The position numbers and the translations under genes are program-made. Below the pieces are notes generated by a model. That model worked only from the letters and a program-made list of their open reading frames with translations. It had not been told where the DNA came from and did no database searches. Below are positions 1 to 64,000 of a DNA stretch of 64,000 nt, piece after piece. How positions within the stretch are numbered: position 1 is the first letter of the stretch; the number at the start of each line of letters is the position of its first letter. The DNA is taken from positions 256,001 to 320,000 of the forward strand of contig CAWJQC010000007.1 of the NCBI GenBank assembly GCA_963844965.1. The letters run 5' to 3'. Source of the DNA: an uncultured bacterium. GTDB taxonomy: Bacteria > Patescibacteriota > Minisyncoccia > UBA6257 > 2-01-FULL-56-20.

Positions 1-94
1 GTTAAAGGGTTAACATGTTAACGAGTTGATGACTTTAAACCCGTTAACCAGTGGACTCGTTAACTGATTAATCGGTCAATTATTTATTATAAGT

Positions 95-529
95 ATGAAG
101 TTATTGGTTGCCGTTATATTTCTCATACTTGGAATATTTCTCCAGCTTTTAGTCGGGGGAGCGAGCGGCGTCTGGCTTAATTTCTCGCTCGCCGCGCTCG
201 TCACAGCCGCGCTCTTCTTGAATTTCTTGGAGTTATTGCTTCTTTGCCTAATCGCTATTTTTATCTTGAATTGGCAGCCGGCATTCAGTTTGGAAATCGC
301 GCTTTATATTGTTCTGCCATTTCTTGTTTTTGCGTTGCGAAAATTTTTTCCCGTTAAGGCCTGGACCTGGGGACCGGTGGTAATTTTTTTGTCTTTCCTG
401 ATTTTTTACCTTGCGGCCGGCCCGCGTTTCCTAGTGGCCGCTCCGGCCATATTTCTGTGGGATATTATCGGCGGATTGGCGTTCGGAGGCATATTTTTCA
501 AGGCCTGCGCGGCGGTTGCAAAAACTTGA
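95..529 (+). CDS. Hypothetical polytopic membrane protein (hydrophobic over its whole length)
   Basis: ORF of 144 aa; the translation is almost entirely hydrophobic TM-like segments; no recognisable motif. Confidence 0.4.
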   Translation: MKLLVAVIFLILGIFLQLLVGGASGVWLNFSLAALVTAALFLNFLELLLLCLIAIFILNWQPAFSLEIALYIVLPFLVFALRKFFPVKAWTWGPVVIFLSFLIFYLAAGPRFLVAAPAIFLWDIIGGLAFGGIFFKACAAVAKT

Positions 530-652
530 CAGATTGTGTTGCGCAAACATATAGTGTAATCGCAAACCACCGGGGTTTGCTGCCTGAAAAGCCCTACCGC
601 TCCAACCTGTAAGGTTAGGAAGACGAGGAGGGATGGCAACGGGAGAAGTAAG

Positions 653-1213
653 ATGTACCTTGAAATGCCGATTGTAAGTGCTATAAACTCGGGCTTGGAT
701 TGGCGTGCCCTCTATGCCGTTTGTATCCTTGCTGTCTTTATTGTTCCCTTCTGGTGGGAGCGCTACGGAAATAATTGGAGACATCGAAGAGAGCGGCGGC
801 GTAAGGAATCCCTTCCCCGCTTGCGGGCGAAGCGCTACAAAGACAGCATCGCGTTGGTTCGCGAGGACGACTATCTGGAGGTGTGCAGGGAATATGAAGA
901 GAAGGCACGCCGCGGGGAAATCAAGCCGTGGGAAAAAATGGTAGTTATCGTGCAGCGCACTTTTACCTTTTATGTGCATGAGGCTGACAAAACGCTCATG
1001 CACGTTGGTGGTTTTGATAAATACCACAGTTTGATTGGGGAGTTTTATCCTCGTGAACAACGCAGTGAGCCAGAAGATGCACCCAATCTCTTTCTCCCGT
1101 TCCTTAACGAGACAATTATGAAGTTTGAGGAGCAGGCAAAGATGTTCAAGCGCTATTCTCTAGAGGAGGTACGCAATTATCTTCTCACAAAGCAACTTCC
1201 GCAGCTTCCTTGA
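653..1213 (+). CDS. Hypothetical protein with an N-terminal TM segment and an Arg/Glu-rich soluble part
   Basis: 186-aa ORF followed by a clean rho-independent terminator; no conserved motif recognised. Confidence 0.4.
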   Translation: MYLEMPIVSAINSGLDWRALYAVCILAVFIVPFWWERYGNNWRHRRERRRKESLPRLRAKRYKDSIALVREDDYLEVCREYEEKARRGEIKPWEKMVVIVQRTFTFYVHEADKTLMHVGGFDKYHSLIGEFYPREQRSEPEDAPNLFLPFLNETIMKFEEQAKMFKRYSLEEVRNYLLTKQLPQLP

Positions 1214-1240
1214 TTATGGTTACTGATTTTCAGTGCCACC

Positions 1241-1272
1241 ACCGGTCGCCCAAGGCGACCGGTTTTCTTTTT
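1241..1272 (+). terminator. Rho-independent terminator
   Basis: 10-bp perfect stem accggtcgcc/ggcgaccggt with a 3-nt loop, followed by ttttcttttt. Confidence 0.6.
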
Positions 1273-1301
1273 GCCAACAAAAAATTTCGGTGATAAGCTA
1301 A

Positions 1302-1424
1302 GGAGTGGTCGCGAATAACGCGAATGGCGGCAAATAATGCGAATAAATCTTACTTTTGTTTTTCGCGGGTATCTTTCATAATTCGCGTTATTAAATAAAA
1401 ATTCGCATTATTCGCGATTACTCC
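1302..1424. repeat. GCGAAT-type repeat-array hairpin element, copy A
   Basis: Begins ggagtggtcgcgaataacgcgaat, has several GCGAAT(AA) units, then inverted ATTCGC units, and ends ttattcgcgattactcc directly before the ATG at 1425. The two ends are reverse complements. Near-identical copies lie at 35608 and 40685. Confidence 0.7.
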
Positions 1425-3329
1425 ATGTTCTCAAAAAAGGAACAAAAAGACCTCGCTCTTGAAGAAGCGCTCCGCGACAGCGTGTCTTCGGATTTTGACG
1501 TCGTGGAGGTGCCCATCGGTGCGAAGCCGTTCCTTTATCTTGGCGGCGTGCTTGTTCTGGTCGGCCTTGTCCTTGCCGGGCGTATCCTGTATCTCAACAT
1601 TTTCGGCGCGCAGTTATACGTTTCGCAGGCGCAGGCGAATTTGAGCAGTTTGCAAAAGCTTACGGCGCCGCGCGGTTTGATCTACGACAGGCAGGGCGAT
1701 GTTCTTGCCGAAAATGTCGCCACATTCGCGGCCGTGCTTAACGCGAAAGAGTTCGCGAACCATCCGGAACTGCAGGAAAACACGTTGAGGACGATTACCG
1801 ACGTTCTCGGAATTTCCGCCGATGATGTGCGCGGTTTGATGAACAGCGGCTCGTCTTCTCCCGCGTCCGTTGTCCTAGCCGACAATCTTATGCAGGGTGA
1901 GATAGTTGGAATTGACGGCGCGAACCTTCCGACACTTTCGGTTGAGCGCGAATTCGGAAGAAAATACAACGAGGGTCCGGTTTTTGCGTCCGTCGTGGGT
2001 TATGTAGGGAGGCCGAGCGCCAATGACCTCAAAACCAACCCCGACCTTGCGGGCGATGACTTTGTCGGCAAGGCGGGAGTCGAGGCGTTTCACGACAAAT
2101 CTTTAAGGGGCAGTGACGGAACGGTGGAGACCATCAGGGATTCCAAGGGGCAGGTTTTGAGCGAGAAAAAGAAAAGTGATCCAGCGCCAGGCGAGCCGCT
2201 TCGTCTCACCATTGACGGAGATTTTCAGAGATACTTTTATTACCGTCTGGAGGAGGGACTTCAGTCGTTGGGGAAGCGGATAGGCGCGGGAATTGCCATT
2301 GATCCGCGGAACGGTGAGGTGCTCGCGCTCGTGAACTTGCCGTCGTTTGACCCAAATGTTCTCTCGGGTCCTGGCAATAATGACATAAAGACCGAGATCT
2401 TTAATTCCGCGGACAAACCGCTTTTCAATCGCGCAGTTAGCGGCTACTACAGTCCCGGTTCAACCATCAAGCCCTTGGTCGGCGTCGCGGCATTGGCGGA
2501 AGGCGTGATTGACCCGCAACGGGAAATTTTTTCGCCGGGCTACATGGATTTTCCGAATCCTTACAACGCCAGCGAGACAACCCGTTATTTGGACTGGCGC
2601 TATCAGGGAAACGTGAATTTGGCTTCGGCGATTGCCCAGTCGTCGGACGTTTACTTTTATCTTGTCGGCGGCGGTTCGCCTCCCGAAATTTCGCCGCCGG
2701 AAATTCTGAACGGTGGCGGCACCGTAAAGGGACTGGGCATCAGCCGGCTAATTGACTGGTGGGAAAAATTCAATTTGGGCAAACCGACCGGCGTTGATCT
2801 GCCCGGAGAAGGCGACGGTTTCCTGCCGTCACCGGATTGGAAAGAAGCGAAAACGAAGAAACCGTGGCTTTTGGGCGATACATATAATGTTTCCATCGGC
2901 CAGGGCGATTTGCTTCTGACGCCGATTCAGCTTCTTTCCTACACGGACGCGATAGCGAACGGCGGAAAAATTTACGAGCCGGTTTTGAATTTGGACTCGC
3001 GCCATCCGAGTACGACCGCTGACCTTTCCGCGTTCCAGCCGGAAATAAAAGAAGTGCAGAAGGGGATGGTGGAGGGCGTTACGTCGCCTCTCGGCACGGC
3101 GCACTCCTTGGCGGACCTTGGTTTCTCTGTCGGCGCGAAGACTGGCAGCGCGCAGGTGATGAACAACGCCCAGGAGAACGCGTGGTTTGTTGGCTACACG
3201 CCTACCGATAATCCGCAGATTGCCATTTTGGTTCTTGTGGAAAATTCCAAAGAAGGAAGTTTGAACGCCGTGCCGATAGCGAAAGATATCTTAAATTGGT
3301 ATTATTGGAATAGGATTTATAAACCATGA
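1425..3329 (+). CDS. Penicillin-binding protein 2 / FtsI-family peptidoglycan D,D-transpeptidase
   Basis: N-terminal TM segment, PBP dimerisation region, active-site STIK (SxxK), SSD-like and KTGS(A) motifs read from the translation; 634 aa. Confidence 0.8.
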   Translation: MFSKKEQKDLALEEALRDSVSSDFDVVEVPIGAKPFLYLGGVLVLVGLVLAGRILYLNIFGAQLYVSQAQANLSSLQKLTAPRGLIYDRQGDVLAENVATFAAVLNAKEFANHPELQENTLRTITDVLGISADDVRGLMNSGSSSPASVVLADNLMQGEIVGIDGANLPTLSVEREFGRKYNEGPVFASVVGYVGRPSANDLKTNPDLAGDDFVGKAGVEAFHDKSLRGSDGTVETIRDSKGQVLSEKKKSDPAPGEPLRLTIDGDFQRYFYYRLEEGLQSLGKRIGAGIAIDPRNGEVLALVNLPSFDPNVLSGPGNNDIKTEIFNSADKPLFNRAVSGYYSPGSTIKPLVGVAALAEGVIDPQREIFSPGYMDFPNPYNASETTRYLDWRYQGNVNLASAIAQSSDVYFYLVGGGSPPEISPPEILNGGGTVKGLGISRLIDWWEKFNLGKPTGVDLPGEGDGFLPSPDWKEAKTKKPWLLGDTYNVSIGQGDLLLTPIQLLSYTDAIANGGKIYEPVLNLDSRHPSTTADLSAFQPEIKEVQKGMVEGVTSPLGTAHSLADLGFSVGAKTGSAQVMNNAQENAWFVGYTPTDNPQIAILVLVENSKEGSLNAVPIAKDILNWYYWNRIYKP

Positions 3330-4315
3330 GTGAACTACGCCAAGACCCTGTTTCCGGCGACTGGATTATTATGGCGCCGGAACGTGGCGGCAGACCGCAC
3401 AATATCGGCGGCAAAAAAGCGGCACGGAAGCCATCGCCCAAAAAAGACTGCCCATTTGAGAATCCGAAGAAATCAGGCAACTGGCCGCCGATTTTGAGCT
3501 GGCCGAACGAAAAGAAATGGCAAATACTTCTGACCCCCAACAAGTTTCCCGCTCTGTCGCATGCCGACGGCTGCGCCCAAAACTTTAGAGTCGGTCCCTA
3601 CGATTTGAAAAATGGAACTGGCAGACATGACCTTTTGATAACGCGCGACCATCGCAAGAATTTCGGCGACCTCGCGCCCGCCATGGCAACGAAAGTTTTG
3701 GAAGTGCTTCAGGCGCGTTACAGAATGCTCGCCCGCGACAAGTGTCTTCTATATACATCATCGTTTTTCAATTACGGACCGACAGCCGGAGCGTCAATTT
3801 TCCATCCGCATTACCAGGTTATAACTTTGCCGATTCTCCCTTCCGATTTCAAACATTCACTTCTCGGACTTGAGGCGTATTACGAGAAGAATCATCGTTG
3901 CGCTCATTGCGTGATGCTTGCCGAGGAGTTGAGGTCAAAGACTAGAATAATAGACCAGAATAGATTCGCCGCGCTCGTTTCCCCGTTCGTTCCGCGCGAG
4001 GCCTATGAGATAAGAGTTTTCCCGAAGCGCCATCTGCCACGTTTTGAAAATACTTCTTTGCACGAGTTGCGGGATATGGCGGCGATGCTCCAGTCGGGCA
4101 TCAAGCGCCTCAAGCGGTATCTCGGCGACCCGGATTTTAATTTTTTCATCCACACCGCGCCACTCAAGAACCGCACCCGCTACCGCTACTATCATTGGCA
4201 CATAGAGATTGTTCCCAAGATCACCATTATCGGGGGGTTCGAGCTTTCCACTGGCGTTGACATTAACGTCGTTGACCCAGAGAACGCGGCGGCAGTTTTA
4301 CGCGGGGAAAAATAA
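3326..4315 (+). CDS. GalT-like HIT-superfamily nucleotidyltransferase (galactose-1-phosphate uridylyltransferase-like)
   Basis: HPHYQ (His-x-His-type) motif, Cys/His cluster (CAHC) and GalT-like length; the ATGA start overlaps the stop of the upstream PBP gene. Confidence 0.55.
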   Translation: MSELRQDPVSGDWIIMAPERGGRPHNIGGKKAARKPSPKKDCPFENPKKSGNWPPILSWPNEKKWQILLTPNKFPALSHADGCAQNFRVGPYDLKNGTGRHDLLITRDHRKNFGDLAPAMATKVLEVLQARYRMLARDKCLLYTSSFFNYGPTAGASIFHPHYQVITLPILPSDFKHSLLGLEAYYEKNHRCAHCVMLAEELRSKTRIIDQNRFAALVSPFVPREAYEIRVFPKRHLPRFENTSLHELRDMAAMLQSGIKRLKRYLGDPDFNFFIHTAPLKNRTRYRYYHWHIEIVPKITIIGGFELSTGVDINVVDPENAAAVLRGEK

Positions 4316-4403
4316 GCCGGAATTTCGCAGCCACATTTTTCTATGCTAAAAAAGATTTTAAAATCCAGGATAGTCAGCTCTATTTTTTTGCTGGATCCTG
4401 CTT

Positions 4404-4685
4404 TTGGTTCTGGGCGGAACGATCTGGGTGTATTTCGCCCTGCGTCATATCGCGCCGCCGCTGATTCTTCATTTCAACAACCTCGCCGGGATTAACCAGA
4501 CCGGGAATTTGGCGGATTTATTGGAGATCGGTGCCACCGGCATTGTTTTCGTGCTCGTGAACTTTTTTATAGCGTTGGAGCTGGAGAATAGGGACGCGTT
4601 CGGCGGCAAGCTTCTGGCCGCGGCGACCCTATTCCTCGCGATTTTGATTTTCATTGGCTTTGCCGCTATAATTTCTGCAAATTAG
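4404..4685 (+). CDS. Small hydrophobic membrane protein, hypothetical
   Basis: 93-aa ORF with two or three TM-like segments. Confidence 0.35.
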
Positions 4686-4699
4686 TATCGATGCTAATA
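4684..4699. repeat. Left 16-bp inverted repeat flanking the GxxExxY gene
   Basis: agtatcgatgctaata; its reverse complement tattagcatcgatac(c) lies at 5160..5175. Confidence 0.7.
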
Positions 4700-4704
4700 T
4701 ACGA

Positions 4705-5112
4705 ATGAGTACTAATGATACGAATAACCGAAACAGGAAACTTATTTATCCGGAATTATCATATACGATTGTCGGCATTTGCTTTGAAGTTCATAATCAG
4801 CTCGGGAGATTTGAGAGGGAAAAACAATACGGGGATTTGACAGAAAAGAAGTTAAAAGAGTCCGGTATTTCATACGAGCGCGAACGCGAGATTTTGAAAA
4901 CGGGAAACCGGGTTGATTTTTTGATTGATGGTAAGATCATCTTAGAAGTCAAAGCAAGAAAACTTGTTTTAAAAGATGATTTTTATCAACTGCAGCGCTA
5001 TCTTCAGGCTGCTGGTAAAAAGCTCGGTTTGATAGTAAATTTTAGAAACCGCTATTTGAAACCAATCAGGATTATCCGCATTGATACTGACGCAAGGAAA
5101 AAATTTCAATAA
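4705..5112 (+). CDS. GxxExxY-family (PDDEXK_3) PD-(D/E)XK nuclease-fold protein
   Basis: The translation carries the family hallmarks ([44 protein letters not shown]); the gene is flanked by 16-bp inverted repeats. Confidence 0.6.
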
Positions 5113-5159
5113 CTTGCAAAAATTGTCATTATAGATTAGTATAATTAGCATCATTAGTA

Positions 5160-5175
5160 TATTAGCATCGATACC
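5160..5175. repeat. Right inverted repeat flanking the GxxExxY gene, preceded by tandem ATTAG(T/C)AT repeats
   Basis: tattagcatcgatacc; 15 of 16 positions match the reverse complement of 4684..4699. Confidence 0.7.
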
Positions 5176-5502
5176 ATGTCTAAATTTTCGATAATCGAGA
5201 CGGGAGGAAAACAATATAAAGTTTCCGCCGGTCAAAAAATTAAGGTGGAAAAACTGAACGCGGAGGCGGGCGATTCTTTTGTTTTTGACAAGGTTTTGCT
5301 TGTTGTGGATGGCGAAAAAGTTGAGATTGGCACGCCATATATCGCCGGCGCGAAAGTGGAAGCCAAAGTTTTGCGCCAAGCCCGCGAACGCAAGAAAATC
5401 GTTTTCAAATACCATTCCAAAACGAGATATAAAAAAGAAAAAAGGACACCGACAACATTTTACGGAGGTGTTAGTGGAGAAAATTTGATTTGTTATAATT
5501 AA
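5176..5502 (+). CDS. rplU: 50S ribosomal protein L21
   Basis: N-terminus FSIIETGGKQYKVSAGQKIKVEKL matches the L21 signature; 108 aa. Confidence 0.9.
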   Translation: MSKFSIIETGGKQYKVSAGQKIKVEKLNAEAGDSFVFDKVLLVVDGEKVEIGTPYIAGAKVEAKVLRQARERKKIVFKYHSKTRYKKEKRTPTTFYGGVSGENLICYN

Positions 5503-5545
5503 TCGCAGTAATCTTTATACGGGCCGCTTTCGGGGGTGATGTGGC

Positions 5546-5800
5546 ATGTCCGAACTTGTCTATGACCTGGAGGTCGCTTTTGTGCTGCTCGTGATAGCAG
5601 CTTTGTTCTTTGCCGCCGCTACTATTTTTTTGGCTTATGCCTTACCGAGCCACACCGCAAGAATGCATAAAAAAGTCAACGGCTGGTTGCAGAACGATAG
5701 AGTTCTCGGGTCAATTTCCGCCCACTATCGTTTTTTGGAAAAAAAATTGAAGGATTTTTCCCGCACCATTCATTTGCCAAGAATGCCTCGCCGCAAATGA
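5546..5800 (+). CDS. Small membrane protein, hypothetical (not L27)
   Basis: 84-aa ORF with one TM segment; occupies the position where rpmA is often found but has no L27 motif. Confidence 0.35.
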   Translation: MSELVYDLEVAFVLLVIAALFFAAATIFLAYALPSHTARMHKKVNGWLQNDRVLGSISAHYRFLEKKLKDFSRTIHLPRMPRRK

Positions 5801-5857
5801 GCCCGGTCGCGCTTTATGCGATCGGGATTTTTATTATTTCTGTCGGTTTGGGCGGCC

Positions 5858-7429
5858 CTATTTTATATAAAACTTCAACGCGTCTGCCGGAATATCCTTT
5901 TCGTCCTGCGGCAGGACGTAGTGGACGTTTTTGGCTTGTTGGTCTTGTGGCAGATAAGTATTTGTAATGAACATAACGGTTTCGGCGGGCATGGGAATGC
6001 CGTGGACGAGCACGCCGCCTGCCTCTACGATAATGTATTTGGGCGCGTCGGGCGGAAGCGCATTTATCTCGCGCCCGATTTCAACGTAGTTGGAACTGAA
6101 CGCATCGTAGACGTTCGGATTTTTCGCCCAGACGATGAAATAGGAATTGTATGCTTCCAAAATAAGCAGAGCGAAGAAAAAACAGACGCAGCATTTTACG
6201 ACCATCCGCATTTTCGTGCCCTCTTTGTACATCGCTGCCAGTTTGTTGTAAAGCCATATCCCTCCGGCCGCAGCGAGCATTATGACCGGCGGTATCATGA
6301 GAATGGAGCGCAGAGCGTGTGGCAGGGCTTCGTTTGAAATTACGACGGGCAGGGCCGCGAGAAAAAGCCAGCCGAACGTGGTCCAATAACCGAAGTCGGA
6401 TTCCTGAAACAATTTTGAGAAATTGATATCACGGCGGTCGGCGTGTTTGTTCTCTAGAATAGTTACTTGCTTAGCATTTCGGATTCTGTGTTGAATTGCC
6501 CGGTAAATTTGCTTCAGGCCCAAGAATAACCCGAGTAGGAATATTATGCCTACAGGCCAGAACAGTTCGGGCGCGCCGCTTATGTTGTGCCGCCAGTTCC
6601 AGTCGCCGTGAATATTGAACATGCCCGCGGTTTTGAGGATATTCACCCCGAGATCCTTAAGCGGCGTTGGCGAGCTGAAGATGGAGATTTGGGAAGTGCG
6701 TCCGAGGAAATCCGCCGGATTGTGGAGGAAATAAACGCCGATGGGCAACGCCGTGAGAAAGGCGAGAAGCAGGAAGAGAGAGGATAGAAGGTAAAATTTT
6801 TTTTGCCACCCCTCGCTTTTAGATTTCTGCCAGAAATATATCAATATGAACAAAACCAAAAGCGGCGTGTCGCGATAGGCGATATAGGTGTAGAAACCGA
6901 GGCCGTAGAGAATACCAGCAAATATAGAACACATAACATAGAGCAGGGGTTTTTGGGCGCGGAATGTTTTTATCAGCAGATAGACGGCCCAGACGAGTAT
7001 CAGTGGCGCCATGATGGCGCGGAAGCTGATGCGCGAGAAATTTATGTGCCAGAAATTCGTGGCGAGAAGGAACGCCGAAAGCAGGCCGACGCTTACGGAG
7101 CCGAAGAGTTCGGTCGCGAGGAAATAAATTCCGAGAACGGTTAGGATGCCGTAAATCGCCGAAGGCAAACGCAGAACCCACGGCTCGTTAACGCCGAAAA
7201 ATTTCAGAAAGACGGCTTGAACGTTCATGAATAGTCCTTCGCGTCCGTTGTTTTCGGGATAAAAAACCTTAAACTGACCGGTGTGCAGCGCCTCAGTGGC
7301 GTTGTTGCCATCCATCGCCTCATCGGGATACAGACCTGGCGGGACGGTCGTTATTTTGTATAGCCGCAGGAAGCTTGCTATAATAATAATTGCAAGCAAT
7401 AACCAAAAGATTTTTGATTTCGTACCCAC
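5858..7429 (-). CDS. Polytopic membrane glycosyltransferase, family 39-like (PMT/ArnT-like)
   Basis: 523 aa, more than 10 TM segments, N-terminal YPDE..DG loop typical of GT-C/PMT-type transferases. Confidence 0.5.
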   Translation of the reverse strand: MGTKSKIFWLLLAIIIIASFLRLYKITTVPPGLYPDEAMDGNNATEALHTGQFKVFYPENNGREGLFMNVQAVFLKFFGVNEPWVLRLPSAIYGILTVLGIYFLATELFGSVSVGLLSAFLLATNFWHINFSRISFRAIMAPLILVWAVYLLIKTFRAQKPLLYVMCSIFAGILYGLGFYTYIAYRDTPLLVLFILIYFWQKSKSEGWQKKFYLLSSLFLLLAFLTALPIGVYFLHNPADFLGRTSQISIFSSPTPLKDLGVNILKTAGMFNIHGDWNWRHNISGAPELFWPVGIIFLLGLFLGLKQIYRAIQHRIRNAKQVTILENKHADRRDINFSKLFQESDFGYWTTFGWLFLAALPVVISNEALPHALRSILMIPPVIMLAAAGGIWLYNKLAAMYKEGTKMRMVVKCCVCFFFALLILEAYNSYFIVWAKNPNVYDAFSSNYVEIGREINALPPDAPKYIIVEAGGVLVHGIPMPAETVMFITNTYLPQDQQAKNVHYVLPQDEKDIPADALKFYIK

Positions 7430-7468
7430 ACATACATTTTATATTTTATATTCTATATTCTCAAACTT

Positions 7469-7882
7469 ATGCCCGATCAACAATTCCAATCGTTTGAACA
7501 TGCGGCTCTTGAAGCGGATATCAAAGTCTTGGCCGAGGAGATACGAAAGCACCGCGAGTCGCCCGAGGGCGAGAATTTGGCCGGGAAAGAACTATTGAAG
7601 CAGGCAATCAAATTGTTGCCGCAGACCGGTCCTCAAGATCAGACGTCACCGCCACCGTCTCCGTCTTCTTCCGCCAAGAATCCTCTGCCGGATTATGCCC
7701 AGAACGCGTCGGCCGAGGTGAAACTTGAAATTGAATATCTCTTGGATGTGGCTTTCCATCAAGGCATCGCGAAAGCTAACGCCGAAGCGCAAAAATCGCC
7801 GCCGTTTATTTTGGATGCGTTCCACGACGCTCTGGCCGGAAAACTTTATCCGGAGTTGCAGAGAAGGGGAATGCTGAAGTAA
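7469..7882 (+). CDS. Hypothetical protein with a Pro/Ser-rich linker
   Basis: 137-aa ORF immediately upstream of the VirD4-like ATPase gene. Confidence 0.4.
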   Translation: MPDQQFQSFEHAALEADIKVLAEEIRKHRESPEGENLAGKELLKQAIKLLPQTGPQDQTSPPPSPSSSAKNPLPDYAQNASAEVKLEIEYLLDVAFHQGIAKANAEAQKSPPFILDAFHDALAGKLYPELQRRGMLK

Positions 7883-7894
7883 TTTCAGGGCTCA

Positions 7895-10288
7895 ATGGCC
7901 ATTTATCTCGTAATTTCATTTTCGATCGGCGCCGTCTTGGGCGTTTGCGTTTATTTTATAGGGAGATTTTTCGTCAGGCGCAGGTTATTTGAATCCCTGA
8001 ATTACGCGCTGTTTTTGGTCAAGCTCCCGCGGGAGGCGGTTCCCGAAAAAACCGAGAGTGCTGAAGGGCGTGATTTCAAAGTTCAACTCGCCCACTTTGA
8101 GCAGCTCTTGGGCGGTCTCCTGGCCATAAAGAAACCGGTTGTTTTTGAAGTGGCCGTTCCGCACCTCGGCGAGGAGATACATTTTTACATGTCGGTTCCG
8201 AAGTTTTCTGGCGAGACCGCTACGAAGCTGATCCAGGGTTTGTGGAGCGGCGCAAGCGTTGAGCTCGCGCCGGACGATTTTAATATATTTAACGTTAATG
8301 GTGCGGCTGCGGCGGCGTACTTGGAGCAAAAAGAAAGTTACGCCTTGCCGGTGAGAACTTACAGCGAACTGGGGATTGACTCTTTTGAATCCATCGTCGG
8401 CGCGTTTTCAAAGATAAAGGAAATAGGTGAAGGAGCCGCTTTGCAGTTGGTTTTCCGTCCGGCTCCCGCCAAGCTGAAGAGAAAAGTGCACGGTTACATA
8501 AACCTGCTCAAAAAGGGGGTGCCGCTCAAAAAAGTTCTGAATTACGAGTTTCCGGTTGGCATTTCGGATATCGGAGAGATATTCAATCCGAAGACGAAGG
8601 AGAAAATACAGGAAGAGAAAAGCGAACGCGTGATTGACGAAGAAGCCGTGAAAGCGCTCACGGCGAAGATCACGAAGCCGCTTTTTGAGGTCAACGTGCG
8701 GCTCGTCGCCTCGGCGCCGTCGGAATTCCAGGCGAAGGATATCCTGGACGGTATGACGGCTGGTTTCAGCCAGTTTGCCGCACCGCTCAGGAACAGTTTC
8801 AAGATTATAAGGGCGCGCAACCCTAAGGGTCTGATTCGCCAGTTTATTTTCCGAAATTTTGACGCCGGCAAGAAGATGGTGTTGTCAAGCGAAGAAATCG
8901 CGAGCATTTATCATTTGCCAATCTCTTCCACCGAGACGCCGAAAATAAAATGGCTGAAGTCAAGGGAGGCGCCGCCGCCGCCGAATCTGCCCGCGACAGG
9001 CGTTCTCGTGGGCGAGAGCGTTTTTCGTGGTCAGAGAAAACCCATTTATATCACGGACGCGGATCGCAGACAGCACGTGTATATTATCGGTCAGACCGGC
9101 ACGGGCAAAACGACCTTGATCGGCGACATGGTGCTTGAAGATATCAAAAGCGGCAAAGGAGTCGCGATAATTGACCCGCACGGCGATCTGGTCGCGAACG
9201 CCCTGAGCTTCGTTCCCAAGGAGCGCATTGACGACTTGATTTATTTCAATACGGGAGATTTAGAACGTCCGCTCGGTTTGAATATGATTGACTACAATTT
9301 CAACCGCCCGGAAGAAAAGACGTTCATTGTGAACGAGATGCAGGGCATTTTCAACAGGTTGTTCGTCGCCGAGACCATGGGGCCGATGTTTGAACAGTAC
9401 ATGAGGAACGCTCTCCTGCTTCTCATGGAAGATATGCCTAACGAGCCGGCGACCCTGATAGAAGTGCCGCGGGTTTTTACGGACACAGAGTACCGCATGC
9501 GCAAGCTTGAAAGGATCCAGAACCCGGTGGTCGTTGACTTCTGGGAAAAAGAAGCGGTAAAAGCCGGCGGCGAAGCGTCATTGGCGAACATGACGCCCTA
9601 CATCACCTCCAAGTTCAACAATTTTATCGCCAACGACTATGTCCGCCCGATTATCGGGCAGGCGAAGTCGGCGTTCAACTTCAGGCAAGCGATGGACGAA
9701 GGAAAAATTTTGCTCATAAACCTGTCAAAAGGAAAGATAGGGGATATCAACGCCGGACTTCTCGGCATGATATTCACGGGAAAACTTTTGATGGCTGCTC
9801 TTTCGCGCGTGGACGTGCCGGATATTTCTAAACGCCGCGACTTTTATCTTTATATAGACGAGTTCCAGAACTTCACGACCGATTCCATTTCCACGATCCT
9901 CGCCGAAGCGCGGAAGTACCGTCTGAATTTGACTATGGCCCACCAGTTCATCGCCCAGCTTACGGAGAAAATACGCGATTCCGTTTTCGGCAACGTCGGT
10001 TCACAGCTCGTCTTCCGCGTTGGCGCGCAGGACGCGGAATTTCTCGTCAAGCAGTTTGAACCGACGTTCAATCAGAACGATCTGTCAAATATAGACAACC
10101 TGAACGCCTACGCGAAGATTCTCATAAACGGCATGACCTCAAAGCCGTTCAATTTGAAAATTCTGGGCACTTCCTGGAACCACGGCGACCGCGAACTCGC
10201 GGAGAAGCTTAAAGAGTATTCGCGCACGAAGTACGGCATGGACCGGCACGTAATAGAAGAGGAAATTTACAGAAGGTTGAGAGAATAA
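7895..10288 (+). CDS. Type IV coupling protein-like (VirD4/TraD/TraG family, DUF87/HerA-type) membrane ATPase
   Basis: N-terminal TM segment; Walker A GQTGTGKT; IDPHGD; Walker B-like LYIDEFQNF; AEARKYRLNLTMAHQ region typical of T4CP ATPases. Confidence 0.55.
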   Translation: MAIYLVISFSIGAVLGVCVYFIGRFFVRRRLFESLNYALFLVKLPREAVPEKTESAEGRDFKVQLAHFEQLLGGLLAIKKPVVFEVAVPHLGEEIHFYMSVPKFSGETATKLIQGLWSGASVELAPDDFNIFNVNGAAAAAYLEQKESYALPVRTYSELGIDSFESIVGAFSKIKEIGEGAALQLVFRPAPAKLKRKVHGYINLLKKGVPLKKVLNYEFPVGISDIGEIFNPKTKEKIQEEKSERVIDEEAVKALTAKITKPLFEVNVRLVASAPSEFQAKDILDGMTAGFSQFAAPLRNSFKIIRARNPKGLIRQFIFRNFDAGKKMVLSSEEIASIYHLPISSTETPKIKWLKSREAPPPPNLPATGVLVGESVFRGQRKPIYITDADRRQHVYIIGQTGTGKTTLIGDMVLEDIKSGKGVAIIDPHGDLVANALSFVPKERIDDLIYFNTGDLERPLGLNMIDYNFNRPEEKTFIVNEMQGIFNRLFVAETMGPMFEQYMRNALLLLMEDMPNEPATLIEVPRVFTDTEYRMRKLERIQNPVVVDFWEKEAVKAGGEASLANMTPYITSKFNNFIANDYVRPIIGQAKSAFNFRQAMDEGKILLINLSKGKIGDINAGLLGMIFTGKLLMAALSRVDVPDISKRRDFYLYIDEFQNFTTDSISTILAEARKYRLNLTMAHQFIAQLTEKIRDSVFGNVGSQLVFRVGAQDAEFLVKQFEPTFNQNDLSNIDNLNAYAKILINGMTSKPFNLKILGTSWNHGDRELAEKLKEYSRTKYGMDRHVIEEEIYRRLRE

Positions 10289-10642
10289 AAACCACCGCCT
10301 TAGCGGTGGCACGGGAGCCGTCCTCTGTTCTAGTCTTTTTTTTGCGGTTTTTCTTTTCCGGTTTTTCCCGGAAAAGAGAAAATTTGCCGAACGCATTTTG
10401 CCGTTGCCCTCCTGAACGAAGATGTTGAACTTCAGGCCCAGCGATTCTTTGCTGTCCACGAAAGTTCTGACCTTGCGAGCGTCGCCGTCCACAAGCCAAA
10501 CGTCGTGTTTCCCTCCTTCGTTGTCAGGGACGCCGCGAAAAGCGTTTTCTTCTGGAAACTCTCTGGAGAAGAACGTATTAGTATGTGCGTTAAGCGGTTC
10601 CACAAACCATCTATACTGGCGGCCTTTCTCCTCTTTAGCCAA
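10139..10642 (-). CDS. Hypothetical small protein; boundaries uncertain
   Basis: 167-aa ORF whose 3' end overlaps the VirD4-like gene by about 150 bp; the N-terminal 100 aa look protein-like, the rest is low complexity. Confidence 0.25.
   Translation of the reverse strand: MAKEEKGRQYRWFVEPLNAHTNTFFSREFPEENAFRGVPDNEGGKHDVWLVDGDARKVRTFVDSKESLGLKFNIFVQEGNGKMRSANFLFSGKNRKRKTAKKRLEQRTAPVPPLRRWFLFSQPSVNFLFYYVPVHAVLRARILFKLLREFAVAVVPGSAQNFQIERL
10293..10320 (+). terminator. Rho-independent terminator after the VirD4-like gene
   Basis: ccaccgc ctta gcggtgg hairpin followed by a T-rich stretch. Confidence 0.5.
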
Positions 10643-10820
10643 CTGGCACCTCCTTGTTGTTGATCCTGCTGATTTGAACTGGTTTGATAGTAGAGGAAAT
10701 ATTTCCTCCGGTCAACTGCGCGGGGCATTCCGCGGGGAGCGGAGAACGCGGCCCTGGTCCGTTTGCTACAATCTTGCGGCAGTAATATTATTTAAAGCAA
10801 CATCTGAAAACCTCAAATAA

Positions 10821-11993
10821 ATGAAGAATTTTATGAAGACGGTTTGTTTCACTATAGCGGCGGTTGTCCCGCTCGGTTGCATTTCCGCTGTTTTTGCCGC
10901 CGCGCCGTTTTACTACGCCGGTTGGATACCATTTTGGCAGGAGCAGAGCGGGGCGCACGACATCGCGCCGCATCTCGGCAACGTTCGTGAGGTAAGCCCG
11001 TTCTCTTATGAAGTGAATTCCGACGGCACGCTTGTGGACGACCTGCATATCAACCAAGGTTTTTGGCCGGCGTGGCTCGCCGCCGTGCGCGACGGCGGCG
11101 TAAAGGTAATCCCGACCATCGCCTGGTTTGACGGGAGCAGTATCCAAAAACTACTCTCCAACAAAACGCTTCGCATAAAACACGAAGACATAATCGCAAA
11201 GTTGGTTAAGGACAATAAATTTGACGGCATTGACATTGACTATGAAGGTAAGCTCGCGGCAACGAAGCCCTATTTTTCGCTTTTAATCCAAGGACTCGCG
11301 ACGCGTTTGCACGGAATGAAAAAAACTCTTTCCTGCACGGTTGAAGCGCGCACGCCGCCCGCGTCCATATATGTCACAGTTCCCAATCCGCTCCGCTACG
11401 CCAATGATTACGCGGTTCTGAACAAATATTGCGACGAGGTGCGCATAATGACTTATGACCAGGGGACGATTGATTTGAAATTGGACGCCGCTAAGGGCAA
11501 CGGGAAACTCTACGCGCCGGTCGCGGATACGGATTGGGTTGAAAAGGTCATCAAGGAGACGATAAAAACGATAAGCCGCAAGAAAATAATGCTCGGCGTT
11601 CCAACATATGGTTATGAATATGAAGCTACGTGGTCGGAAGGAGTGACGACTTATCGCCGGCTGCGCAGTCTGAATTATTTCACCGCCATGCAACTAGCGA
11701 ACTCCGCTGGCGCGGTCGCTTTGCGCAATAACGCCGGCGAGCTCGGTTTTTGGTACACTTCAAGCACGCTTATAGAGACATCGGCGGCGCTCCGCACAGA
11801 TGTCTCATCAACAATTCCTTTGGAGATTGTCTCTTCCACCGCCAATGGCGGCATAACGCGCTTCGCGTCGTTCAGCGACGCGGGATCCGCCGCGGCGAAG
11901 ATCGCGCTTGCCAAACATTACGGTCTCCGCGGGGTCGTTTTCTTCAAATTTGACGGCGGTTTTGACCCCTTGCTTTGGTCAAAGATGAACTGA
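10821..11993 (+). CDS. Secreted glycoside hydrolase family 18-like (chitinase-like) protein
   Basis: Signal peptide; FDGIDIDYEG resembles the GH18 DGxDxDWE catalytic motif. Confidence 0.5.
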   Translation: MKNFMKTVCFTIAAVVPLGCISAVFAAAPFYYAGWIPFWQEQSGAHDIAPHLGNVREVSPFSYEVNSDGTLVDDLHINQGFWPAWLAAVRDGGVKVIPTIAWFDGSSIQKLLSNKTLRIKHEDIIAKLVKDNKFDGIDIDYEGKLAATKPYFSLLIQGLATRLHGMKKTLSCTVEARTPPASIYVTVPNPLRYANDYAVLNKYCDEVRIMTYDQGTIDLKLDAAKGNGKLYAPVADTDWVEKVIKETIKTISRKKIMLGVPTYGYEYEATWSEGVTTYRRLRSLNYFTAMQLANSAGAVALRNNAGELGFWYTSSTLIETSAALRTDVSSTIPLEIVSSTANGGITRFASFSDAGSAAAKIALAKHYGLRGVVFFKFDGGFDPLLWSKMN

Positions 11994-12183
11994 GGCCGGA
12001 GCTTATTTATGCTTTGCCGCAAACTTCGTTTTGCTCCGCCTCAAGTTGCGCGAAATACATTTATAATCTATATTATCTTCAGTCGCCTTTTGAGATTATA
12101 GTTCGTAAGTTCGGAAAAGGGGGTGCCTTACGGAAAAAATCTGCGACCTTGATTACTTTTTCGCGAGGGACGGCATCGTTTAT

Positions 12184-13080
12184 TTGGTGAGGGGATATTA
12201 TCATCCGTCTGAGGGAGTTCTCGCTTACCCCGTTTTTTGGCCAGACGAGAGTGGCGACCGTTTGCATCCTTGGCGCGGCAGATACCGGAAAGACGTTAAA
12301 GAGTTCAATGAGAAAATTTTTTCGCTGCATCCGGAATATCGCCACAATTTCGTTCCGCGCAATTGTCCGCTCGTGCCTTGGAGCGATATTGATGAAGTTC
12401 TCCATCCGAGGAGCAAGACGCGGATATTTCTGGAGCGGGAGAAGCGAACGGTGTGGCACGCCATAATTCTTTACCTGGCGGAGAAACTCTCCGTTCCGCT
12501 TGAAGACATAGGAATTTTCGGCTCGTACCTTGTGGACCTCAACAGGAATATGGATGGCCAGCACGTAAAAGACGTTGATATCGCCATTTACGGGTTTGAT
12601 AATTTTGTCGCCGTAAAGAACGGTATGGAAAAGCTGCTTCACCACTTCGGATTCGGGCATATTTCCGAAGACCATATCCGCTACCACGCGGAGAAATTCG
12701 GCAGAGAGTTTTCTCCTCGGGCTAATTCGTTCGAGAAGACGCTTGCGAACAAATGGTCGTCAATCCAGATCAGACCTGGACTTTTGAGCACGCTCCGGTT
12801 CGTGTATAAAGAAAACGAGATTCCGCCGAATCCGGTGCAAAGCGGTATCGTGGATGTTTGCAGGATCGTCGGTGAAGTTACGGATGACTCCGGTTGTAAT
12901 TTCGTGCCGCGAGTTTTCAGAGTGAACGCGGGCGGGACGGAGTGCACCGTGGTTACGTATTGCTGGGCGTTCCAGGCGTGCGTGAAGAAGGGCGACCGCG
13001 TGGCAGTTACAGGAAACTTGCACGAAGATCGCCGTACCGTGAGCATTGACGCCCCCCAGCAAGGCATAAAGATCCTATGA
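12184..13080 (+). CDS. Hypothetical protein with a minimal nucleotidyltransferase-fold signature
   Basis: FGSYLVDLNRNMDGQHVKDVDIAIYG fits the GS-x(n)-DxD pattern of Pol-beta-type NTases; no closer assignment. Confidence 0.35.
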   Translation: MVRGYYHPSEGVLAYPVFWPDESGDRLHPWRGRYRKDVKEFNEKIFSLHPEYRHNFVPRNCPLVPWSDIDEVLHPRSKTRIFLEREKRTVWHAIILYLAEKLSVPLEDIGIFGSYLVDLNRNMDGQHVKDVDIAIYGFDNFVAVKNGMEKLLHHFGFGHISEDHIRYHAEKFGREFSPRANSFEKTLANKWSSIQIRPGLLSTLRFVYKENEIPPNPVQSGIVDVCRIVGEVTDDSGCNFVPRVFRVNAGGTECTVVTYCWAFQACVKKGDRVAVTGNLHEDRRTVSIDAPQQGIKIL

Positions 13081-13112
13081 GAACTTTTTCTGGAAAAAAG
13101 AACGCCACGGAG

Positions 13113-13784
13113 TTAAACCGTGGCATTTTTTCGAACCCGTTCTTGTTTTTTGAGACAATCAACGAGATATTTTACGATCTTTTCGCAATTTTCTTCCGGA
13201 GTGGTGCTCACAAAAACTGCGACATTATGCTTCCTGGCGTCATCAATAAGGAAGTTTTGCTGTATCTTTTCAATGCGCCAGATCTTTTCGCTTAGCCAAG
13301 CCTTCTGAACGCCATGGCGCCTGTCGAATTTCTTCGCCAGAAGTTCCTTGTGGTGAGCGTGGTTTCTGGCGATAAGCAAGATGTGGAATACCCTTGCTTC
13401 CGGGATGTTTTGGTATAGGGACGGGAGAAGATGCACTCCTTCAATCATTGTGTTTTCCCCGACTCTAATGATATTTTTTCGGATAATCGCCCTGGCGCCT
13501 CTCCGCAACGCGCGGCAGTGGCCGAGAAAACCTTTCGCGAAATTGCTTTCTGTGGACTTGCCGAACAATCTCCAGCGGTTATGGCTTCTGCCTTGTATAA
13601 TCGGCCGGCGGTCGTAAAGGCGCATGACGTCGCGTATTTCGTCCATGCCGATGACGGTGGCGAACCTGAGGGCAGCGGCGAGCAGCACGGCCGTTGACGA
13701 TTTTCTGGTCCCGGCCATGCCGCAGATGAGGATCAATACCGGCCTCTTTCCTTCCGTGAATTTCTTCACGAGCCATTTGTTCAT
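13113..13784 (-). CDS. P-loop NTPase / small-molecule kinase-like protein
   Basis: Walker A ICGMAGTRKSST near the N-terminus; 223 aa; last gene of the MiaB-like/HD operon. Confidence 0.4.
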   Translation of the reverse strand: MNKWLVKKFTEGKRPVLILICGMAGTRKSSTAVLLAAALRFATVIGMDEIRDVMRLYDRRPIIQGRSHNRWRLFGKSTESNFAKGFLGHCRALRRGARAIIRKNIIRVGENTMIEGVHLLPSLYQNIPEARVFHILLIARNHAHHKELLAKKFDRRHGVQKAWLSEKIWRIEKIQQNFLIDDARKHNVAVFVSTTPEENCEKIVKYLVDCLKKQERVRKNATV

Positions 13785-14419
13785 TTATGCCTCCTTTCGC
13801 TTAGCGGTGCATCTTTTCAATTTTCGCAAGACCATCGCTAGTGCGCAATAAGCATTTACATCGGTCTTTTTCGCGAGTTCAAGGAACGCTTCCGCTTCTT
13901 TTATCCAGCGGGGAAATTTAGCGCGATTGGGATTTGATCGCGGTATGAGCGGGGCGCGCCTTATCGTGTCATACTTGTCGGCAATGCCAAGGAGTTTTAT
14001 TCCCCGGCTTCCGTTGCGGACAAAATCATTGAAGAACCGCGCCTTGAGGATTTTCTTCTCGGCTTCGGTTTCGTGGGCTTCTGGCATCCGAGTTACTCCT
14101 TTAACGATATCGTGTGTTTCGGGACGAATAGGTGCTCAATCGTTTCCAGCGCAACGCCGCCGTCTTCCACGACGTCGTGCAGAAGGGCGGCGGCAAGCAG
14201 ATGGTAATCGCGGACACGGAACGTTTCAAAGAGAAAATTGAACACGGCGAGCGGATGGACGAAGTACGGATATGATTCAATTCCGAATTTTTTCTGCCCC
14301 CGATGCGCCGCTTCAGCCATGTTGTATGCCCGCCAGAGCGCCGATTGTTCGGCGCAGGTAAGTTGCCTGGCGTTCTTCATGAATCGGCGCTTTGCGGCTT
14401 TGAGCGATGGGTAACGCAT
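13785..14419 (-). CDS. SpoT/RelA-type HD-domain (p)ppGpp hydrolase-like small protein, split by a 1-nt frameshift near 14090
   Basis: HRGQ...YFVHPLAV...LLHDVVEDGG motifs in ORF 14093..14419; the adjacent ORF 13785..14087 continues the HD fold (KLLGIADKYDT resembles LIKLADRLHNMRT) in another frame. Confidence 0.5.
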
Positions 14420-14440
14420 GCGGCCTCCTTTCTTTGCGGG

Positions 14441-15640
14441 CTAAAACCCGAAGTGATTTAGAAGAATTGCTTTAAGATCCATTTTCCGCAACGATTGCCA
14501 GAAAATCTTATGCGAAAGCTTTTTCTTTCTGCGGATTTTTTCTTCCTCGGTCACTTTGCCGCCCATTGAGTGCGCGAGAGTGCCGTGGCGGTCGCTATAG
14601 GGGAAGATTTTCACCTTGTTGAAGTGGAATTTATCTAAGACTGCGGAGGTCGCAAGAAAGTCCGCTTCGGTTTCGCCCGGAAATCCGACGATGATGTGGG
14701 TGTTGATCTTGAGGCGAGGATTTGCCTCCCGGATGCGCTCAAGAAGAGGGAGCACGCGTTCCATGGCATACGGCCGCTGCATCAGGTTGAGAATCCTTTG
14801 ACTGCCGCTTTCAATGGGAATGGTGATGAAGATAATTTTTGGCGAGGAAAGCGCCGCGAAAAGCCGTTTTTCGTATCTAACAAGCGCGGCTGGATTGAAT
14901 TCGGTGAGCACCAATCTGAAGTCCTGTTTCATCGCGAGGATTTGCTCTAGAAGATCGGCGATGCTCTCGCCGCGGTCTTGGCCGAACATTCCTACGTCAT
15001 CTGCGTTGAGGGAAAAAATACAGTATCCTTCCTCAAGACCGCACAGGAATTCACGCATAATATCCGCTGTTGGCTTTGATACCAGTTTGCCGCGGGCAAG
15101 CCGTTCGGCGCAGTAGGTACAGGTTCCGAGGCATCCTTCTGAAATTTTGAGATGGAAGACTTTTTCCTTGTCGTAGAGATACGTAAAGTAATCGTCGCGC
15201 AGGAACACGCGGTTCAGCAGCCGCATCAATCTTCCGCCGCGAGACCACTCCCTATGCACTTTGTGACCTATCTTGCGTTCGGCACGACTGAGATTGAACA
15301 TATTTATCGCTTCTTCCAGATTTCGGCCGGAGAAAAATCTCCCTTCGGCATTTATCTCGCGCAATCTTTGAGGATTGATGTCGGGCAGACAGCCGAAAAC
15401 GACCACCTCCTGGTTTTTTCGTTTGGCGTTGAGGAGCTTCGTGATCTCGCTGACGGCTTTTTCTTCGGCGCTTTCCATGAACGCGCAGCTGTTGATGAGG
15501 ATGATATCTGCTTCGTTCGCGCTTGGCGCTTCAATCCAGTTGTTCGCGCTGAGCAGTTCTTTCACGTCCTCTCCACAGAGCATCAGTCGGACGCACACAT
15601 TCTCGTTGACCAGGTGAAATTTCCGCGGAAGTTTGCCCAT
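14441..15640 (-). CDS. MiaB/RimO-family radical SAM methylthiotransferase-like protein
   Basis: N-terminal MTTase domain (ILINSCAF), radical SAM CLGTCTYC (Cx3Cx2C); 399 aa. Confidence 0.65.
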   Translation of the reverse strand: MGKLPRKFHLVNENVCVRLMLCGEDVKELLSANNWIEAPSANEADIILINSCAFMESAEEKAVSEITKLLNAKRKNQEVVVFGCLPDINPQRLREINAEGRFFSGRNLEEAINMFNLSRAERKIGHKVHREWSRGGRLMRLLNRVFLRDDYFTYLYDKEKVFHLKISEGCLGTCTYCAERLARGKLVSKPTADIMREFLCGLEEGYCIFSLNADDVGMFGQDRGESIADLLEQILAMKQDFRLVLTEFNPAALVRYEKRLFAALSSPKIIFITIPIESGSQRILNLMQRPYAMERVLPLLERIREANPRLKINTHIIVGFPGETEADFLATSAVLDKFHFNKVKIFPYSDRHGTLAHSMGGKVTEEEKIRRKKKLSHKIFWQSLRKMDLKAILLNHFGF

Positions 15641-15775
15641 TTTTCGTTTCCTTTTATGGTTAAAATTTCAACGGAACCTATAGCTACCTGATTATTAGCA
15701 TAAAGTTGGGTCGTGAGTCAATTTTAAGTTTCGGATAGGCTTTGAAGTTTTCAGGGAACATATCGGTCCCAACAT

Positions 15776-15835
15776 GCGAACCGGAAAGGTTCGCTGAACG
15801 AAATAAAGGGCCTGGATTCCCGGGCCCTTTTTCTG
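15776..15835 (+). promoter_or_regulatory. Two-hairpin terminator-like structure in a divergent intergenic region (attenuator or small-RNA 3' end)
   Basis: gcgaacc ggaaa ggttcgc hairpin, then aaagggcc...ggcccttt hairpin, then a T tract; lies about 75 bp upstream of the 15909 start. Confidence 0.35.
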
Positions 15836-15908
15836 TGTGAAAAACCGCAATTTGCTCTATATAAAACCAAAATGAAACTTTTTACCGGCACTTATCGTAT
15901 GTATAAGT

Positions 15909-16850
15909 ATGAAAAACAACAAATTGTGGTTTCTGGTGTCGGCTTTAGGGGTTGTGATGGCGGTTGGTTTCGCTTTCAGCGCGGCGCACGCTCAAATGCC
16001 GCAGGGTAATTTTGGCCAACCGGGCCAACAGGGAGGCGGTTTTGGCCAGGGAAACCCGGCAGGAGGACCAAATTCCGCGCGTCACAACATGAAGATGCCG
16101 TTCTCCGGCGTGACCGGCACCGTGACGGCGGTGAATGGCATGACGATAAGTGTTCAAAGCTCGCGTGCGTCAAGCACGATTTACGCCGTTGATGCGAGCA
16201 ATGCGACGGTGAGGAAAAATAACGCTACAAGTACGGTTTCCGCGATCGCGGTGGGGGACAGGGTGCTCGTCAGGGGCACGGTGAACGGCACTTCCGTTAC
16301 CGCCGCGAGCATTATTGATGGAAATTTTGGTCGCGGTTTCGCTGGGAACGGGAATCCGTTCAATGCCAGTTCGTCGGCCAACGGAATGCCATTCGGTCGC
16401 GGCAGAGGCGGCCGTCCGTTCGGCGCGGTGAGTGGAACAATGCCGTTCGTGAGCGGTACATTTCCTTTTGCGAGCGGGACATCGCCGTTCGCCAGCGGCA
16501 CGCCGCCGTTCGGCAGATTCGGCGGGCTTGGCGGAGAAAGCATCACGGGCACCGTGGCCTCGGTTGGCAATTCAACGCTAACCGTGACTGGGAATAACGG
16601 GACAACGTACACAGTGGATATTTCAAGCGCCACGCTCGTGAAGCAGGGGAACGCGACAAGTTCGGTCTCGGCTATCAACGTCGGCGACAGTGTGCAGATC
16701 CAGGGTAACGTGAGCGGCACTTCTGTCACCGCGAACATAATTGTTGATAATGTCAGCCAGAGTTCTTCCAATCGGGGGTTCTTCGGCACCATCGAAGGCG
16801 CTATCGGAAACCTTTTCTCCAAACTGTTTCATTTCAATTTCAGGTTCTAA
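15909..16850 (+). CDS. Secreted Gly-rich repeat protein with two DUF5666-like ~70-aa repeats
   Basis: Signal peptide; internal duplication (TGTVTAVNGMTISVQ... versus ITGTVASVGNSTLTVT...); PFxSGT tandem repeats between them. Confidence 0.55.
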   Translation: MKNNKLWFLVSALGVVMAVGFAFSAAHAQMPQGNFGQPGQQGGGFGQGNPAGGPNSARHNMKMPFSGVTGTVTAVNGMTISVQSSRASSTIYAVDASNATVRKNNATSTVSAIAVGDRVLVRGTVNGTSVTAASIIDGNFGRGFAGNGNPFNASSSANGMPFGRGRGGRPFGAVSGTMPFVSGTFPFASGTSPFASGTPPFGRFGGLGGESITGTVASVGNSTLTVTGNNGTTYTVDISSATLVKQGNATSSVSAINVGDSVQIQGNVSGTSVTANIIVDNVSQSSSNRGFFGTIEGAIGNLFSKLFHFNFRF

Positions 16851-16985
16851 CTCCAAAAATTATCTGGCAGTCGTCAGCAAAGCCCCGAATGAATCGGGGC
16901 TTTGTTGATTGTTCTAAAATAAAAAGCGCCGTCCGGTTGGGCGGCGCGCGCTGTAATGTGTGGTGAATAAGCCGTAATTTCTTAA

Positions 16986-18563
16986 TCAACGCAGCCCCGC
17001 AGACTTTTCGTTCGCGTATTTTTCTATGTCGGCCAGAAAAGAACCGCCCTTCTGTTTTTTCTGCCACTGCCGGATAAGAAGATGCCCTCCGTACTTTATG
17101 AAATCCCGGAGCCAGGCGCGCTCAAAGTAGTGCTTCCACCCCTTAAAGAAATAGTGTAGATGGAAAGTTTTGAAGATGAGCTTGAAGAGGCTGAACGAGC
17201 TGTAAAACCATTTCATAATCTCAATTGGTTTTTCCTGAAATTCCTTGAGCGTCATGTTGTCTGGAATGAAGCAGGGGTAATTCCCGTCGTAGTATCTCCA
17301 ACGGACGATATTGAGCGGAAAGATTCTTCCTTCTCTATCAAGCCTCTTCCGAAGGTCTGTCCCCACCAAGGGCACGGGGTGCAGAACCTGAATGCTGTCT
17401 ATTTTGGCTTCGCGAATGAACACCTTGAAGCGCCTAACCATTTCTGAAACGCTTATTTCGGATCGCTGTTCGTTTGGATAACCGAAGATAAACATTCCAT
17501 GCACCCAGAAATACCGGCGCAGAGTTTTTGTCCACTCCGCCATGTTCTTGGAAAGATAACCCTTGCGCATGGCTTTAAGGTCCTCATCTATCGGTGATTC
17601 ATAGCCAATGCAGACCATACTCACGCCGGCTTTTTTCATCGTCTCAAGAATCGGGATATTCCTCGCCGTTTCTAACCTTATCTGAACCGAGAAATCTAAG
17701 CTGTCTCTATATTTTTCGTGGATTAGCCTGAAGAATTCAACAACACCTTCAAGGTTTTCTTCCAGGCGGTCGTCCACGATGAAGAATTTTTTTGCGCCGT
17801 ATTTTTCCACGAGCCATTTCACCGTATTGAACACGTGCAGGGGGCTCGCCCAGCGCGGCTTGCCTTTCACACTGCAGAATTCGCAGTTCATGGCACAGCC
17901 GCGGACGCGGCCGATGGGATAGAGCTTGATCTTTTTCACGTGCCGCAGGAGACCGAAATCCGGGTAGGGAAGATCGCTCAAGTCCGGCAATTCAAGCATC
18001 TGTGGCGGATTAGTTGTCTGCTCGTAGTCCAATTCCCGGAACCAGAAGGAAATTCCAGGGATATCAGCAAGATTTCCACAGTTCTTGAGGGTTGTGAGAA
18101 TCTGCTGAATGGCGATTTCTCCATCGCCATGGACGACAATGTCGATATTATTTTTCAATGTCTCCTCCGGGCAGTAATGGGCGTGCCAGCCGCCGGCAAT
18201 GTTTATAGCTCCTTGGTCGTAGTAAAATTTGGCCAATTCAAAAACGCGATCCATAGTGGAAGAAAGTCCGCAGTAAAAACCGACAACCGAAGCCGGGTCT
18301 TCTTTTTGCAGTTTTTCGTGGTCCGGCAGACCACGTTCGTCACGTGGGCCTTTGTAATTGTTTTCGTCAATGACTTCAACTCTCCATCCCCAAACTTTAT
18401 TTGCCGCGGTCGCCACGCTTATGATTCCGAGGGGCGTGGTCTGCTCGGCAATGCGCGAAAAAATGTTCACTTCCGGGAAAGCGGGGGCGATAAAGCGAAT
18501 CAGGGGCCAGTCATCGCTCGTTATTAGCGGTTTCACTATTCTGCCTCCGATGAAAGTTCTCAA
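16986..18563 (-). CDS. B12-binding-domain radical SAM protein (class B)
   Basis: N-terminal cobalamin-binding-like region; CAMNCEFC (Cx3Cx2C) radical SAM motif; 525 aa. Confidence 0.6.
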   Translation of the reverse strand: MRTFIGGRIVKPLITSDDWPLIRFIAPAFPEVNIFSRIAEQTTPLGIISVATAANKVWGWRVEVIDENNYKGPRDERGLPDHEKLQKEDPASVVGFYCGLSSTMDRVFELAKFYYDQGAINIAGGWHAHYCPEETLKNNIDIVVHGDGEIAIQQILTTLKNCGNLADIPGISFWFRELDYEQTTNPPQMLELPDLSDLPYPDFGLLRHVKKIKLYPIGRVRGCAMNCEFCSVKGKPRWASPLHVFNTVKWLVEKYGAKKFFIVDDRLEENLEGVVEFFRLIHEKYRDSLDFSVQIRLETARNIPILETMKKAGVSMVCIGYESPIDEDLKAMRKGYLSKNMAEWTKTLRRYFWVHGMFIFGYPNEQRSEISVSEMVRRFKVFIREAKIDSIQVLHPVPLVGTDLRKRLDREGRIFPLNIVRWRYYDGNYPCFIPDNMTLKEFQEKPIEIMKWFYSSFSLFKLIFKTFHLHYFFKGWKHYFERAWLRDFIKYGGHLLIRQWQKKQKGGSFLADIEKYANEKSAGLR

Positions 18564-18705
18564 ATAATCTAAGGATTATAGTACTATCTATTGGGCAAAA
18601 AAAACAAGACCCAGCTTGCCACGAGTCGCAGAAATTCTTACGCTCCGCCAAGCGAATAAAACAGGCCCGCTCGGCGTTTCGGTGTCTAAAAGCTGCTTCC
18701 AATAA

Positions 18706-19717
18706 CTATAATTTGAAAACCATTCTGGCGAACGTATAAAGAATTGCGGCTATAATGGCAGCCATGGGAATGGTTAAAACCCAGACCCAGATAATTCGCA
18801 GAGTCACGCCCCATTTTACGGCAGAAACGTGCTTGGCCGCGCCGACTCCAGAAATAGCACCGGTTATGACGTGTGTGGTTGAAACCGGCACGCCCAGATA
18901 AGTGGCGAAGAAAATGCTGATGGCGGAAGCCGACTCGGCACAGACACCGTCAATTGGTCGGAGTTTCGTGATTTTTTGGCCCATGGTTTTGACAATGCGC
19001 CAGCCGCCGGAAAGAGTGCCCATTCCAATGGCCGCGTGCGCCATAAGCACGACCCAGAGCGGAATTTTGAAAGTGCTGATAAGCCCGGCAGAAAACAAGA
19101 GGCTCGTGACAATGCCCATGGTTTTTTGTGCGTCGTTGCTGCCGTTACCCAGGCTGTACGCCGCGGCCGAAACAAGTTGCAGGCGCCTTGACCAAATATT
19201 CACCGGTCCCGGCGAAGCTTTAGTTTTATACAAAACCCAGAGAGTAGCGCTGATAAAGATCATGCCCAGGACCATGCCGATGATCGGCGCGAGAAAAATA
19301 AATATGATCGTTTTGTTCCATCCTTGCCAGATGATTACGTTTAGTCCCGCCTTGGCTACGGCCGCGCCGGCGTAACCACCGATCAGCGCGTGTGAGGAAC
19401 TAGTAGGCAACCCCAGCCGCCAAGTGATGATATTCCAGATAATTGCGCCGAGAAGCCCCACTAAAATCACATAAGGAGTTACTACGTTGATGTCTATGAG
19501 ACCCTTGCCGATGGTGGAAGCGACTGTAGTGCCGAAGATAAGGAAGGCAACGAAATTAAAAAATGCCGCCCAAACTACGGCTTGGCGCGGCGAGAGCACG
19601 CGGGTGGATACGATGGTAGCAATGGAGTTGGCCGCGTCGTGCATGCCGTTCGTGAAGTCAAAGATGCACCGCTACCAAAATGATCCCTATGACGAGCAAC
19701 AGGCTATAGCTCAGCAT
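18706..19717 (-). CDS. pit: PiT-family inorganic phosphate transporter with a 1-nt frameshift in its N-terminal region
   Basis: FDFTNGMHDAANSIAT and GANDAQKTMGI signatures. The true N-terminus MLSYSLLLVIGIILVAV (start near 19717) is in a +1 frame relative to the main ORF, which begins at 19644. Confidence 0.7.
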
Positions 19718-19725
19718 TCTTTTGC

Positions 19726-20349
19726 TTACGAAGATTTGACTATTATGCCCTGAATGATATCGCCTATTTGCTGAAATCTGTCCATAACGTTTTCCAGAGT
19801 TTCCAGGATGTCTTTGAGTTTAATGACCACGATGGGATCGGTGTGGTTTTGGAAAAGTTCGCCGATGGCCCGGCCGAAGATTTCATCACCCCGATCTTCC
19901 AGATGGTGCATTTTCAGTTTAATGCGGTCTAAATGTTCGGTATGCTTAAGTTTTTCCAGGCAATCCAGAAGTTCCGTTAGGCAATGGCTGGCACCGACCA
20001 TGATTTCTGCGAATTCTTTAAAAGCCGGATGGTTCTGTGTCAGGCGGTAAATTTGGATATTGTGGATGACATATTCTATCCAGTCAATGACGTCATCCAT
20101 TTCGCCGGCCAAACGGTAAATATCCTCGCGGTCAAAAGGAGTGATGAAAGTTTTGTTGAGCTTGTCTACGATGGCGTAGGTATCGGCATCGCCGCGGTGC
20201 TCCAGTTCTTTTGCCTTTTTGGCGTAGCCCTCAAAATCCTTGAAATTCTTTACCAACTCTTGAAATAAGCTGGTAATCTGCGTTATGTCCCGGTCTACAT
20301 TTTTAAACAGCTCGTTAAAGACGGGCTGTTTTGGGGCGAAGAATCTCAT
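19726..20349 (-). CDS. DUF47 / PhoU-like phosphate transport regulator paired with PiT
   Basis: 207-aa helical protein directly upstream of pit on the same strand, the usual PiT-DUF47 arrangement. Confidence 0.6.
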   Translation of the reverse strand: MRFFAPKQPVFNELFKNVDRDITQITSLFQELVKNFKDFEGYAKKAKELEHRGDADTYAIVDKLNKTFITPFDREDIYRLAGEMDDVIDWIEYVIHNIQIYRLTQNHPAFKEFAEIMVGASHCLTELLDCLEKLKHTEHLDRIKLKMHHLEDRGDEIFGRAIGELFQNHTDPIVVIKLKDILETLENVMDRFQQIGDIIQGIIVKSS

Positions 20350-20468
20350 GTTTACTTAAGTATACCATATGGCCGTAGATAACAGCTTTCTCGGTTGGCC
20401 GCCCGCCCGAAACTTTTATCTTCAGAAAGTCGTATAATAAAGGTAATAAATAATTAATAACAAAAACC

Positions 20469-22491
20469 ATGAAGAATACTTCCTGGACGGTGGGTGTTTT
20501 GGTGGTTTGTGTTTCTGTAAGTTTGCTTGCGGCGTCAAGCGCTTACGCGGCTACGCCGACGCTTTCGCTCGCGGTGACGAGCGGGGATTCTGTGCAGATA
20601 AACGTGATCGGCGATTCGAATTTTCCGGTCGTGTTTTATTACAATGTCGGCAGTTCTTCCGGAACGAACACAACGACGCTCGGTAGTACGAACTCCAGCG
20701 GCGTTTTTTCAACAACGATAAGCACGGGCGCGTACGCGATAAACTCCAGCTATCCGGTATATGTCGTAGTGGATGGTCAGCAGTCAGCTACACAAACCTG
20801 GCCTTACGGCGCCAGTACTTCCTCGGGTACAAGCGGTACGCCAGTACTCAGCCAGACAAGCGTTACGGTCGGTATCGGGCAGTCAGTGACCGTGACTTCG
20901 CAGGGAGGCAGCGGCATCTATTTGGTGTCCAATTCCAATTCTTCTGTGGCCGCCGCTTACGTATCTGGGACACAGGTTGTTGTTACCGGAAGCCAGCTGG
21001 GTTCAACGACAATGACAATCTGTTATGTGGGTACCGCTTCCAATTGCACGAATTTGTATGTGAATGTGCAGAGCGGAACCGTGCAGGCGCTCACGTTCAG
21101 CCCGAACAACATTTCCTTATCGGTCGGTGGCAGTCAATCTGTGACCATAAGCGGCGGGAGTGGAACGTATAGTTTGTCTTCCAATTCAAACTCCAGCGCC
21201 GTTTCCGTGAATTTATCGGGAAACACGCTTACGGTGACAGCCATCGCGGCCGGGAGCGCCAATATAACGGCATGCGACACGTCGGGAAATTGTAGTGTCT
21301 TATATGTGACGGTGGGCGGAAGCTCAACAAGCGGTTCCTTGTCTTTCAGCCAGACGAATCCGTCTATAGCGGTCGGACAGGTTATAAGCGTGAGTGTTTA
21401 CGGCGGAAGCGGCTATTACGTGTCCGCTAACACGAACTCCGGCATCGCCTCGCAAACGCTGAATGGCAACACACTCTCAATCTCTGGTCTGGCAGCCGGA
21501 GCGACGACGATCACCGTATGTTCGGCGGTGAACGGCTGCGGCTACCTTTATGTCACCGTCGGTTCGTCATCCGGCACGAGCCAGACAATTACTTTTAGCC
21601 AGACGAATCCGTCCATAGCGGTCGGACAGGTTATAAGCGTGAGTGTTTACGGCGGGAGCGGGTATTACGTAACGGGCAACACGAATTCCAGTGTCGCTTC
21701 GCAAGCCCTTAATGGGAGCATACTTTCCATCTCCGGATTGGCAAGTGGCGCCACGACTATCACGGTATGTTCCGTGGCTAATGGCTGTGGTTCGATTTAC
21801 GTCACGGTCGGTTCGTCGTCGGGCTCGAGTATGGCCATCACCTTTGGCACGACCAATCCCACTATTACAACGGGGCAAAGTATGAACATCTCGCTTTCTG
21901 GCGGTTCCGGTTATTTCGTTTCGTCTAATCCAAGTACGAATATTGCGCAGGCAAGCGTTACGGGCAATACGCTTGCGCTCTATGGCGTGGGCGTCGGCTC
22001 CGATTCGCTTACGATTTGCGCGAGTTCCGGCGGCTGCAACACGCTTTACGTCACAGCTGACAAGCGTGACGACCGTTCCGACCACCACGCAGACACAGCA
22101 AACAGTTGTTTCGAGCGCTTGGATAACCGAGATCCAGACAATGCAGACCCAGCTCACAAATATCCTCGCCCAAATCCAAACTTTACAAAGTAACCTTGCA
22201 AATCTTCTTACGCAAGTTACCGCCGGCGCGCAAAGTCCAAGCGTAAGTGGCACGACGACCGCGCAATCCAGCGGCTATAAATTCTACAGCCCGCTCTCGC
22301 TTGGCTCGAGCGGCGCAGACGTCACGGCATTGCAGACCCTCTTGGCCGCGAAGGGATATTACACTGGTTCCATAACCGGTTACTACGGTACGGCGACGAT
22401 GGACGCGGTGATGGAATACCAGACGGCTCATGGTATCACGCCGCTCGGCAACGTGGGTCCCGCCACCCGCGCGGCGCTGAACGCGGAATAA
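20469..22491 (+). CDS. Large secreted Ser/Thr/Gly-rich tandem-repeat surface protein with a C-terminal peptidoglycan-binding domain; frameshift near 22055
   Basis: Signal peptide; at least 5 tandem ~85-aa repeats (SFSQTNPSIAVGQVISVSVYGGSGYYV...CS..NGCG.LYVTVG). The C-terminal PG_binding_1-like region (GADVTALQTLLAAKGYYTGSITGYYG) is in the overlapping ORF 21943..22491. Confidence 0.55.
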
Positions 22492-22597
22492 CAGTGGTAT
22501 TTGTTTTTGAACCAAAAACTCTACAAACTGCCCCGACTGTGTAGTCGGAGCAGTTTTTATTTTGGCGGTAGGTGGCGCTATAATTAAATTGCTTACA

Positions 22598-23692
22598 ATG
22601 ATCAAATATTTATCAAGAACAAATCCCAGACTTCTTCAAGGCACGGCGCTCCTGCGGCTTGACTTCAACACGGAAGACGACTGGCGGATGCGGGCGGTTT
22701 TGCTGACAGTCCGCTTTTTATTAAAATACGCCTCAAAGATTATTATCGTAAGCCACAGGGGGCGGCCAAAGGGCCGCGACAAGAAATTCAGCCTGAAAGG
22801 AAGCGGTTTGCGCCTGCAAAAACTTCTGGGCCGCCGGGTTAAGTTCGTGCCGGACTTAAACTTCGCTTATATTAAGAAGGCAGTCGCTGATTCGCCGCAC
22901 GGCTCCATTGTTCTTTTGGAGAATTTGAGATTTTGGAAGGGGGAGGAGGCGAATGATTCGAAGTTCGCGAAACAATTGGCGTTGCTTGCCGATTATTTTG
23001 TGAACGACGCGTTCGCGGTTTCGCATCGGGCGAACGCTTCGGTCGCGGCAATCACGAAATTCCTGCCGAGTTATGCCGGGCTTGAATTGGAAAGGGAGAT
23101 CAAGTTCCTCGGGGGCGTGATGCGCCATCCACGCCATCCGTTTGTTTTTGTCGTAGGCGGGGCGAAAGCAAGCGACAAGCTCGGAGTTATGAAATATTTC
23201 AGAAGCAAGGTCGATTGGTTCCTTGTCGGCGGCGCTGCGGGAAATACGGTTCTCGCCCTTAAAGGAATGGGTATGAAAAAATCTCTTAGGGACAAGGACA
23301 AAAAAGATTTAAAAGGACTACGCGGGATTCTGAGGTATGAGAATGTTATATTGCCTGTGGATTTGAAATGGCATAACGGCGCCGCGCTTGATATCGGTCC
23401 GAGGACAATCGGAGCGTTCACCGGGAAAATCCGCCGCGCGAGAACTATAATTTGGAGCGGTCCGGTCGGCTATTTTGAGAAGCGCGGTTTTGACAAGGGG
23501 AATCTTGCGGTAGCGCGCGCGATAGCGGCGAACCGCAAGGCGTTCAAGCTCACCGGTGGCGGCGAAACGGTGATGTTCCTAAAGAAACACCATTTAGATA
23601 AGAAGTTTAGTTTTATTTCAACCGGCGGGGGAGCAATGCTTGATTTTTTAGCCGGAAAAAAACTTCCTGGGATAGAGGCATTAAGTAAATGA
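22598..23692 (+). CDS. pgk: Phosphoglycerate kinase
   Basis: LRLDFNT, VSHRGRPKG, ENLRFWKGEE and GGGAMLDFLAGKKLPGIEAL match PGK motifs; start chosen at MIKYL. Confidence 0.85.
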   Translation: MIKYLSRTNPRLLQGTALLRLDFNTEDDWRMRAVLLTVRFLLKYASKIIIVSHRGRPKGRDKKFSLKGSGLRLQKLLGRRVKFVPDLNFAYIKKAVADSPHGSIVLLENLRFWKGEEANDSKFAKQLALLADYFVNDAFAVSHRANASVAAITKFLPSYAGLELEREIKFLGGVMRHPRHPFVFVVGGAKASDKLGVMKYFRSKVDWFLVGGAAGNTVLALKGMGMKKSLRDKDKKDLKGLRGILRYENVILPVDLKWHNGAALDIGPRTIGAFTGKIRRARTIIWSGPVGYFEKRGFDKGNLAVARAIAANRKAFKLTGGGETVMFLKKHHLDKKFSFISTGGGAMLDFLAGKKLPGIEALSK

Positions 23693-24316
23693 AAAGTTTA
23701 TATAAAAAAGTGGCATTGGAATTAGCGGAAAAGGCGGGTAAAACTATGCTTGCTTATTTTACATTGGGGATGAAAAAGAATTGGAAAGAAGACAACACCC
23801 CCGTTACCGCAGCCGACATTGAAATTAACAAACTCGTTATCAAAACCATCCGCAAGAATTTTCCTGATCACGACGTGCTTGGCGAAGAGTTGAGCGATAT
23901 GAAAAGAGGAAGCGAGATGGTGTGGGTGTGCGATCCGATTGACGGCACAATCCCGTTTTCTCATGGGATTCCAACGAGCACCTTCTCGCTTGCGCTTGTT
24001 TGGCGCGGGAAGCCGATTATGGGCGTTGTTTATGACCCATTTCTCAAAAGAATGTTTTTTGCAGAGAAAGGCGGAGGCGCATTTCTCTGTAGCAAGAGAA
24101 TATACGTGAATTCGAAAAAAGAATTGCGGAGCTCTCTCGTAGGTATGGAGGTATGGAGGGAGGCACAATTCAATTTATCCCCGCTTCAGATAGCCATGAA
24201 GAACGAGGGCGCAAAAATAATCATTCCTTGCTCGACGGCGTATATGGGAATGCTTGTTGCGTGTGGCGAAGCCTCGGCAAGCATTTTTCCGGGATCTACC
24301 GCGCACGATGGCGCCG
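23689..24316 (+). CDS. Inositol monophosphatase-family protein (SuhB-like), 3' end disrupted by an IS3-family insertion
   Basis: WVCDPIDGT motif; the reading frame runs into the IS left end at about 24317 and continues as non-homologous read-through to 24423. Confidence 0.6.
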
Positions 24317-24376
24317 TGAAAAGGACCCTTTTCTTTAGACAGTCATTCGACGATTTTTTCGCCGATTTTTTTCACT

Positions 24377-25162
24377 TTACCACGCCGCTAACTGCTCGGC
24401 AAACACGACTGGCGGCATCTTGAGGGCGGAGTGGATCCGCGTGTGGTTGTACTGCCACAAGGTGCTGTAGATCTCCGCCACGAGCTCGCCGAAGGTCCCG
24501 AACCGGTTGGGATCACCGAGGTCAATCTTGAACTTGTCATAGAACGATTCCTGGTAGCCGTTTTCCCATGGGGCACCGGGCCGCGACCGCGAGATCGTGA
24601 TGCCACAGTCCCCCAGTGTATCGGTGAACGCTCGTGCCTTGTACTCGCTGCCGTTGTCCGAATGGAAGATGACCGGATGCGGATGGTGGAAAAGCGCGTT
24701 GGCCAGGGTCTGTATCGTGAGGGGCGATCCTTTCCGCAACGCCACATGGACGCCCATCAATCGTCTCGTGAAAAGATCGAGTATCGTGGACACGTACACT
24801 TTCTTGCCGCGATACAGGAACTCCGTGAAATCGGTTGCCCAGACGTGGTTCGCGTACGAGGGCATGATGGCAAGTAAGAGGTTCGGAAAGGCCCGCGATG
24901 CCTTTGATTTCCGGTATTTCCTGCCTCGCCTCCGGTACGGCCTTATGCCGAAGATTCGCATGACGCGCTGCGCTCGCGGACGGCTCACGCCCAGAGCTTG
25001 TCCCAAGCGCCGGGAACCGTATGCCGGATGGCGCTGCAATTCTTCTTCCATGCGGATCTTGAGCGCCCAATCTTTCTTGTCCTGCCGTGATACGTAGTAG
25101 AGCGATGCCCGCGAGACGCCCATGGCCCGCGCCATGGCGGACTTGTTCCGCTTTTCCGTCAA
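24377..25162 (-). CDS. IS3-family transposase OrfB (rve integrase catalytic domain)
   Basis: DDE region HSDNGSEY...PWENGYQESFYDKFK typical of rve integrase core. Confidence 0.8.
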   Translation of the reverse strand: MTEKRNKSAMARAMGVSRASLYYVSRQDKKDWALKIRMEEELQRHPAYGSRRLGQALGVSRPRAQRVMRIFGIRPYRRRGRKYRKSKASRAFPNLLLAIMPSYANHVWATDFTEFLYRGKKVYVSTILDLFTRRLMGVHVALRKGSPLTIQTLANALFHHPHPVIFHSDNGSEYKARAFTDTLGDCGITISRSRPGAPWENGYQESFYDKFKIDLGDPNRFGTFGELVAEIYSTLWQYNHTRIHSALKMPPVVFAEQLAAW

Positions 25163-25422
25163 TTCTTTTTTTGGGCCTGGGAGAGCTTCACGGTGAGCTC
25201 GCCCACCACTTCAAACAGCTCCCTGTTCTGCTTCTGGAGACGGCTGAACTCGCCCCAGGAAGGGACGCCCGATGCTCCTGCGCCTAGCCAATTGTAGATG
25301 GTGGACTCGTGCAAACCGTGGTCCTTCGCAGCCTGCGCTACGGGGACTCCTTCTTCCTTCACCCGGCGGAGGATGTCCGCCTTCACTTCCTTCGCAATCC
25401 GATGCCCTTTTTTGTTGCTCAT
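25159..25422 (-). CDS. IS3-family transposase OrfA (HTH)
   Basis: 87 aa, HTH region, leucine-zipper-like C-terminus; the AAAAAAG slippery heptamer lies at the orfA/orfB overlap. Confidence 0.75.
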   Translation of the reverse strand: MSNKKGHRIAKEVKADILRRVKEEGVPVAQAAKDHGLHESTIYNWLGAGASGVPSWGEFSRLQKQNRELFEVVGELTVKLSQAQKKN

Positions 25423-25436
25423 GACACAATGGTAGT

Positions 25437-25769
25437 TTGTTTCGACCTTTGTGTCTAAATTACGGGGTCCGGGTCAAAACAAAAGAGGTCGTCAGAGTCC
25501 TCTCGAAGGCCGGCTTCACGCAACAGGAGATACTTGATGCCATCTGGAACGCCGACTTTGTAAAAGATGAGAACGGCGGAGCCGTCGTGAACGCCATGTA
25601 CGAAGCAAAGATTCCGGTCGCCGATATCGTCGGAGTGCTTATGAGGGAAAAGATCGATCCCGACGACCTCGACGGCGAAATGGGCGGAGAAGAAGTTGAC
25701 ACGCGCACCCGCGTTGAGATTCTCCATTCGCTCTTTGAGGCGATTGACGGCGAGAAAGAGACAGCTTAA
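25437..25769 (+). CDS. Hypothetical small acidic protein; start uncertain (the ORF begins inside the IS right end)
   Basis: 110-aa ORF; no motif recognised. Confidence 0.25.
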   Translation: MFRPLCLNYGVRVKTKEVVRVLSKAGFTQQEILDAIWNADFVKDENGGAVVNAMYEAKIPVADIVGVLMREKIDPDDLDGEMGGEEVDTRTRVEILHSLFEAIDGEKETA

Positions 25770-25859
25770 TTTTTCCACGATTACCACCAGGCCGCATATT
25801 CATATCTGCGGCCATTTTCTTTTGGTTTGAATCAGAAGTCGCTTCTCTTTCTTTATTCT

Positions 25860-25938
25860 CCGCGGAGCCATTTTTCATTTTCCGCCCGCACTGCCTACCT
25901 TCTCTAATTTTTGCCAAAGGCGGACAAGCCTGCCTGCC
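25860..25938. repeat. ~80-bp intergenic direct repeat, copy 1
   Basis: ccgcggagccatttttcattttccgc...ccttctctaattt..caaaggcggacaagcctgcctgcc; about 85 percent identical to 26476..26554. Confidence 0.6.
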
Positions 25939-25964
25939 TCCGGCGGGAATGGTAGAATAAGCTT

Positions 25965-26369
25965 ATGCTGAAATTGGGGCGGGATGAATTTGAGAAAATC
26001 GTAGAGGAAGGAATACATGCGGTTCCGGAAAAGTTTTTACAGAAGTTGGATAACGTGGCGATCGTGATCGACGAGGAACCGACGCCGGCCCAGAAAAAGA
26101 AGCTGAATATCCATCCAAACTGGACACTCTTCGGCTTATACGAAGGCGTGCCGCAGGTATCGCGAGGGGCGAACTATACCGCTGTGCTTCCCGATAAAAT
26201 AACTATTTTCCAAAAGCCGATCGAAGACGAGGCCGTGGATAAGGAAGACATTAAAAAGATGGTGAGGGATACGGTTTGGCATGAAATTGCCCACCATTTT
26301 GGCATGGACGAATCCCGCGTGCGTGAAGCCGAAGCCAGAAGGCGAAAGCTCCGCGGCAGCGCGAAATAG
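25965..26369 (+). CDS. Zincin-like metallopeptidase (Zincin_1 / DUF1025-type)
   Basis: HEIAHHFG zinc-binding motif near the C-terminus; 134 aa. Confidence 0.6.
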   Translation: MLKLGRDEFEKIVEEGIHAVPEKFLQKLDNVAIVIDEEPTPAQKKKLNIHPNWTLFGLYEGVPQVSRGANYTAVLPDKITIFQKPIEDEAVDKEDIKKMVRDTVWHEIAHHFGMDESRVREAEARRRKLRGSAK

Positions 26370-26416
26370 GCGAATGGAGGAAACCGGTCAACCCCGAACA
26401 ACCCCGCCAAATAAAC

Positions 26417-26456
26417 CATTCCAACATTCTGCAGAATGTTGGAATGATGTTTTTCA
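26417..26456 (+). terminator. Rho-independent terminator (perfect 15-bp palindrome)
   Basis: cattccaacattctg/cagaatgttggaatg followed by atgttttt. Confidence 0.65.
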
Positions 26457-26475
26457 GCCCCGCCCTCCTGCCCCT

Positions 26476-26554
26476 CCGCGGAGCCGTTTTCATTTTCCGC
26501 TCATGCCGTTTACCTTCTCTAATTTCCGTCAAAGGCGGACAAGTCTGCCTGCCC
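26476..26554. repeat. ~80-bp intergenic direct repeat, copy 2
   Basis: ccgcggagccgttttcattttccgc...ccttctctaatttccgtcaaaggcggacaagtctgcctgcc. Confidence 0.6.
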
Positions 26555-26631
26555 TTGGCATGGCCTCTGGAGGGAGCCACATCGTCTTGGCTTGTCTTTT
26601 TTCCCCGCGACGAGAGTGGTAAAATAGTTCT

Positions 26632-26829
26632 ATGAAAAAATCATCACTTATAGCGGTGGTCGCGGTTGCCGTCGTTGCCGTCATCTCCGCCGTTCTCATG
26701 TTCAGGAACGCGCCGGCTCCGCCGGAGACCTCGCCGGTCGCGCCACAGAATCTTCAGCCCGCAACCGCGCCATCCGCGCCTTCGTCGAGCGCGGATCGCA
26801 AACCCAAACGCAAAACATGGAACATTTAA
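26632..26829 (+). CDS. Small secreted or membrane-anchored Pro/Ala-rich protein
   Basis: 65 aa, N-terminal hydrophobic segment; the stop overlaps the cyclophilin start. Confidence 0.35.
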   Translation: MKKSSLIAVVAVAVVAVISAVLMFRNAPAPPETSPVAPQNLQPATAPSAPSSSADRKPKRKTWNI

Positions 26830-27296
26830 TTACGCTCAGAACCACCATGGGCGATATCCAATTCGGGACCTACGACTCGGACGCTCCGAATACGGTGAAC
26901 AACTTCATCACGCTCGCGCAAAAAGGATTTTATAACAACGTCATTTTTCACCGCGTCATCAAGGGATTTATGATACAAGGCGGCGACCCTACGGGAACCG
27001 GCACGGGAGGTCCGGGGTACTCCTTTGCGGACGAACTCAATCCCGCGACGCCTTCTTACCAGGCGGGATACAAGAAGGGCGTGGTCGCGATGGCGAACGC
27101 CGGACCGAACACGAACGGCAGCCAATTTTTCATCATGCTTGCCGATTATCCGCTGGACCATAACTATACGATCTTCGGCAAGGTGGTGGCCGGACAGGGC
27201 GTCGTGGACGCGATCGGCGATCTTCCGACCGACGCGAACGACAGGCCTCTGCAACCGCCGGCGATAAAGAGCGTTGTCGTGGAAGTTGCGAAGTAG
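26817..27296 (+). CDS. ppiB: Peptidyl-prolyl cis-trans isomerase, cyclophilin type
   Basis: FHRVIKGFMIQGGDPTGTGTGGPGYSFADE cyclophilin signature. Confidence 0.85.
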   Translation: MEHLITLRTTMGDIQFGTYDSDAPNTVNNFITLAQKGFYNNVIFHRVIKGFMIQGGDPTGTGTGGPGYSFADELNPATPSYQAGYKKGVVAMANAGPNTNGSQFFIMLADYPLDHNYTIFGKVVAGQGVVDAIGDLPTDANDRPLQPPAIKSVVVEVAK

Positions 27297-27463
27297 GGGA
27301 CATCCTCTTTTCGTTTTGAGTCGGTCGTAAGCAATCAGAAATTCAAAACTATCTCTCTACCCCTCGTGCCGGCCAGGTCTGCCTGTCGGTAGGCGGGCAC
27401 AGAATTGAGGTTGTTATACTCGTATGGTATGTTTAATTCATATAAATTAAACCCCATACATAC

Positions 27464-27865
27464 ATGCTTAAAGAGTTCAAACAGTTTTTGCTTCGGGGAA
27501 ATGTCGTTGATCTGGCGGTCGGAGTCGTCGTCGGCGCGGCTTTTGGCACGGTCGTTACCGCTCTTGTTTCGGACCTCCTAACCCCGTTCATCGCGGCCAT
27601 CATCAAGGTACCGGATTTTAGCGGCCTTGCGTTTACGATCAACGGCAGTAAGTTCATGTACGGCCATCTTATAAACGCCGTCATCTCGTTCATGCTTGTC
27701 GCGGCCGCCATTTTTTTCTTCGTGGTCAAACCGATAAATGTGCTCATCGCCCGATCCCGCAAAGAGCCTCCGGCGGATCCCACCACGAAAAAATGCAAAG
27801 AATGTCTGAGTGAGATCCCTATTGAAGCCAAACGCTGTTCGCACTGCGCGCAGTTGGTTGTCTAA
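27464..27865 (+). CDS. mscL: Large-conductance mechanosensitive channel
   Basis: MLKEFKQFLLRGNVVDLAVGVVVGAAFG N-terminus is the MscL signature; 133 aa. Confidence 0.85.
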   Translation: MLKEFKQFLLRGNVVDLAVGVVVGAAFGTVVTALVSDLLTPFIAAIIKVPDFSGLAFTINGSKFMYGHLINAVISFMLVAAAIFFFVVKPINVLIARSRKEPPADPTTKKCKECLSEIPIEAKRCSHCAQLVV

Positions 27866-28012
27866 ATAAGAACCTGAAATTTTTTCTCCGCCCTTCGCGC
27901 CGAAACAAGCGGCGCTCGCGCTGGGAAGGGAACTTGAACTTCTGAATCCAGCGTAGCGCGATAGGCTCATAGGCCGGGACTTTGTGTTCCGGCTTTTTTA
28001 TATTGCGCAGCC

Positions 28013-29137
28013 CTAATCTATTGTCTGTGTTTCTAAAGGCGGCTCCGTTTGGCTTTGGACGACATCAAACCTCAGCTGGCCGATGACGCCGCCGTCCGGC
28101 GTTTCCACGTTCACGCGCCACTCACCGGGTGTTACATATGATATCGTAGAGAAGGTCCGGTAGCCGCGCTCGTTTCCGCCGACGACGGAGAGCGCAATGC
28201 GGCTGCGGGTTGACCAGATGCCTTTCGCCTGGTCGTAGTACTGCCACTCGTGGACGATATCCGTGTTCAGAGCGGTCGGAGAGAACACGGCAGTATAGGC
28301 GTAAAGCGCGTCGCCCGCGACAATATGCGTCGTTTGATCCCAGTTGAGGAGACCGAACAGATCAAAGCCGTGCTTTTCGCTGGTCACCGTGTAATTGCCG
28401 GGTCCGTTCGCGACGAGAGAGTGATAGACAGCCCCGTCTTCCAAAGAAAGCGGCAGGGGCGGAATGAGATTCAGGAAGTAAAGCGTGTTCACCCCTGCGA
28501 GGATGAATACTATCGCGGCGACGGCCAGACGTCTGCTTCTTGCCGTGAAATTTTCGCGCAAGATGATGCGGAAGATGAAGAAGAGGACGCGGATAGCCGC
28601 CACGCTAACAACACCGCTCAAGATAAATATCCAGGGACCGATCCTGTGGAGTAGGATTGGCACGAGGTATATCGCGAAAGCATAATAGGCGAGGAAGAGC
28701 AGTGAGATCTGGAAGGAAATGCGGGCGTAGTGGCGCTTGAGCGATTCGTTGGCCACGAAGGCGGCCGCGAGGAGCAGAAGGAACGGCCAGCTCGCGGTTA
28801 TCGCGGAGCTGCGGAAATAAAAAACCAGGTATGTTGAGAGAATGCCGCCGAAAAAGAATTGCATCACGTTCACGAGCCAGAAGCGCAGCTTCTGCGGGTT
28901 TGCCTCGGGGCGCACGCCGCTCTCGTCGGCAGTATCGTCCAAAATATTTAGCCAAATGGCGCAGACGGTGACGATGGTTAGGTGCGCGACGACCCAGAAA
29001 TTTTCCCAGAACATGTCCACGCGGTGTAGCGTCAGGGCGTCAAAGACGAATCCGCCTATGAGCGAAAAGGAAGAGAGCGGCCGTTCGTAGCGTCCGTACC
29101 AGCTCCTTGCGCGCGCAAAAATGGATCCAGCCGACAT
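28013..29137 (-). CDS. Polytopic membrane protein with a C-terminal extracytoplasmic domain, hypothetical
   Basis: 374 aa with about 8 TM segments followed by a ~130-aa soluble domain. Confidence 0.4.
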   Translation of the reverse strand: MSAGSIFARARSWYGRYERPLSSFSLIGGFVFDALTLHRVDMFWENFWVVAHLTIVTVCAIWLNILDDTADESGVRPEANPQKLRFWLVNVMQFFFGGILSTYLVFYFRSSAITASWPFLLLLAAAFVANESLKRHYARISFQISLLFLAYYAFAIYLVPILLHRIGPWIFILSGVVSVAAIRVLFFIFRIILRENFTARSRRLAVAAIVFILAGVNTLYFLNLIPPLPLSLEDGAVYHSLVANGPGNYTVTSEKHGFDLFGLLNWDQTTHIVAGDALYAYTAVFSPTALNTDIVHEWQYYDQAKGIWSTRSRIALSVVGGNERGYRTFSTISYVTPGEWRVNVETPDGGVIGQLRFDVVQSQTEPPLETQTID

Positions 29138-29208
29138 TGCAATTTGTATTTTAACATTATTCGGAGATATGATTAATGGTGGTGAAATAAATTAATACAT
29201 AAAAACAA

Positions 29209-29667
29209 ATGCGTAAATTTTATTGGAGCGAGGAATACGCCGTTGGTATCAGGATATTGGACGAACAACACAGACGCTTTTTTGAGATTGCGGACAAAAT
29301 TATAGATCTAGAGTCAAAACAGAATACTACCATGGACGAATTGCTCGCCGTCGCCGAACAGAATGCTACCAGGAACAAATTGCTCGCCGCTGCCAAGGAG
29401 CTTGAAGCGCATGCCGCGGGTCACCTGAAAACCGAGGAGGATTATTTTGACTCCCTTAATTATCCGAGCGCCCAACTTCACGTTGAGGCCCATAATTTGT
29501 TCCGGAAGAGAGTTGATAATTTTCTCGCGATGATAGCGGACGAGAATATCCATGGCGAAGATATCGCCGAAGAAATGGCTTCCTACTGCATTTTCTGGCT
29601 ATCCGACCACATCTTGCTCATGGATAAAAAGTACACCGTGTTTTTCAGGGAACACGGCCTTAAATGA
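29209..29667 (+). CDS. Bacteriohemerythrin (hemerythrin-like metal-binding protein)
   Basis: FYWSEEYAVGIRILDEQHRRFF N-terminus and spaced His/Glu/Asp ligands typical of the hemerythrin HHE domain. Confidence 0.7.
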   Translation: MRKFYWSEEYAVGIRILDEQHRRFFEIADKIIDLESKQNTTMDELLAVAEQNATRNKLLAAAKELEAHAAGHLKTEEDYFDSLNYPSAQLHVEAHNLFRKRVDNFLAMIADENIHGEDIAEEMASYCIFWLSDHILLMDKKYTVFFREHGLK

Positions 29668-29757
29668 CTTTCTGCCGCCTGATGCCGGCTGGAAATAAAA
29701 ATTTCACCGAAAGTTCACGAACTTAGTTGGTTAATTAAAATGAGGTTTAAGAATTAA

Positions 29758-30372
29758 ATGCCCAAGCAGACATCGCCGGTAAAAATAAAAATCATTGTCG
29801 GCAGCACGCGCGAGGGCCGCTTCAGCGAGAAGCCGGCTCGTTGGATTTTTGAAGAAGCGAAAAAGAAAAACGATGTTGACGCCGAACTTCTGGACCTGCG
29901 CGACTACCCGATGCCTTTCTTTAACGATCCTGTGTCTCCCTCAATGAATAAGGGGAATTATTCAAATGAGGTCGTCGCCGCGTGGGCGAGGAAGATCGCC
30001 GAAGCGGACGCCTACATTATCGTTACGCCTGAGTATAATCACGGCTACCCAGCCGTGCTCAAGAACGCCATGGATTTTGTGTATTATGAATGGAACAGGA
30101 AACCCATTGGTTTCGTGAGCTACGGCGGCGTCGGCGGAGCGCGTTCCGTGGAACAGCTCCGGCAAGTTGCGATTGAGCTCCAAATGGCGCCCGTGAGGAA
30201 CGCCATCCATATTCCGTGGCAGGTTTATATGACGATTGTGAACGAGAAGGGGATGGTGAAACCGGAACTTTTTGAGCCGCTCAAAGATTCAAAAGACAAC
30301 TTTCTGAATCAGCTTGTTTGGTGGGCCAAGGCGCTGAAAACAGCGCGTGAAGAAGACGGTAATAGGTTATAG
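29758..30372 (+). CDS. NAD(P)H-dependent FMN reductase family flavoprotein
   Basis: KIKIIVGSTREGRFSEKPARW flavodoxin-like N-terminus; 204 aa. Confidence 0.6.
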   Translation: MPKQTSPVKIKIIVGSTREGRFSEKPARWIFEEAKKKNDVDAELLDLRDYPMPFFNDPVSPSMNKGNYSNEVVAAWARKIAEADAYIIVTPEYNHGYPAVLKNAMDFVYYEWNRKPIGFVSYGGVGGARSVEQLRQVAIELQMAPVRNAIHIPWQVYMTIVNEKGMVKPELFEPLKDSKDNFLNQLVWWAKALKTAREEDGNRL

Positions 30373-31326
30373 ATCGCGGCCGTAACCGCGCACCATCCCG
30401 CCTCTGGTTTCCTGCCGATATGCTCCTAGATGTGAGCCGCGCCCGGGCAGGAAATTGAATGTTCCTGAAGCCGAACCGCGCGTGTGGCGGCTATAGCCGC
30501 TGATGCCGACGCCGATTCTCCAGCTCCTTCCTCTCGTGACAAAATATCTGCTGGTTCCGGACGGAGCCGCGGCCACGCTCGTGCGCGTGACGGTGAAGCT
30601 CTCGCCGTCGCCTCCCAAGGACGATGGCGAAGCCAATATCTGTCCGTTTCCGTTCGTCATTGAAAGTGGCTGTGCTCCGGAGCCCGCGATTGTTACCGTG
30701 TTTCCGTTCATGACGGCGGTGCCGCCCGCGAACGAAACCGAGCCGAAGTTATCCAGGGGAACGAGACCGCTGGCGCTACTCGGCATTTCTTCTATCCACT
30801 CGGCGGAAGAATGCGAAGACGCGTACTCAACGGAAGTTTGATAGGTTTGGTTGGTCGTGTTGTCCTTGAAAGAAATTTGCCAGTTATTGGAAGATACCTC
30901 GGTTAAAGAAACGGTAACGGAGTCCCCGGCGGAAATTGTCAAAGGAATTTGCGCCGTTGCCTGCGGCAATATTTCGTACCATGCTTCATAGGTAACGCCG
31001 CCAGAGCCGTTCGTTACCGCTTGTGTCCCAACCTGTATCAGGTCGCTTTTCGTGACCCCGCCTATCCCGACCCAGGTGACGTCGGCCTCAGTAGAACTTG
31101 CGGCGGCGACGGTTGGAACTATCCACGTGCTGCCGACCGAAGTGAAGGTTCCCTCGTCGGCAACGTAGCCGGCCCAGTTGAGCGAGGTGTTCGCGCCGGA
31201 CGGCGAATTGACCGCCGGATTGCCGATGGAATTCACCGCCACGGAACGATGTGCCGGAGAAAAGAACGAGAACGGAAGAGAAATTGTGAAAACGCCGATA
31301 GCGAATAGCTTTTTTAATTGCAACAT
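30367..31326 (-). CDS. Secreted peptidase G1 (eqolisin/scytalidoglutamic peptidase)-like protein
   Basis: Signal peptide; SLNWAGYV matches the mature-N-terminal SxNWAG(A/Y)V motif of peptidase family G1; Thr/Ser/Gly-rich beta-sandwich-like composition. Confidence 0.5.
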   Translation of the reverse strand: MLQLKKLFAIGVFTISLPFSFFSPAHRSVAVNSIGNPAVNSPSGANTSLNWAGYVADEGTFTSVGSTWIVPTVAAASSTEADVTWVGIGGVTKSDLIQVGTQAVTNGSGGVTYEAWYEILPQATAQIPLTISAGDSVTVSLTEVSSNNWQISFKDNTTNQTYQTSVEYASSHSSAEWIEEMPSSASGLVPLDNFGSVSFAGGTAVMNGNTVTIAGSGAQPLSMTNGNGQILASPSSLGGDGESFTVTRTSVAAAPSGTSRYFVTRGRSWRIGVGISGYSRHTRGSASGTFNFLPGRGSHLGAYRQETRGGMVRGYGRDL

Positions 31327-31570
31327 TTTGGTTTATAATTACTGTTAATAATATGTGGAATAGTCGGCTTTCGTTACTCGCGCGCCGGTTTACCCAAAGT
31401 GAACGAACCGGCTTTGCGCTACCTGAACTACGATGCACCGGCCGATTATGGTGCGTTTTTGACGAAAAGGCGGAGATGCACCAAAAGATCTCATGAAATC
31501 GTATCAATATTGTATGCGCAAAGCGCCAACAACGTTGTAAAGGTCGCTTGTTTATTAATTCATAAAAACA

Positions 31571-31927
31571 GTGTTCAATAAAATGGAGGAGCAAAAACCG
31601 CAGGGACATCCGGAAGGATGCCGTTGTTTTCAGTGTAGGTGTGGAACCGATTGCAAGTGCGGTCACGGTTGGCATGGTCACAGACACTTCCTGCTCAGGT
31701 TCCTTGTCGGCATCATCATTCTCGTCATCGTTTTCGCGGTTGGTGTGAAGCTAGGCGAACTTAAAAGCAGTTTCGGCCACGGACACTATAGTGGCGGAAG
31801 GCACTACATGATGCAGCCGTATGGCACGATGCCGCAGTTTTACTATTATGGGGGATACGGGCAAGCCTATCCGCCGATGATGCAGCGTGGAGTTGGTACG
31901 AGCACGAGTCCCGTTGCACCGAAATAG
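31571..31927 (+). CDS. Small Cys/His-rich membrane protein
   Basis: N-terminal CRCFQCRCGTDCKCGHGWHGHRH cluster, one TM segment, Gly/Tyr/Met-rich tail. Confidence 0.35.
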   Translation: MFNKMEEQKPQGHPEGCRCFQCRCGTDCKCGHGWHGHRHFLLRFLVGIIILVIVFAVGVKLGELKSSFGHGHYSGGRHYMMQPYGTMPQFYYYGGYGQAYPPMMQRGVGTSTSPVAPK

Positions 31928-31991
31928 CAATAGCGGCACCGCTGATCTGTTTTAACTGTAAAAAAGTCGGCACTTTTAAAGCGCCGGCTTT

Positions 31992-32585
31992 TTGGTTAGG
32001 ATTTTAGTTGTCATGCAGATGGTCGGATTTTTCCTCATATATTTAGTAGGTGCGGTTATCCTTTACCTGCTTCTTCGGCCGGTGACTCGCGGCGCGCCGT
32101 ATTTTACGACGAAGCCGGGGAGCGTGGACGCCATACTGCGCCTCGCTCACGCGGGACCGCACAATAAGGTCGCCGATCTCGGTTCCGGCGACGGGCGCAT
32201 ATTGATCGCCTTTGCGGAGCGGGGAGTTGAGTCGCACGGTTTTGAGATCAACCCGCTTCTCGTTTGGCTCTCGCGCCGCAGGATAAGCAGAGCCGGTCTC
32301 GCGGGGAAAGCCTTCGTCCACTGGGAAAGTTTTTGGAAAGCGGATTTAAGCGGGTTTGACATTGTCGTCGTTTACGGCATCACGCATATCATGAAAAAAC
32401 TGGAGGAAAAATTAGAGAAGGAACTCAAGCCGGGCGCAGAAAGTAATTTCCAACATTTACCGATTCCCCGGGTTGAGGTGCGTTGCGGAAGAGGGAAGGG
32501 TGTATTTATATCAGAAATAGCCGGCTACCATTTTTATTTACAAATCCATTATAATTTTACATATGAAGCACCTCATTTCGCTTAA
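31992..32585 (+). CDS. Membrane-anchored class I SAM-dependent methyltransferase
   Basis: N-terminal TM segment, then VADLGSGDGRIL glycine-rich SAM-binding motif I. Confidence 0.5.
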   Translation: MVRILVVMQMVGFFLIYLVGAVILYLLLRPVTRGAPYFTTKPGSVDAILRLAHAGPHNKVADLGSGDGRILIAFAERGVESHGFEINPLLVWLSRRRISRAGLAGKAFVHWESFWKADLSGFDIVVVYGITHIMKKLEEKLEKELKPGAESNFQHLPIPRVEVRCGRGKGVFISEIAGYHFYLQIHYNFTYEAPHFA

Positions 32586-33606
32586 AGAGCAGTCGCGCGA
32601 GGATATTCTTCAGATTTTGGAACTGGCGCGGAAGCTCAAGGAAAAGCGCGCGAAAGGCGAACTTACCGAATATCTCAAGGACAAGACGCTCATAATGCTT
32701 TTCCAAAAGACGTCCACGCGGACGAGGCTTTCGTTCGAGGCGGCGATGACGGAACTCGGCGGGCATGCCATATTTCTGGACGCGCGGACTTCCCAGCTTG
32801 GCCTTGCCGACTTCGGCGACGAAATTCGCGCCATCATGCGTTTCGGGCAGGTTCTCATGTTCCGCGCGCTCAAAGTCGCGGACGTGCTCACAGCCGCTTC
32901 ATTCAATCAGATTCCGGTGATTGACGCCTGCAGCGAAAAATATCATCCGGCACAATCGCTCGGCGATATGCTAACGATGATTGAACACAGCTCCCCGCGT
33001 CATCCTGAGCGCAGCGAAGGATCTCCATGCTCCCCAGCGGAATTTGCCGAGGGATTAAAAAATATCAAAAAAGTCGTCTGGCTCGGAATTGAAAATAATG
33101 TTTCAAATACCCTGAAGCTTGTTTGCGTGAAGCTTGGCGTCAGGTTTGTGATCGCCGCGCCGGAAGTGGACGCGGCGAGCGTTGATGAGGAGTTGAACAG
33201 AATGGCCGAGGCCACCGGACTTATTTCACGGACGCTGAATCTGAAAGAAGCTCTCGCCGGAGCGGATTATGTTCACACCGATACCTGGCTCAACATGGAG
33301 TTTTTCGACACGACGGTGTCGACCCTGAGCGAAGTCGAACGGGTTCATGGAAGCCGCGTGAAGCCGCAATTCGCGGAAGAATTGGAACGCAGGAAGAAAA
33401 TTTTCATGCCTTACCAGCTGAATGCCAAGCTGATTGATACCTATGCCCCGAAGGCGAAGATAATGCATTGTCTTCCCGCGCACGTCGGCTATGAAATTTC
33501 CCGCGATGCCATTGACCACAAGAATTCCGTTATTTTTGACCAAGCCGAGAACCGCCTGCACATCCAAAAAGCCGTAATTATGTGGCTCTTGGGGAAGGGG
33601 ACATAG
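32563..33606 (+). CDS. Ornithine carbamoyltransferase-like (ATCase/OTCase family) protein with an unusual ~20-aa insertion
   Basis: STRTR carbamoyl-phosphate motif, HPAQ, HCLPA; the usual GDGNNV is replaced by IENNV after an SPRHPERSEGSPCSPAEFAEG insertion. Confidence 0.6.
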   Translation: MKHLISLKEQSREDILQILELARKLKEKRAKGELTEYLKDKTLIMLFQKTSTRTRLSFEAAMTELGGHAIFLDARTSQLGLADFGDEIRAIMRFGQVLMFRALKVADVLTAASFNQIPVIDACSEKYHPAQSLGDMLTMIEHSSPRHPERSEGSPCSPAEFAEGLKNIKKVVWLGIENNVSNTLKLVCVKLGVRFVIAAPEVDAASVDEELNRMAEATGLISRTLNLKEALAGADYVHTDTWLNMEFFDTTVSTLSEVERVHGSRVKPQFAEELERRKKIFMPYQLNAKLIDTYAPKAKIMHCLPAHVGYEISRDAIDHKNSVIFDQAENRLHIQKAVIMWLLGKGT

Positions 33607-33729
33607 TTTGCTATTTTGTCTGAAAAATAGGCCCTGACTCAAAGTCGAGGTTTTTATTTGTTGTCGGCGGGACATTTTGGATTTTTCCAGTAGTAAATGC
33701 TAAACTAAATCTACAACTTAATATGCCTA

Positions 33730-33906
33730 AACCGCCGAAATTTCGGTAACATGGCGTAAAAATCCCATCCCTGATACTAAGCTCCTCGCTTAGCTACTCA
33801 GGGATGGGTCGCGTCTCGAAAGAGGCGTGGGTAACCGAAAGGTTGCCATGCTAGCGGGGAGCTTCGTGTTTTCCGTTAGCGGCATAGATTAAAACCCATC
33901 CCTGCT
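33730..33906 (+). promoter_or_regulatory. Highly structured 5' leader upstream of the DNA methyltransferase gene
   Basis: Nested hairpins (cccatccctga...tcagggatggg; GAAA-looped stems cgtctcgaaagaggcg and ggtaaccgaaaggttgcc); a second cccatccctg copy overlaps the start codon region. Confidence 0.4.
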
Positions 33907-35505
33907 ATGCCCAACAAGCTTTACTTCGGAGATAATCTTGATATCCTCCGCGACAAAATCGCCGACAATTCGGTTGATTTGATTTACCTTGACCCACCGT
34001 TCAACTCCAATCGCAACTACAACGTACTTTTTAAAGAGGGATTGCAGGATAGTCCAGCACAAGTTCAAGCATTTGAGGATAGCTGGCACTGGACGCGCGA
34101 AGCGCAGGCGACTTTTGAGGAACTAATGGGTGTGCGGCCATCAAAGACAAAAATCAACGCCGACATCGTTAATTTAGCGCAGGCGTTAGAGAAGCTAGTC
34201 GGCCATAACGATATGCTGGCTTATCTCACAATGATGACGATTCGCTTAATCGAACTAAGGCGTGTTCTGAAGCCAACCGGAAGTATTTACCTTCATTGCG
34301 ACCCAACCGCCAGCCATTATTTGAAAGTTGTGTTGGACACCGTTTTTGGGAAACAAAATTTTTTGAATGAAGTCATTTGGAGATACGAAGGACCTCAATC
34401 GCCAAGCTTAATTAAATTTGCGACGAAGCACGATATCGTTCTTCGTTATGCGAGTGATATAAAATCTTGCAAAGCCGTCGAATTATATTATTTTGAAAAG
34501 ATATCAGTTGAAGATGCAAATTTTAAGCAGGATGAGAATGGGCGTTATTTCTATACTCTACCCAAAGGAGACTATACCGAAGAAAGCATAAAAAGATTAG
34601 AACAAGAAGGTCGTATATTCAGGACCTCTAAGGGAACAGTGCGTATAAAGTATTTTGTAGAAAAAACTTCGGATGGGAACTTTTTGCGTAAAAAGAAAAT
34701 ACCAGACGTTTGGGACGACATACCTTCGCTTGGGCTTACTGCCCAATCGAAAGAAGTTCTTGGTTATCCGACCCAAAAACCCGAAGCACTTTTGGAAAGA
34801 ATAATCAGAGCATCTTCAAAAGAAGGCGACTTAGTTCTTGACCCATTCTGCGGTTGTGGCACGACGGTCTCCGTCGCTGAGCGGCTAAAAAGGAATTGGG
34901 TTGGTATTGATATTACGATGCTTGCTATTAATTTGATTCGCCATCGCCTCGCGAAACAATATCCGAACATAGAAATTTTAGTGGATGGCAGGCCAAAAGA
35001 TATTCCCGCAGCCGGGGCGCTTTTCAAAAAAGACCCGTTTGAATTTGAATACTGGGCACTGGATTTAGTTGACGCTGTTCCTGCTCAAAGCAAAACCAAA
35101 GAAAATATGCGTGGCGCAGACAAGGGGATTGACGGCGTGATTAACTTTGTCAGAGACATAAAAAATGGCGAGCAAGTTTACGGTAAGTTGGTTGTTCAGG
35201 TGAAGGGTGGTGCGGTTCACCGCGACCAAATTGCTACGCTTAAGGGTGATATAGAGCGTGAGCGGGCCGACGGCGGAATTTTTGTGACGCTCGAGAAGCC
35301 AACCCAGCCAATGAAAGAAGAGGCAGTAAGCACCGGAAGTTATAAGGTGGGTTTTGGCAAAGGAGAATACCCGAAAATTCAGATAGTAACCATAGAGGAT
35401 TTATTAGATAATAAGAAGCCTGAAGTTCCTATTGCCGCCCTGCCTTATTATAAAGAGGCCAAAGTTGCTAAATCCGAAAACAGGTCAAAAAAATTAGGAA
35501 TATAG
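33907..35505 (+). CDS. Site-specific DNA methyltransferase (N6-adenine/N4-cytosine, beta class), orphan
   Basis: Motif IV LIYLDPPFNS precedes motif I DPFCGCGTT; 532 aa with an extra C-terminal domain; no cognate endonuclease adjacent. Confidence 0.75.
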   Translation: MPNKLYFGDNLDILRDKIADNSVDLIYLDPPFNSNRNYNVLFKEGLQDSPAQVQAFEDSWHWTREAQATFEELMGVRPSKTKINADIVNLAQALEKLVGHNDMLAYLTMMTIRLIELRRVLKPTGSIYLHCDPTASHYLKVVLDTVFGKQNFLNEVIWRYEGPQSPSLIKFATKHDIVLRYASDIKSCKAVELYYFEKISVEDANFKQDENGRYFYTLPKGDYTEESIKRLEQEGRIFRTSKGTVRIKYFVEKTSDGNFLRKKKIPDVWDDIPSLGLTAQSKEVLGYPTQKPEALLERIIRASSKEGDLVLDPFCGCGTTVSVAERLKRNWVGIDITMLAINLIRHRLAKQYPNIEILVDGRPKDIPAAGALFKKDPFEFEYWALDLVDAVPAQSKTKENMRGADKGIDGVINFVRDIKNGEQVYGKLVVQVKGGAVHRDQIATLKGDIERERADGGIFVTLEKPTQPMKEEAVSTGSYKVGFGKGEYPKIQIVTIEDLLDNKKPEVPIAALPYYKEAKVAKSENRSKKLGI

Positions 35506-35607
35506 GCGGTACTTGACACCGTTATCCACTCGTATATACTTAAACTATTCCAAAGACCGCAGGGCATCCGCCGATGAGGCGGCATAGGACCCGCGATAGG
35601 AATCGTT

Positions 35608-35697
35608 GGAGTAATCGCTAATAATGCGAATATCGGCAAATAATGCAAATAAAATTCGCATTATTTGAAAAAGATTAGCATTATTCGCGGACACTCC
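35608..35697. repeat. GCGAAT-type repeat-array hairpin element, copy B
   Basis: ggagtaatcgctaataatgcgaat...attcgcattattcgcggacactcc; same architecture and ends as copies A and C. Confidence 0.7.
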
Positions 35698-35735
35698 TCG
35701 ATGGCGGCCTTTGGAGAAAAGGTCGTTTTTTATTC

Positions 35736-35820
35736 CTTACGAAAATACGAAAACATACGAAATTACGAAAAAGAGGTTTGAGCCCTTTCGTACGTTCGTA
35801 CAATTTCGTACTTTCGTAAG
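35736..35820. repeat. TACGAAA-type repeat-array hairpin element
   Basis: Four direct TACGAAA-like units, loop, four inverted TTTCGTA units with matching 4-6-4 spacing; directly upstream of rplJ. Confidence 0.65.
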
Positions 35821-35828
35821 AGTTAGCG

Positions 35829-36353
35829 ATGAAATCGCGAACGCAAAAACAGGAAGAGTTAAAAAGGGGGAAAGAGCTTTTAGACAAGTCGCAAGTTTTG
35901 GTTTTCACGGACTTCACCAAAGTCAAAGCCGAGGACTTGCGGCGGATGCGGCGCGAACTCAATAAGGTGGGAGCGAATTTTCTTGTCATCAAGAAGCGGC
36001 TCTTGGCGCTGCTTCTCAAGGAGCGGAAGGTGGACTTTGACACGAAGCAGTTCAAGTTGTCCATCGGCACAATTTTTTCGGAAGGGGACATGGAAAAAAT
36101 CAGCGGGCCGGTCTATAAGTTCTTCTCGGCATTGGAAATTTCCGAGGGCAAGGAGAAAGACATGTGGATAAAGCATATTCTCGGCGGTTATGATCTCAAG
36201 AATAAAAACTTGATAGACGCGCTGGAGGTCGTTACCATCGGCAAACTGCCGCCGCGCGAAGTGCTTCTCGGCCAGCTGTTGGGCACGCTCGTCGCGCCGC
36301 TAAGGTCGTTCATGTATATCTTGAGCGAGAAATCCAAAGTAGCGGCAAAATAA
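35829..36353 (+). CDS. rplJ: 50S ribosomal protein L10
   Basis: L10 family N-terminus and position immediately upstream of rplL. Confidence 0.8.
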   Translation: MKSRTQKQEELKRGKELLDKSQVLVFTDFTKVKAEDLRRMRRELNKVGANFLVIKKRLLALLLKERKVDFDTKQFKLSIGTIFSEGDMEKISGPVYKFFSALEISEGKEKDMWIKHILGGYDLKNKNLIDALEVVTIGKLPPREVLLGQLLGTLVAPLRSFMYILSEKSKVAAK

Positions 36354-36427
36354 TAAGTCTCCAGATGTGAGAAGCTGCATAGCCCCGTTTGGTGTGGGGG
36401 AAAGGTCGTAAGAATCAAAGACAACAT

Positions 36428-36793
36428 AACATGGCAAAATTTGACGAATTAATATCTAAAATAGAAAAATTAACCGTGAGCGAGCTCGCGGAACTGGTGA
36501 AAGAACTTGAAACAAAGTTTGGCATTACGGCCGCCGCTCCGGTCGCGGCTGGCGGAGCAGCGGCCGCTCCCGCGGAAGAGAAAACGAGTTTCAGCGTTCT
36601 TCTCAAAGCCGCCGGAGCGCAGAAGCTCAACGTCATCAAAGCGGTCCGCGAAGTGACAACGCTTGGCCTTAAGGAAGCGAAAGATTTGGTTGAAGGCGCG
36701 CCGAAAATGGTGAAAGAGAACGTCAAGAAAGAGGAAGCGGACGAAGCAAAAAAGAAACTGGAAGCCGCAGGCGCAACCGTGGAGATTCAATAG
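36428..36793 (+). CDS. rplL: 50S ribosomal protein L7/L12
   Basis: [31 protein letters not shown], Ala-rich hinge, and C-terminal domain ending EAAGATVEI. Confidence 0.9.
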
Positions 36794-36827
36794 AAGGTGG
36801 AAGTCACAGACACAATTTTGGGATTCA

Positions 36828-36860
36828 ATGGAGATAGACCCCGACCTTGCGTCGGGGTCT
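36828..36860 (+). terminator. Rho-independent terminator after rplL
   Basis: gaccccgac cttgc gtcggggtc hairpin followed by taaggttttt. Confidence 0.6.
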
Positions 36861-36951
36861 AAGGTTTTTGAGAAACCTTGCCAGCCGACATTTTATCTGC
36901 TACCCTGGTTTTAGTTCTTCTTTGGCACGTATATTCGGTCGGAGGTATAGC

Positions 36952-37398
36952 ATGAAAGGACCATATTCGCCGGTTGACAGAGCGTCTGTCGTTTCTTTGT
37001 TGATATTGAATAATATCTACCGCAATCAATGCGAGGAGAACACGATACGAAAAATTTCCGGTATTTTGCACGATCTTCGAGAGAAGGGTGTGCACATTAC
37101 AGACCTGGGGCTTGATAGAAGGATTGGGGGTGACTATTACTCCGAATTTGTGGATTCTACTGTTTACCTCCTCAATTGGAAGCGTTCCACGACGAGCGTG
37201 AGCGGTTTCAACCTGAACCAGGAAGGAATTAAGTTCTGCGGCAGCAATGTGCTTGATGAATTGAATGGTCCGCACAAAGCAGAATTTCTGGAAATCGCGA
37301 GAATGCTCAAAATTGACATGCCGGAGTTGCTCAAAAACTTGCGCAATTCAACGGCCGAGCAGGAGGAATTATTTCCCAAAAACGTGCCCCGAGGTTGA
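36952..37398 (+). CDS. Hypothetical protein
   Basis: About 148 aa from the MKGPYS start; no motif recognised. Confidence 0.35.
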   Translation: MKGPYSPVDRASVVSLLILNNIYRNQCEENTIRKISGILHDLREKGVHITDLGLDRRIGGDYYSEFVDSTVYLLNWKRSTTSVSGFNLNQEGIKFCGSNVLDELNGPHKAEFLEIARMLKIDMPELLKNLRNSTAEQEELFPKNVPRG

Positions 37399-37477
37399 AT
37401 CCGGGGCATTTTTGTTTTAGAATGTTCCCGTAGGCGCGTTTAGGGCCGATGTCGGCCAATAAATTAATAATAAACAA

Positions 37478-37550
37478 GGGCGTTTAGCTCAGTGGTAGAG
37501 CGTTCGCTTCACATGCGAAAGGCCGCTGGTCCGATCCCAGCAACGCCCAC
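37478..37550 (+). tRNA. tRNA-Val (anticodon CAC)
   Basis: Cloverleaf folded by hand: acceptor GGGCGTT/AACGCCC, D stem GCTC/GAGC, anticodon stem TTCGC/GCGAA with loop TTCACAT, T stem GCTGG/CCAGC with TCCGATC loop, discriminator A; CCA not encoded. Confidence 0.8.
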
Positions 37551-37718
37551 ATTGGTTGAGCATCAAATTTTTTTATAATCGGTTTTTTTTTGGGTTCGTT
37601 ACCGGAATTTTTAACCGAATGGACGGTGGCCGGCTGAAATTTTCCGTTTCGGAAGTTTTCCGAGTTATGCACAGAATTCACTTTTTATTTTTGAAAATAC
37701 TTTTATAATTATTTGTAA

Positions 37719-39037
37719 ATGGCAAACTCTGCGAATCACAACGGAGAAAATTATAAAAAAAAGTTTTTATTTGTGTCTTTGGAAAGTTTGAGCGGGGACC
37801 TGGCGTGGAACGTTTTGAAAGAAGGAAACCAGGTCAAAATTTATATAGAGAGAAAAGAGGATGTTGACGTCTACAATGGTTTTCTGGAAAAAGTTGACGA
37901 CTGGAAGAAATTCGTTGACTGGGCGGACGTGGTCGTTTTTGACGATGTTGAGTTCGGCGGGTTCGCCGACAAGCTGAGGCAAAAAGGTAAGCTGGTCATC
38001 GGCGGCTCGGAATACACCGACCGTCTTGAGATTGATAGGGAGTTCGGGCAGACGGAACTCAAAAAATACGGAGTGAGCACCCTGCCGAGCTGGCAATTTT
38101 CCGATTACGACGAGGCGATAAAATTCATACGCCAGAATCGCGACAGGTACGTTTTCAAACCGAGCGGAAATACGCCGAGCGACGGGAAAGGTTTGCTTTT
38201 TCTCGGGCAGGACGAGGACGGCCACGACATGATAGAACTTCTGGAGGGGAACAAGGACGTCTGGAAAAAGAAAGCGCCAGTGTTCCTTCTGCAGAAATTC
38301 ATTTCTGGAGTTGAAGTCGCGGTCGGCGCGTTCTTCAACGGCTCGGATTTTATCTATCCGATAAATATCAATTTTGAACACAAGCGGGTTTTTCCCGGGA
38401 ACATCGGTCCCTTTGCCGGCGAGATGGGAACTTTAATGTTCTGGGATTCGCCGAACGTGCTTTTCCACGAGACGCTTGAAAAATTATTGCCGGCTCTAAA
38501 GGAATCAAAGTACGTGGGGTATGCGGATATCAATTGCATCGTGAACGGCCGCGGCATTTATCCTTTGGAATGGACGTGCCGTTTCGGTACCCGACGATCC
38601 AGATACAGTCGGAGGGGATCTTAATGCCGGCGAGCGAGTGGTTGTGGCGCCTCACGAAGGGCGAGAATTTTGAACTTAAAACGAAGCGAGGTTTTCAGGT
38701 GGGAATGAGAATTCTCGTGCCCACGTATCTCACACGCGACAACGATCCGGAAGTTGAGGTCTACAGGGACCTCGCCGTGGCTTTCAAAAACCCGGAAAAT
38801 CGCGAAGGCATTCATATTGAGGACATAAAGAACGACAAAGGAGTGTGGCGTATCGCCGGAACGAGCGGCTGCGTGCTTGTAGTGACCGGAACCGGGACAA
38901 CCGTGGAAGAAGCGAGAAGGGTTATGTACAACAGAGCGAAGAATATAATGATACCCGGTATGTTTTACAGGACAGATATCGGTTTAAGCTGGGGCTCGGA
39001 CAGCGATAAACTTCAAACCTGGAGGTATTTGGATTGA
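37719..39037 (+). CDS. PurD-like ATP-grasp ligase (phosphoribosylamine-glycine ligase-like), split by a frameshift near 38590
   Basis: ORFs 37719..38624 and 38534..39037 together give PLEWTCRFG|YPTIQ, matching the PurD LEFNxRFGDPETQ region; one missing t in a tt run; the N-terminus lacks the canonical GGREHA, so the assignment is tentative. Confidence 0.45.
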
Positions 39038-39113
39038 TAAAAGCTTGATAGTTGATAATCTGTGGATATCTGACGGCCTCGCTTGATGATTTGTCTTGTA
39101 AAATAAGGATTCT

Positions 39114-39146
39114 TTCGCCGCTTCGGCGGCGATTTTTTGTTTTTGA
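39114..39146 (+). terminator. Rho-independent terminator
   Basis: cgccgcttcggcggcg hairpin followed by attttttgttttt. Confidence 0.6.
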
Positions 39147-39155
39147 CACGCTTCG

Positions 39156-39206
39156 GCGGTGGTGTATCGTTAAATGAAAGTGGTGAATTGTGGATAAAGC
39201 TGGGGA
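39156..39206 (+). promoter_or_regulatory. Candidate MraZ operator (GTGG direct repeats at ~10-bp spacing) and mraZ promoter
   Basis: GTGGTG at 39159 and 39180, GTGGA at 39190, TGGGG at 39201; the last three are spaced 10-11 bp apart, as in known MraZ boxes. Confidence 0.45.
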
Positions 39207-39244
39207 TAAATGCCACTTTCTGTGCAGAACTTTCCTTCAAACCA

Positions 39245-39676
39245 ATGCTACTCGGCGAATATCAACACAATTTGGATTCCAAAGGTCGGGTGGCAGTTCC
39301 GGCCAAATTCAAAGAAAAACTTGCGGCCGGCGCCATCATTACGCGCGGGTTGGATAACTGCCTGTTTGTTTTCGCGTCCAAGGAGTGGGATGTCTTGGCG
39401 CAGAAATTGGTGGCTTTGCCTCTCGCTCAGGCGAATTCGCGGGCGTTCGTGCGGCTGATGCTCGCGGGCGCGATGGACGCGACGCTGGACAATCAGGGCC
39501 GCATATTGATCCCGGATTACTTGCGGAAGTACGCCGACCTTAAGAAGCAGGTGATAATCGCGGGTTTATACAACCGCGTGGAGGTTTGGGACGCCGAGAA
39601 GTGGAGCGAGTATAAGAAGAAAACGGAGGGAGCGTCCGAGGAAATAGCGGAAAAGCTGGGTGAGCTCGGTATATAA
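39245..39676 (+). CDS. mraZ: Transcriptional regulator MraZ
   Basis: MLLGEYQHNLDSKGRVAVPAKF and a second DxxGR repeat (LDNQGRILIP) characteristic of MraZ. Confidence 0.85.
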   Translation: MLLGEYQHNLDSKGRVAVPAKFKEKLAAGAIITRGLDNCLFVFASKEWDVLAQKLVALPLAQANSRAFVRLMLAGAMDATLDNQGRILIPDYLRKYADLKKQVIIAGLYNRVEVWDAEKWSEYKKKTEGASEEIAEKLGELGI

Positions 39677-39782
39677 ATTTCTAATTCCTAATTATTCTAA
39701 TTGACCTAAGGAATGACCAATGAATAAATTTTTGAAAATTGGGAGTTTTTTAGAAATTAGAAATTAGATCAATTAGAAATTC
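39676..39782. repeat. CTAATT-type repeat-array hairpin element
   Basis: tttctaattcctaattattctaattgacc ... tttttagaaattagaaattagatcaattagaaattc; 3-4 direct CTAATT units and 3-4 inverted AATTAG units, ending at the rsmH ATG. Confidence 0.65.
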
Positions 39783-40691
39783 ATGCACCACCATCCGGTT
39801 CTTTTAAAAGAAATCATAAAATTTTTAGATCCGAAACCCGGCGAATTCATTGTTGACGGCACGGTTGACGGAGGAGGACACGGCGCCGAAATTTTTGAAA
39901 AGATTTTACCGAATGGAAGACTTTTGGGCGTAGACCTGGATGCCGATCTCCTGGAAAAAGCTTCGCGGGCAGTTTCCGCGAAAGTCAAAAGCCGGAAATC
40001 AAATATCAACAGCAATTTGATTTTGGTTCGGGGCAACTACGCCGACCTACCGGATATTTTGGAAGAAAAAAAGTTGCCGAAGGCCGACGGTTTGCTTCTG
40101 GATCTGGGATTTTCCTCCGAACAATTGGAGAACGCCGAAAAAAGGGGATTCAGCTTTGAAAAAAATGAGCCGCTTTTGATGACCTACAGCGCCGGGCGGA
40201 AGCCCGTCAAAGAAATTCTCACGGAACTTGACGCCAAGGAGCTTGCGAAAATCATCTTTGAACTGAGCGGTGAGAAGTTCGCGATGCGGATAGCGCGGGC
40301 GATAAAAGAACGGGGGCGGACGAGAGCAGTAGAGACAAGCGGTGAGCTCGCGGAAGCGGTCCGGGGCGCGGTGCCCAAAAATTATGAGCGCGGCCGCATT
40401 GATCCCGCGACGAGAACTTTTCAGGCGCTGCGGATTTACGCGAACGACGAACTAGGGAATCTTAAAAAAGTTTTGGACAGATTGGGAGAAATTCTGGAAC
40501 CGGGCGGGAGAGTGGTGATTATAAGTTTCCATTCGCTTGAGGATCGAATAGTGAAGGATAATTTTCGGAAGCTGGAGGAATCCGGAGAACTCCGGATTTT
40601 GACGAAGAAGCCGGTTCGCCCCGCGGAAGAGGAAATTTTGAAAAATCCGCGCAGCCGCTCAGCTAAACTGCGCGCCGCTATCATGGAGTAA
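39783..40691 (+). CDS. rsmH: 16S rRNA (cytosine1402-N4)-methyltransferase RsmH
   Basis: HHPVLLKEII...VDGTVDGGGH N-terminus and dcw position after mraZ. Confidence 0.85.
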   Translation: MHHHPVLLKEIIKFLDPKPGEFIVDGTVDGGGHGAEIFEKILPNGRLLGVDLDADLLEKASRAVSAKVKSRKSNINSNLILVRGNYADLPDILEEKKLPKADGLLLDLGFSSEQLENAEKRGFSFEKNEPLLMTYSAGRKPVKEILTELDAKELAKIIFELSGEKFAMRIARAIKERGRTRAVETSGELAEAVRGAVPKNYERGRIDPATRTFQALRIYANDELGNLKKVLDRLGEILEPGGRVVIISFHSLEDRIVKDNFRKLEESGELRILTKKPVRPAEEEILKNPRSRSAKLRAAIME

Positions 40692-40773
40692 TCGCGAATA
40701 ACGCGAATGATAGCAAATAACGCGAATAAAATTCGCATTATTCAATAAAAATTAGCATTATTCGCGAATACTC
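40685..40773. repeat. GCGAAT-type repeat-array hairpin element, copy C
   Basis: ggagtaatcgcgaataacgcgaat...attcgcattattc...attagcattattcgcgaatactc; overlaps the rsmH stop and ends 2 nt before the ftsL ATG. Confidence 0.7.
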
Positions 40774-40775
40774 TA

Positions 40776-41111
40776 ATGACCTTTATCCAACCAAACAAAA
40801 ACAGCGGCATTTTAAATAAAATTTTGGCTGTCCTTGTGATCTGCTCGGTTTTTAGTGGCGCGGCGCTAGTTGTGTTGTATAATAGGATAGTCAATTTTGA
40901 CCACGGCCTTGATAAGGCGAAAGCCGAGCTGGCTAGCCTGCAATCGCAGAACGCCGACGCTAAAGATAAAATCTTTGAATTGCTTGATACCGACAAGGAT
41001 TCGGCGGCATTGAAGGATTACGGTCTGGTTGAAGATAAAAATCCGCAATATTTAGAAATTTCCTCCAAAGACGAGAATTCACAACAATGGTCATACGCTT
41101 CTGGACGTTGA
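40776..41111 (+). CDS. ftsL: FtsL-like cell-division protein (single TM plus coiled coil)
   Basis: 111 aa, one TM segment, coiled-coil region, position between rsmH and ftsI. Confidence 0.55.
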   Translation: MTFIQPNKNSGILNKILAVLVICSVFSGAALVVLYNRIVNFDHGLDKAKAELASLQSQNADAKDKIFELLDTDKDSAALKDYGLVEDKNPQYLEISSKDENSQQWSYASGR

Positions 41112-42722
41112 TTTTGGGCTTAACCGCGGCCTATTCTTTGCTTTTATTTCGTCTTTACGATCTGCAAGTAGTTAAGGGCGATTATTATCATGCGCGCTCC
41201 GAATCGCAATATGTCGCCCAGGATGCCGCCTCCTCGAACCGAGGCGTTATTTATTTTACGGACAAAAATAACAGCGAAATTCCGGCAACCCTGAACAAGG
41301 ATTTCCCGATCATATACGCGGTGCCTAAGGATGTTGAAGATCCATCGGAGGCCGCGAACACTCTTGCCGGGATCCTGAATAAGCCGGTAAGCGATCTCGC
41401 CGCGACTCTGTCCAAAACCAATGATTCTTACGAAGTTTTACTAAGGAAGGCGGATGCCGACACGGCAAAAGCCGTGGACGATTTGAAAATTAATGGGATT
41501 TACGTTGATACTGAAGTCAGGCGCTATTATCCGTTTAACGACATGGCGTCGCAGGTTTTGGGCTACGTCGGGCCGAAGAGCGACGGTTCGGGGAATAAGG
41601 GCTACTATGGCGTGGAAGGATTTTATGATTCCGAACTCGCGGGCGGGGACGCCGTTGAGGTTGACGGCGCGAGTGGACCTAAATCCGGCGCCGATATCAC
41701 CCTTACGATTGATCCGAACATACAGAGTGAAGCGGAAAAAATTTTAGAGAATTTACTTTCAACTTATAACGCGAGCGGCGGCAGTTTTGTTGTTGAAGAT
41801 CCGCAAACTGGGAAAATTTTAGCGATGGGCGGCCTTCCCGATTTTGACCCGAACAACTACGGCAGTGCTCCGATGGCCGATTTTCTGAATCCAACGGTGC
41901 AACAGATCTACGAACCAGGTCTCTGTTTTCAAGGTCATTACGATGGCGACTGGTATTGATTCCGGGAAGATTACTCCGGACACGACTTACTTTGACACGG
42001 GCAGCGTTACCCTGAACGGCAGGACGATACAGAATTACGACCTGAAAACTCATGGTCCTTACGGCAAAGCGACGATGACGAACGTGATAGAGCACTCTAT
42101 AAACACCGGCGCGGTTTTCGCGGAGAGGCAAATTGGCAGGGATATTTTTACCGAGTATCTGAACAATTTCGGTTTTGCCGAAAAGACGGGCATAGATTTA
42201 CCGGGGGAACTAAAGGGAGATTTAAGGCAACTGTCTCCACAGGCGCGGGATATTGCTTTCGCGACGGCTTCCTATGGCCAAGGAGTAGCCGTGACGCCCA
42301 TTGAACTCGTGAATGCGTTCGCGGCCGTCGCGAACGGCGGCAATCTGATGAGGCCATACGTGAACGCCGCCCTGGAACCAAAAGTTATAAGGCGCATAAT
42401 AACCGAGAGTACTGCGCAAGCCGTGACCGGAATGATGATTTCCGCGGTGGACAAAGCCGGCATCGCCAGTATCGCGAACTATTCTGTCGCCGGAAAAACG
42501 GGTAGTGCCTACATTCCGGATTTCAAGAATGGCGGCTACACAAATAAACTTATTGACAGCTACGCCGGCTTCGGGCCCACGAGCAACCCGAGGTTCGTTA
42601 TACTCTTTAAGGTGGATGATCTGGACGAATCTCAGCTTGCGGCCACCATCATTGTTCCGGCTTTCCGCGAGATGGCGCAATTTATGTTGAATTACTACAA
42701 CATAGCGCCGGACAGATTATGA
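41087..42722 (+). CDS. ftsI: Peptidoglycan D,D-transpeptidase FtsI (PBP3) with a 1-nt frameshift at about 41922
   Basis: ORFs 41087..41959 and 41943..42722; removing one c from ggtctctgttttcaag restores YEPGSVFKVITMA (SxxK); downstream SAVDKAG (SxN-like) and KTGSA motifs are present. Confidence 0.75.
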
Positions 42723-42732
42723 AATGAAGTGG

Positions 42733-42764
42733 ACATTTTGATATTTAAATTTTACATTTAAATC
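42733..42764 (+). promoter_or_regulatory. AT-rich promoter-like motif ACATTTTGATATTT...TTTACATTTAAAT
   Basis: TTGATA (-35-like) plus a TTTAAAT-type element; the same ACATTTTGATATTT core recurs at 44124 upstream of tRNA-Glu. Confidence 0.35.
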
Positions 42765-42766
42765 AT

Positions 42767-44054
42767 ATGTCGGATACGAGCTTGCAAACATTGCGCTGGC
42801 TTCTGAAAAAATTGGCGCAACTTACGATTTGGCGCTACCAGCCGGGCGTCATCGGTATTACCGGAAGCGTCGGCAAGACGTCCACGAAACTTGCTCTTAG
42901 GGCGGTGCTGGAAAAAGAGCGGCGCATGCGGGCGTCTTCGGGCAACTTGAACAACGACCTTGGTTTGCCGCTCGCCGTTTTGGGCGGCTGGAGCCAGTCG
43001 GACTTGAGGCTGGTGAGCCGCGAACAGCCGCCACACACGGCGCGCGTCAGTAAGGCGTTTTTTTGGCTGAAGGTTGTTTTGGTTTCGGTTTGGCGGCTGG
43101 TTTTCGTGAACAGAAGAAGCTATCCCGAAATCCTGGTCTTGGAGTACGGTGCCGACCGGCCGGGAGATCTGAAACAGCTTCTTGAGATAGCGCGTCCGAA
43201 CATAAGCATTATCACCGCTATCGGCGAGACACCGGTACACGTGGAATTTTTTGCCGGACCGGAAGAGGTCGCGCGGGAAAAAGCGCGGCTGATAGAATGC
43301 TTGCCGGTGGCCGGCTTCGCTGTTCTCAATTATGATGACGAAACGGTTATGGAGTTGAAGGACAGGACGCGCGCGCATATCGCGACATTCGGTTTCGCGA
43401 GAGGAGCCGGAGTGCAGGTCACGCGGTTTGAGAACCGTTCCGAGGGCGGGCGGCCCCTTGGCATCTCTTTCAAACTTGAATATGGAGGAAATTTCGTTCC
43501 GGTGAGGATTGACGGCGTTTTCGGCAAATCGCAGGCCTATGCGGCCGCAGCCGCCGCTTCCATCGGTTTGATTTTCGGCATGAATCTCGTTAAAATTTCC
43601 GAAGCACTCAGGGACTACAAGCCGGCCGATTCGCGCATGCAGCTTCTCCCAGGCGTTAAGTACGCCTACATTATTGATGACGCTTACAACGCGAGCCCGC
43701 TCTCCATGCACGCCGCGCTTGATGTTCTCCGCGGTCTGCCGGCAAAAAGGAAAATAGCGGTTCTCGGCGACATGCTGGATATTCGGCAAGTACGCTATTG
43801 AAGCACATGAGCGGGTGGGGCGTCTCGTCGCCGGATTCGCGGATATTTTGGTGACCGTGGGACCGAGGGCGAAGTTCATAGCCGAAGCCGCGCGCGAGGC
43901 AGGCATGCGCAAGAACAATATTTATTCGTTTGACACGGCTGACGAAGCTACGAAGCCAGTTCAGGATTTTATAAGAAAAGGGGATTTGATTTTGGTGAAA
44001 GGCTCGCACGCGATGGAGCTTGAAAAGGTAGTGGAGGAGATTAAGGCCTTCTAG
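42767..44054 (+). CDS. murF: UDP-N-acetylmuramoyl-tripeptide-D-alanyl-D-alanine ligase MurF with a frameshift at about 43775
   Basis: Mur ligase P-loop GITGSVGKTSTK; the C-terminal part continues in another frame (FGKYAIEAHERVGRL...), ORF 43815..44054 has a GTG start. Confidence 0.75.
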
Positions 44055-44059
44055 GTAGT

Positions 44060-44150
44060 GTAAAGTTTAAAAATCAAAATTTAAAATGACAATGTAAAAT
44101 TTAAAAATTTAACTGCAATTTTACATTTTGATATTTGCATTTTAAATTTT
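44060..44150. repeat. AT-rich TAAAAT/ATTTTA inverted repeat array upstream of tRNA-Glu (probable promoter region)
   Basis: aaatttaaaatgacaatgtaaaatttaaaaattt ... aattttacattttgatatttgcattttaaattt. Confidence 0.4.
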
Positions 44151-44156
44151 TGCGAT

Positions 44157-44228
44157 GGCGCATTCGTCTAGTGGCCAGGACAGGTGGTTCTCATCCACCA
44201 AACAGGGGTTCGATTCCCCTATGCGCTA
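44157..44228 (+). tRNA. tRNA-Glu (anticodon CUC)
   Basis: Hand fold: acceptor GGCGCAT/ATGCGCT (G1-U72 wobble), D stem GTCT/GGAC, anticodon stem GGTGG/CCACC with loop TTCTCAT, T stem AGGGG/CCCCT with TTCGATT loop; the island starts immediately after it. Confidence 0.7.
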
Positions 44229-44359
44229 CATTCAGCTTTCGTTATCGAGGAGACGCGGTTGCGTCCATTTGTGCTACATTTTCCAAAGATGTTGGCAAGT
44301 AAATTAGAAGAGAGTAGGCTATATTGCGGATAGTAAAATAGCTGTTTCGATACAAAAGC

Positions 44360-46500
44360 ATGCTAGAAAAGATAACCTCAATCAAAAATGTGGGTCGGTT
44401 CCGCAACAGTCCTGCTACTGGTGACGTGACTTTCCGTCGCCACACAATGATATTCGCCGAGAACGGGAGGGGTAAAACAACTCTTTGTGCCATCCTACGC
44501 TCGCTGTCCACCAACACACCCGCCTTCATCATCGGGCGCAAGACGTATCGGCGGCAACGGTCAGCCGGAAGTCCAACTACTTCTCAACGGCGACTCCGTA
44601 ACATTTCATGATGGAGTTGGAGTGCTCCGTTCCCGAACGTGGCGATCTTTGATGGGACCTACGTCAGCGAAAATGTGTTTGCGGGTGACGTGGTTGATAC
44701 CGAAAACCGACGTAACCTTTACCGCGTTATTATTGGTGCTCAAGGCGTGGCTCATGCTGGCCGACTCAATGATCTCGATAACCAGATCAGGACTAAAAAT
44801 AATGAAATCAGGGATGTCAGAGCGCGGATGCAACCTCATATGCCGCCAGGTACAACAGTTGAAGATTTCATCGCCTTACCCGAAGATGCGACAATCAGTG
44901 AGAAGATTTTGGCGAAAGAACAGGAACTTCAAGCGGTACAACGTGCTGCTCAGTTACAGCAAAAACAGGGTCTAACAGCAGCTGCGGTACCGACCTTTCC
45001 CGCATCATTTGCTGAGACTCTTGGCAAAACTCTTGAGAATCTTGGGGCAGGCGCCGAGAAGCTTGTCGCCGATCACATTTCACAGCATCAAATGCGAACG
45101 CATGGGGAGACTTGGCTGAGGGATGGCCTCCCTTTTGTGGTCGATGAGTCATGTCCATTCTGCGGGCAATCGCTTGTAGGCGTCGATTTGATTCAGGTAT
45201 ACAAAACTTTTTTCAGCAATGAGTACCACGCGCTGCGTAGTGAAGTGATGAAACTAAGTGCGCAGGTTGAGGGTGTGCTCGCGGAGCGTGTATCTGCGGC
45301 AATTGAACAAACGCTTTTACAGAACAGCAACAACGCCGAGTTCTGGCAACAATATTGTGATTTCGTGCCGCCCGTTCTGCCGGGAGCGGAAAGGCTTGGA
45401 GAAATTATCACCGCGCTCCGGCAATCCGCTCAGTCTCTTTTACAAATAAAGTCGGGGGCACCGCTTGACGCAGTGCCACCGGACGAGGGATTCACTAAAT
45501 CACTTGTCGCATTCGAGGCCTTACGCACCTCCCTAGCCAACTATAATGCCGCAGTCGCCGCAGTAAACGTCACAATTGAAGCCAGAAAGCGTGCTACGCA
45601 GGCAACGAATGTGCGCGAAGTTGAAAATGCGGTCGCCAAACTGAAGGGGCAAAAGAATCGCTATACAGTGGGCGTGCAGGAACTTTGCGCGACCGAGACG
45701 CGTCTACAGGGTGAAAAGAAAATTCTCGAAAACGAAAAAGCGCTGGTGCGAGGTCAACTGGACACTCATACGGGACAGGTAATCACCCAATATGGCCAAA
45801 TCATCAACCGTTTTCTGGAGCGGATAAATGCGGGATTCAGAATCACTGTGCCATCACACAACTACCGTGGAGGAACGCCGAGTACGAGCTACCAGATTCT
45901 TATCAATCAAAATGCGATTGATTCTTGGAGACGCAGCGACGCCGACAGACAGACCGAGCTTCAAGAACACTTTGAGTGCTGGCGACAAAAGCACATTGGC
46001 TCTCGCATTTTTTCTGGCACAACTTGAGCAGGATTCGGATCGTGCTCAAAAAATAGTCGTTTTCGACGATCCTTTCAGCAGTATGGATAGTTTTCGAAGA
46101 AATCATACGATCCATCAGATATCCAAATGCGGGGAAACATGCGTTCAAGTAGTCCTTCTTTCGCACGAACCATCATTTCTAAAATTGCTGTGGATCGTGG
46201 GCACCGGCAGACCGGAAAACGCTCCAGCTGGCACGTGTAGGAGAAGAGAACACCGTCATCATTGAATGGGATATCGAGAAAGCGGTCCAGGCACGTTATC
46301 GGGCCGATATAGAAGCGTTGCAAGGATTTTTTTCATTGGGCAAAGGCGATCAGCGGGAGGTGATTCAGAAGCTACGACTGGTGCTTGAGGCGTATTGCCG
46401 AACACTCTATCCAACGCTCATCGGTGAGGATACATTAGGTGTCATTGTAGAAAATCGGCCACGGCAGCTACACAATTCCCCTCCATCTATCGCGGGATGA
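44360..46500 (+). pseudogene. AAA_13-family (RloC/PrrC-like) ATPase gene broken by at least 4 frameshifts
   Basis: Pieces in four frames: Walker A IFAENGRGKTTLCAIL, NVAIFDGTYVSENVF, zinc-hook-like CPFCGQSL, SFKNTLSAGDKSTLALAFFLAQL, Walker B IVVFDDPFSSMD, H-loop LLSHEPSFL, and a C-terminal helical region. Confidence 0.6.
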
Positions 46501-46996
46501 TCCTCCAATCAATATATTTATTGCCGTCGCTGTATCATGGTGAAAGCCCCGCTGCTGCGACCGATATATCGACGATGCAGAGCTCCAAGGATATGTCGCA
46601 CGCACTCTGAAACTCGTTGGATGTCTTTAGCGCAAACTCCTATTGATAGCATCATACAAAAACTTGCCGGATTATCCGTTCCGAAGCTAGTGAACTTTTA
46701 TTCGGCCTTCAAGCTTATGACCTTATCTCTCACCACAAACTTGCTCTTGATGAGCGAGAGTAATTCTCGTTTCTCGGTGGGATTACCGTCATTTAGTACA
46801 TATGCTGCGTATCATCTCGCGTCGAATTCGGCATCATCCTGCTTTATCGCTCTCACACCTAGGAATGATTTCTGGAATTTGGCGACGCGTTTTGTTTCCT
46901 CGATAAAACGCTGTTTGATATCGGACTCGTTAATATCCAATTTGCCAATTAATCGATAAGCTGTTTAGTGAGCTCATCTTCGCGCATATATTTGTT

Positions 46997-47957
46997 CTAA
47001 CAGAACGTATCTCGCGACCGACAGCAACCGTAGTAGACGTACTTGGTCGTCGTACCGTCTTTAAGCTTCTTGAATTTCTCCTGTGCGCTAATGGTCGACC
47101 CGCAGAGGCCGCAGGTGAATAGTTTCGTAAAGGCGAATTCCTTGACCTCAGCATTTCTGAAAAGACTATCTTGCTTTAGTTGTTCCTGGGTTGCTTCGAA
47201 TATTTCTCTTGTGATGAGTGCCTGATGTTTCCCGGTGTACCAGTTACCGCTCCCTACGGGGTATTCGAATACACCGTAATAAAAGGTGTTTTGGAGCAGC
47301 CGATAAAGATTGCCCAGTGCCAGATGTTTGTTGCCTGAATTTGTTCGGAAATTAACTTCAAATTTGAGCCAATGAAATAGCTTCCTGCCGCTCCAGCCAT
47401 TGGCCACCTTCTCAAACATCTGTTTAACGACCGGGGCGCGTGCGGGGTCGATTATGACGCTACCTTTACGATCGACACGTTTCTCGGTCAGATATCCAGT
47501 AGGAGCCTGCGCGGGCCACAGCCCCATTTCGCAGCGCATCCGCAGTCCTCGCTTCACGTTTACACTCTTATTGTCGTTTTCAAGCTTCGCCTGAGAGCAT
47601 AGGATCATTAGCAAGAACTTTTCGTTCGGTGAGTTGGCAAATCTTTGTCCGTAAGTTCGGATCTCATGAGTAACTTCTGATCCATGAGATCCACGAGGAT
47701 CTGAGGTCGCCCGCGTTCCTACTTAACCGATCCGGTGCCCATGTGAGAATTCCTGTATATCGGCCGCTTCTAATATCCTTCAAAATTTCCAGAAACACCG
47801 ACCGCTCGCCTGAGCTTTTTGCCGAGTGGGATTCCCGCCGGATGTCGACAATTTCCAATGCTTCGCGTTCGGCGATAAGAAGCATCTCCTTAATTTGCGA
47901 ATCAATGGAGAGAATCTGTTTTTCTTCCGACTCAGTGCTCTTTCTCGCATAAAGCAC
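46997..47957 (-). pseudogene. Decayed large serine recombinase (frameshifted, C-terminally truncated)
   Basis: ORF 47664..47957 is the resolvase N-terminus (YARKSTE...SIDSQ); ORF 46997..47614 is the recombinase domain plus zinc ribbon; about 65 percent identical to the intact copy at 57135. Confidence 0.65.
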
Positions 47958-48151
47958 GTATTTGACCTTTACCTCGGGCGGGATTGTTGTAGGGTCCCGC
48001 TCCCTGCGCCCCCGTGGTTTGGGTGGTCATACCACAATGGATGACGCAACCTCGCCAGAGAGTCCAGACCCCCTGAAAGACCCCAAAAGCCCTACCTAAG
48101 GCGAGCGCTAAATCGCTATAAAAATCGTCTAAATTAAGCTAAAATGGTGCT

Positions 48152-50943
48152 ATGGCACTGAGCTGGAACGAATTCGATCACGAGCTACTGGCTTCGCAAA
48201 AGAGTATGAATCGGCGAAACGCCGAGATACAAGATTACGCCGATTTTTCGACAGATTTTTTTAATATCTTTGGCGTCCGGCGTCGTTCGGTTTCTATCTA
48301 TCAAAAAGCGGTCCAAAAGATAAATGGCAACACGGGATTTATTAATCTTTTTTGGCCGAGTGTATTGCTCGTTGAACATAAGTCGAAAGGAGAAAACCTC
48401 GACAGCGCCTTTCTCCAGGCAAGCGATTACATCTTAGGACTCCCCGAGGAGGAAAGGCCCCGCTACGTAATTGTCTCTGATTTTGAGCAATTCGTTTATA
48501 TGATCTCGAAACGGAAAGTGAAAAAACTGAAATTCACGATATCGCGTTATCAAAACTCGCGTCGCATATACGCCTCTTTGGATTTATAGCTGGCTATAAA
48601 GTACGTAAATATAAAGAGGAAGACCCCGTCAATAAAAAGGCGGTGCGTTTGGTCGTGCAGCTATATCAGGCGCTGTCCGATGGAAATTACCCGAAGGAAT
48701 ATCTCGCGCGTCTTATGGTCCGTTTCGTGTTTCTCTTTCTTCGCAGACGATGCGGGTATTTTCCCAAAACGTGATATTTTCCGTGATTATATGCTTTATC
48801 TCACCAAGGAAAATGGTGAGGATCTCGGTGGGCACTACATCAAATTTTCGAGATTTTGAATACCCGGAGGATAAGCGCCAGCAGGCCCTTTCTGACGATC
48901 TAAAAGACTTTCCCGTATGTGAATGGGACTCTTTTTAAGGATCCCTTACCGCTGCCGTTTTTCAATAAGGAAATGCGGAGCGAAATTATCCGCGCAGCGC
49001 AATTCGATTGGGGCGCTGTGTCGCCTGCGATCTTCGGTTCGATGTTCCAATTCGTGATGGATGTTGAGGACAACGATATACGGCACGACTTTGGGGCGCA
49101 TTATACTTCAGAAAAAAATATCTTGAAGGTTGTGGACGGCCTCTTTTTGGACGATATAAAAAATGATCTTGAGGCCGCGGGTCAGAATCGGGCAAAACTG
49201 AATGCTCTGTGGGAAAAGATCGCCGAGATGCGGCTTCTCGACCCCGCCTGTGGTTGTGGGAACTTCCTTGTCGTTGCCTATCGAGAACTCAGGGTTGTCG
49301 AGCTTGAAATCATCACACGCCTGTTTCGAGATGAGTTAAAGCGGCTAGAGCAACCAACGCTTGGTATCAAAACCGATGTCTCAAAAATCTCTAAGCTTAC
49401 TCTCGAGCACATGTTTGGCATAGAGATTCTTTCGTTCCCGGCGGAGATCGCCCGTCTATCGTTGTGGCTCATTGATCATCAGATGAACGTTATGCTTGGA
49501 AGTCTATTCGGGGAATATTTCGCGAAGCTTCCTCTTAAAGAGCAACCCCATATTTTTCACGGAGATGCGCTTGCTGTTGATTGGGCGCGACTTGCGCCAC
49601 AAGGAGATAATTTTTCTTATATCCTTGGCAATCCACCCTTCATCGCGAAGCAAGATAAAGTCCTGATCAAAAAGCTGATATGCATAGAATATTTGGCGAC
49701 TTGAAAGGCGCGGGCGAATTAGATTATGTAACGGCATGGTATGCAAAGGCGGCCGATTTCATTCAAGGGACCGGAATCCATTGCGCCTTTGTTTCAACCA
49801 ACTCGATTACCCAGGGAGAACAAGCTGGAATTTTATGGCCACTATTGCTCCAGAAAGGAGTCCATATCAATTTCGCGCACAGAAACATTTCGTTGGACAA
49901 ATGAAGCCCCTGGGCGAGCTGGTGTGCATTGTGTCATCGTCGGTTTCTCGCTTGAAAAATCGGCTAAGCCGCTTTTATGGGACTACGACGATCCAGCCGG
50001 AAATCCCCATCTTGTAAAAGCAAAAAACATTAATCCATATCTTGTCGATGCTGATGATATTGTCGTTTTACCCCGACGGAAGCCGCTCGCCGATGTCCCG
50101 GAAGCGCAATTCGGGAGCATGCCGAACGACAGCGGATTTTTACTCTTTGATGACGGGGCCAAAAAGGAAGAGTTTTTACTTCAGGAGCCGGGAGCTGAAA
50201 AGTTTATCCGCCCGCTCCTTTCCGCAAAGGAATATCTAAATGGATCTCTGCGATATTGTTTGTGGCTTAAAGAGGCAACACCTCAAGAATTGCGTTCAAT
50301 GCCGTACCTCATGCGTCGCGTTGAAGCCGTACGAACGTATCGCGATCTTTCTTCCCGAGCGGCAACTCGCAAACTTGCCCGAACACCCTACCTTTTTGGA
50401 GAAGATCGACAACCAGAAGGTAATTACGTTCTGATCCCTCGGGTGAGTTCTGAAAGGAGGAGATACATTCCATTTTCGTTTTTTGGGCCGGAGTATATCG
50501 CTGGTGATACCTGTATCATAGTTCCAAATGCCGCTCCTTATCATTTTGGCGTCCTCCAATCCGTAATGCATATGACATGGATGCGTGCAGTGTGTGGACG
50601 CCTCGAATCTCGATATCGCTATTCAAACGAATTAGTTTATAACAATTTTCCGTGGCCGAAGGATGTTTCTAATGAACAACGGGCGTCGATAGAAAAAGCG
50701 GTGCAAAATTTATTGGACGTTCGCAAGGGATGTCGCGGAACACTTGCGGATCTGTACGATCCAAACGTGATGCCGCGAGAGCTTCTCGAAGCCCATTCGG
50801 CACTCGATAAAGCAGTCGATAACGCCTATGGCATGTTCCGTGGCTTCCCCTCGGAAGCTGAGCGATTGAAATTTCTGTTTAAATTGTATGAAGACTACCT
50901 CCGTGCGGAGCCTACCCAATTCGAGCGTAAGGTTAAGAAATGA
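48152..50943 (+). pseudogene. MmeI-family Type IIL restriction-modification enzyme gene (nuclease, gamma-class N6-adenine MTase, TRD) broken by at least 5 frameshifts
   Basis: Family signatures read across frames: N-terminal PD-ExK region LLVEHKSKG; linker motif LFGFIAGYKVRKYKEEDPVNKKA; FPYVNGTLF; HYTSEKNILK; LDPACGCGNFL (motif I); ILGNPPFIAKQ (motif IV); C-terminal TLADLYDPNVMP...LDKAVDNAYG...ERLKFLFKLYE. Confidence 0.65.
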
Positions 50944-50964
50944 CGGCACCAAATTCAAAAAATA

Positions 50965-53830
50965 ATGGAGTACGTCATCCTCGATATCGAAACTACTGGC
51001 CTAGATAAGGAACATTCTTCTATTATCGAGATAGCTGCTATCCTCGTAGAAAAAGGAGGTGTCAAAAATAGTTATAGCTCTTTTGTTCATTATGATGGCG
51101 TTCTCTCGGAAACCGTAAAGCGGCTAACTGGCATCCAAGAAGAAGATACTCAAAAAAGCTCCACTAATAGCTGCTGTCATTTCTGAGTTGAAAAATTTTA
51201 TTCAGAAGCGACCCGTTGTTGCTCATAATGGATATTCCTTCGATTTCTTTTTTCTTGAACGGGAGGGGCTGAAACTGGAAGAAAAATATGACTCTATGGA
51301 ATTTGCCTTTTTTGTCATGCCCACGAACGCTCCTGGCCATTCGATCCCTGCGCTCGCGGAACAATTTAAGTTAGGCGAAGCTCCGCATCGGGCGCTCGGG
51401 GATTGCAAGCTCGAACTCACAATAATCAATCGTCTTCAAAAGGAATATGGAAAGAGAAAGAAATCAAAACGAGAAGTTCTTGCTCATGCCGCAGGAACGA
51501 CAGGATGGTGGTGGTCCAATTTCCTCTCGGGAGAGAAAGCTCCTACTGATCGAATTTCAAGCCTCATTGAGGCTTATGAGCCATACCGCAAAGAATATCG
51601 CGGGGCAGAAATGCTGGGATTTCAAACAGAAGTGATCGATATTGCAGAGGTTGAAAAATATTTTCAACCAGCGGTAAAAGCGGGCGAGAAAAACGGAGAG
51701 GATGATTACTCGGAAGATCGACCCGAACAACGAGAGATGGCGAAAATGGTAGCCACGGCGTTTAACAAGCATAAGCATGCGGTCATAGAAGCCGGTACAG
51801 GCACCGGAAAATCAAAAGCATATCTCGTGCCGTCGCTCCTTTTTGGACTCAAGAACCGCATACCGATGATCATATCGACCCATACCAAAGCACTCCAAGA
51901 TCAGTTATCCCTCAAAGAAATACCGCACATAAAGAATCTCATTCGGCCCGATCTGCGCGTTGCTGTTCTCAAGGGAAAACAAAATTACGTCTGCTTGGCA
52001 AAATTCGAGATTTTTGCCGAAGAAACTGTGAAGGAGCTTTCGCAACGATCCTTGTATGAGTTTGGTGAATCGGAAACTCGGTATTCAACACGCCTCGCTT
52101 ATTTATTGCTCTTCTCGTGGATTCTTGAAGCTGAGTATGGCGATTGGGACGAGCTGCCATACTGGATCAAAGAGCGGATTCCCAAATATATACAAGCCGA
52201 AATCTGCAATATCGATGAGCTTTGCGGCAATGGGACTTGCGACATCTATGACGCAGAAAAATGTTTCCTTGCTAAGGCCAGGCTTCGCGCACGTGATGCC
52301 GATCTTGTGATTGTAAATCACGCGCTTGCTCTTATGGGCATCATTATTGAGGATAAGACTCCCGAAATACCCAGTGAGCCAGGCGTCGATGTGCCTCCGA
52401 GTAAAATGTATAGTCATACGGTCTTTCCTAACGAGTCGAAATTCATCGTATTCGACGAGGCCCAACATCTTGAGGACGACGCAACTTCGGCATGGGAGCA
52501 TGTGCTCTCCCAGAGTTTCCTACAACTAATTCTCCAGCAACTTTATGGTAAGCGAGGCGTCCAGCAGCTTGTAAAATCTATCGCCAGCAAAAAAACTGAT
52601 GAACGACTCACGCGGCTTGCAGCAAATTTTGAGAGTGGCGAAGGCAACATAAAAATCGGCGTCGAGGCGCTTTTTAAAAATATCTTACCGCACCTCGTTT
52701 CCGAAAGTGATACACGGGAAACTTATACTATGCTCGATGAAATTCCCGATACCTCTCCGGAGCGGAAAGCGCTATTCTCTGAGCTACGGAGCTTGCGGCA
52801 ACGATTTCTTGATATTGCAAGAATATTAAGTGAATTTTCGGAAGAAACCGAAGTTCCAAGGATGCGCAAAACCCTTTCCGTCCGCTACAACACTCTTCAA
52901 CGGATCGTGCGCTCATTCGATGCCATTCTAGAAAACGATAACGTATATGTGAGATACCTCCAGCGATTCGGTTCAAGCGTTGAAATTAAAGCTGCTCCAC
53001 TCTCGGTCGGTCCATACCTGAAAGATTATGTCTACGATAATTTTGCTTCGGTAGTTATGACCTCGGCGACACTCACTGTCGGCAAACGGTTCAATTTCTT
53101 CGCGAGCCGCTGTGGGACATTATTAGTCGACAAAGAAAAGATTGGGTACAGACTTTTCCATTCCTCCTTCAACTACGAGAAGCAAGTTAAATTTTTTGTT
53201 CCGAAAGGAATTAACTATAAAGAAGATCGCGAAACCCATCTTGCGAAAAGCACTGAGTTTCTTAAAAAAGCGATTGTCGCCTCCGGCGGAGGCGCGCTCG
53301 TGCTTTGCTCAAGCCACGATCAGGTCGGAGAACTTTACCAAGGGCTCTCAAAGACACTTTCTGAAAACAATATTTGGCTTCTCCGGCAGCAGAAAGGCAT
53401 ATCAGTAAGCTCCGTCATCAGAGATTTTAGAAGGGACGTCGATTCGGTGCTTATTGGCACCGAGACCCTCTGGCAGGGCATCGATGTTCCCGGGGAATCG
53501 CTCCGCAGCCTTTTTATTTATAAGATTCCATATCGAATGCCTGGCCTTCCTCTCATCAAAGCCCGCCGGAAAGAGATTGAAGATAACGAGCGGGATAGCT
53601 TTGCCGAATATTATGAACCGCTTGCCGCTCTAATTCTCAAGCAGGGATTCGGGCGGTTGATCCGCAAATCCACTGACATCGGTATCGCCGTACTTCTCGA
53701 TGAAAACTTTCTTAAAAAGCCGAGCCTTATGAACTCCCTTCCGGAAGGCGTCCACCCTCAAGCTGCCGAGCCGGAAGCTATTTGCGAAGAACTTCATAAA
53801 TTACACTTGTTGCGACTGAAGGAGAGTTAG
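50965..53830 (+). CDS. dinG: DinG-family ATP-dependent helicase with an N-terminal DnaQ-like 3'-5' exonuclease domain; frameshift at about 51150
   Basis: Exo I ILDIETTGL, Exo II VAHNGYSFDFFFL, Exo III HRALGDCK; helicase Walker A AGTGTGKS and DEAH-like VFDEAQHL; the N-terminal 73-aa ORF and the 880-aa ORF join across an A6 run. Confidence 0.75.
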
Positions 53831-53862
53831 CCACAAGCCAGAAAATCAGCTATGCTTTTTCA

Positions 53863-54333
53863 ATGGACGCAACATTCGTAAAAGACCTCATCAAGGGGAA
53901 GATTGCCGAAATTATATTCGAGCAGATGTTTCGTGAGTCCGGCGAGTATACAATTCTCCATTCTGGCTATGAATATACCCTGCCCGAACTCGCGCAGTAT
54001 CAACATCTCACCGAGATAAAAGCAGTGATTGAGAACATAAGGAATGCGCCAGATTTCGTTTTAATTTCGCAAGATAAAAAACGGGTTTATCTCGTGGAGG
54101 TGAAATATCGGCGCAACCGCAATCCGCGCGAGCTAAAAAAAATTTGTGAAAATACCCTTCAGATCTGGAATCCTTCGTGGCTTTTTGTAGCATCTCCTGA
54201 TGGATTTTTCTTTGAGCCCTGCAACGATGTGGTCAACAAAAATGATGGGCAGATTGGACCCCTCTACGATAAGTGGGTAAAAAACGATGTTCAATCGGAA
54301 TATCTGAAACTCCTGAATCAGTTTGAGCTTTAA
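53863..54333 (+). CDS. Small PD-(D/E)XK nuclease-fold protein
   Basis: E..PDFVL...YLVEVKYR pattern (E, PD, ExK); 156 aa. Confidence 0.4.
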   Translation: MDATFVKDLIKGKIAEIIFEQMFRESGEYTILHSGYEYTLPELAQYQHLTEIKAVIENIRNAPDFVLISQDKKRVYLVEVKYRRNRNPRELKKICENTLQIWNPSWLFVASPDGFFFEPCNDVVNKNDGQIGPLYDKWVKNDVQSEYLKLLNQFEL

Positions 54334-54340
54334 ATTGAGA

Positions 54341-55841
54341 TTAACCAATCTCTTTTTCCAAGTTCTCCAATATGCGTACCATCGCCATCGTGTCGAGGCC
54401 ACAATAGAGCAGCATGTCCCGCTTGAGTTTTTCCTTTTCAGCTAGTGGCGTCTTGGAATCCGTAAGCCGCGGCCAGCTGACAGACGCCGTGCTCCCTTCC
54501 TGAATGGCGAGATTCTGATACGAAAGTTCGGGCACGAGGACCGGGAGAATCGCCTTGATGGACGCGCTCCCATGGAAACCTTGCATCCACGAACATCTTT
54601 TTCTTAAATATAAGCATCAGGTCGTAGACGCGGTTGTTCACCGCCTCCATGAAATCGGCATATTCTGGATATTGCTCTCCGATCTCCTTATTCCTTGGCA
54701 CTTCGAATGGAGCGAACCATACGATGACAGTTCCTTTCGTGCCGATATCCGTTTTGAGTTGCGCCACCATCTCCGGAATGGGATTTGCGTCCTTCACCGC
54801 CAAAAACTCCTTTTGCTCCGCCTCGGCCTTGGGCGTTTTCTTAATGTGAAGTGAGTATTGAAAAACTATCTTCTGCCACGGACGCGTGCCGTCATAGGGT
54901 GGTATGGGTGAGGCAAACGTTTCATAATCCAAAAAGTAGATTGGGTAAACGAGCGCCGCGAGTTCCTTTTTTATCATCGCGGCATCCATCGTTTTTTCCA
55001 CTGGCGTATACCCAAGGCCACGCAGAAATACCGCAGAGAGCGAATTCGCGTCAAGAGTTCCTTTTTTCAACAAGCTGAGGGTGAAGGCTGGTGGCCAGTT
55101 CTTGACATCCAATTTTTTTGCCGGGGCCTTGGAGAGGTAAAATTCCAAGTGGTCGCACGAACCAGTCTTCGACTTGCACGAAAGGATAACGCGATTGTCC
55201 GGGAAGTCCTCGATGGCGAGGAGGGCGAGGGAATCTGCTATGCTTGTTTTAATCTCAGGCACAAGATCACGCGCCTCATCAGTCACATCCTCAGTTATAA
55301 AAAACTTCTTGGGCTCTACGTTCCCTTTCCGTACATATTCATTGTTTACATGAATAATGAAAGTTTTCCCCACTTTGATGCCAGCTTCTTCAAAACAAAT
55401 GAGCTGGAACGCAACATCGCGTAAGTCCTCCGGCCGAACCTTTGTTGCACTCTTCACCTCGCGGATATCGTAAGCATCCGCCGTTTGATCATAGGTCACA
55501 ATATCTGCGCGGCAGGTCAATCCGGTCTTTGTGACGACGGTCGGCTGGAAAATAACTTTTTGTTTTTCGTCAAAGAGTGTTTTGCTTTTGCGCCAACCTT
55601 CCTCGTTAAAATCAAAAAGTTCTATGCCATCCTTATAGAGCTGCTTTGCGAGTATATCCACCTTTTCACCTTCCTGTTGATGGAAGATCTCTGATGCCGA
55701 GGGAAGCGGCATAAGATGTTTGCCTTTTCTCGCCATCCAAAGGTAACAACCGCATTCGAGAAAGTTCTTGTAGTCGGTCTTCGTGAACAGTTTAGCCATA
55801 GTTAGTTCTTCATTTCTATCACGTTGAGCAGCTTTTCGCAA
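54341..55841 (-). CDS. DUF2779-family protein (Cas4/RecB-like nuclease N-terminus plus DUF2779 C-terminus); frameshift near 54600 in an A-run
   Basis: N-terminus LFTKTDYKNFLECGCYLWM; YFLDYETFASPIPPY; C-terminal piece GSASIKAILPVLVPELSY lies in ORF 54341..54586 in another frame. Confidence 0.55.
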
Positions 55842-56095
55842 AAGATGAAGGGACGTCAGGAACCCTCAAAAAATATTGTCAAACTGGCTCCAAACGTGAT
55901 ACCTTTTAGGTAATTGAATATCAGATAGATCGCCTAAACCACGCATTTTGCATGGCATGGCATTACGCAGAATCTCCCTTCCAGATACCAAACGCCACGT
56001 TTGGCGACTTCTGGAAGGGAGTCACTCCGAAAGGGGTGGGGCCGCAAGGCCCAAGCCAGCGTGGCGTTTTGTGTTCTCTATTTTAAAACAAACCC

Positions 56096-57007
56096 ATGGC
56101 CTTATTCTCCATCTCAAACGGCAGCACGAAGAAAATATCATCCGTGAAAATCGGGCTTGAAAAAGACGTCCAAAAACTCTTCGAGAAAAACCTTGAGGAG
56201 ATTTTGAATATCACATTCCTAGCATCAGAGTATTCAACGAGCTTCGGCGGACGAATCGATACGCTGGGTATGGATCATAACGGAGCGCCAGTGATCATTG
56301 AATATAAGCGGTCGCAAAATGATAGCGTCATCAACCAAGGCCTGTCATACCTCCGATGGCTTCTTGATCACAAAGCGGATTTTGAAGCGCTGGCGCACCG
56401 ATTAAAAATTGAGATTGAAATTGATTGGGCTTCTCCGCGCGTTATCTGCGTGGCCGAGAGTTACAATAAATTTGACCTCGATACCGCCGATCTTCTGCCG
56501 ATGAACATAGAACTGTTACGCTACAAGATTTATGAACAAAACATTCTTCTCGTTGAACCAGAAGTGCAACGCAAAATAAAAATATCCACGTCGGAAGTAT
56601 TCGAGAAAACAACGCGGGAGAGGCACGAGTTTAAAGAACAGATCAAACACACCATCGAAGATCATTTGAAATCAGCAAATCCCGCCATCCGCGATCTTTT
56701 TGCCGCCATGAAAGAGAAAGTTCTTGCGCTTGACGAATCAATCAGCGAGGAGCCGAAAGCGCATTACATTGCCTACAAACTGGTGAATAATTTTGTGGAT
56801 GTTGCGGTGCAAAAGGACGCCTTAAAAATTTTCCTCAACATCACGAGCGGCGCGTTAAATGATCCGACATCTCTGGCCCGCGACCTTACTAAGCCGAAAC
56901 CCGTTGGCCACTGGGGTAACGGCGACTACGAACTCAAGCTTGATCAACGGGAAAATCTCAATGCTGTGATGGCGCTCATCAAGCAAAGTTACGAATACAA
57001 CAAGTAA
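56096..57007 (+). CDS. NucS/RecB-like PD-(D/E)XK nuclease-fold protein with a C-terminal DUF5655-like domain
   Basis: GRIDTLGMDHNGAPVIIEYKR...QGLSYLRWL pattern; 303 aa. Confidence 0.45.
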   Translation: MALFSISNGSTKKISSVKIGLEKDVQKLFEKNLEEILNITFLASEYSTSFGGRIDTLGMDHNGAPVIIEYKRSQNDSVINQGLSYLRWLLDHKADFEALAHRLKIEIEIDWASPRVICVAESYNKFDLDTADLLPMNIELLRYKIYEQNILLVEPEVQRKIKISTSEVFEKTTRERHEFKEQIKHTIEDHLKSANPAIRDLFAAMKEKVLALDESISEEPKAHYIAYKLVNNFVDVAVQKDALKIFLNITSGALNDPTSLARDLTKPKPVGHWGNGDYELKLDQRENLNAVMALIKQSYEYNK

Positions 57008-57134
57008 AGCCCTTGTTCAGAAATACTGAAAATCCCCGCTGTAAACCAGAGGAGGTTTTCGGTTTCTTTTTCCATCCGCCCTAAAATAGCGCGGCGATTT
57101 TTCGTGTTCAAAAATAAACTAATTTATCATCACT

Positions 57135-59063
57135 ATGGCAAAACGAGGAAGACCGCCGAAAAATCAATTGACGGTCGCGCAACCAAAAACCGAATGTGCT
57201 CCGGACATGAGTAGTCTCAATAAGATGCCGAAGTATTGTTTGTACGCGAGGAAGTCATCGGAGAGCGAAGAACGGCAGGCACTCTCCATCGACTCACAGG
57301 TCAAGGAGATGTATAAGATCGCGGAGCGCGATCATCTCTCGGTCGTTGAAGTACTGACCGAATCACACTCTGCAAAAAGCACCGGATGCCGACCGATCTT
57401 TAACCAGATGGTTATAGGTGTTAAGGATGGCCGCTTTGAGGGCATTCTTACCTGGGCACCGGATCGTCTGAGTCGCAACGCAGGCGACTTGGGCCAGCTG
57501 GTCGATCTTATGGACAACGGCCATCTTGCGGAAATCCGCACGTTCGGGCAGATATTCAAAAATTCGCCCAACGAAAAATTCTTGCTTATGATTCTCTGCT
57601 CACAGGCGAAACTCGAAAATGATAACAAGAGCGAGAACGTGAAGCGAGGTCTCCGTGCTGCCGCCGAGCGAGGATATCGCCCAGGCGTCGCACTTGTGGG
57701 ATACACGAACAGTTATCGCAGGGATCATCCCGGCGAAGTGGTAATTGATAAACTGCGAGCCCCAATCATAAAGCTTATGTTTGAGAAAGCCGCAAATGGA
57801 TGGTCAGCGCGGAAGTTGGTGGTCTGGCTTCGCGGTATCAACTTTACGACGCGCAACGGAACATATCTCTATCTAAGCAGTGTTCATACGCTGTTGCAGA
57901 ACCACTTTTACTACGGCACGTTCGAATACCCTCGGGGCAGCGGCGCATGGCACAAAGGAAATCATAAACCGCTCATTACCAAGGATATGTTCGACCGTGT
58001 TCAAGCGCAGATTGAACGACGGCGCACCTCGCGCCGCTCGGAGCGGAAATCTTTTGGATTCACCCAGCTCATGCATTGCGGCATCTGTGGCTCCGGCGTT
58101 TCCGCCGAAGAAAAATTTAAGAAACTGGTAGACGGTTCACAGGCCCGCTATGTCTACTACGGATGCAATCGTTCCAAGGGGGTGAAGTGTACCAATACTT
58201 ACATCCGTGAGGATTTTCTGGTCCGGCAGTTTGTGAACATCATCGACGAGATATCGCTCGACGAGCTTGGCATACGAAAACTTCTCGGCGAGGAAACTGA
58301 GCGTGTCTTTCGGTTTCACAATGATGTCATGGGCGATCCTAACGCTTCGGAAACTCAAGAGAAAAAAGATATCGACATTAAAACCTACGCTAAATATCTA
58401 CTCGCAAGAGGCAACGCCGAAGAAAAAAGATTACTACTATGCAACATTCAGAACCGACTGATCCTTCGGGATAAAGCCGTATATCTGGAAGAAGTAGGCG
58501 GTCTTACCTGGAAGGACTATATTGGCCATATGAGAAAGTGCGCGAACTGCGGATCAAAAAACGTGAACGAGAGCGGACCGTATGCGAACTGGAAATTCGG
58601 CGATACGCCAATCGACGACACGCCGCGGATCGTGTATTTCGCTTGTCTCGACTGTGAGCAATCGTGGAAGCAGGTCAACGAGAATATCTTGCGATTAATG
58701 CGCGAGTATGTGGTGGTGCCAGAGGGAAACGGGGCGTGGATTAAAACACCTGGCGGCTCGGAGTTTTTCGCGACGCCGTCTTTCGCCGCGCGGTTCAGAG
58801 ACACGGTGGAGATAGACGGCAAAAAAGTGCCACCGAAAAAAATTCTCGGGGAAATGCTGTACTGGCCAGACAGGAACGCTTACGAGACGACGATCGAATA
58901 TGACGACGGAAGCGAACGGACATTTGATATCCCAAGTCTTCGTGGCAGGAACAATACAGAAGAAGGCATGAAGCCGATCAGCAATAAGGATGGTCTTATG
59001 GAGTACAAAGAAGGTAAGATGCAAACTTATTTCGGTCGCGGTCTCCAATATGACGGCCGATAA
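57135..59063 (+). CDS. Large serine recombinase (phage-type serine integrase)
   Basis: Resolvase catalytic domain (LYARKSSESEERQALSIDSQ), recombinase domain, Cys-rich zinc ribbon (CGICG...CNRSKGVKC) and a coiled-coil C-terminal region; 642 aa. Confidence 0.85.
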   Translation: MAKRGRPPKNQLTVAQPKTECAPDMSSLNKMPKYCLYARKSSESEERQALSIDSQVKEMYKIAERDHLSVVEVLTESHSAKSTGCRPIFNQMVIGVKDGRFEGILTWAPDRLSRNAGDLGQLVDLMDNGHLAEIRTFGQIFKNSPNEKFLLMILCSQAKLENDNKSENVKRGLRAAAERGYRPGVALVGYTNSYRRDHPGEVVIDKLRAPIIKLMFEKAANGWSARKLVVWLRGINFTTRNGTYLYLSSVHTLLQNHFYYGTFEYPRGSGAWHKGNHKPLITKDMFDRVQAQIERRRTSRRSERKSFGFTQLMHCGICGSGVSAEEKFKKLVDGSQARYVYYGCNRSKGVKCTNTYIREDFLVRQFVNIIDEISLDELGIRKLLGEETERVFRFHNDVMGDPNASETQEKKDIDIKTYAKYLLARGNAEEKRLLLCNIQNRLILRDKAVYLEEVGGLTWKDYIGHMRKCANCGSKNVNESGPYANWKFGDTPIDDTPRIVYFACLDCEQSWKQVNENILRLMREYVVVPEGNGAWIKTPGGSEFFATPSFAARFRDTVEIDGKKVPPKKILGEMLYWPDRNAYETTIEYDDGSERTFDIPSLRGRNNTEEGMKPISNKDGLMEYKEGKMQTYFGRGLQYDGR

Positions 59064-60845
59064 GCGTTGCCAGATGGCAAAATAACATCGCCGCTTCCGG
59101 AGGAATTGCTTGGAGTAGGGCTTGGCGGTGCACTTGCCGATGGAGATCCGTCGCTGGTCTCGGATGGTCCATTTCGCGGAGATGGTCCCAACGCCGCAGG
59201 CCGATGAGTACTGTCTGCGGAATTGTCGCCAGTGTTCGGCGGCGGTGGCGTAGAACGCGGAGCAAGACCCCATACTTGTAAATTGCCGAGGAGATCGGGG
59301 AGATTAACGCTGTAGCTGTCCGTGGGCAATGGCTCGGTATTTCTGCTGCGGCCCATGATCTCCACCTTGCCCGTATCCAGGTTAAGCCGCCCAATCACTG
59401 GCAACTGGCCATTCTCTCCAATCACGCTGTTCGCCATGAGGGTAAATGCGTCACAGAGGTCATCGAACCGCTCTATGCCAAATCCAATGAGCTGTTGCTT
59501 CAGGTGTGAATTCTCCGGGTCCGGCGCGAAGAGTATTGTGCCATTCTGAATAAGAGCGCTTGCGGTCATAAGCCGGGCGTGTTTGTCGGTGGCGATCTTT
59601 ACGCCGATCACCCTGCAATGTTTGGATTTTTCGAGGTACTCGATGGCCGACCGTTGATAGGCCACATCCTCGATCCGTATCTCGACCGCGCCGCAAAGCT
59701 TCGTGTACATATCATGGAGTTCCTTGAGGAGCTCCATCGTTTCAAGGAACGCCATCCTGCGGTTAATCGTCTTGATGACATACCCGTGGAAGTCCTTGCC
59801 GAATCCGGCGAAGAGGCCTACGACGATGCCCGTGTAATCAGCGGTTTCTTTTTCCGAGATCGCGAGGTCGACCCCGATGACCACCTTTTTGATTTTCTCT
59901 TTCGGCAATACTACCCAGTGCTTGATCCATTCCGCTTGGATCACGCGCTCGTCGCTCGTGACCGTTTGGAGTAAAAATTCCCTGCGCCACGTAGTGTCGT
60001 CACCGATCTTCCGTTTGAACGCCTCAAGTGCCTCGGGCGTCTTGAACTTCTCTGGCCACTGGCATACGCCTTCATCGTCAACGAGCGGATACCGCCGAAA
60101 GACACCACCACGCTCGCCTTTTTTGATTTGCTCGATAACGCGGCCGAGCAGGGAAAATTCGTGCAAGAAATTCCCGATGAGAAAGATCTTTGTCTTTGTC
60201 GTGCCCAACGGAATTATTTCCGATACGAACCAGCTATAGATGCGATCGCGGTTTTCTTTTGTCCGCGTCCCTTGCAGATCTTGCGGATCGTCTACGATCA
60301 CATAGTCCGGGCGGTATTGCTTGTAGCGCAGACCGCGCACTGCCTGTTGGGACGAGATCGCAATTATTTTTGCATCGAATTTCCTGAGGGTCATGCCGAA
60401 CGCGCCGCTCTCGTCGCCCTCCATATCGATCGGTCCGAAATCATTTCTGAGGAGGGGCGATTCAAGCGCCTTGCGGATGTTGGAGAAATGCGTCCGCACC
60501 TGATGGAGCGTATCGGACGCGATCACGATAAAGTGGGCGCGACCGCTGAGGATCAGACCACAGAGAGAATGACGTATTGAGAATCGCGCTCTTCCCGGAA
60601 TTTCTGAATCCGGCGATCACATAGAGATCATTGTCGTTCGACTCGGTAAGGCGAAACATATCTCGGTGAAAGTCCGCCATCGGGTCTTGGAGGTAGTCCG
60701 CAAGATAGATGTTAAAAAACATCGCGTGCGACCACTGGCCAAGCTTGCGCCGCAGGAGGCGGCTCTTGCGGATGATGTCGATGAAGAAATTGAACTTATC
60801 GGCATTGTTACTGTTGTCACTACTAGGAATTGGTAGGTTGTCCAT
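59027..60845 (-). CDS. Phage terminase large subunit (ATPase plus nuclease); frameshift near 60500
   Basis: N-terminal ORF 60462..60845 has Walker A GFRNSGKS; ORF 59027..60526 has Walker B PDYVIVDDPQD and nuclease GVDLAISEKETADYTGIVV. Confidence 0.65.
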
Positions 60846-61221
60846 TTTTGTTTTGATTAAAGAGGTTTATATAATCTGCGGGGAACCCTGCGAGGCGGAG
60901 GGCTTCGCGGAGGAGTTCGACCTCCTCATCGGTCAGCTCTTCGCGCAGATTGACGGTTCCCGAAAGCTCAAGCCTGCTGCGATACTCATCCTTGTTATTC
61001 TTGAGCCAGAAGATCGCCGCTTGCAGCTTGCCTTGCTTGATCGCCGTAATGACCTGACTTTCCGCAACATCCGAAATGAGGCCTTTGCCGTCGATCATCG
61101 CTTGGTCCACCGCTTTTGCGAAGGCAGGGTCGTCCTGTTTGTATCGGTAGAACGTTGTCCTGCCAACGCCCGCCTTCGCTGCGGCTACTTCCACGAATCG
61201 GCGTTTTCTTGAGCGACTCAA
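60823..61221 (-). CDS. Phage terminase small subunit-like HTH protein
   Basis: 132 aa, HTH (GVGRTTFYRYK), located immediately upstream of terL. Confidence 0.5.
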   Translation of the reverse strand: MSRSRKRRFVEVAAAKAGVGRTTFYRYKQDDPAFAKAVDQAMIDGKGLISDVAESQVITAIKQGKLQAAIFWLKNNKDEYRSRLELSGTVNLREELTDEEVELLREALRLAGFPADYINLFNQNKNGQPTNS

Positions 61222-61251
61222 GAATAACGTTTTTCTTTTCTTCTTGTGTCA

Positions 61252-62584
61252 TTAGATCTTTTGAGGCTTGATGCCTGTTATGCGCTCGACTCTTTTTAGG
61301 ATCACGGTGAGGTACACCGGAGATTTCTCCATCAGATAACAGCGGCGTTGCATTTTTAATGCAGCAGCCCATGTGGATCCGCTGCCCCCGAATGGCTCAA
61401 GGACGAGGTCGTTGCGCCTCGTAAGCACCTTGATATAGGGAACCAGGATCTCCACGGGCTTCGTGCCGAAAATGACGCCCTGCCCGGAATTCTTTTCGTC
61501 CGAGGCGACATGCTCGATGAAGTCCGTAGGGCAAAACTTTTTTCCTTTTTCGTAGGACTCCCATTGCGGTTTCCCCGAGGTGGCAAACAACGCGTTTTCG
61601 TACTCGTTCTGGAGCAGCTCATCGCCCTCGTCGTCAAGGTTCAGCACCACTTCACCGCCGGTTCCCACAAGCGCGATGTCGTGCTTGTTGAAGAATTTGT
61701 ATTTCGCTGCAAAACCGGAGACACGATTCGGAAGATGCCACGTGATCGTGTTCCGATATTTCCAATGTTGTTCTAGGGCGTTCCATATAGTCCGTAGATT
61801 CTTCGGATTTTCGAACACAATGATGGAGAAGTCTGGCTTTTGCACCTTGGCTACATTCGCCATCCAGAGATCCGTAAAATTCTCCGGCAGTGATTCCGTC
61901 TCGAGATACCTGCGATCGCGCTTCAAACCGAACCCCTCCGTCGCTTTGCCGTTGCGCTTCTTGCCGTGGAGGTAATCCAAAAGGTAAGGGGGGTCGGTGA
62001 AACAGAGATTCGCCCGCTCGCCGTTCATGAGTTTCATGATGTCGGCCTCTACTGTGCTGTCCCCACACATCGCCCGGCTGCCGTTCAGCTCGAACACGTC
62101 GCCCTTTTGAATCTCTATCTTGTCGATCTGGAGCTTCTGCAACTCCTTCGCGAGGTCAAATTCTTCTGGCGTTTCATCGAGCGCGAAGATTTTATCCAAC
62201 TCTTCGCTTGAGAACCCAATATCTTTCAAGATGGATTCATCGAACTCTGCGAGGGCCGCGATATCAAATTCGCCCGTGTTTTTGTTCAGCCGAATTATGA
62301 TCTCGGCCTCCTTCTCTGGATCAGGAACGTTGATACGAACGACAGGCACCGTCTCTACACCCATCTCGATCAGTACCTTTGCGCGGAAGTTACCGCCGAG
62401 GATCACGCCTTCGCGGCCCGGCGCACTGTTAATGACTAATGGATCGATTATGCCGTGGCGCTCGAGACTCGCGCAGTTGAGTGTTTGCCTCCTTGGTCCA
62501 TAGGCGAGGGTTCCTTTCGGGATGGCGTAGCGAAGCGAGAGGAACGTAATCGATCTTCAACTTTTCTTGTATGTCTTGGTCCAT
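61252..62584 (-). CDS. ParB-like nuclease domain fused to a DNA methyltransferase (phage-type); frameshift near 62470
   Basis: ParB N-terminus KIDYVPLASL...GIIDPLVINSAPGREGVILGGNFRAKV spans two frames; MTase motif IV CFTDPPYLL and motif I EPFGGSGST. Confidence 0.65.
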
Positions 62585-62714
62585 GTTTTTATTAATTTAT
62601 TTGTACGACTATATAAGTATTGTTTCACTGAACTTCAGTGCTTTTAACTGCTTTTAGTTGCTTCCCTAGTCAAAAAGAATAGAAAAAATGAGCCGCGCAG
62701 AGCGGCCCAATCAG

Positions 62715-63341
62715 TTACTCACAAGCAGACGGAAGAAAATTACTTTTGGAGCGGGTTTGTGAAAATAAACCCGTTGCGAGCCTTTTATTAATCACGGGTA
62801 GGCCGTCGGGGGTCTTCATCGGAAATCCGCGTTTCTGGGACATCGGTTTATGCTGTAAGTGAGCGAGGGCATTTGTGATGCGCTTCCGCCTCTCATCCTT
62901 ATTTGTGATGGAATTCTTTTTGCCCTCTTTCACAAAGTATCTATCGATCTTCTCATCAGACATAAAACCTTTCTCGTCCGCCTCGAAAAAAAGCGCTTTT
63001 ACCAGGAGAACGTAAAACGCTTCTTGGTCGAGAAAATCTATGACGTTGCCATTAGTGTAAAAGTTATTTTCCCAGTACTCAATGAGTCGTTTTTCTCCAC
63101 GGCTACCGTTGGCACCGCCACCTCGCTCTTTTTGTTTCACAAGATCGGCAATTTCCTTCATGGTGGCATGGTCAAGATGTACCGGGCGCGAAAGAGGAGG
63201 GGCAATAAATAGCTGTGGCTCGAACATTTTAGCCACAGTTTCCATTAAGGGACGCCCTATTCTTTCTAACTCCGCCCTGCCCTCTGGGGTTTTACGTAAC
63301 TCGCGGACCGTCATTTGTGACATATCTTTTTTTGTTCCCAT
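62715..63341 (-). CDS. Hypothetical phage-region protein
   Basis: 208-aa ORF, no motif recognised. Confidence 0.35.
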   Translation of the reverse strand: MGTKKDMSQMTVRELRKTPEGRAELERIGRPLMETVAKMFEPQLFIAPPLSRPVHLDHATMKEIADLVKQKERGGGANGSRGEKRLIEYWENNFYTNGNVIDFLDQEAFYVLLVKALFFEADEKGFMSDEKIDRYFVKEGKKNSITNKDERRKRITNALAHLQHKPMSQKRGFPMKTPDGLPVINKRLATGLFSQTRSKSNFLPSACE

Positions 63342-63429
63342 ATCTCTATTCTAAAGGATTAGCGAGCAAATCTCAAAACCAAACAGGCAAAACCGACCCC
63401 CTTCAGTCCTAAGTAGATGTTTCCGCGGG

Positions 63430-63603
63430 ATAAGATATAATTCAATTTATGGCTAAAAAACCGGTTTCGTTTATCGCTACCAAATATAAGGACAAGCCTG
63501 TTAGGGTCAGTTTTTACACAAAGAAGGGCGAACGGGTGAGTTTTGCAGCTGAAAAAAAAGTTCCCGTAAAAGTGCAGGTACGGTTCAAGGCTCGCAAAAA
63601 GTA
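63430..63603 (+). CDS. Small basic protein (57 aa), hypothetical
   Basis: ATG..TAG ORF read directly (MAKKPVSFIATKYKDKPVRVSFYTKKGERVSFAAEKKVPVKVQVRFKARKK); below the ORF-track length cutoff. Confidence 0.3.
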
Positions 63604-63606
63604 GAA

Positions 63607-64000
63607 TGGCGAGCACTTTTGATTACCAATTTGGGCTGACGGAAATTGTTCCATCAAAACAAGCAGACGCAAAAGAAGGACAGAAAGTTGCCGCCTTCAA
63701 ACAATTGGTTGATGAGCGAATAACGTCAGGGCTTCCCGGAGGGTTCCCATCAAAGAACGAAATCTTTATCGCCATATTACAGTTTTTTTCTGGCATAAAA
63801 GAATATCAAAGGCGTGATATCGATAATATCAGCAAAACGATTCTTGATTCCCTAAAGGGCAAGATTTATCACGACGATAGCCAGGTAAGGACGTTACTTA
63901 TAAGCAAGAAGGTTTCTTCTCGCGTCCCAGTAAATTTTGTTTTCGTTGGCATCAGGGAACTGCACGGCGAAACCGACGTCGAAATCGTTCGGGCCACCAT
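63607..64000 (+). CDS. rusA: RusA-family Holliday-junction resolvase (partial, runs off the window end)
   Basis: DIDNISKTILDSLKGKIYHDDSQV matches the RusA catalytic core. Confidence 0.55.

What the first reader, a model, noticed from the sequence alone, without database searches (positions are those of the whole stretch)
44229..64000. tRNA-Glu-adjacent composite mobile/defence island with two paralogous serine recombinases and prophage remnants
Immediately 3' of tRNA-Glu(CUC) the gene content changes from housekeeping to a broken AAA_13 ATPase, a decayed serine recombinase (46997-47957, minus strand), a shattered MmeI-type restriction-modification gene, a nuclease-rich cluster, an intact 642-aa serine integrase (57135-59063), and then terminase small and large subunits, a ParB-methylase fusion and RusA running off the window. 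The two recombinases are only about 65 percent identical. This suggests at least two successive integrations at the same tRNA: an older decayed element and a younger prophage or phage-like element.
Basis: partly seen in the sequence, partly recalled or inferred. Interest (0 to 1): 0.65.

Follow-up and report, generated by a model that had tools for sequence, protein, structure and literature searches.

The report
Terminase-carrying defence island at tRNA-Glu
The 20 kb after tRNA-Glu in this ultra-small (CPR/Patescibacteria) bacterium is a real foreign island, but not a broken ordinary prophage: it belongs to a very common and, as far as I could find, undescribed family of small mobile islands that carry their own DNA-packaging (terminase) genes, a serine recombinase and anti-phage defence genes, and that sit next to tRNA genes.

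Summary
tRNA-Glu(CUC) ends at 44229. All the listed genes are present, and relatives have housekeeping genes after tRNA-Glu instead.

The "prophage remnant" is a conserved module: (ParB-)methylase, TerS, TerL, variable cargo, then a ~440-aa serine recombinase on the same strand. This layout recurs in 47 of 57 informative CPR metagenome loci. The recombinase end faces the 3' end of a tRNA in 16 of 16 loci. Two related elements bounded by direct repeats (16-17 kb) carry defence cargo and no capsid, portal or tail genes. Related real phages do have a portal and capsid after TerL.

The window's decayed short recombinase occupies the family's standard tRNA-proximal position. The intact 642-aa recombinase lies between TerL and the short recombinase, a layout repeated intact in an unrelated contig.

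Decay is real but local. AAA_13, the short recombinase and MmeI carry 16-17 lesions in 6.2 kb. The rest of the island carries 3 in 11.6 kb, which matches the single frameshifts seen in essential genes (PurD, FtsI, MurF).

No att repeat lies inside the window, so the distal end is probably beyond 64000. A satellite-like life cycle is inferred, not shown.

The parts
44157..44229 (+). tRNA-Glu(CUC). Its 3' end faces the island and is the presumed attachment-site side.
   Evidence: ARAGORN. The same Mur ligase-tRNA-Glu arrangement occurs in 48 of 53 relatives. Scars of the tRNA-Glu 3' end lie downstream of it in relatives.
44360..46633 (+). AAA_13 ATPase (PADLOC candidate PDC-S06), a pseudogene with 5 frameshifts. 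It is cargo between the short recombinase and the tRNA.
   Evidence: Pfam AAA_13. PADLOC PDC-S06 at 1e-30. Frame map against a 761-aa Xanthomonas plasmid homologue.
46710..48030 (-). Family-typical short (~440 aa) serine recombinase, a pseudogene with 4 frameshifts and 2 in-frame stops.
   Evidence: Pfam Resolvase and Recombinase on the fragments. It is 63-72% identical to the intact short recombinase of L056. Frame map. It lies on the same strand as TerL, as in 47 of 47 loci.
48152..50943 (+). MmeI-type (type IIG) restriction-modification gene, a pseudogene with 5 frameshifts and 1 in-frame stop.
   Evidence: Pfam MmeI_N, MmeI_Mtase, MmeI_TRD and MmeI_C. PADLOC REase_MTase_IIG at 2e-130. Frame map against a 909-aa Pseudomonas plasmid homologue.
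50965..53830 (+). RNase_T exonuclease plus DinG-like helicase, probably one gene with one frameshift at about 51187.
   Evidence: Pfam RNase_T 1-67/164 on the 73-aa ORF, and Helicase_C_2 and DEAD on the 880-aa ORF in the next frame. PADLOC DinG at 8e-98.
53863..54333 (+). 156-aa protein of unknown function (cluster c19), a recurrent cargo gene of the family.
   Evidence: Homologues occur in L085, L088, L104 and L120 next to the core module.
54438..55841 (-). DUF2779 protein, Cas4-like PD-(D/E)xK nuclease (cluster c20), recurrent cargo.
   Evidence: Pfam DUF2779 at 7e-35. Weak PADLOC Cas4 hit. Homologues in L061, L062, L071, L149 and L150.
56096..57007 (+). DUF5655/NucS-like protein (PADLOC candidate PDC-S18; cluster c48), recurrent cargo.
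   Evidence: Pfam. PADLOC PDC-S18 at 4e-97. Homologues directly follow the recombinase beside type I R-M genes in L091 and L120.
57135..59063 (+). Intact 642-aa large serine recombinase (long form), convergent on TerL.
   Evidence: Pfam Resolvase, Recombinase and Zn_ribbon_recom. PHROG integrase at 3e-65. It is 64-75% identical over 92-97% of its length to 590-630-aa homologues. The closest solved structure is SPbeta SprA/YokA. The same convergent position on TerL is seen in L056, L059 and L060.
59027..60845 (-). Terminase large subunit with one frameshift at about 60555-60580. Its C-terminal ~125 aa form a Pro/Ser-rich read-through that overlaps the recombinase stop codon.
   Evidence: PHROG 38 at 3e-55. 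Frame map against the 489-aa TerL of L056. Walker A and B motifs and acidic nuclease residues are conserved in the family alignment. Weak PDB match to T7 gp19.
60823..61248 (-). Terminase small subunit-like protein.
   Evidence: PHROG terminase small subunit families. It is 36% identical to the 148-aa gene at the same position in L056. The family representative has HTH_Tnp_1_2.
61252..62596 (-). ParB_N-N6/N4 DNA methyltransferase fusion with one frameshift near the N-terminus (about 62465-62502).
   Evidence: Pfam N6_N4_Mtase. PHROG ParB-like and methyltransferase hits. It is 71% identical to the 440-aa ParB_N+MTase of L056.
62715..63616 (-). Two small genes (208 aa and 85 aa) upstream of the methylase in the same operon direction. 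Function unknown.
   Evidence: ORFs. No Pfam, PHROG or PADLOC hit. Genes of similar size sit at the same place in L059 (205 and 86 aa), but without detectable similarity.
63606..64000 (+). RusA Holliday-junction resolvase, divergent from the methylase operon and cut by the window end.
   Evidence: Pfam RusA at 9e-12 on the 131 aa visible.

Best explanation
**What it is**

Window 44230 to beyond 64000 is one integrated island of a family that is abundant in CPR/Patescibacteria.

- The family core is an operon: small gene(s), (ParB-)DNA methylase, TerS, TerL, a variable cargo slot, then a ~440-aa serine recombinase.
- In many members the operon is read divergently from a LexA-like S24 repressor.
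- Defence cargo sits on both sides of the core.
- The recombinase end abuts the 3' end of a tRNA gene.
- The family has no capsid, portal, tail or lysis genes.

**The window's copy**

It reads on the minus strand: ParB-methylase, TerS, TerL, an ~11-kb slot, the short recombinase, AAA_13, then tRNA-Glu.

- The slot holds the intact 642-aa long recombinase (antisense, abutting TerL), DUF5655, DUF2779, a 156-aa gene, Exo-DinG and MmeI.
- The tRNA-proximal third (AAA_13, short recombinase, MmeI) is a true pseudogene block.
- The rest is at the genome's background lesion level.
- The island is therefore composite in age. It is either an old scaffold that received a younger segment carrying the long recombinase, or an old remnant fused to a younger element of the long-recombinase type.

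**How it probably works (inferred)**

1. The serine recombinase integrates the element beside a tRNA 3' end, leaving 15-30-nt direct repeats.
2. Loss of repression switches on the methylase, terminase and recombinase.
3. The element excises, and its own terminase packages it into capsids of a helper phage. It would thus behave as a phage satellite that ferries defence genes.
4. In this copy the short recombinase is dead, so any mobility would depend on the long one.
For: **Shown: island status**
- establish the island as foreign to relatives.

**Shown: family architecture**
- 47 of 57 informative metagenome loci have the short recombinase downstream of TerL, and all 47 are on TerL's strand.
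- 16 of 16 first tRNAs beyond the recombinase are on the opposite strand, p = 3e-5.
- The window, L056 and L076 fit the same rule.

**Shown: direct repeats of the tRNA 3' end or its flank at the far side**
- L102: 30 nt, perfect, 17.3 kb apart.
- L117: 15 nt, 16.3 kb apart.
- L130: 21 nt, 90% identical.

**Shown: gene content of the repeat-bounded elements**
- L102 and L117 hold CBASS-like, Thoeris-like, type II and type III R-M, and RT genes, a LexA-like repressor, methylases, TerS, TerL and one serine recombinase.
- They hold no structural genes.

**Shown: cargo survey**
- A survey of 148 flanking proteins gives RT, SMODS, ThsB_TIR, ThsA_Macro, type I specificity subunits and methylases.
- No recurrent portal or capsid family appears.

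**Shown: positive control**
- Viral contigs of 35-55 kb whose TerL is 33-37% identical have portal, protease, major head and adaptor genes right after TerL.

**Shown: the window's cargo and layout recur**
- Window cargo genes c19, c20 and c48 recur as cargo in other members.
- The double-recombinase layout is intact in L056.
- Against L062 (TerL 90% identical at protein level), L056 carries a 9.4-kb segment between the TerL hairpin and the short recombinase. The long recombinase's stop codon lies about 70 nt from that boundary.

**Shown: lesion maps**
-.

**Shown: terminase motifs**
- Catalytic motifs are conserved across the family.

**Inferred only**
- Repressor control, excision, packaging and helper dependence.
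Against: - The far end of the island and any att repeat lie outside the window.
- No LexA-like repressor is visible in the window. RusA sits where it usually is.
- The window's TerL is only 35-41% identical to every other TerL found, whether island-type or phage-type. Its membership therefore rests on gene order, not on close sequence similarity.
- Direct repeats were found in only 3 of 16 loci tested. Repeats of 15-30 nt are longer than most serine-integrase cores.
- The distance between recombinase and tRNA varies from 0.15 to 8 kb. Some tRNA adjacency could thus reflect tandem islands rather than this recombinase's own target.
- No replication gene was identified in the family.
- No excised, circular or packaged form has been seen.
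- The long recombinase is found in at least two different positions relative to the core, so its role is unresolved.
- Essential genes also carry frameshifts. Single lesions in TerL, the methylase and Exo-DinG therefore cannot be told apart from assembly error.
Confidence: 0.65

Rival explanations
1. Two independent elements integrated one after the other at tRNA-Glu. The first was an older element, now decayed (AAA_13, short recombinase, MmeI). The second is a younger, ordinary temperate prophage whose integrase, terminase, methylase and RusA are seen, with its structural genes lying beyond the window.
For: - Lesion density is about 7-fold higher in 44.36-50.94 kb than in the rest.
- RusA, TerS, TerL and a ParB-methylase are typical phage genes.
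- TerL relatives occur in real phages.
- tRNA-Glu is a repeatedly used site in relatives.
Against: - TerL is followed by a recombinase, not by a portal, in the window and in every island-type locus.
- Repeat-bounded relatives of 16-17 kb have no structural genes.
- In L056, L059 and L060, host-like genes begin 1-3 small genes upstream of the methylase.
- The short recombinase has the position and strand expected for the recombinase of the same core module.
- The decayed block is tRNA-proximal, where the simplest accretion model would place the newer element.
Confidence: 0.15
2. This is a sub-model of the best explanation. There was one canonical element: methylase, TerS, TerL, MmeI as slot cargo, short recombinase, AAA_13. 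A separate cassette carrying the long serine recombinase and its cargo (Exo-DinG to DUF5655) later inserted just downstream of TerL. Uneven decay then reflects the younger age of the cassette plus selection on the terminase and methylase.
For: - The comparison of L062 (empty site) with L056 (occupied site) shows a clean left boundary and a long recombinase about 70 nt from it.
- The long recombinase abuts the TerL 3' end in 4 independent contigs whose TerL genes are very different from one another.
- Canonical loci have a variable 0-7-kb slot at this place.
Against: - No conserved att-like motif lies downstream of the long recombinases.
- The right boundary in L056 is diffuse.
- MmeI and Exo-DinG are only 22 nt apart on the same strand, which looks like one operon rather than a junction.
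- In L058 and L143 the long recombinase sits at the other arm, the LexA side.
- Long recombinases co-occur with the ParB-type methylase in 4 of 5 long-recombinase loci, against about 6 of ~70 loci with only the short recombinase. This suggests linkage to the core rather than free insertion.
Confidence: 0.3
3. The apparent decay of island genes is an artefact of an error-prone (long-read) assembly. All genes are in fact intact, and there is no age difference between parts.
For: - The essential genes PurD, FtsI and MurF each carry exactly one frameshift relative to intact orthologues.
- Further housekeeping genes in 20-27 kb look split.
- The single frameshifts in TerL, the ParB-methylase and Exo-DinG match this background rate.
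Against: - The proximal block has 16-17 lesions in 6.2 kb against 6 in 17.7 kb, p = 6e-6.
- It includes in-frame stop codons in the short recombinase and MmeI, which indel errors do not create.
- Four island genes totalling 4.7 kb have no lesion at all.
Confidence: 0.07

Closest known systems
Phage satellites that redirect packaging (PICI, cf-PICI, PICMI; P4-like satellites with defence hotspots)
   Same: - Small integrated elements of about 10-20 kb with an integrase and a repressor-controlled operon.
- Their own packaging gene(s), and few or no structural genes.
- Variable slots filled with anti-phage systems.
- An inferred dependence on a helper phage's capsids.
   Different: - Integration is by a serine rather than a tyrosine recombinase.
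- Both TerS and TerL are present, while capsid genes are absent. Classical PICIs carry TerS only, and cf-PICIs carry capsid genes as well (my own knowledge, not tested here).
- An orphan (ParB-)methylase is part of the core.
- No replication module was recognised.
- The host range is CPR bacteria.
- No helper phage or induction has been shown.
Tycheposons and other tRNA-associated cargo islands
   Same: - They lie at tRNA 3' ends with partial tRNA repeats.
- They are hotspots that accumulate tandem or composite islands.
- They carry variable cargo in streamlined genomes.
- They are possibly carried in phage particles (bioRxiv 10.1101/2020.12.28.424599, listed; not read in full).
   Different: - The recombinase class is serine here.
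- A terminase-methylase core is present here.
- The cargo here is dominated by defence systems.
Large-serine-recombinase prophages and islands (SPbeta SprA, phiC31, A118; SCCmec with the paralogous CcrA/CcrB)
   Same: - The Resolvase, Recombinase and Zn-ribbon architecture.
- SPbeta SprA is the closest solved structure.
- SPbeta has a 16-bp att core and SCC uses two paralogous recombinases (my own knowledge).
   Different: - Known serine integrases rarely use tRNA genes: 4.9% against 44.5% for tyrosine integrases, and such use was described as previously unreported (PMC7192596).
- The two recombinases here are 9 kb apart and in opposite orientation. One is dead in the window.
- No structural phage genes and no mec-like cargo are present.
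Ordinary temperate tailed prophage
   Same: - TerS, TerL, RusA, a ParB-methylase and an integrase are present.
- The TerL family is related (33-37% identity) to TerL of real 35-55-kb phages.
   Different: - In real phages TerL is followed by portal, protease, major head and adaptor genes.
- In the island family TerL is followed by the recombinase or by defence cargo.
- Repeat-bounded members lack structural genes.

Membership tests
Large serine recombinase (S-Int) | N-terminal Resolvase catalytic domain with the Y-x-R-x-S motif, a Recombinase domain and a zinc ribbon in one intact polypeptide | tested here: met
   Gene 57135-59063 has Resolvase at 3e-20, Recombinase at 4e-15 and Zn_ribbon_recom at 2e-7. 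It aligns full-length to 590-630-aa homologues. The motif reads LYARKSSESEE. The second copy (46710-48030) has the domains but carries 6 lesions, so it is a pseudogene.
Large serine recombinase (S-Int) | Demonstrable attL/attR pair flanking the element it moves | tested here: inconclusive
   The window has no repeat of the tRNA 3' end and no internal att-like repeat. In relatives, repeats of 15-30 nt bound elements whose only recombinase is the short serine recombinase. Recombination itself is not testable with these tools.
Temperate tailed prophage | Portal, major capsid, tail and lysis genes contiguous with the terminase | tested here: not met
   None is present in 44230-64000. None is present in the repeat-bounded relatives L102 and L117. 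None recurs among 148 flanking proteins. The same method finds portal and head genes after TerL in real phage contigs. Sequence beyond 64000 is not visible.
tRNA-targeting genomic island | Lies directly at the 3' end of a tRNA gene and is absent from relatives | tested here: met
   The island starts at 44230. The 53 relatives have housekeeping genes after tRNA-Glu and no island gene. The closest relative is only 74% identical in the Mur ligase, so no same-species comparison was possible.
tRNA-targeting genomic island | Direct repeat of the tRNA 3' end at the distal boundary | tested here: not met
   No repeat occurs within the window. The distal boundary is probably beyond 64000, because in L102 and L117 it lies 4-5 kb upstream of the methylase. 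tRNA-Glu 3' fragments exist in relatives.
Phage satellite (PICI-like) | Integrase, repressor, own packaging function and no virion structural genes | tested here: met
   This is met at family level: a serine recombinase, a LexA-like S24 repressor (27 loci; Pfam at 1e-28), TerS and TerL, and no structural genes. In the window itself no repressor is visible.
Phage satellite (PICI-like) | Replication module, and induction and packaging by a helper phage | not testable with these tools
   No primase or replicase family was noticed in the cargo surveys. Induction, excision and packaging need experiments or virome read mapping.
MmeI-type (type IIG) restriction-modification enzyme | Single polypeptide with MmeI_N, methylase, TRD and C-terminal domains | tested here: not met
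   All domains are present in the right order, and PADLOC gives 2e-130. The reading frame is broken by 5 frameshifts and 1 stop against a 909-aa homologue. It is a pseudogene of that family.

The most novel reading that the evidence does not exclude
CPR/Patescibacteria genomes harbour a very large, so far undescribed family of satellite-like integrative islands.

- They package themselves with their own TerS-TerL terminase.
- They protect their DNA with a core methylase.
- They are switched by a LexA-like repressor.
- They use a serine recombinase to integrate beside tRNA 3' ends, a target class almost unknown for serine integrases.
- They serve as the main vehicles for defence systems (R-M, CBASS, Thoeris, retron/RT, PDC candidates) in these tiny genomes.

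The window holds a composite, partly dead member carrying a second, long-form recombinase.
Probability: 0.4. Interest if true: 0.8.

Novelty: new variant of a known kind. Interest (0 to 1): 0.6.

Why it matters
- CPR bacteria have tiny genomes and few known mobile elements or defence systems, and how they exchange genes is an open question.
- If this family is what it appears to be, it would be a major route of gene flow and of anti-phage defence turnover in a large part of bacterial diversity.
- It would also be the first broad example of serine integrases that target tRNA loci. That is relevant to integrase bioprospecting for genome engineering.
- It would extend phage satellites to CPR hosts.
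- For this window specifically, the result corrects the annotation. The terminase genes do not signal a prophage, and the "two integrases" belong to one conserved architecture.
- It also flags that the assembly, or the genome itself, carries frameshifts even in essential genes.

Tried and rejected
**Searches that found nothing useful**
1. Exact-protein look-ups of three window proteins to extend the contig beyond 64000 found nothing. The right boundary therefore could not be reached.
2. DNA similarity of 57-64 kb to deposited phages gave no match.
3. Close relatives of the window's TerL and long recombinase in IMG/VR were not found.
4. No repeat of the tRNA-Glu 3' end occurs in the window, whether exact (at least 11 nt), a 22-mer with up to 3 mismatches, or by blastn-short.
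5. A generic repeat search of 44-64 kb found only the two recombinase genes as an inverted repeat.
6. The motif GGTCTGGAC, conserved upstream of short recombinases and near the ends of L102, occurs only once in the island and no more often than chance in the window.
7. Aligning the DNA downstream of five long recombinases gave no conserved att-like motif.
8. Six literature searches and one Patescibacteria HGT paper found no description of this element family. The library is incomplete, so this is not proof of novelty.

**Ideas considered and rejected**
- The ORF at 60462-60845 is not a second TerS. It is the frameshifted N-terminus of TerL.
- The ORF at 46537-46959 is not a gene. It is antisense to the decayed C-terminus of the short recombinase.
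- An alternative genetic code does not explain the in-frame stops, because all three stop codons occur in frame within the pseudogenes (the short recombinase alone has TAG, TAA and TGA) and long intact genes read normally.
- A simple inversion between the two recombinase genes does not explain the layout, because the gene orientations of the shared cargo do not fit.

Full report
**1. What is in the window**

ARAGORN finds tRNA-Glu(CUC) at 44157-44229 on the + strand. Upstream lie mraZ, rsmH, an FtsI-type PBP and a Mur ligase.

| Coordinates | Strand | Gene |
|---|---|---|
| 44360-46633 | + | AAA_13 ATPase (PADLOC candidate PDC-S06) |
| 46710-48030 | - | serine recombinase in pieces |
| 48152-50943 | + | MmeI-type IIG restriction-modification gene in pieces |
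| 50965-53830 | + | RNase_T exonuclease plus DinG-like helicase |
| 53863-54333 | + | 156-aa gene |
| 54438-55841 | - | DUF2779, Cas4-like nuclease |
| 56096-57007 | + | DUF5655/NucS-like, PDC-S18 |
| 57135-59063 | + | intact 642-aa large serine recombinase |
| 59027-60845 | - | TerL |
| 60823-61248 | - | TerS |
| 61252-62596 | - | ParB-N6/N4 methylase |
| 62715-63616 | - | two small genes |
| 63606 onward | + | RusA, running off the window |

The two recombinases are 65% identical in the catalytic stretch and 56% in the recombinase domain. Composition changes only mildly at 44229: GC skew drops from +0.10 to +0.17 to about 0.

**2. Host and island status**

The Mur ligase places the genome in CPR/Patescibacteria (Paceibacteria/Parcubacteria-like). 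The best of 53 species-level relatives is 74% identical.

- In 48 of the 53, tRNA-Glu(CUC) follows the same gene.
- None of their flanks, up to 10 kb, encodes any island protein.
- Their downstream genes are housekeeping. A recurrent block is tpiA, a SIMPL-like gene, a GtrA-like gene, murB, hpf and secA. Others have NUDIX, cofD, glmS or an aaRS.
- Seven contigs end within 230 bp of the tRNA.
- Several relatives carry 17-40-nt fragments of a tRNA-Glu 3' end just downstream of the intact gene: L027, L034, L051, L053, L005 and L052.

So the site is a repeatedly used integration hotspot, and the window's 20 kb is not ancestral.

**3. The "prophage" is a conserved small module**

The long recombinase has about a dozen 590-630-aa homologues at 64-75% identity. 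It also has thousands of ~440-aa homologues at 55-58%, mostly from CPR bins.

I fetched the contexts of six long-form homologues (on seven loci, since L056 and L057 carry the same protein):
- In L056/L057, L059 and L060 (three of the homologues), the recombinase is convergent on a 458-489-aa TerL-like gene. This is preceded by a 125-152-aa TerS-like gene and a 440-446-aa ParB_N-methylase. Host-like genes follow after only 1-3 small genes.
- In L058 and L143 the same core is present, but the long recombinase sits at the end of the other arm.
- In L144 no TerL is seen.

The TerL-like protein itself has thousands of homologues on chromosomal CPR contigs. Some carry Terminase_6N/6C. Walker A and B motifs and acidic nuclease residues are conserved in the family. 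A profile weakly matches T7 gp19 in the PDB.

**4. Family architecture**

I analysed 80 metagenome loci around TerL homologues by tblastn and clustering. The consensus reads as follows.

- One arm holds cargo, then a LexA-like S24 repressor read divergently (27 loci; Pfam at 1e-28).
- The core operon is a ~135-aa gene, one or two methylases, TerS, TerL, 0-7 kb of variable cargo, then a ~440-aa serine recombinase.
- More cargo follows the recombinase.

The counts are:
- Of 57 informative loci, 47 show the recombinase downstream of TerL, and all 47 are on TerL's strand.
- Where a tRNA is seen beyond the recombinase (0.2-8 kb away), it is on the opposite strand in 16 of 16 loci, so its 3' end faces the element (p = 3e-5).
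- L056, L076 and the window obey the same rule.
- The tRNAs differ between loci: Ser, Gln, Trp, Arg, Asn, Tyr, Asp, Val and Glu.

Far-side direct repeats of the tRNA 3' end or its flank were found in three loci:
- L102: 30 nt, perfect, 17.3 kb apart.
- L117: 15 nt, 16.3 kb apart.
- L130: 21 nt, 90% identical.

The content of the repeat-bounded elements is defence-type, with no structural genes:
- L102 holds SLATT and SMODS genes, the repressor, methylases, TerS, TerL, the recombinase, a type II R-M system and an RT with a PD-(D/E)xK nuclease. The serine recombinase is its only recombinase.
- L117 holds Thoeris-like TIR genes and a type III R-M system.

A survey of 148 flanking proteins gives RT, SMODS, ThsB_TIR, ThsA_Macro, type I specificity subunits and methylases. 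No recurrent portal or capsid family appears.

As a control, IMG/VR contigs of 35-55 kb whose TerL is 33-37% identical do have portal, protease, major head and adaptor genes directly after TerL.

**5. How the window fits**

Read on the minus strand, the window gives ParB-methylase, TerS, TerL, 11 kb of slot, the short recombinase, AAA_13 and tRNA-Glu.

- The short recombinase is 63-72% identical to L056's intact short recombinase. That is closer than to any long form.
- It has the family's standard strand and tRNA-proximal position.
- Three window cargo genes (156 aa, DUF2779, DUF5655) recur as cargo in other members.
- L056 has the same double-recombinase layout with both genes intact, with tRNA-Val 146 nt beyond the short one.
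- L062 has a TerL 90% identical at protein level and its short recombinase follows directly. Compared with L062, L056 carries 9.4 kb between the TerL terminator hairpin and the short recombinase. The long recombinase's stop codon lies about 70 nt from the left boundary.

The two recombinases therefore belong to one recurrent architecture. They are not two unrelated insertions.

**6. Decay**

I made frame maps against intact homologues.

| Gene(s) | Lesions |
|---|---|
| AAA_13 | 5 frameshifts |
| short recombinase | 4 frameshifts and 2 in-frame stops |
| MmeI | 5 frameshifts and 1 stop |
| Exo-DinG, TerL, ParB-methylase | 1 frameshift each |
| long recombinase, TerS, 156-aa gene, DUF2779, DUF5655 | none |
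| PurD, FtsI, MurF (essential, outside the island) | 1 frameshift each |

- The tRNA-proximal block has 16-17 lesions in 6.2 kb.
- The rest of the island plus the housekeeping genes has 6 lesions in 17.7 kb (binomial p = 6e-6).
- The background frameshifts may be assembly errors. I could not test this.
- The proximal block is a genuine pseudogene block, because it also contains nonsense codons.

It does not decide between a younger long-recombinase segment nested in an old scaffold and an old remnant fused to a younger long-recombinase-type element. Points for and against each are listed under the rival explanations.

**7. Mechanism**

Shown:
- Gene content and order.
- tRNA association.
- Direct repeats in relatives.
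- Absence of structural genes.
- Conservation of terminase motifs.

Inferred:
- The serine recombinase integrates beside tRNA 3' ends.
- Loss of LexA-like repression turns on the methylase, terminase and recombinase.
- The element excises and is packaged by its own terminase into a helper phage's capsids.
- The element thus acts as a satellite-like carrier of defence genes.

In the window the short recombinase is dead, no repressor is visible, and the distal end is out of view.

**8. Comparison with known systems**

The closest analogues are:
- Packaging-redirecting phage satellites such as PICI-type and P4-type elements.
- tRNA-associated cargo islands such as tycheposons.
- Large-serine-recombinase elements. 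SPbeta SprA is the closest solved structure.

The family differs from them in four ways:
- It combines TerS and TerL without capsid genes.
- It has a core methylase.
- It uses a serine recombinase at tRNA loci.
- Its hosts are CPR bacteria.

A published survey reports t(m)RNA use by only 4.9% of serine integrases against 44.5% of tyrosine integrases, and calls such use previously unreported (PMC7192596). I found no paper describing this family, but the library is incomplete.

**9. Verdict**

It is right that this is an island, that it carries defence cargo and that it is composite with uneven decay. The ordinary-prophage reading and the reading of the two recombinases as unrelated elements are not supported; whether the parts arrived in two separate events stays open.
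- The locus itself is a partly degraded member of its family. The family is the interesting result.
- I rate it as a new variant of a known kind (a satellite-like integrative defence island), with interest 0.6.

Noticed in passing
window 37719-39037, 41087-42722, 42767-44054: The essential genes PurD, FtsI and MurF are each split by exactly one frameshift (at about 38585, 41927 and 43784) relative to intact orthologues in relatives. This could be assembly indel error or genome-wide pseudogenisation. The MurF insertion turns GAATTC into GATATTC and is not in a homopolymer.
   Followed up: partly
window 20469-22491 and 25162-27296: More genes look split. ORFs 20469-22193 and 21943-22491 overlap by 250 nt in different frames. 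A 263-aa homologue aligns only from its residue 89 at 26796-27284. A 1.6-kb stretch (25162-26817) has no ORF of 150 aa or more.
   Followed up: no
window 33907-35505: A 532-aa fusion of an N6/N4 DNA methylase with an Mrr-type restriction endonuclease domain lies in a low-GC stretch (0.43-0.46). It sits just before ribosomal protein L10 and about 2 kb before tRNA-Val(CAC) at 37478-37550. It may be a second small foreign insertion.
   Followed up: no
L027:6402-6460; L034 (+364-391 nt after tRNA-Glu); L051 (+147-168); L053 (+301-317); L005 (+145 to +1425): Relatives carry 17-40-nt fragments of a tRNA-Glu 3' end just downstream of the intact tRNA-Glu. In L027 the fragment is of a different tRNA-Glu sequence type (97.5% identical to L002's). 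These look like scars of past integrations or excisions at this tRNA.
   Followed up: partly
L011, L021, L026, L028, L029, L032, L036 (contig ends): Seven of 48 relatives' contigs stop within 0-230 bp after tRNA-Glu. This suggests assembly breaks at a strain-variable site.
   Followed up: no
window 48020-48075 (minus strand); L062:1760-1800; L056 (reverse complement) 19300-19345; L102:3495-3515 and 20733-20750: A conserved stretch (…GGTCTGGAC…GTTGCGTCATCC…) lies just upstream of short recombinase genes. TCTGGAC-like motifs also occur near both ends of the repeat-bounded L102 element and in the TerL terminator hairpin of L062. It could be a regulatory or recombinase-binding site. It is not enriched in the window.
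   Followed up: partly
window 59027-59413 (minus strand): The TerL reading frame stays open for about 125 aa beyond the end of homology. This gives a Pro/Ser-rich tail that overlaps the stop codon of the convergent long recombinase by 37 nt. In L056 there is instead a 172-nt spacer with a hairpin.
   Followed up: no
window 58488-59063: The long recombinases carry about 190 extra C-terminal residues (with a CxxC-containing stretch) compared with the ~440-aa family form. The function of this extension is unknown.
   Followed up: no
window 44076-44150: An AT-rich 34-nt inverted repeat (79% complementary, 7-nt spacer) lies immediately upstream of tRNA-Glu, in the spacer after the Mur ligase. It is probably a promoter or terminator region.
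   Followed up: no
L056, L059, L060, window versus L061-L140: The long recombinases (64-75% identical to each other) and their neighbouring ParB-methylases (64-71%) are well conserved. The TerL genes lying between them are only about 37% identical or undetectably similar. This suggests module swapping inside the core.
   Followed up: partly

What the first reader, a model, noticed from the sequence alone, without database searches (positions are those of the whole stretch)
48152..50943. MmeI-family Type IIL restriction-modification gene shattered into at least 6 reading-frame segments
All domains of a single-polypeptide MmeI-like enzyme are present in order: N-terminal PD-ExK nuclease region, helical linker with the LFGFIAGYKV motif, gamma-class N6-adenine MTase (LDPACGCGNFL ... 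ILGNPPF) and C-terminal TRD (TLADLYDPNVMP...ERLKFLFKLYE). The frame changes at least five times between roughly 48530 and 49700, and no premature in-frame nonsense codons separate the homologous pieces. Either a functional RM gene is hidden behind assembly indels, or a recently inactivated RM is decaying by small indels.
Basis: partly seen in the sequence, partly recalled or inferred. Interest (0 to 1): 0.55.

Follow-up and report, generated by a model that had tools for sequence, protein, structure and literature searches.

The report
Frameshift-riddled MmeI-type restriction-modification gene
A complete MmeI-type restriction-modification gene in a candidate-phyla-radiation bacterium is broken by nine single-base insertions or deletions, and these are more likely local sequencing or assembly errors than real gene decay, so the finding is ordinary.

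Summary
Window 48152-50943 (+) encodes a full-length MmeI-family Type IIL enzyme (930 codons) split into 10 frame segments by nine single-nucleotide indels: five deletions and four insertions. There are no in-frame stops. After conceptual repair it aligns end to end with MmeI (PDB 5HR4) and is 79% identical to intact 917-930 aa genes in Paceibacterota metagenomes.

The frameshifts are not specific to this gene. The same +/-1 lesions hit the adjacent RloC-like tRNase (8), a serine recombinase (about 4, plus 2 stops) and core genes nearby: DinG, ftsI at its SxxK motif, and a PurD-like gene. About 47 kb of the window shows none confirmed.

All well-resolved indels are 1 nt. Insertions and deletions are roughly balanced, most lie outside homopolymers, and the 23 runs of 5 nt or more in the gene are untouched. 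The gene's nonsynonymous branch is the shortest among its relatives, and its specificity-determining residue pairs are coherent.

I judge a low-quality stretch of a metagenome-assembled contig most likely (about 0.65). Real decay of a defence island is the main rival (about 0.25). One substitution matters either way: the catalytic Asp of the PD-ExK nuclease (MmeI D70) reads Asn. Only the raw reads can settle the question.

The parts
48152..50943 (+). MmeI-family Type IIL restriction-modification gene. It is 930 codons after conceptual repair and is split into 10 frame segments as deposited.
   Evidence: Pfam hits on the fragments and on the repaired protein. The frameshift-aware alignment to P0121. 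An end-to-end match to MmeI 5HR4.
48171..48172 (+). Indel 1: one base missing (codon 8, GAA/GAG in homologs).
   Evidence: Single-column gap unique to the window in the nucleotide alignment with P0121 and P0122 genes. DP event.
48222..48222 (+). Indel 2: one extra base. With indel 1 it leaves 16 garbled codons but no stop.
48492..48493 (+). Indel 3: one base missing (DFEQ|IRLYDL).
48735..48735 (+). Indel 4: one extra base (C between T's, not in a homopolymer).
48834..48835 (+). Indel 5: one base missing.
48863..48864 (+). Indel 6: one base missing.
48915..48915 (+). Indel 7: one extra base (G between CCC and TAT, not in a homopolymer).
49656..49657 (+). Indel 8: one base missing, just after the NPPF motif.
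49883..49883 (+). Indel 9: one extra base (AGA|A|ACA).
48344..48346 (+). AAT (Asn) codon at the position of the catalytic Asp of the PD-ExK motif (MmeI D70). The E-x-K part (GAA 48374-48376, AAG 48380-48382) is intact.
   Evidence: Alignment to MmeI 5HR4. The column is invariant Asp in the other 116 sequences of the alignment. D70, E80 and K82 are completely conserved and their mutation abolishes cleavage (PMC2731913).
49237..49641 (+). N6-adenine methyltransferase core: motif I LDPACGCGNF through motif IV NPPF (AAT CCA CCC TTC, 49630-49641).
   Evidence: Translations. Pfam MmeI_Mtase profile positions 1-257 of 259 on the repaired protein.
50605..50619 (+). TRD specificity residues E-S-R-Y-R, equivalent to MmeI E806, R808 and R810. 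Together with R (E751 equivalent) and D, T (N773, A774 equivalents) they predict recognition of NNG(R/G)AC.
   Evidence: Alignment to MmeI 567-913. Recognition code from PMC2731914. The motif itself is an inference.
44360..46628 (+). Neighbour: RloC-like AAA_13 'wobble nucleotide-excising tRNase'. It is full length but carries 8 +/-1 frameshifts and no stops.
   Evidence: Pfam AAA_13 split over ORFs. Homologs of 760 aa. DP alignment to P0393.
46700..48030 (-). Neighbour: large serine recombinase. It has three -1 frameshifts (47699, 47667, about 46951), a probable fourth near 47990, and two in-frame stops (TAG 46997-46999, TGA 46812-46814).
   Evidence: Pfam. DP alignments to P0241 and P0243. 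Sequence. N-terminus compared with the L026 recombinase.
51145..51157 (+). One extra base in an A run splits the DnaQ-exonuclease/DinG helicase gene (50965-53830).
   Evidence: Relatives carry single ORFs of 956-969 aa. DP alignment. NCBIfam DinG profile starts at position 80.
41921..41921 (+). One extra base splits the ftsI-type PBP gene (41087-42722) just before the SxxK active-site motif.
   Evidence: Pfam Transpeptidase domain split over two ORFs. DP alignment to the 548-aa PBP of L006.
38591..38591 (+). One base missing in the PurD-like ATP-grasp gene (37719-39037), at the RFG|YP motif.
   Evidence: GARS_A and GARS_C lie in different frames. Sequence. PDB PurD matches up to about residue 290.

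Best explanation
The locus holds a genuine, full-length member of the MmeI (Type IIL) family. This is one polypeptide with an N-terminal PD-ExK nuclease, a helical spacer, a gamma-class N6-adenine methyltransferase, a target-recognition domain and a C-terminal domain.

Enzymes of this family (established knowledge, PMC2731913 and PMC4833311):
- bind an asymmetric 6-8 bp site;
- methylate one adenine on one strand for self-protection;
- cut about 20/18 nt downstream.

From published residue-to-base rules I infer a site of the form NNG(R/G)AC.

The nine frame changes in the deposited sequence are most likely residual +/-1 consensus errors, not mutations in the organism. They sit in a poorly supported stretch of a metagenome-assembled contig, roughly 38-51 kb and worst at 44.5-50 kb. 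A plausible cause is low read depth over a strain-variable island in a noisy long-read assembly.

What is shown:
- the gene, its domains and the exact indels;
- the regional distribution of indels;
- the lesion spectrum.

What is inferred:
- that the indels are technical;
- the sequencing platform;
- the recognition motif.

Separately, the catalytic Asp (D70 equivalent) reads Asn. If that base call is correct, the enzyme would methylate but not cut.
For: (1) All nine MmeI indels are exactly 1 nt. The repaired gene is 930 codons, the same length as P0121, with no other length change except natural variation at the C-terminus.

(2) The same kind of lesion occurs in unrelated neighbours at the same density, about 0.3% per nt:
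- RloC-like gene: 8 frameshifts, 4 insertions and 4 deletions, no stops, full length.
- Recombinase: three -1 frameshifts.

(3) Core genes beside the island are also hit:
- DinG.
- ftsI, immediately before its SxxK motif.
- A PurD-like gene inside a conserved motif.

Genes in about 47 kb of the rest of the window show no confirmed frameshift and give full-length Pfam coverage, with one unverified candidate near 22.07 kb. They include a second recombinase, an IS transposase and two methyltransferases.

(4) Context: most indels are not in homopolymers. None of the 23 runs of 5 nt or more in the gene (up to A7 and T7) is shifted. This fits neither replication slippage nor homopolymer-type errors, but it does fit random low-depth consensus noise.

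(5) Insertions and deletions are roughly balanced (10 and 13 among the 23 mapped events). MmeI and RloC together have 17 frameshifts against 0 nonsense codons.

(6) There is no sign of relaxed constraint:
- The window's dN branch (about 0.06) is the shortest in its clade.
- It departs from invariant columns at only 2 of 94, within the range of intact homologs.
- The covarying specificity pairs R/D and E/R are intact.
Against: - No reads, depth or platform information is available. If the contig came from short reads only, random +/-1 indel errors at this density would be very unlikely.
- The lesions are concentrated in dispensable defence and mobile genes, as expected for a decaying island.
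- The recombinase has two in-frame stop codons, which indel noise does not explain.
- The MmeI nuclease has lost its catalytic Asp through a substitution.
- Relatives of this gene are naturally disrupted in other metagenomes (L026, L028).
- My survey outside the block used ORF integrity and Pfam coverage. It is less sensitive than the homolog-guided alignments used inside the block.
Confidence: 0.65

Rival explanations
1. Real pseudogenisation. A defence and mobile island (RloC-like tRNase, serine recombinase, MmeI-like enzyme) became useless or harmful. It is decaying by small indels, after or together with inactivation of the nuclease (D70N) and of the recombinase (nonsense codons).
For: - At least 21 of about 25 lesions fall in 6.6 kb of dispensable genes.
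- The recombinase has two in-frame stops.
- Catalytic Asp to Asn lies in a column invariant in the other 116 sequences of the alignment.
- Natural disruptions of close relatives occur in L026 (cut after codon ~394, next to a recombinase of the same family) and in L028 (72-codon deletion and a break).
- Intact mobile genes elsewhere in the window show that the sequence is not uniformly bad.
Against: - All resolved frameshifts are +/-1. There is no larger deletion and no deletion bias, and gene lengths are preserved.
- Most events lie outside homopolymers, while long runs are untouched.
- MmeI and RloC have 17 frameshifts and no nonsense codon.
- There is no excess nonsynonymous change or loss of invariant residues.
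- Frameshifts also hit ftsI, PurD-like and DinG next to the island.

From general knowledge of bacterial pseudogenes (not tested here), base substitutions, nonsense codons and multi-base deletions should outnumber or accompany single-base indels.
Confidence: 0.25
2. Mixed case. The recombinase is truly dead and the MmeI nuclease is truly inactive (D70N), so the enzyme acts as an orphan methyltransferase. The +/-1 indels are a technical overlay on that background.
For: - Stops occur only in the recombinase (2 in about 440 codons against 0 in about 1690 codons of MmeI plus RloC), while indel density is equal in all three genes.
- The methyltransferase and TRD motifs are intact, and the specificity pairs are coherent.
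- L028 shows a relative that has lost part of the nuclease domain.
Against: - It needs two independent processes.
- The D-to-N and the stops could themselves be substitution errors in a low-quality stretch.
- Two deviations in 94 invariant columns is within the range of intact homologs.
Confidence: 0.3
3. Regulated expression: phase variation or programmed ribosomal or transcriptional frameshifting.
For: Restriction-modification genes are often phase-variable through repeat tracts (general knowledge).
Against: - There are nine shifts in both directions and none sits at a simple-sequence repeat or slippery site.
- The same lesions occur in unrelated neighbouring genes.
Confidence: 0.01

Closest known systems
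MmeI (Methylophilus methylotrophus), Type IIL restriction-modification enzyme, PDB 5HR4
   Same: - The five-domain order matches, and there is one continuous alignment over residues 1-927 against MmeI 1-913 (E = 3.5e-268).
- The E80/K82 equivalents, methyltransferase motifs I and IV (NPPF), and the RLESRYRYS recognition strand are all present.
- The E806, R808 and R810 equivalents are identical to MmeI.
   Different: - The D70 equivalent is Asn.
- The position-3 determinants are R/D rather than E/N, which predicts G instead of C at site position 3.
- The reading frame is interrupted nine times in the deposited sequence.
Intact Paceibacterota/Patescibacteria MmeI homologs: P0121 (930 aa), P0122 (917 aa, GCA_035541435.1), P0123 and P0124
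   Same: - 73-79% amino-acid identity over the full length, with identical length to P0121.
- They are solitary genes inserted among housekeeping genes. P0122 sits between rplL and mraZ, P0125 beside rplJ-rplL, and the window's copy lies about 5.4 kb downstream of the end of a split ftsI in a similar rplJL-mraZ-ftsI neighbourhood.
   Different: - They are uninterrupted ORFs with the catalytic Asp present.
- P0121 has K..D at the position-6 determinants (predicting G) where the window has E..R (predicting C).
- Synonymous sites are saturated, so these are not recent copies.
RloC/PrrC-type anticodon nucleases linked to restriction-modification systems
   Same: The adjacent gene is a full-length homolog of 760-aa proteins that a source names 'wobble nucleotide-excising tRNase' (AAA_13). 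It lies in the same small island as a restriction-modification enzyme.
   Different: - A recombinase gene separates it from the RM gene.
- The partner is a Type IIL enzyme rather than a Type I enzyme.
- No functional link was tested.

Membership tests
MmeI family (Type IIL RM enzymes) | A single polypeptide with N-terminal nuclease, helical spacer, N6-adenine methyltransferase, TRD and C-terminal domain, in that order. | tested here: met
   On the conceptually repaired protein, Pfam gives MmeI_N 12-177, MmeI_hel 185-262, MmeI_Mtase 340-609, MmeI_TRD 634-837 and MmeI_C 840-916, with near-complete profile coverage.
MmeI family (Type IIL RM enzymes) | [quoted passage not shown] | tested here: met
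   One stretch, query 1-927 against MmeI 1-913, E = 3.5e-268.
MmeI family (Type IIL RM enzymes) | Conserved PD-(D/E)xK residues aligned with MmeI D70, E80 and K82. | tested here: not met
   E and K are present, but the D70 position is Asn (AAT, 48344-48346). The paper states the Asp is completely conserved and that its mutation abolishes cleavage. The base call itself is unverified.
MmeI family (Type IIL RM enzymes) | Gamma-class N6-adenine methyltransferase motifs: motif I (xxGxGxF) and motif IV (NPPF/Y). | tested here: met
   LDPACGCGNF and GNPPF are present in the homologous frames.
MmeI family (Type IIL RM enzymes) | An uninterrupted reading frame that can give the full-length enzyme. | tested here: not met
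   Nine single-nucleotide indels produce 10 frame segments as deposited.
MmeI family (Type IIL RM enzymes) | Cleavage about 20/18 nt from an asymmetric site, with methylation of one strand only. | not testable with these tools
   This needs biochemistry or methylome data. The site NNG(R/G)AC is only predicted from published residue rules.
Genuine decaying pseudogene | Lesions confined to dispensable genes, with neighbouring core genes spared. | tested here: not met
   ftsI, PurD-like and DinG next to the island are also frameshifted.
Genuine decaying pseudogene | A mixed lesion spectrum (nonsense codons, multi-base deletions, slippage at homopolymers) and relaxed constraint. | tested here: not met
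   In MmeI there are only 1-nt indels, no stops, untouched long homopolymers, the shortest dN branch, and 2 of 94 invariant columns changed. The recombinase next door does have 2 stops.
Consensus (assembly) indel error | +/-1 indels in both directions, in random context, positioned by region rather than by gene function. | tested here: met
Consensus (assembly) indel error | Low depth or conflicting reads at the indel sites. | not testable with these tools
   No reads are available. The source record could not be retrieved. Its ORF fragments are singletons from one 331,718-bp contig held by NCBI and ENA.

The most novel reading that the evidence does not exclude
The indels are real. Under this reading a candidate-phyla-radiation bacterium carries a 6-13 kb tract with an unusual burst of non-homopolymer +/-1 mutations, a local indel hypermutation centred on a defence island and spilling into ftsI and DinG. 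The tract sits beside a serine-recombinase element family that in a relative (L026) sits right after a break in this MmeI subfamily near methyltransferase motif I (L028 has a break at a similar position, with no recombinase in view). That would point to a mobile element that targets restriction-modification genes, and to nuclease-dead MmeI enzymes kept as methyltransferases.
Probability: 0.1. Interest if true: 0.55.

Novelty: new member of a known kind. Interest (0 to 1): 0.15.

Why it matters
As biology it matters little: this is one more MmeI-family gene, from a Patescibacteria genome, with a predictable recognition code.

As quality control it is useful. A roughly 13-kb stretch of this contig carries about 25 frame-breaking lesions, including some in essential genes. 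Gene calls, pseudogene counts and defence-system inventories for this genome would therefore be wrong there.

If the lesions were real, the locus would record how a small-genome symbiont disarms a self-toxic restriction enzyme: first the catalytic Asp, then frame loss. The recombinase element seen inside relatives' copies would then deserve study.

Tried and rejected
- **Codon-usage frame plot**, meant to find frameshifts without homologs. The signal was too weak to use, so it was abandoned.
- **dN/dS on the terminal branch.** Synonymous sites are saturated against all relatives, so only dN branch lengths could be compared.
- **Looking for the same population elsewhere.** The GTDB species genomes gave DinG relatives of at most 60% identity. 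The JGI metagenome scan gave MmeI relatives of at most 80%. The window's own ORF fragments are in the protein collection as singletons, but their contig could not be fetched.
- **Viral contigs.** There was no RloC relative and one recombinase relative with no MmeI or RloC nearby.
- **NCBIfam** has no MmeI model. PDB gave no hit for the PurD-like C-terminal piece.
- **Repeat-induced misassembly.** The two recombinase genes in the window are only about 70% identical at the DNA level, and the block has no other copy in the window. Rejected.
- **Alternative genetic code.** It cannot explain frame changes. Rejected.
- **Phase variation or programmed frameshifting.** Rejected on the number, direction and context of the shifts.
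- **GATC near the indels.** GATC lies within 10 nt of 8 of 23 sites against 2.6 expected. This was seen post hoc and is not significant after allowing for the k-mers scanned, so I kept it only as a hint.
Full report
**Observation**

The + strand between 48152 and 50943 carries seven overlapping or abutting ORFs. Their products hit the Pfam domains MmeI_N, MmeI_hel, MmeI_Mtase, MmeI_TRD and MmeI_C in the order found in MmeI.

I stitched the pieces together and searched the protein collection. This returned intact full-length relatives:
- P0121: 930 aa, 79% identity over 100% of the query.
- P0122: 917 aa, from a Candidatus Paceibacterota MAG.
- P0123 and P0124.

I then aligned P0121 to the DNA with a frameshift-aware dynamic programme. 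I also aligned the window gene at the nucleotide level with the genes of P0121 and P0122. Both agree on exactly nine single-nucleotide indels unique to the window:
- Bases missing after 48171, 48492, 48834, 48863 and 49656.
- Extra bases at 48222, 48735, 48915 and 49883.

That makes ten frame segments, not six, and the first shift lies only seven codons into the gene. Removing the four extra bases and padding the five gaps gives 2793 nt. This is 930 codons plus stop, with no internal stop, the same length as P0121.

The repaired protein has all five MmeI Pfam domains with near-complete profile coverage. It matches MmeI (PDB 5HR4) in one stretch, residues 1-927 against 1-913, E = 3.5e-268. The family assignment is therefore secure.

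**Organism and context**

DinG, the gene just downstream, has its best relatives (49-60% identity) in Saccharibacteria, Paceibacterota, Kaiserbacteria and Parcubacteria MAGs. The window therefore comes from a candidate-phyla-radiation bacterium.

The window's ORF fragments are present in the protein collection as singletons from one 331,718-bp contig held by NCBI and ENA. The record itself could not be fetched.

The intact homologs sit as solitary genes among housekeeping genes at different places. P0122 lies between rplL and mraZ, P0121 after smpB, and P0125 next to rplJ-rplL.

In the window the gene order is:
1. rplJ, rplL
2. tRNA-Val
3. a PurD-like gene
4. mraZ, mraW
5. an ftsI-type PBP
6. 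an unknown gene
7. tRNA-Glu (44157-44229)
8. an RloC-like AAA_13 tRNase (44360-46628)
9. a large serine recombinase on the minus strand (48030-46700)
10. the MmeI-like gene
11. DinG, starting 22 nt after the MmeI stop

**The frameshifts are regional, not gene-specific**

| Gene | Lesions | Reference used |
|---|---|---|
| RloC-like (44360-46628) | 8 +/-1 frameshifts (4 insertions, 4 deletions), no stops; full length | 760-aa homolog P0393 |
| Serine recombinase (48030-46700, minus) | Three -1 frameshifts, a probable fourth near 47990, two in-frame stops (TAG 46997-46999, TGA 46812-46814) | P0241, P0243, L026 recombinase |
| DinG (50965-53830) | One extra base in an A run at about 51150 | Single ORFs of 956-969 aa in relatives |
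| ftsI-type PBP (41087-42722) | One extra base at 41921, right before SxxK | Single 548-aa ORF in the P0122 genome |
| PurD-like (37719-39037) | One base missing at 38591, inside an RFG-YP motif; the A and C domains end up in different frames | Pfam domains, PDB PurD |

The other genes of the window that have Pfam matches are single ORFs with full domain coverage. They include:
- two long PBP or coupling-protein genes;
- pgk;
- an aspartate/ornithine carbamoyltransferase-family gene;
- two DNA methyltransferases;
- an IS transposase;
- a second, intact 642-aa recombinase of the same family.

One further possible frameshift at about 22.07 kb is unverified.

At least 21 of about 25 lesions lie in 6.6 kb (P about 1e-16). 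The confirmed events outside that block lie within 6 kb of it.

**Real decay or technical error?**

Arguments for a technical origin:
1. Every well-resolved indel is exactly 1 nt, and no gene has lost or gained length.
2. Insertions and deletions are roughly balanced (10 and 13 among the 23 mapped events).
3. Most events are not in homopolymers. Clear examples are G inserted between CCC and TAT at 48915, C between T's at 48735, and C inserted in GGT|TCT in ftsI. None of the 23 runs of 5 nt or more in the MmeI gene, up to A7 and T7, is shifted. Only the DinG event sits in a long run.
4. MmeI and RloC together carry 17 frameshifts and no nonsense codon.
5. The MmeI sequence shows no relaxed constraint:
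   - Its nonsynonymous branch (about 0.06) is shorter than those of P0121 (0.07) and P0122 (0.09).
   - It departs from columns invariant in the other 116 sequences of the alignment at 2 of 94 positions, within the 0-2 seen in intact proteins.
6. Core genes, including ftsI at its active-site motif, are hit on the shoulders of the block.

From general knowledge of bacterial mutation spectra and pseudogenes (not tested here), real decay should show more substitutions than indels. It should also show several nonsense codons per handful of frameshifts, multi-base deletions, a deletion bias and a preference for long homopolymers. None of these is seen. Random-context +/-1 errors in both directions, with short homopolymers read correctly, are what a thinly covered long-read consensus gives.

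Arguments for real decay:
- The block coincides with dispensable defence and mobile genes.
- The recombinase has two in-frame stops.
- The MmeI nuclease has lost its catalytic Asp.
- Close relatives are naturally broken. In L026 an 80%-identical copy stops after codon ~394 and is followed by a recombinase of the same family. In L028 a copy has a 72-codon in-frame deletion after the PD-ExK core and a break at codon ~377.
- If the assembly were short-read only, the artefact reading would collapse.

I put a technical origin for the indels at about 0.65, which includes the mixed case. Real decay gets about 0.25, and the rest is undecided.

**Function and specificity (inferred)**

Aligned to MmeI, the E80 and K82 equivalents are present. 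D70 is Asn (AAT, 48344-48346) in a column that is Asp in all the other sequences of the alignment. Morgan et al. report that D70, E80 and K82 are completely conserved and that their mutation abolishes cleavage (PMC2731913). If the base call is right, the enzyme would be a methyltransferase only.

The residues that Morgan and Luyten showed to set the recognition sequence map as follows:

| MmeI positions | Window residues | Predicted base |
|---|---|---|
| E751 / N773 | R / D | G at site position 3 |
| A774 / R810 | T / R | purine at position 4 |
| E806 / R808 | E / R | C at position 6 |

With the methylated A at position 5, this predicts NNG(R/G)AC. The closest homolog, P0121, has K..D at the last pair, which predicts G. 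The clade is therefore diversifying its specificity through the known covarying pairs. This again argues that the window's TRD was under selection until very recently.

**Comparison and novelty**

This is a new member (79% identity to the nearest known protein) of a well-characterised family. The shattered state is either a data-quality problem or a routine pseudogene. Neither is surprising.

The only mildly interesting leads are side observations: the recombinase element associated with broken relatives, the nuclease-dead substitution, and the RloC-recombinase-MmeI arrangement.

**Verdict**

Interest is low.

Noticed in passing
L026 8490-11220; L028 1800-2838: In two metagenome contigs, close relatives (about 80% identity) of this MmeI gene are naturally disrupted near methyltransferase motif I. 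In L026 the gene ends after codon ~394 and a 440-aa large serine recombinase follows about 230 nt later. That recombinase belongs to the same family as the broken one beside the window's gene. L028 has a 72-codon in-frame deletion after the PD-ExK core and a break at codon ~377. A recombinase element may target this gene family.
   Followed up: partly
window 33724-33847 and 55931-56052: There are two LOOT RNA (Rfam RF03000) matches, each directly upstream of a gene on the same strand. One precedes an intact N6_N4 methyltransferase-Mrr_cat nuclease fusion (33907-35505). The other precedes a DUF5655 protein with a weak NucS-like match (56096-57007). The function of LOOT is not described in the main text I could search.
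   Followed up: partly
window 41087-42722 (41921) and 37719-39037 (38591): The ftsI-type PBP is split by one extra base just before its SxxK motif. A PurD-like ATP-grasp gene is split by one missing base in an RFG-YP motif. Both are core genes outside the defence island.
   Followed up: yes
window 44360-46628: A full-length RloC-like 'wobble nucleotide-excising tRNase' (AAA_13) with eight +/-1 frameshifts sits next to tRNA-Glu. It shares a small island with the MmeI-type enzyme. This pairs an anticodon nuclease with a Type IIL system rather than a Type I system.
   Followed up: partly
window 57135-59063: A second large serine recombinase of the same family is present. It is intact (642 aa) and about 70% identical at the DNA level to the broken copy. 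It lies near an unknown 499-aa gene and an N6_N4 methyltransferase (61252-62406), so this may be another mobile element.
   Followed up: partly
window 23689-25162: An IS-type transposase (rve integrase core, 24377-25162, minus strand) abuts an inositol monophosphatase gene whose Pfam match stops at profile position 214 of 271. This suggests truncation by the insertion.
   Followed up: no
window 20469-22491: There is a possible further frameshift near 22070. It would join a 574-aa repeat-rich surface protein to a downstream ORF that carries a coiled coil and a PG_binding_1 domain but no signal peptide. This is unverified.
   Followed up: no
window 38591-51150 (23 indel sites): GATC lies within 10 nt of 8 of the 23 indel sites, against 2.6 expected at random positions in the block. 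It could hint at methylation-related base-calling errors.
   Followed up: partly
window 48152-48589: The first two MmeI indels (-1 after 48171, +1 at 48222) compensate each other. The first ORF therefore reads through with 16 garbled codons and no stop, and an ORF-based survey would miss such pairs elsewhere.
   Followed up: yes

What the first reader, a model, noticed from the sequence alone, without database searches (positions are those of the whole stretch)
50965..57007. Nuclease-rich four-gene cluster (Exo-DinG helicase plus three PD-(D/E)XK-fold proteins) between an RM locus and the integrase: candidate uncharacterised defence module
An 880-aa DnaQ-exonuclease-DinG helicase is followed by a 156-aa PD-(D/E)XK protein, a convergent DUF2779 (Cas4/RecB-like) protein and a NucS-like PD-(D/E)XK/DUF5655 protein. 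All sit inside the island beside the MmeI-type RM locus, which is the typical context of defence islands. DinG-family helicases take part in known defence systems such as type IV CRISPR, but this exact combination is not one I recognise as described. The helicase alone could be the housekeeping Firmicutes-type DinG, so the system call is an inference from context.
Basis: inference. Interest (0 to 1): 0.6.

Follow-up and report, generated by a model that had tools for sequence, protein, structure and literature searches.

The report
Mosaic nuclease cargo, not one system
The four helicase and nuclease genes are real, but they are independently shuffled cargo genes in a mobile island of a Patescibacteria (CPR) genome, next to a restriction enzyme, and not a single new four-gene defence system.

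Summary
All four genes are present as described: an ExoDinG helicase-exonuclease (50965-53830), a 156-aa PD-(D/E)XK protein (53863-54333), a convergent DUF2779 Cas4-like/DEDD nuclease (54341-55799) and a NucS-like/DUF5655 protein (56096-57007). DinG and DUF2779 each carry one frameshift. So do ftsI, MmeI and other genes in the window, and an independent assembly differs only at homopolymers, so these are probably sequencing errors.

The four genes do not form one system. In 80 genomes carrying the 156-aa gene, DinG and the DUF5655 gene were never within 10 kb, and DUF2779 was adjacent in 3 (one gene away in a fourth). In 8 other loci of the DinG clade, DUF2779 and DUF5655 never occurred. Related elements carry different subsets: recombinase+p156+terminase; DUF2779+DUF5655+recombinase; MmeI→p156; methylases+terminase+DinG.

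The region is the variable cargo of an integrative island that starts at tRNA-Glu. It contains two divergent large serine recombinases, a terminase and a ParB-methylase. Gene 4 is already catalogued as PADLOC candidate PDC-S18. The DinG belongs to a rare, FeS-containing ExoDinG clade that lay beside restriction or other defence genes in eight of the nine loci seen. The 156-aa gene is a CPR-restricted family that flanks slots filled with varying defence genes. The defence-island context is supported; the four-gene module is not.

The parts
44157..44229 (+). tRNA-Glu(CTC). Left edge of the island, directly after murF of the mraZ-rsmH-ftsL-ftsI-murF cluster.
   Evidence: ARAGORN; host genes 39137-44100.
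44330..46265 (+). AAA_13 / PDC-S06-like ABC-type ATPase, split by frameshifts. The left coordinate is approximate.
   Evidence: Pfam AAA_13 and PADLOC PDC-S06 at 1e-30. Homologues lie next to DinG-clade genes in L166 and L167.
46997..47957 (-). Large serine recombinase A, seen as frameshifted fragments (Resolvase N-terminus 47664-47957; Recombinase domain 46997-47614). It diverges from recombinase B.
   Evidence: Pfam. Inverted nucleotide similarity to 57429-57655. 64-84% identical to recombinases in L079, L167 and L255.
48152..50943 (+). MmeI-family type IIG restriction-modification gene, split into at least 3 ORFs in this assembly.
   Evidence: Pfam MmeI_N, MmeI_Mtase, MmeI_TRD, MmeI_C. PADLOC REase_MTase_IIG profile positions 3-136, 259-494 and 571-908 of 912. 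An intact 905-aa homologue sits directly upstream of p156 in L015.
50965..53830 (+). ExoDinG: N-terminal DEDDh 3'-5' exonuclease plus an XPD/DinG-type SF2 helicase with a 4-Cys FeS domain. One frameshift near 51147. It starts 21 nt after the MmeI stop codon.
53863..54333 (+). p156: a small PD-(D/E)XK nuclease of a CPR-restricted family with no Pfam or PADLOC model.
54341..55799 (-). DUF2779 protein: Cas4-like PD-(D/E)XK N-terminal half plus a DEDD RNase-H-like exonuclease C-terminal half. One homopolymer frameshift at about 54575.
   Evidence: PMC13621843 and PMC3985635.
56096..57007 (+). PDC-S18 family protein: NucS-like PD-(D/E)XK N-terminus plus DUF5655. It lies directly upstream of recombinase B.
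   Evidence: PADLOC 3.9e-97; Pfam and NCBIfam; plasmid homologues; a 75% homologue in the same position before a recombinase in L255.
57135..59063 (+). Large serine recombinase B (642 aa).
   Evidence: Pfam Resolvase, Recombinase and Zn_ribbon_recom; phrog_95 integrase.
59027..60845 (-). Terminase large subunit homologue, split into 59027-60526 and 60462-60845.
   Evidence: phrog_38 at 3e-55; homologues in L079, L177 and L255.
61252..62406 (-). ParB-like domain fused to an N6/N4 DNA methyltransferase.
   Evidence: Pfam N6_N4_Mtase; phrog_498 and ParB phrogs; homologues in L079, L167 and L177.

Best explanation
The 6-kb stretch is not one machine. It is part of the variable cargo of an integrative island in a Patescibacteria (CPR) chromosome. 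The island starts at tRNA-Glu, downstream of the dcw cluster. It contains two divergent large serine recombinase genes, a terminase homologue and a ParB-methylase.

The four genes are separate one-gene modules that have been assembled by recombination between related elements:

(i) A rare ExoDinG clade with an FeS domain, sitting 21 nt behind an MmeI-type restriction enzyme.
(ii) p156, a strongly conserved CPR-only PD-(D/E)XK nuclease. It recurs beside slots that hold different defence genes in different genomes.
(iii) A DUF2779 'solo Cas4 + DEDD' double nuclease.
(iv) PDC-S18, a NucS-like/DUF5655 nuclease that PADLOC already lists as an untested single-gene defence candidate.

Inferred mechanism (not shown here): each gene acts autonomously on foreign or damaged DNA. 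The ExoDinG most likely loads on single-stranded or nicked DNA, translocates 5'-3' using ATP and degrades 3' ends. In that way it would process DNA that neighbouring restriction enzymes have cut. The PD-(D/E)XK proteins would cleave DNA directly.

Shown: domain content, conserved catalytic residues, independent assortment and island context. Inferred: defence function and substrates.
For: Independent assortment.
- In 80 species-level loci with a p156 homologue (±10 kb), DinG was found in 0, PDC-S18 in 0, DUF2779 adjacent in 3 (one gene away in a fourth) and MmeI adjacent in 1.
- In 8 distinct DinG-clade loci, DUF2779 and PDC-S18 were found in 0. p156 was found in 2, once 3.2 kb away on the other strand and once as a truncated remnant.

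Mosaic table.
- L079: recombinase + p156 + terminase + ParB-MTase, none of the other three.
- L255: terminase + DUF2779 (81%) + PDC-S18 (75%) + two recombinases, without DinG or p156.
- L015: MmeI directly followed by p156.
- L177: methylases + terminase + DinG.

Island context.
- tRNA-Glu lies at the left edge.
- Two recombinases; terminase and ParB-MTase.

p156 neighbours vary. They include type IIG and type III RM, PDC-S06, Old/GajA, mad3, DpnI and AbiLi. A serine recombinase lies within 4 kb in 14 loci.

DinG clade.
- About 80 proteins at 48-64% identity, then a drop to about 30%.
- Every locus is different. Neighbours are type ISP, IIG and III RM, PDC-S06, GmrSD, Ppl-like, DpdB-like and Dsr1-like genes.

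PDC-S18 homologues occur alone on 54 plasmids of unrelated phyla. One is embedded between hsdS and hsdR.

Catalytic residues are invariant across the DinG clade: D7, E9, D93, H141, D146; GTGKS; DE at 497-498; Cys 343, 420, 425, 433.
Against: - Two sub-associations exceed chance. p156 and DUF2779 are adjacent in 4 of 81 p156 loci counting the window, three of them operon-like. DUF2779 and PDC-S18 recur together in L255/L256.
- p156 lies near 3 of 9 DinG-clade genes, counting the window.
- Some functional coupling of pairs therefore cannot be excluded.
- No experiment shows a defence function for any of the four genes.
- DinG and DUF2779 are frameshifted in this assembly, so inactivation cannot be formally excluded for DinG.
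- Only 64 kb of the genome is visible.
- Only 9 DinG-clade contexts could be retrieved.
Confidence: 0.7

Rival explanations
1. One reading: the four genes form one co-functional, undescribed defence system, with a helicase-exonuclease and three PD-(D/E)XK nucleases working together.
For: The genes are tightly packed (gaps of 32 nt, 7 nt and 296 nt) inside a defence-rich island. All are predicted nucleases or a helicase.
Against: The quartet was not found anywhere else. No locus has three of the four genes. Each gene occurs many times without the others. Orientation is mixed (+,+,-,+). PDC-S18 occurs alone in phyla that lack p156 entirely.
Confidence: 0.04
2. Partial coupling. Some adjacent pairs are functional units. 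ExoDinG would serve as an accessory of the neighbouring restriction enzyme, degrading DNA after cleavage. And/or p156 would work with DUF2779.
For: DinG-clade genes sit co-oriented, with short gaps, next to RM-type genes in 4 of 9 loci: the window (MmeI→DinG, 21 nt), L166 (type ISP RM→PDC-S06→DinG), L172 (DinG→type III MTase→Old-like→REase) and L168 (DinG→x→type IIG-like). p156 and DUF2779 are adjacent in 3/80 loci, with overlaps or gaps under 30 nt (L055, L072, L075), and one gene apart in L074.
Against: The RM partners belong to different types and are non-homologous. In L015 MmeI abuts p156 with no DinG. 76 of 80 p156 loci lack DUF2779. The two DUF2779-anchored loci lack p156. Gene order and orientation of the pairs vary.
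Confidence: 0.15
3. The genes are the mobile element's own DNA replication, recombination or packaging helpers, not host defence. They would be a helicase-exonuclease, an Hjc-like resolvase and a Cas4/RecB-like exonuclease.
Against: The genes assort independently of the terminase and recombinase backbone. p156 was absent from 2.9 million viral contigs. p156, DUF2779 and PDC-S18 have no PHROG family. Most p156 loci have no recombinase nearby. PDC-S18 homologues are embedded in type I RM operons.
Confidence: 0.1
4. The DinG is simply the housekeeping Firmicutes-type ExoDinG of this bacterium, and its neighbours are incidental.
For: It has the same domain architecture as S. aureus and B. subtilis ExoDinG. 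Its best NCBIfam hit is PRK08074 DinG.
Against: Scores are below the curated cut-offs: 457.6 vs 789, and 338 vs 547.7. It belongs to a small clade of about 80 proteins separated by a drop to about 30% identity from mainstream ExoDinG. No synteny is conserved in 8 other loci, and eight of the nine loci, counting the window, have MGE or defence genes alongside. It lies between two recombinase genes.
Confidence: 0.04

Closest known systems
ExoDinG subgroup of DinG-like SF2 helicases (S. aureus DinG, PDB 8zef/9ii8; B. subtilis DinG, NCBIfam PRK08074)
   Same: An N-terminal DEDDh 3'-5' exonuclease is fused to an XPD/DinG helicase core. It is the best PDB and NCBIfam match. The biological role of the subgroup is still open (PMC11981726, PMC12345164).
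   Different: About 30% identity or less, and below the equivalog cut-offs. It keeps four invariant Cys of the FeS domain, which S. aureus DinG lacks and E. coli DinG has. It is carried on mobile or defence islands rather than at a fixed chromosomal site.
CasDinG / Csf4 of type IV-A CRISPR-Cas
   Same: DinG-family helicase used in defence. It hits the PADLOC 'typeIV_DinG' associated model at 8e-98.
   Different: TIGR03117 Csf4 scores 73 bits against a cut-off of 400. The window has no CRISPR array and no csf genes among the PADLOC hits. CasDinG has no DEDDh exonuclease domain.
PADLOC PDC-S18 (single-gene 'phage defence candidate' from guilt-by-embedding; bioRxiv 10.1101/2024.01.29.577857)
   Same: Gene 56096-57007 matches the PDC-S18 HMMs over its full length, at 3.9e-97 and 4.1e-80. 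Plasmid homologues are annotated as DUF5655 proteins, and one sits between hsdS and hsdR.
   Different: Only 34-38% identical to the plasmid members. Here, and in L255, it sits directly upstream of a large serine recombinase. The family itself is untested.
DUF2779 / 'solo Cas4 + DEDD' nucleases (e.g. MMSYN1_0389 of JCVI-syn3.0; UU173 family)
   Same: PF11074 at 120 bits. A Cas4-like PD-(D/E)XK N-terminal half plus an RNase-H-like DEDD C-terminal half (PMC13621843, PMC3985635).
   Different: The Mycoplasma member is quasi-essential and chromosomal. This one is island cargo with 76-81% relatives in related elements. It has Cys pairs at both ends of the Cas4-like half, read directly from the sequence.
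Defence-gene hotspots of prophages and satellites (P2/P4 hotspots, PMC9122126) and defence islands on integrative elements
   Same: A conserved element backbone (recombinase, terminase, methylase, p156) with slots where unrelated defence genes are exchanged.
   Different: The host is a CPR bacterium. The backbone uses large serine recombinases. The conserved slot-flanking gene is a PD-(D/E)XK nuclease of unknown role.
Archaeal Hjc and other minimal PD-(D/E)XK nucleases
   Different: 6-17% sequence identity. No sequence-family membership in Pfam, NCBIfam, PHROGs or PADLOC. It has an extra N-terminal helix and a C-terminal helix.

Membership tests
Single multi-gene defence system (the proposed four-gene module) | The component genes co-occur across genomes. 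| tested here: not met
   p156-anchored loci: DinG 0/80, PDC-S18 0/80, DUF2779 adjacent 3/80 plus one locus one gene away. DinG-anchored loci: DUF2779 0/8, PDC-S18 0/8, p156 2/8. DUF2779-anchored loci: p156 0/2, DinG 0/2.
Single multi-gene defence system (the proposed four-gene module) | Conserved gene order and orientation (operon). | tested here: not met
   Strands in the window are +,+,-,+. Where pairs recur, their order and orientation differ.
Single multi-gene defence system (the proposed four-gene module) | Recognised as a multi-gene system by a defence database. | tested here: not met
   PADLOC HMMs give only the single-gene PDC-S18, RM type IIG, PDC-S06 and a generic DinG-associated model. 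p156 has no significant hit. The full PADLOC and DefenseFinder system rules could not be run.
ExoDinG (DinG-like helicase with an N-terminal exonuclease) | DEDDh exonuclease domain with catalytic residues. | tested here: met
   D7, E9, D93, H141 and D146 are invariant in 30 clade members. RNase_T is found in homologues. The domain aligns to S. aureus ExoDinG residues 6-348.
ExoDinG (DinG-like helicase with an N-terminal exonuclease) | SF2 helicase core: Walker A, DEAH box and Helicase_C_2. | tested here: met
   AGTGTGKS and D497-E498 are invariant. Helicase_C_2 at 3.8e-34.
ExoDinG (DinG-like helicase with an N-terminal exonuclease) | Reaches the curated equivalog score (PRK08074 / TIGR01407). 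| tested here: not met
   457.6 bits against a cut-off of 789, and 338.1 against 547.7. It has the same architecture but is a divergent clade.
Housekeeping dinG | Conserved chromosomal synteny in relatives; single copy in the genome. | tested here: not met
   8 other clade loci all have different neighbours, which are MGE or defence genes in seven of them (L086 has only a p156 remnant). Copy number in this genome could not be tested, because only 64 kb is visible.
CasDinG / Csf4 (type IV CRISPR) | Csf4 equivalog score plus neighbouring csf genes and a CRISPR array. | tested here: not met
   TIGR03117 scores 73 bits against 400. No repeat array was found in the 64 kb. No other Cas hits.
PADLOC PDC-S18 | Full-length match to the family HMM. 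| tested here: met
   PDLC04946 at 3.9e-97, residues 2-301 against profile positions 22-322 of 365. PDLC04945 at 4.1e-80.
PADLOC PDC-S18 | Demonstrated anti-phage activity. | not testable with these tools
   The source paper lists the 145 PDC systems as untested candidates.
DUF2779 (PF11074) Cas4-like/DEDD nucleases | PF11074 above the gathering score, with an N-terminal PD-(D/E)XK half. | tested here: met
   120.5 bits against 23.3. PADLOC Cas4 models match residues 18-195 at about 1e-4. A D...EVK motif is seen in the sequence.
PD-(D/E)XK nuclease fold (p156) | Conserved D...(D/E)xK motif and the restriction-endonuclease-like fold. | tested here: met
MmeI-family type IIG RM (the neighbouring locus) | All four MmeI domains in one polypeptide. 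| tested here: inconclusive
   All four domains are present, but spread over at least 3 ORFs. The splits are probably assembly indels, since ftsI and DUF2779 are also split and L001 differs at homopolymers.

The most novel reading that the evidence does not exclude
The FeS-containing ExoDinG clade (about 80 known members, mostly CPR) is itself an anti-phage or anti-plasmid effector. It would travel as single-gene cargo of integrative elements and act stand-alone or downstream of neighbouring restriction enzymes, as an ATP-driven helicase feeding a 3'-5' exonuclease that destroys cleaved or replicating foreign DNA. This would give the long-uncharacterised ExoDinG subgroup its first biological role. 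In parallel, p156 would be a CPR-specific nuclease marking exchangeable defence slots.
Probability: 0.3. Interest if true: 0.6.

Novelty: new member of a known kind. Interest (0 to 1): 0.3.

Why it matters
As a four-gene system the finding does not hold, so it should not enter catalogues as a new defence system. Three things remain useful.

(1) It is a worked example of a defence and cargo hotspot on a serine-recombinase element in CPR bacteria, whose mobile elements and immunity are poorly charted.

(2) It gives genomic-context evidence that one ExoDinG clade lives in defence islands. That turns the open question 'what is ExoDinG for?' into a testable one.

(3) It identifies a conserved, unannotated PD-(D/E)XK family (p156, over 400 members). 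The family could serve as a landmark for mining variable defence genes in CPR genomes.

Tried and rejected
- Metagenome scan with the DinG-clade alignment. The back-translated patterns (KQGFGRLI, EAGTGxGKS) were generic. 79 of the 80 loci were ordinary DinG at 25-32% identity and only L086 was a clade member, so they were not used for context.
- Viral-contig scan for p156: no relatives.
- Viral scan for DinG: one clade member (L177), the rest distant.
- The small ORFs next to DUF2779 in L255 and L257 were tested as possible p156 homologues by profile comparison. Result: negative, probability below 1%.
- The 815-aa neighbour of p156 in Wolfebacteria was tested as a DinG. Result: not related.
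- Literature searches for 'PDC-S18' (0 papers) and 'DUF5655' (1 irrelevant paper).
- CRISPR-array search in the window: none found.
- Pseudogenisation of the island was considered. I rejected it as the main reading for three reasons. Essential genes (ftsI, murF) are split too. Each lesion is a single indel. An independent assembly differs from the window only at two homopolymer runs, one of which restores DUF2779.
- att-site repeats bounding the 6-kb cluster were sought. Only the inverted similarity of the two recombinase genes was found.

Full report
**What is there.** The window encodes, left to right:
- mraZ, rsmH, ftsL, ftsI, murF (39.1-44.1 kb)
- tRNA-Glu (44157-44229)
- an AAA_13/PDC-S06-like ATPase
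- a large serine recombinase on the minus strand (fragments 46997-47957)
- an MmeI-type IIG RM gene (48152-50943)
- the four genes of the finding
- a second large serine recombinase (57135-59063)
- a terminase large-subunit homologue (59027-60845, minus strand)
- a ParB-methyltransferase (61252-62406, minus strand)

These rest. The host looks like a Patescibacteria (CPR) bacterium, because every close homologue of the island genes and of p156 comes from CPR MAGs.

**Check of the observation.** All four genes are real and have the stated domains.

- *DinG.* It begins at the ATG at 50965 with a DEDDh exonuclease domain. A one-base frameshift near 51147 puts the remaining 880 codons in another frame. 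The corrected 954-aa protein has exactly the spacing of its homologues (TGIxExxLxxAP).
- *DUF2779.* It lies on the minus strand at 54341-55799 and has a frameshift at about 54575.
- *Fourth protein.* It is DUF5655 plus a weak NucS-like N-terminus, and matches PADLOC PDC-S18 at 3.9e-97.

**Are the frameshifts real?** Probably not.
- An independent 1.5-kb assembly of the same strain (L001) is identical to the window except for two homopolymer-length differences. One restores the DUF2779 frame. The other breaks DinG at a place where the window is intact.
- The corrected DUF2779 equals its 485-aa homologues in length and is 76-81% identical to them.
- Essential genes are split as well. ftsI is two ORFs here, and both match one 578-aa ORF in L079. 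murF, the recombinase, the AAA_13 gene and MmeI are also split.
- Each lesion is a single indel with no further decay.

For DinG itself there is no independent read-out, so a real recent frameshift cannot be excluded.

*Anchored on p156.* I retrieved 80 loci from different species (±10 kb) and searched them with all island proteins.
- DinG: 0/80.
- PDC-S18: 0/80.
- DUF2779: directly adjacent in 3/80, and one gene away in a fourth.
- MmeI: adjacent in 1/80.

*Anchored on the DinG clade.* I had 8 distinct loci (L086, L166-L169, L171, L172, L177).
- DUF2779: 0/8.
- PDC-S18: 0/8.
- p156: 2/8, once 3.2 kb away on the other strand and once as a truncated remnant.

*Anchored on DUF2779.* The closest relative (81%, L255/L256) has PDC-S18 (75%) 2.6 kb away, plus two recombinases and a terminase. 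It has no DinG and no p156. A second locus (L257) has only housekeeping neighbours.

*PDC-S18.* Homologues occur on 54 plasmids of Acinetobacter, Staphylococcus, Streptomyces, cyanobacteria and others. These are lineages in which p156 does not exist. One is embedded between hsdS and hsdR.

The mosaic table shows related elements carrying different subsets:

| Locus | Contents |
|---|---|
| L079 | recombinase + p156 + terminase + ParB-MTase |
| L255 | terminase + DUF2779 + PDC-S18 + recombinases |
| L015 | MmeI immediately followed by p156 |
| L177 | methylases + terminase + DinG |
| L167 | DinG + PDC-S06 + GmrSD + recombinase |

**What the pieces are.**

*(a) ExoDinG.* The architecture is the named 'ExoDinG' subgroup, whose function is unknown. 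The literature only speculates about defence (PMC11981726, PMC12345164).
- This protein belongs to a compact clade of about 80 proteins at 48-64% identity. Identity then drops to about 30% for mainstream ExoDinG.
- It scores below the NCBIfam equivalog cut-offs and far below Csf4.
- Unlike S. aureus DinG, it keeps four invariant cysteines of the FeS domain.
- Every retrieved locus is different. All but the short L086 contig carry defence or MGE genes within one to three genes: type ISP RM + PDC-S06; PDC-S06 + GmrSD + recombinase; type IIG-like + GmrSD; Ppl-like; DpdB-like + integrase; type III RM with an embedded Old/GajA-like gene; terminase + Dsr1-like.
- In four of the nine loci it is co-oriented with an RM-type gene and separated from it by short gaps.

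*(b) p156.* This is a CPR-restricted family of 428 proteins, 60-81% identical across nominally distant CPR groups.
- Its immediate neighbours are highly variable. They often include defence genes: type IIG and III RM, PDC-S06, Old/GajA, mad3, DpnI, AbiLi and Fic.
- The most frequent recurring neighbour is a large serine recombinase (14 loci within 4 kb), sometimes with a rolling-circle Rep.

*(c) DUF2779.* It is a Cas4-like PD-(D/E)XK domain fused to a DEDD exonuclease. It is a 'solo Cas4' of unknown role, and is quasi-essential in JCVI-syn3.0.

*(d) PDC-S18.* It is one of 145 untested candidates predicted by guilt-by-embedding.

**Most likely working.** The segment is cargo of an integrative island, assembled by exchange among related serine-recombinase/terminase elements. 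Each gene is an autonomous module. The following is inferred, not shown.
- The ExoDinG would translocate 5'-3' on single-stranded DNA and digest 3' ends. It is plausibly used on DNA already cut by neighbouring restriction enzymes.
- p156, PDC-S18 and DUF2779 would be DNA nucleases acting on foreign or element DNA.

**Residual signals that argue for some coupling.**
- p156-DUF2779 adjacency in 4 of 81 p156 loci counting the window, three of them operon-like.
- DUF2779 + PDC-S18 in one related element.
- PDC-S18 directly upstream of a recombinase in both the window and L255.
- PDC-S06 next to DinG in two loci and 5 kb away in the window.

These fit shared residence in one element family at least as well as they fit functional partnership.

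**Comparison with the known, and novelty.** The quartet is not recognised as a system: PADLOC has no model for p156, and I could not find the combination elsewhere. It does not behave as a unit. The individual genes are a divergent island-borne ExoDinG clade, a DUF2779 solo-Cas4, a PDC-S18 member and a new small PD-(D/E)XK family. The overall arrangement is a defence and cargo hotspot on an integrative element, which is a known kind of feature, seen here in a CPR genome.

**Verdict.** Interest is 0.3. The most novel surviving idea is that this ExoDinG clade is itself a defence effector. I put that at about 0.3 probability.

Noticed in passing
window 37719-57007 (ftsI 41087-42722; murF 42767-~44100; PurD-like 37719-39037; AAA_13 44330-46265; recombinase 46997-47957; MmeI 48152-50943): At least about ten genes in this 19-kb stretch, including essential ones, are split by single indels. 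An independent assembly (L001) differs from the window only at homopolymer runs. The contig probably comes from error-prone long reads and needs polishing before any gene is called a pseudogene.
   Followed up: partly
window 46997-47957 (-) and 57135-59063 (+): Two paralogous large serine recombinase genes diverge from each other and bracket the MmeI-DinG-p156-DUF2779-PDC-S18 segment. They share 77% nucleotide similarity over 125 nt and 60 nt. L255 shows the same divergent-pair layout with different cargo between the two genes. This could be two abutting elements or an invertible or exchangeable cassette.
   Followed up: partly
window 53863-54333; loci L006-L085: The p156 family (over 400 members, CPR only, no database model) repeatedly sits beside non-homologous defence genes: type IIG and III RM, PDC-S06, Old/GajA, mad3, DpnI. 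It could serve as a landmark for mining defence slots in CPR genomes. Its own function is unknown.
   Followed up: partly
window 56096-59063; L255 12592-15083: The PDC-S18/DUF5655 gene lies directly upstream of, and co-oriented with, a large serine recombinase both here and in L255 (75% and 49% identity). A Staphylococcus plasmid homologue also has a recombinase 1 kb downstream. This may be a link between the family and recombinases rather than, or as well as, defence.
   Followed up: no
L166 5763-10868; L167 8001-13183; window 44330-46265: AAA_13/PDC-S06-type ATPases are directly adjacent to ExoDinG-clade genes in two loci and lie 5 kb away in the window. This may be a recurrent pairing.
   Followed up: partly
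window 33907-35505: A 532-aa fusion of an N6/N4 DNA methyltransferase with a C-terminal Mrr-type restriction-endonuclease domain sits in a low-GC patch (0.43-0.46), just before rplJ. It looks like a second, separate RM-like insertion.
   Followed up: no
window 24377-25162: An IS3-family transposase OrfB-like ORF (261 aa) lies on the minus strand, with overlapping antisense ORFs.
   Followed up: no
window 42733-42759, 44076-44150: AT-rich repeats (ACATTTTGATATTTAAATTTTACATTT and an inverted pair) flank murF. The second set lies immediately before tRNA-Glu. They may be intergenic regulatory or terminator-like motifs.
   Followed up: no
window 55963-56032: An imperfect 23-nt inverted repeat (TTACGCAGAATCTCCCTTCCAGA / TCTGGAAGGGAGTCACTCCGAAA) lies in the 296-bp divergent intergenic region between DUF2779 and PDC-S18. 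It may be an operator or terminator.
   Followed up: no
L177 6572-7681 (-): In the viral contig that carries a DinG-clade gene, the gene directly upstream is a 369-aa protein with a weak NucS_C hit. It is a different family from PDC-S18 by tblastn. So a NucS-like nuclease sits next to ExoDinG in a second element.
   Followed up: no
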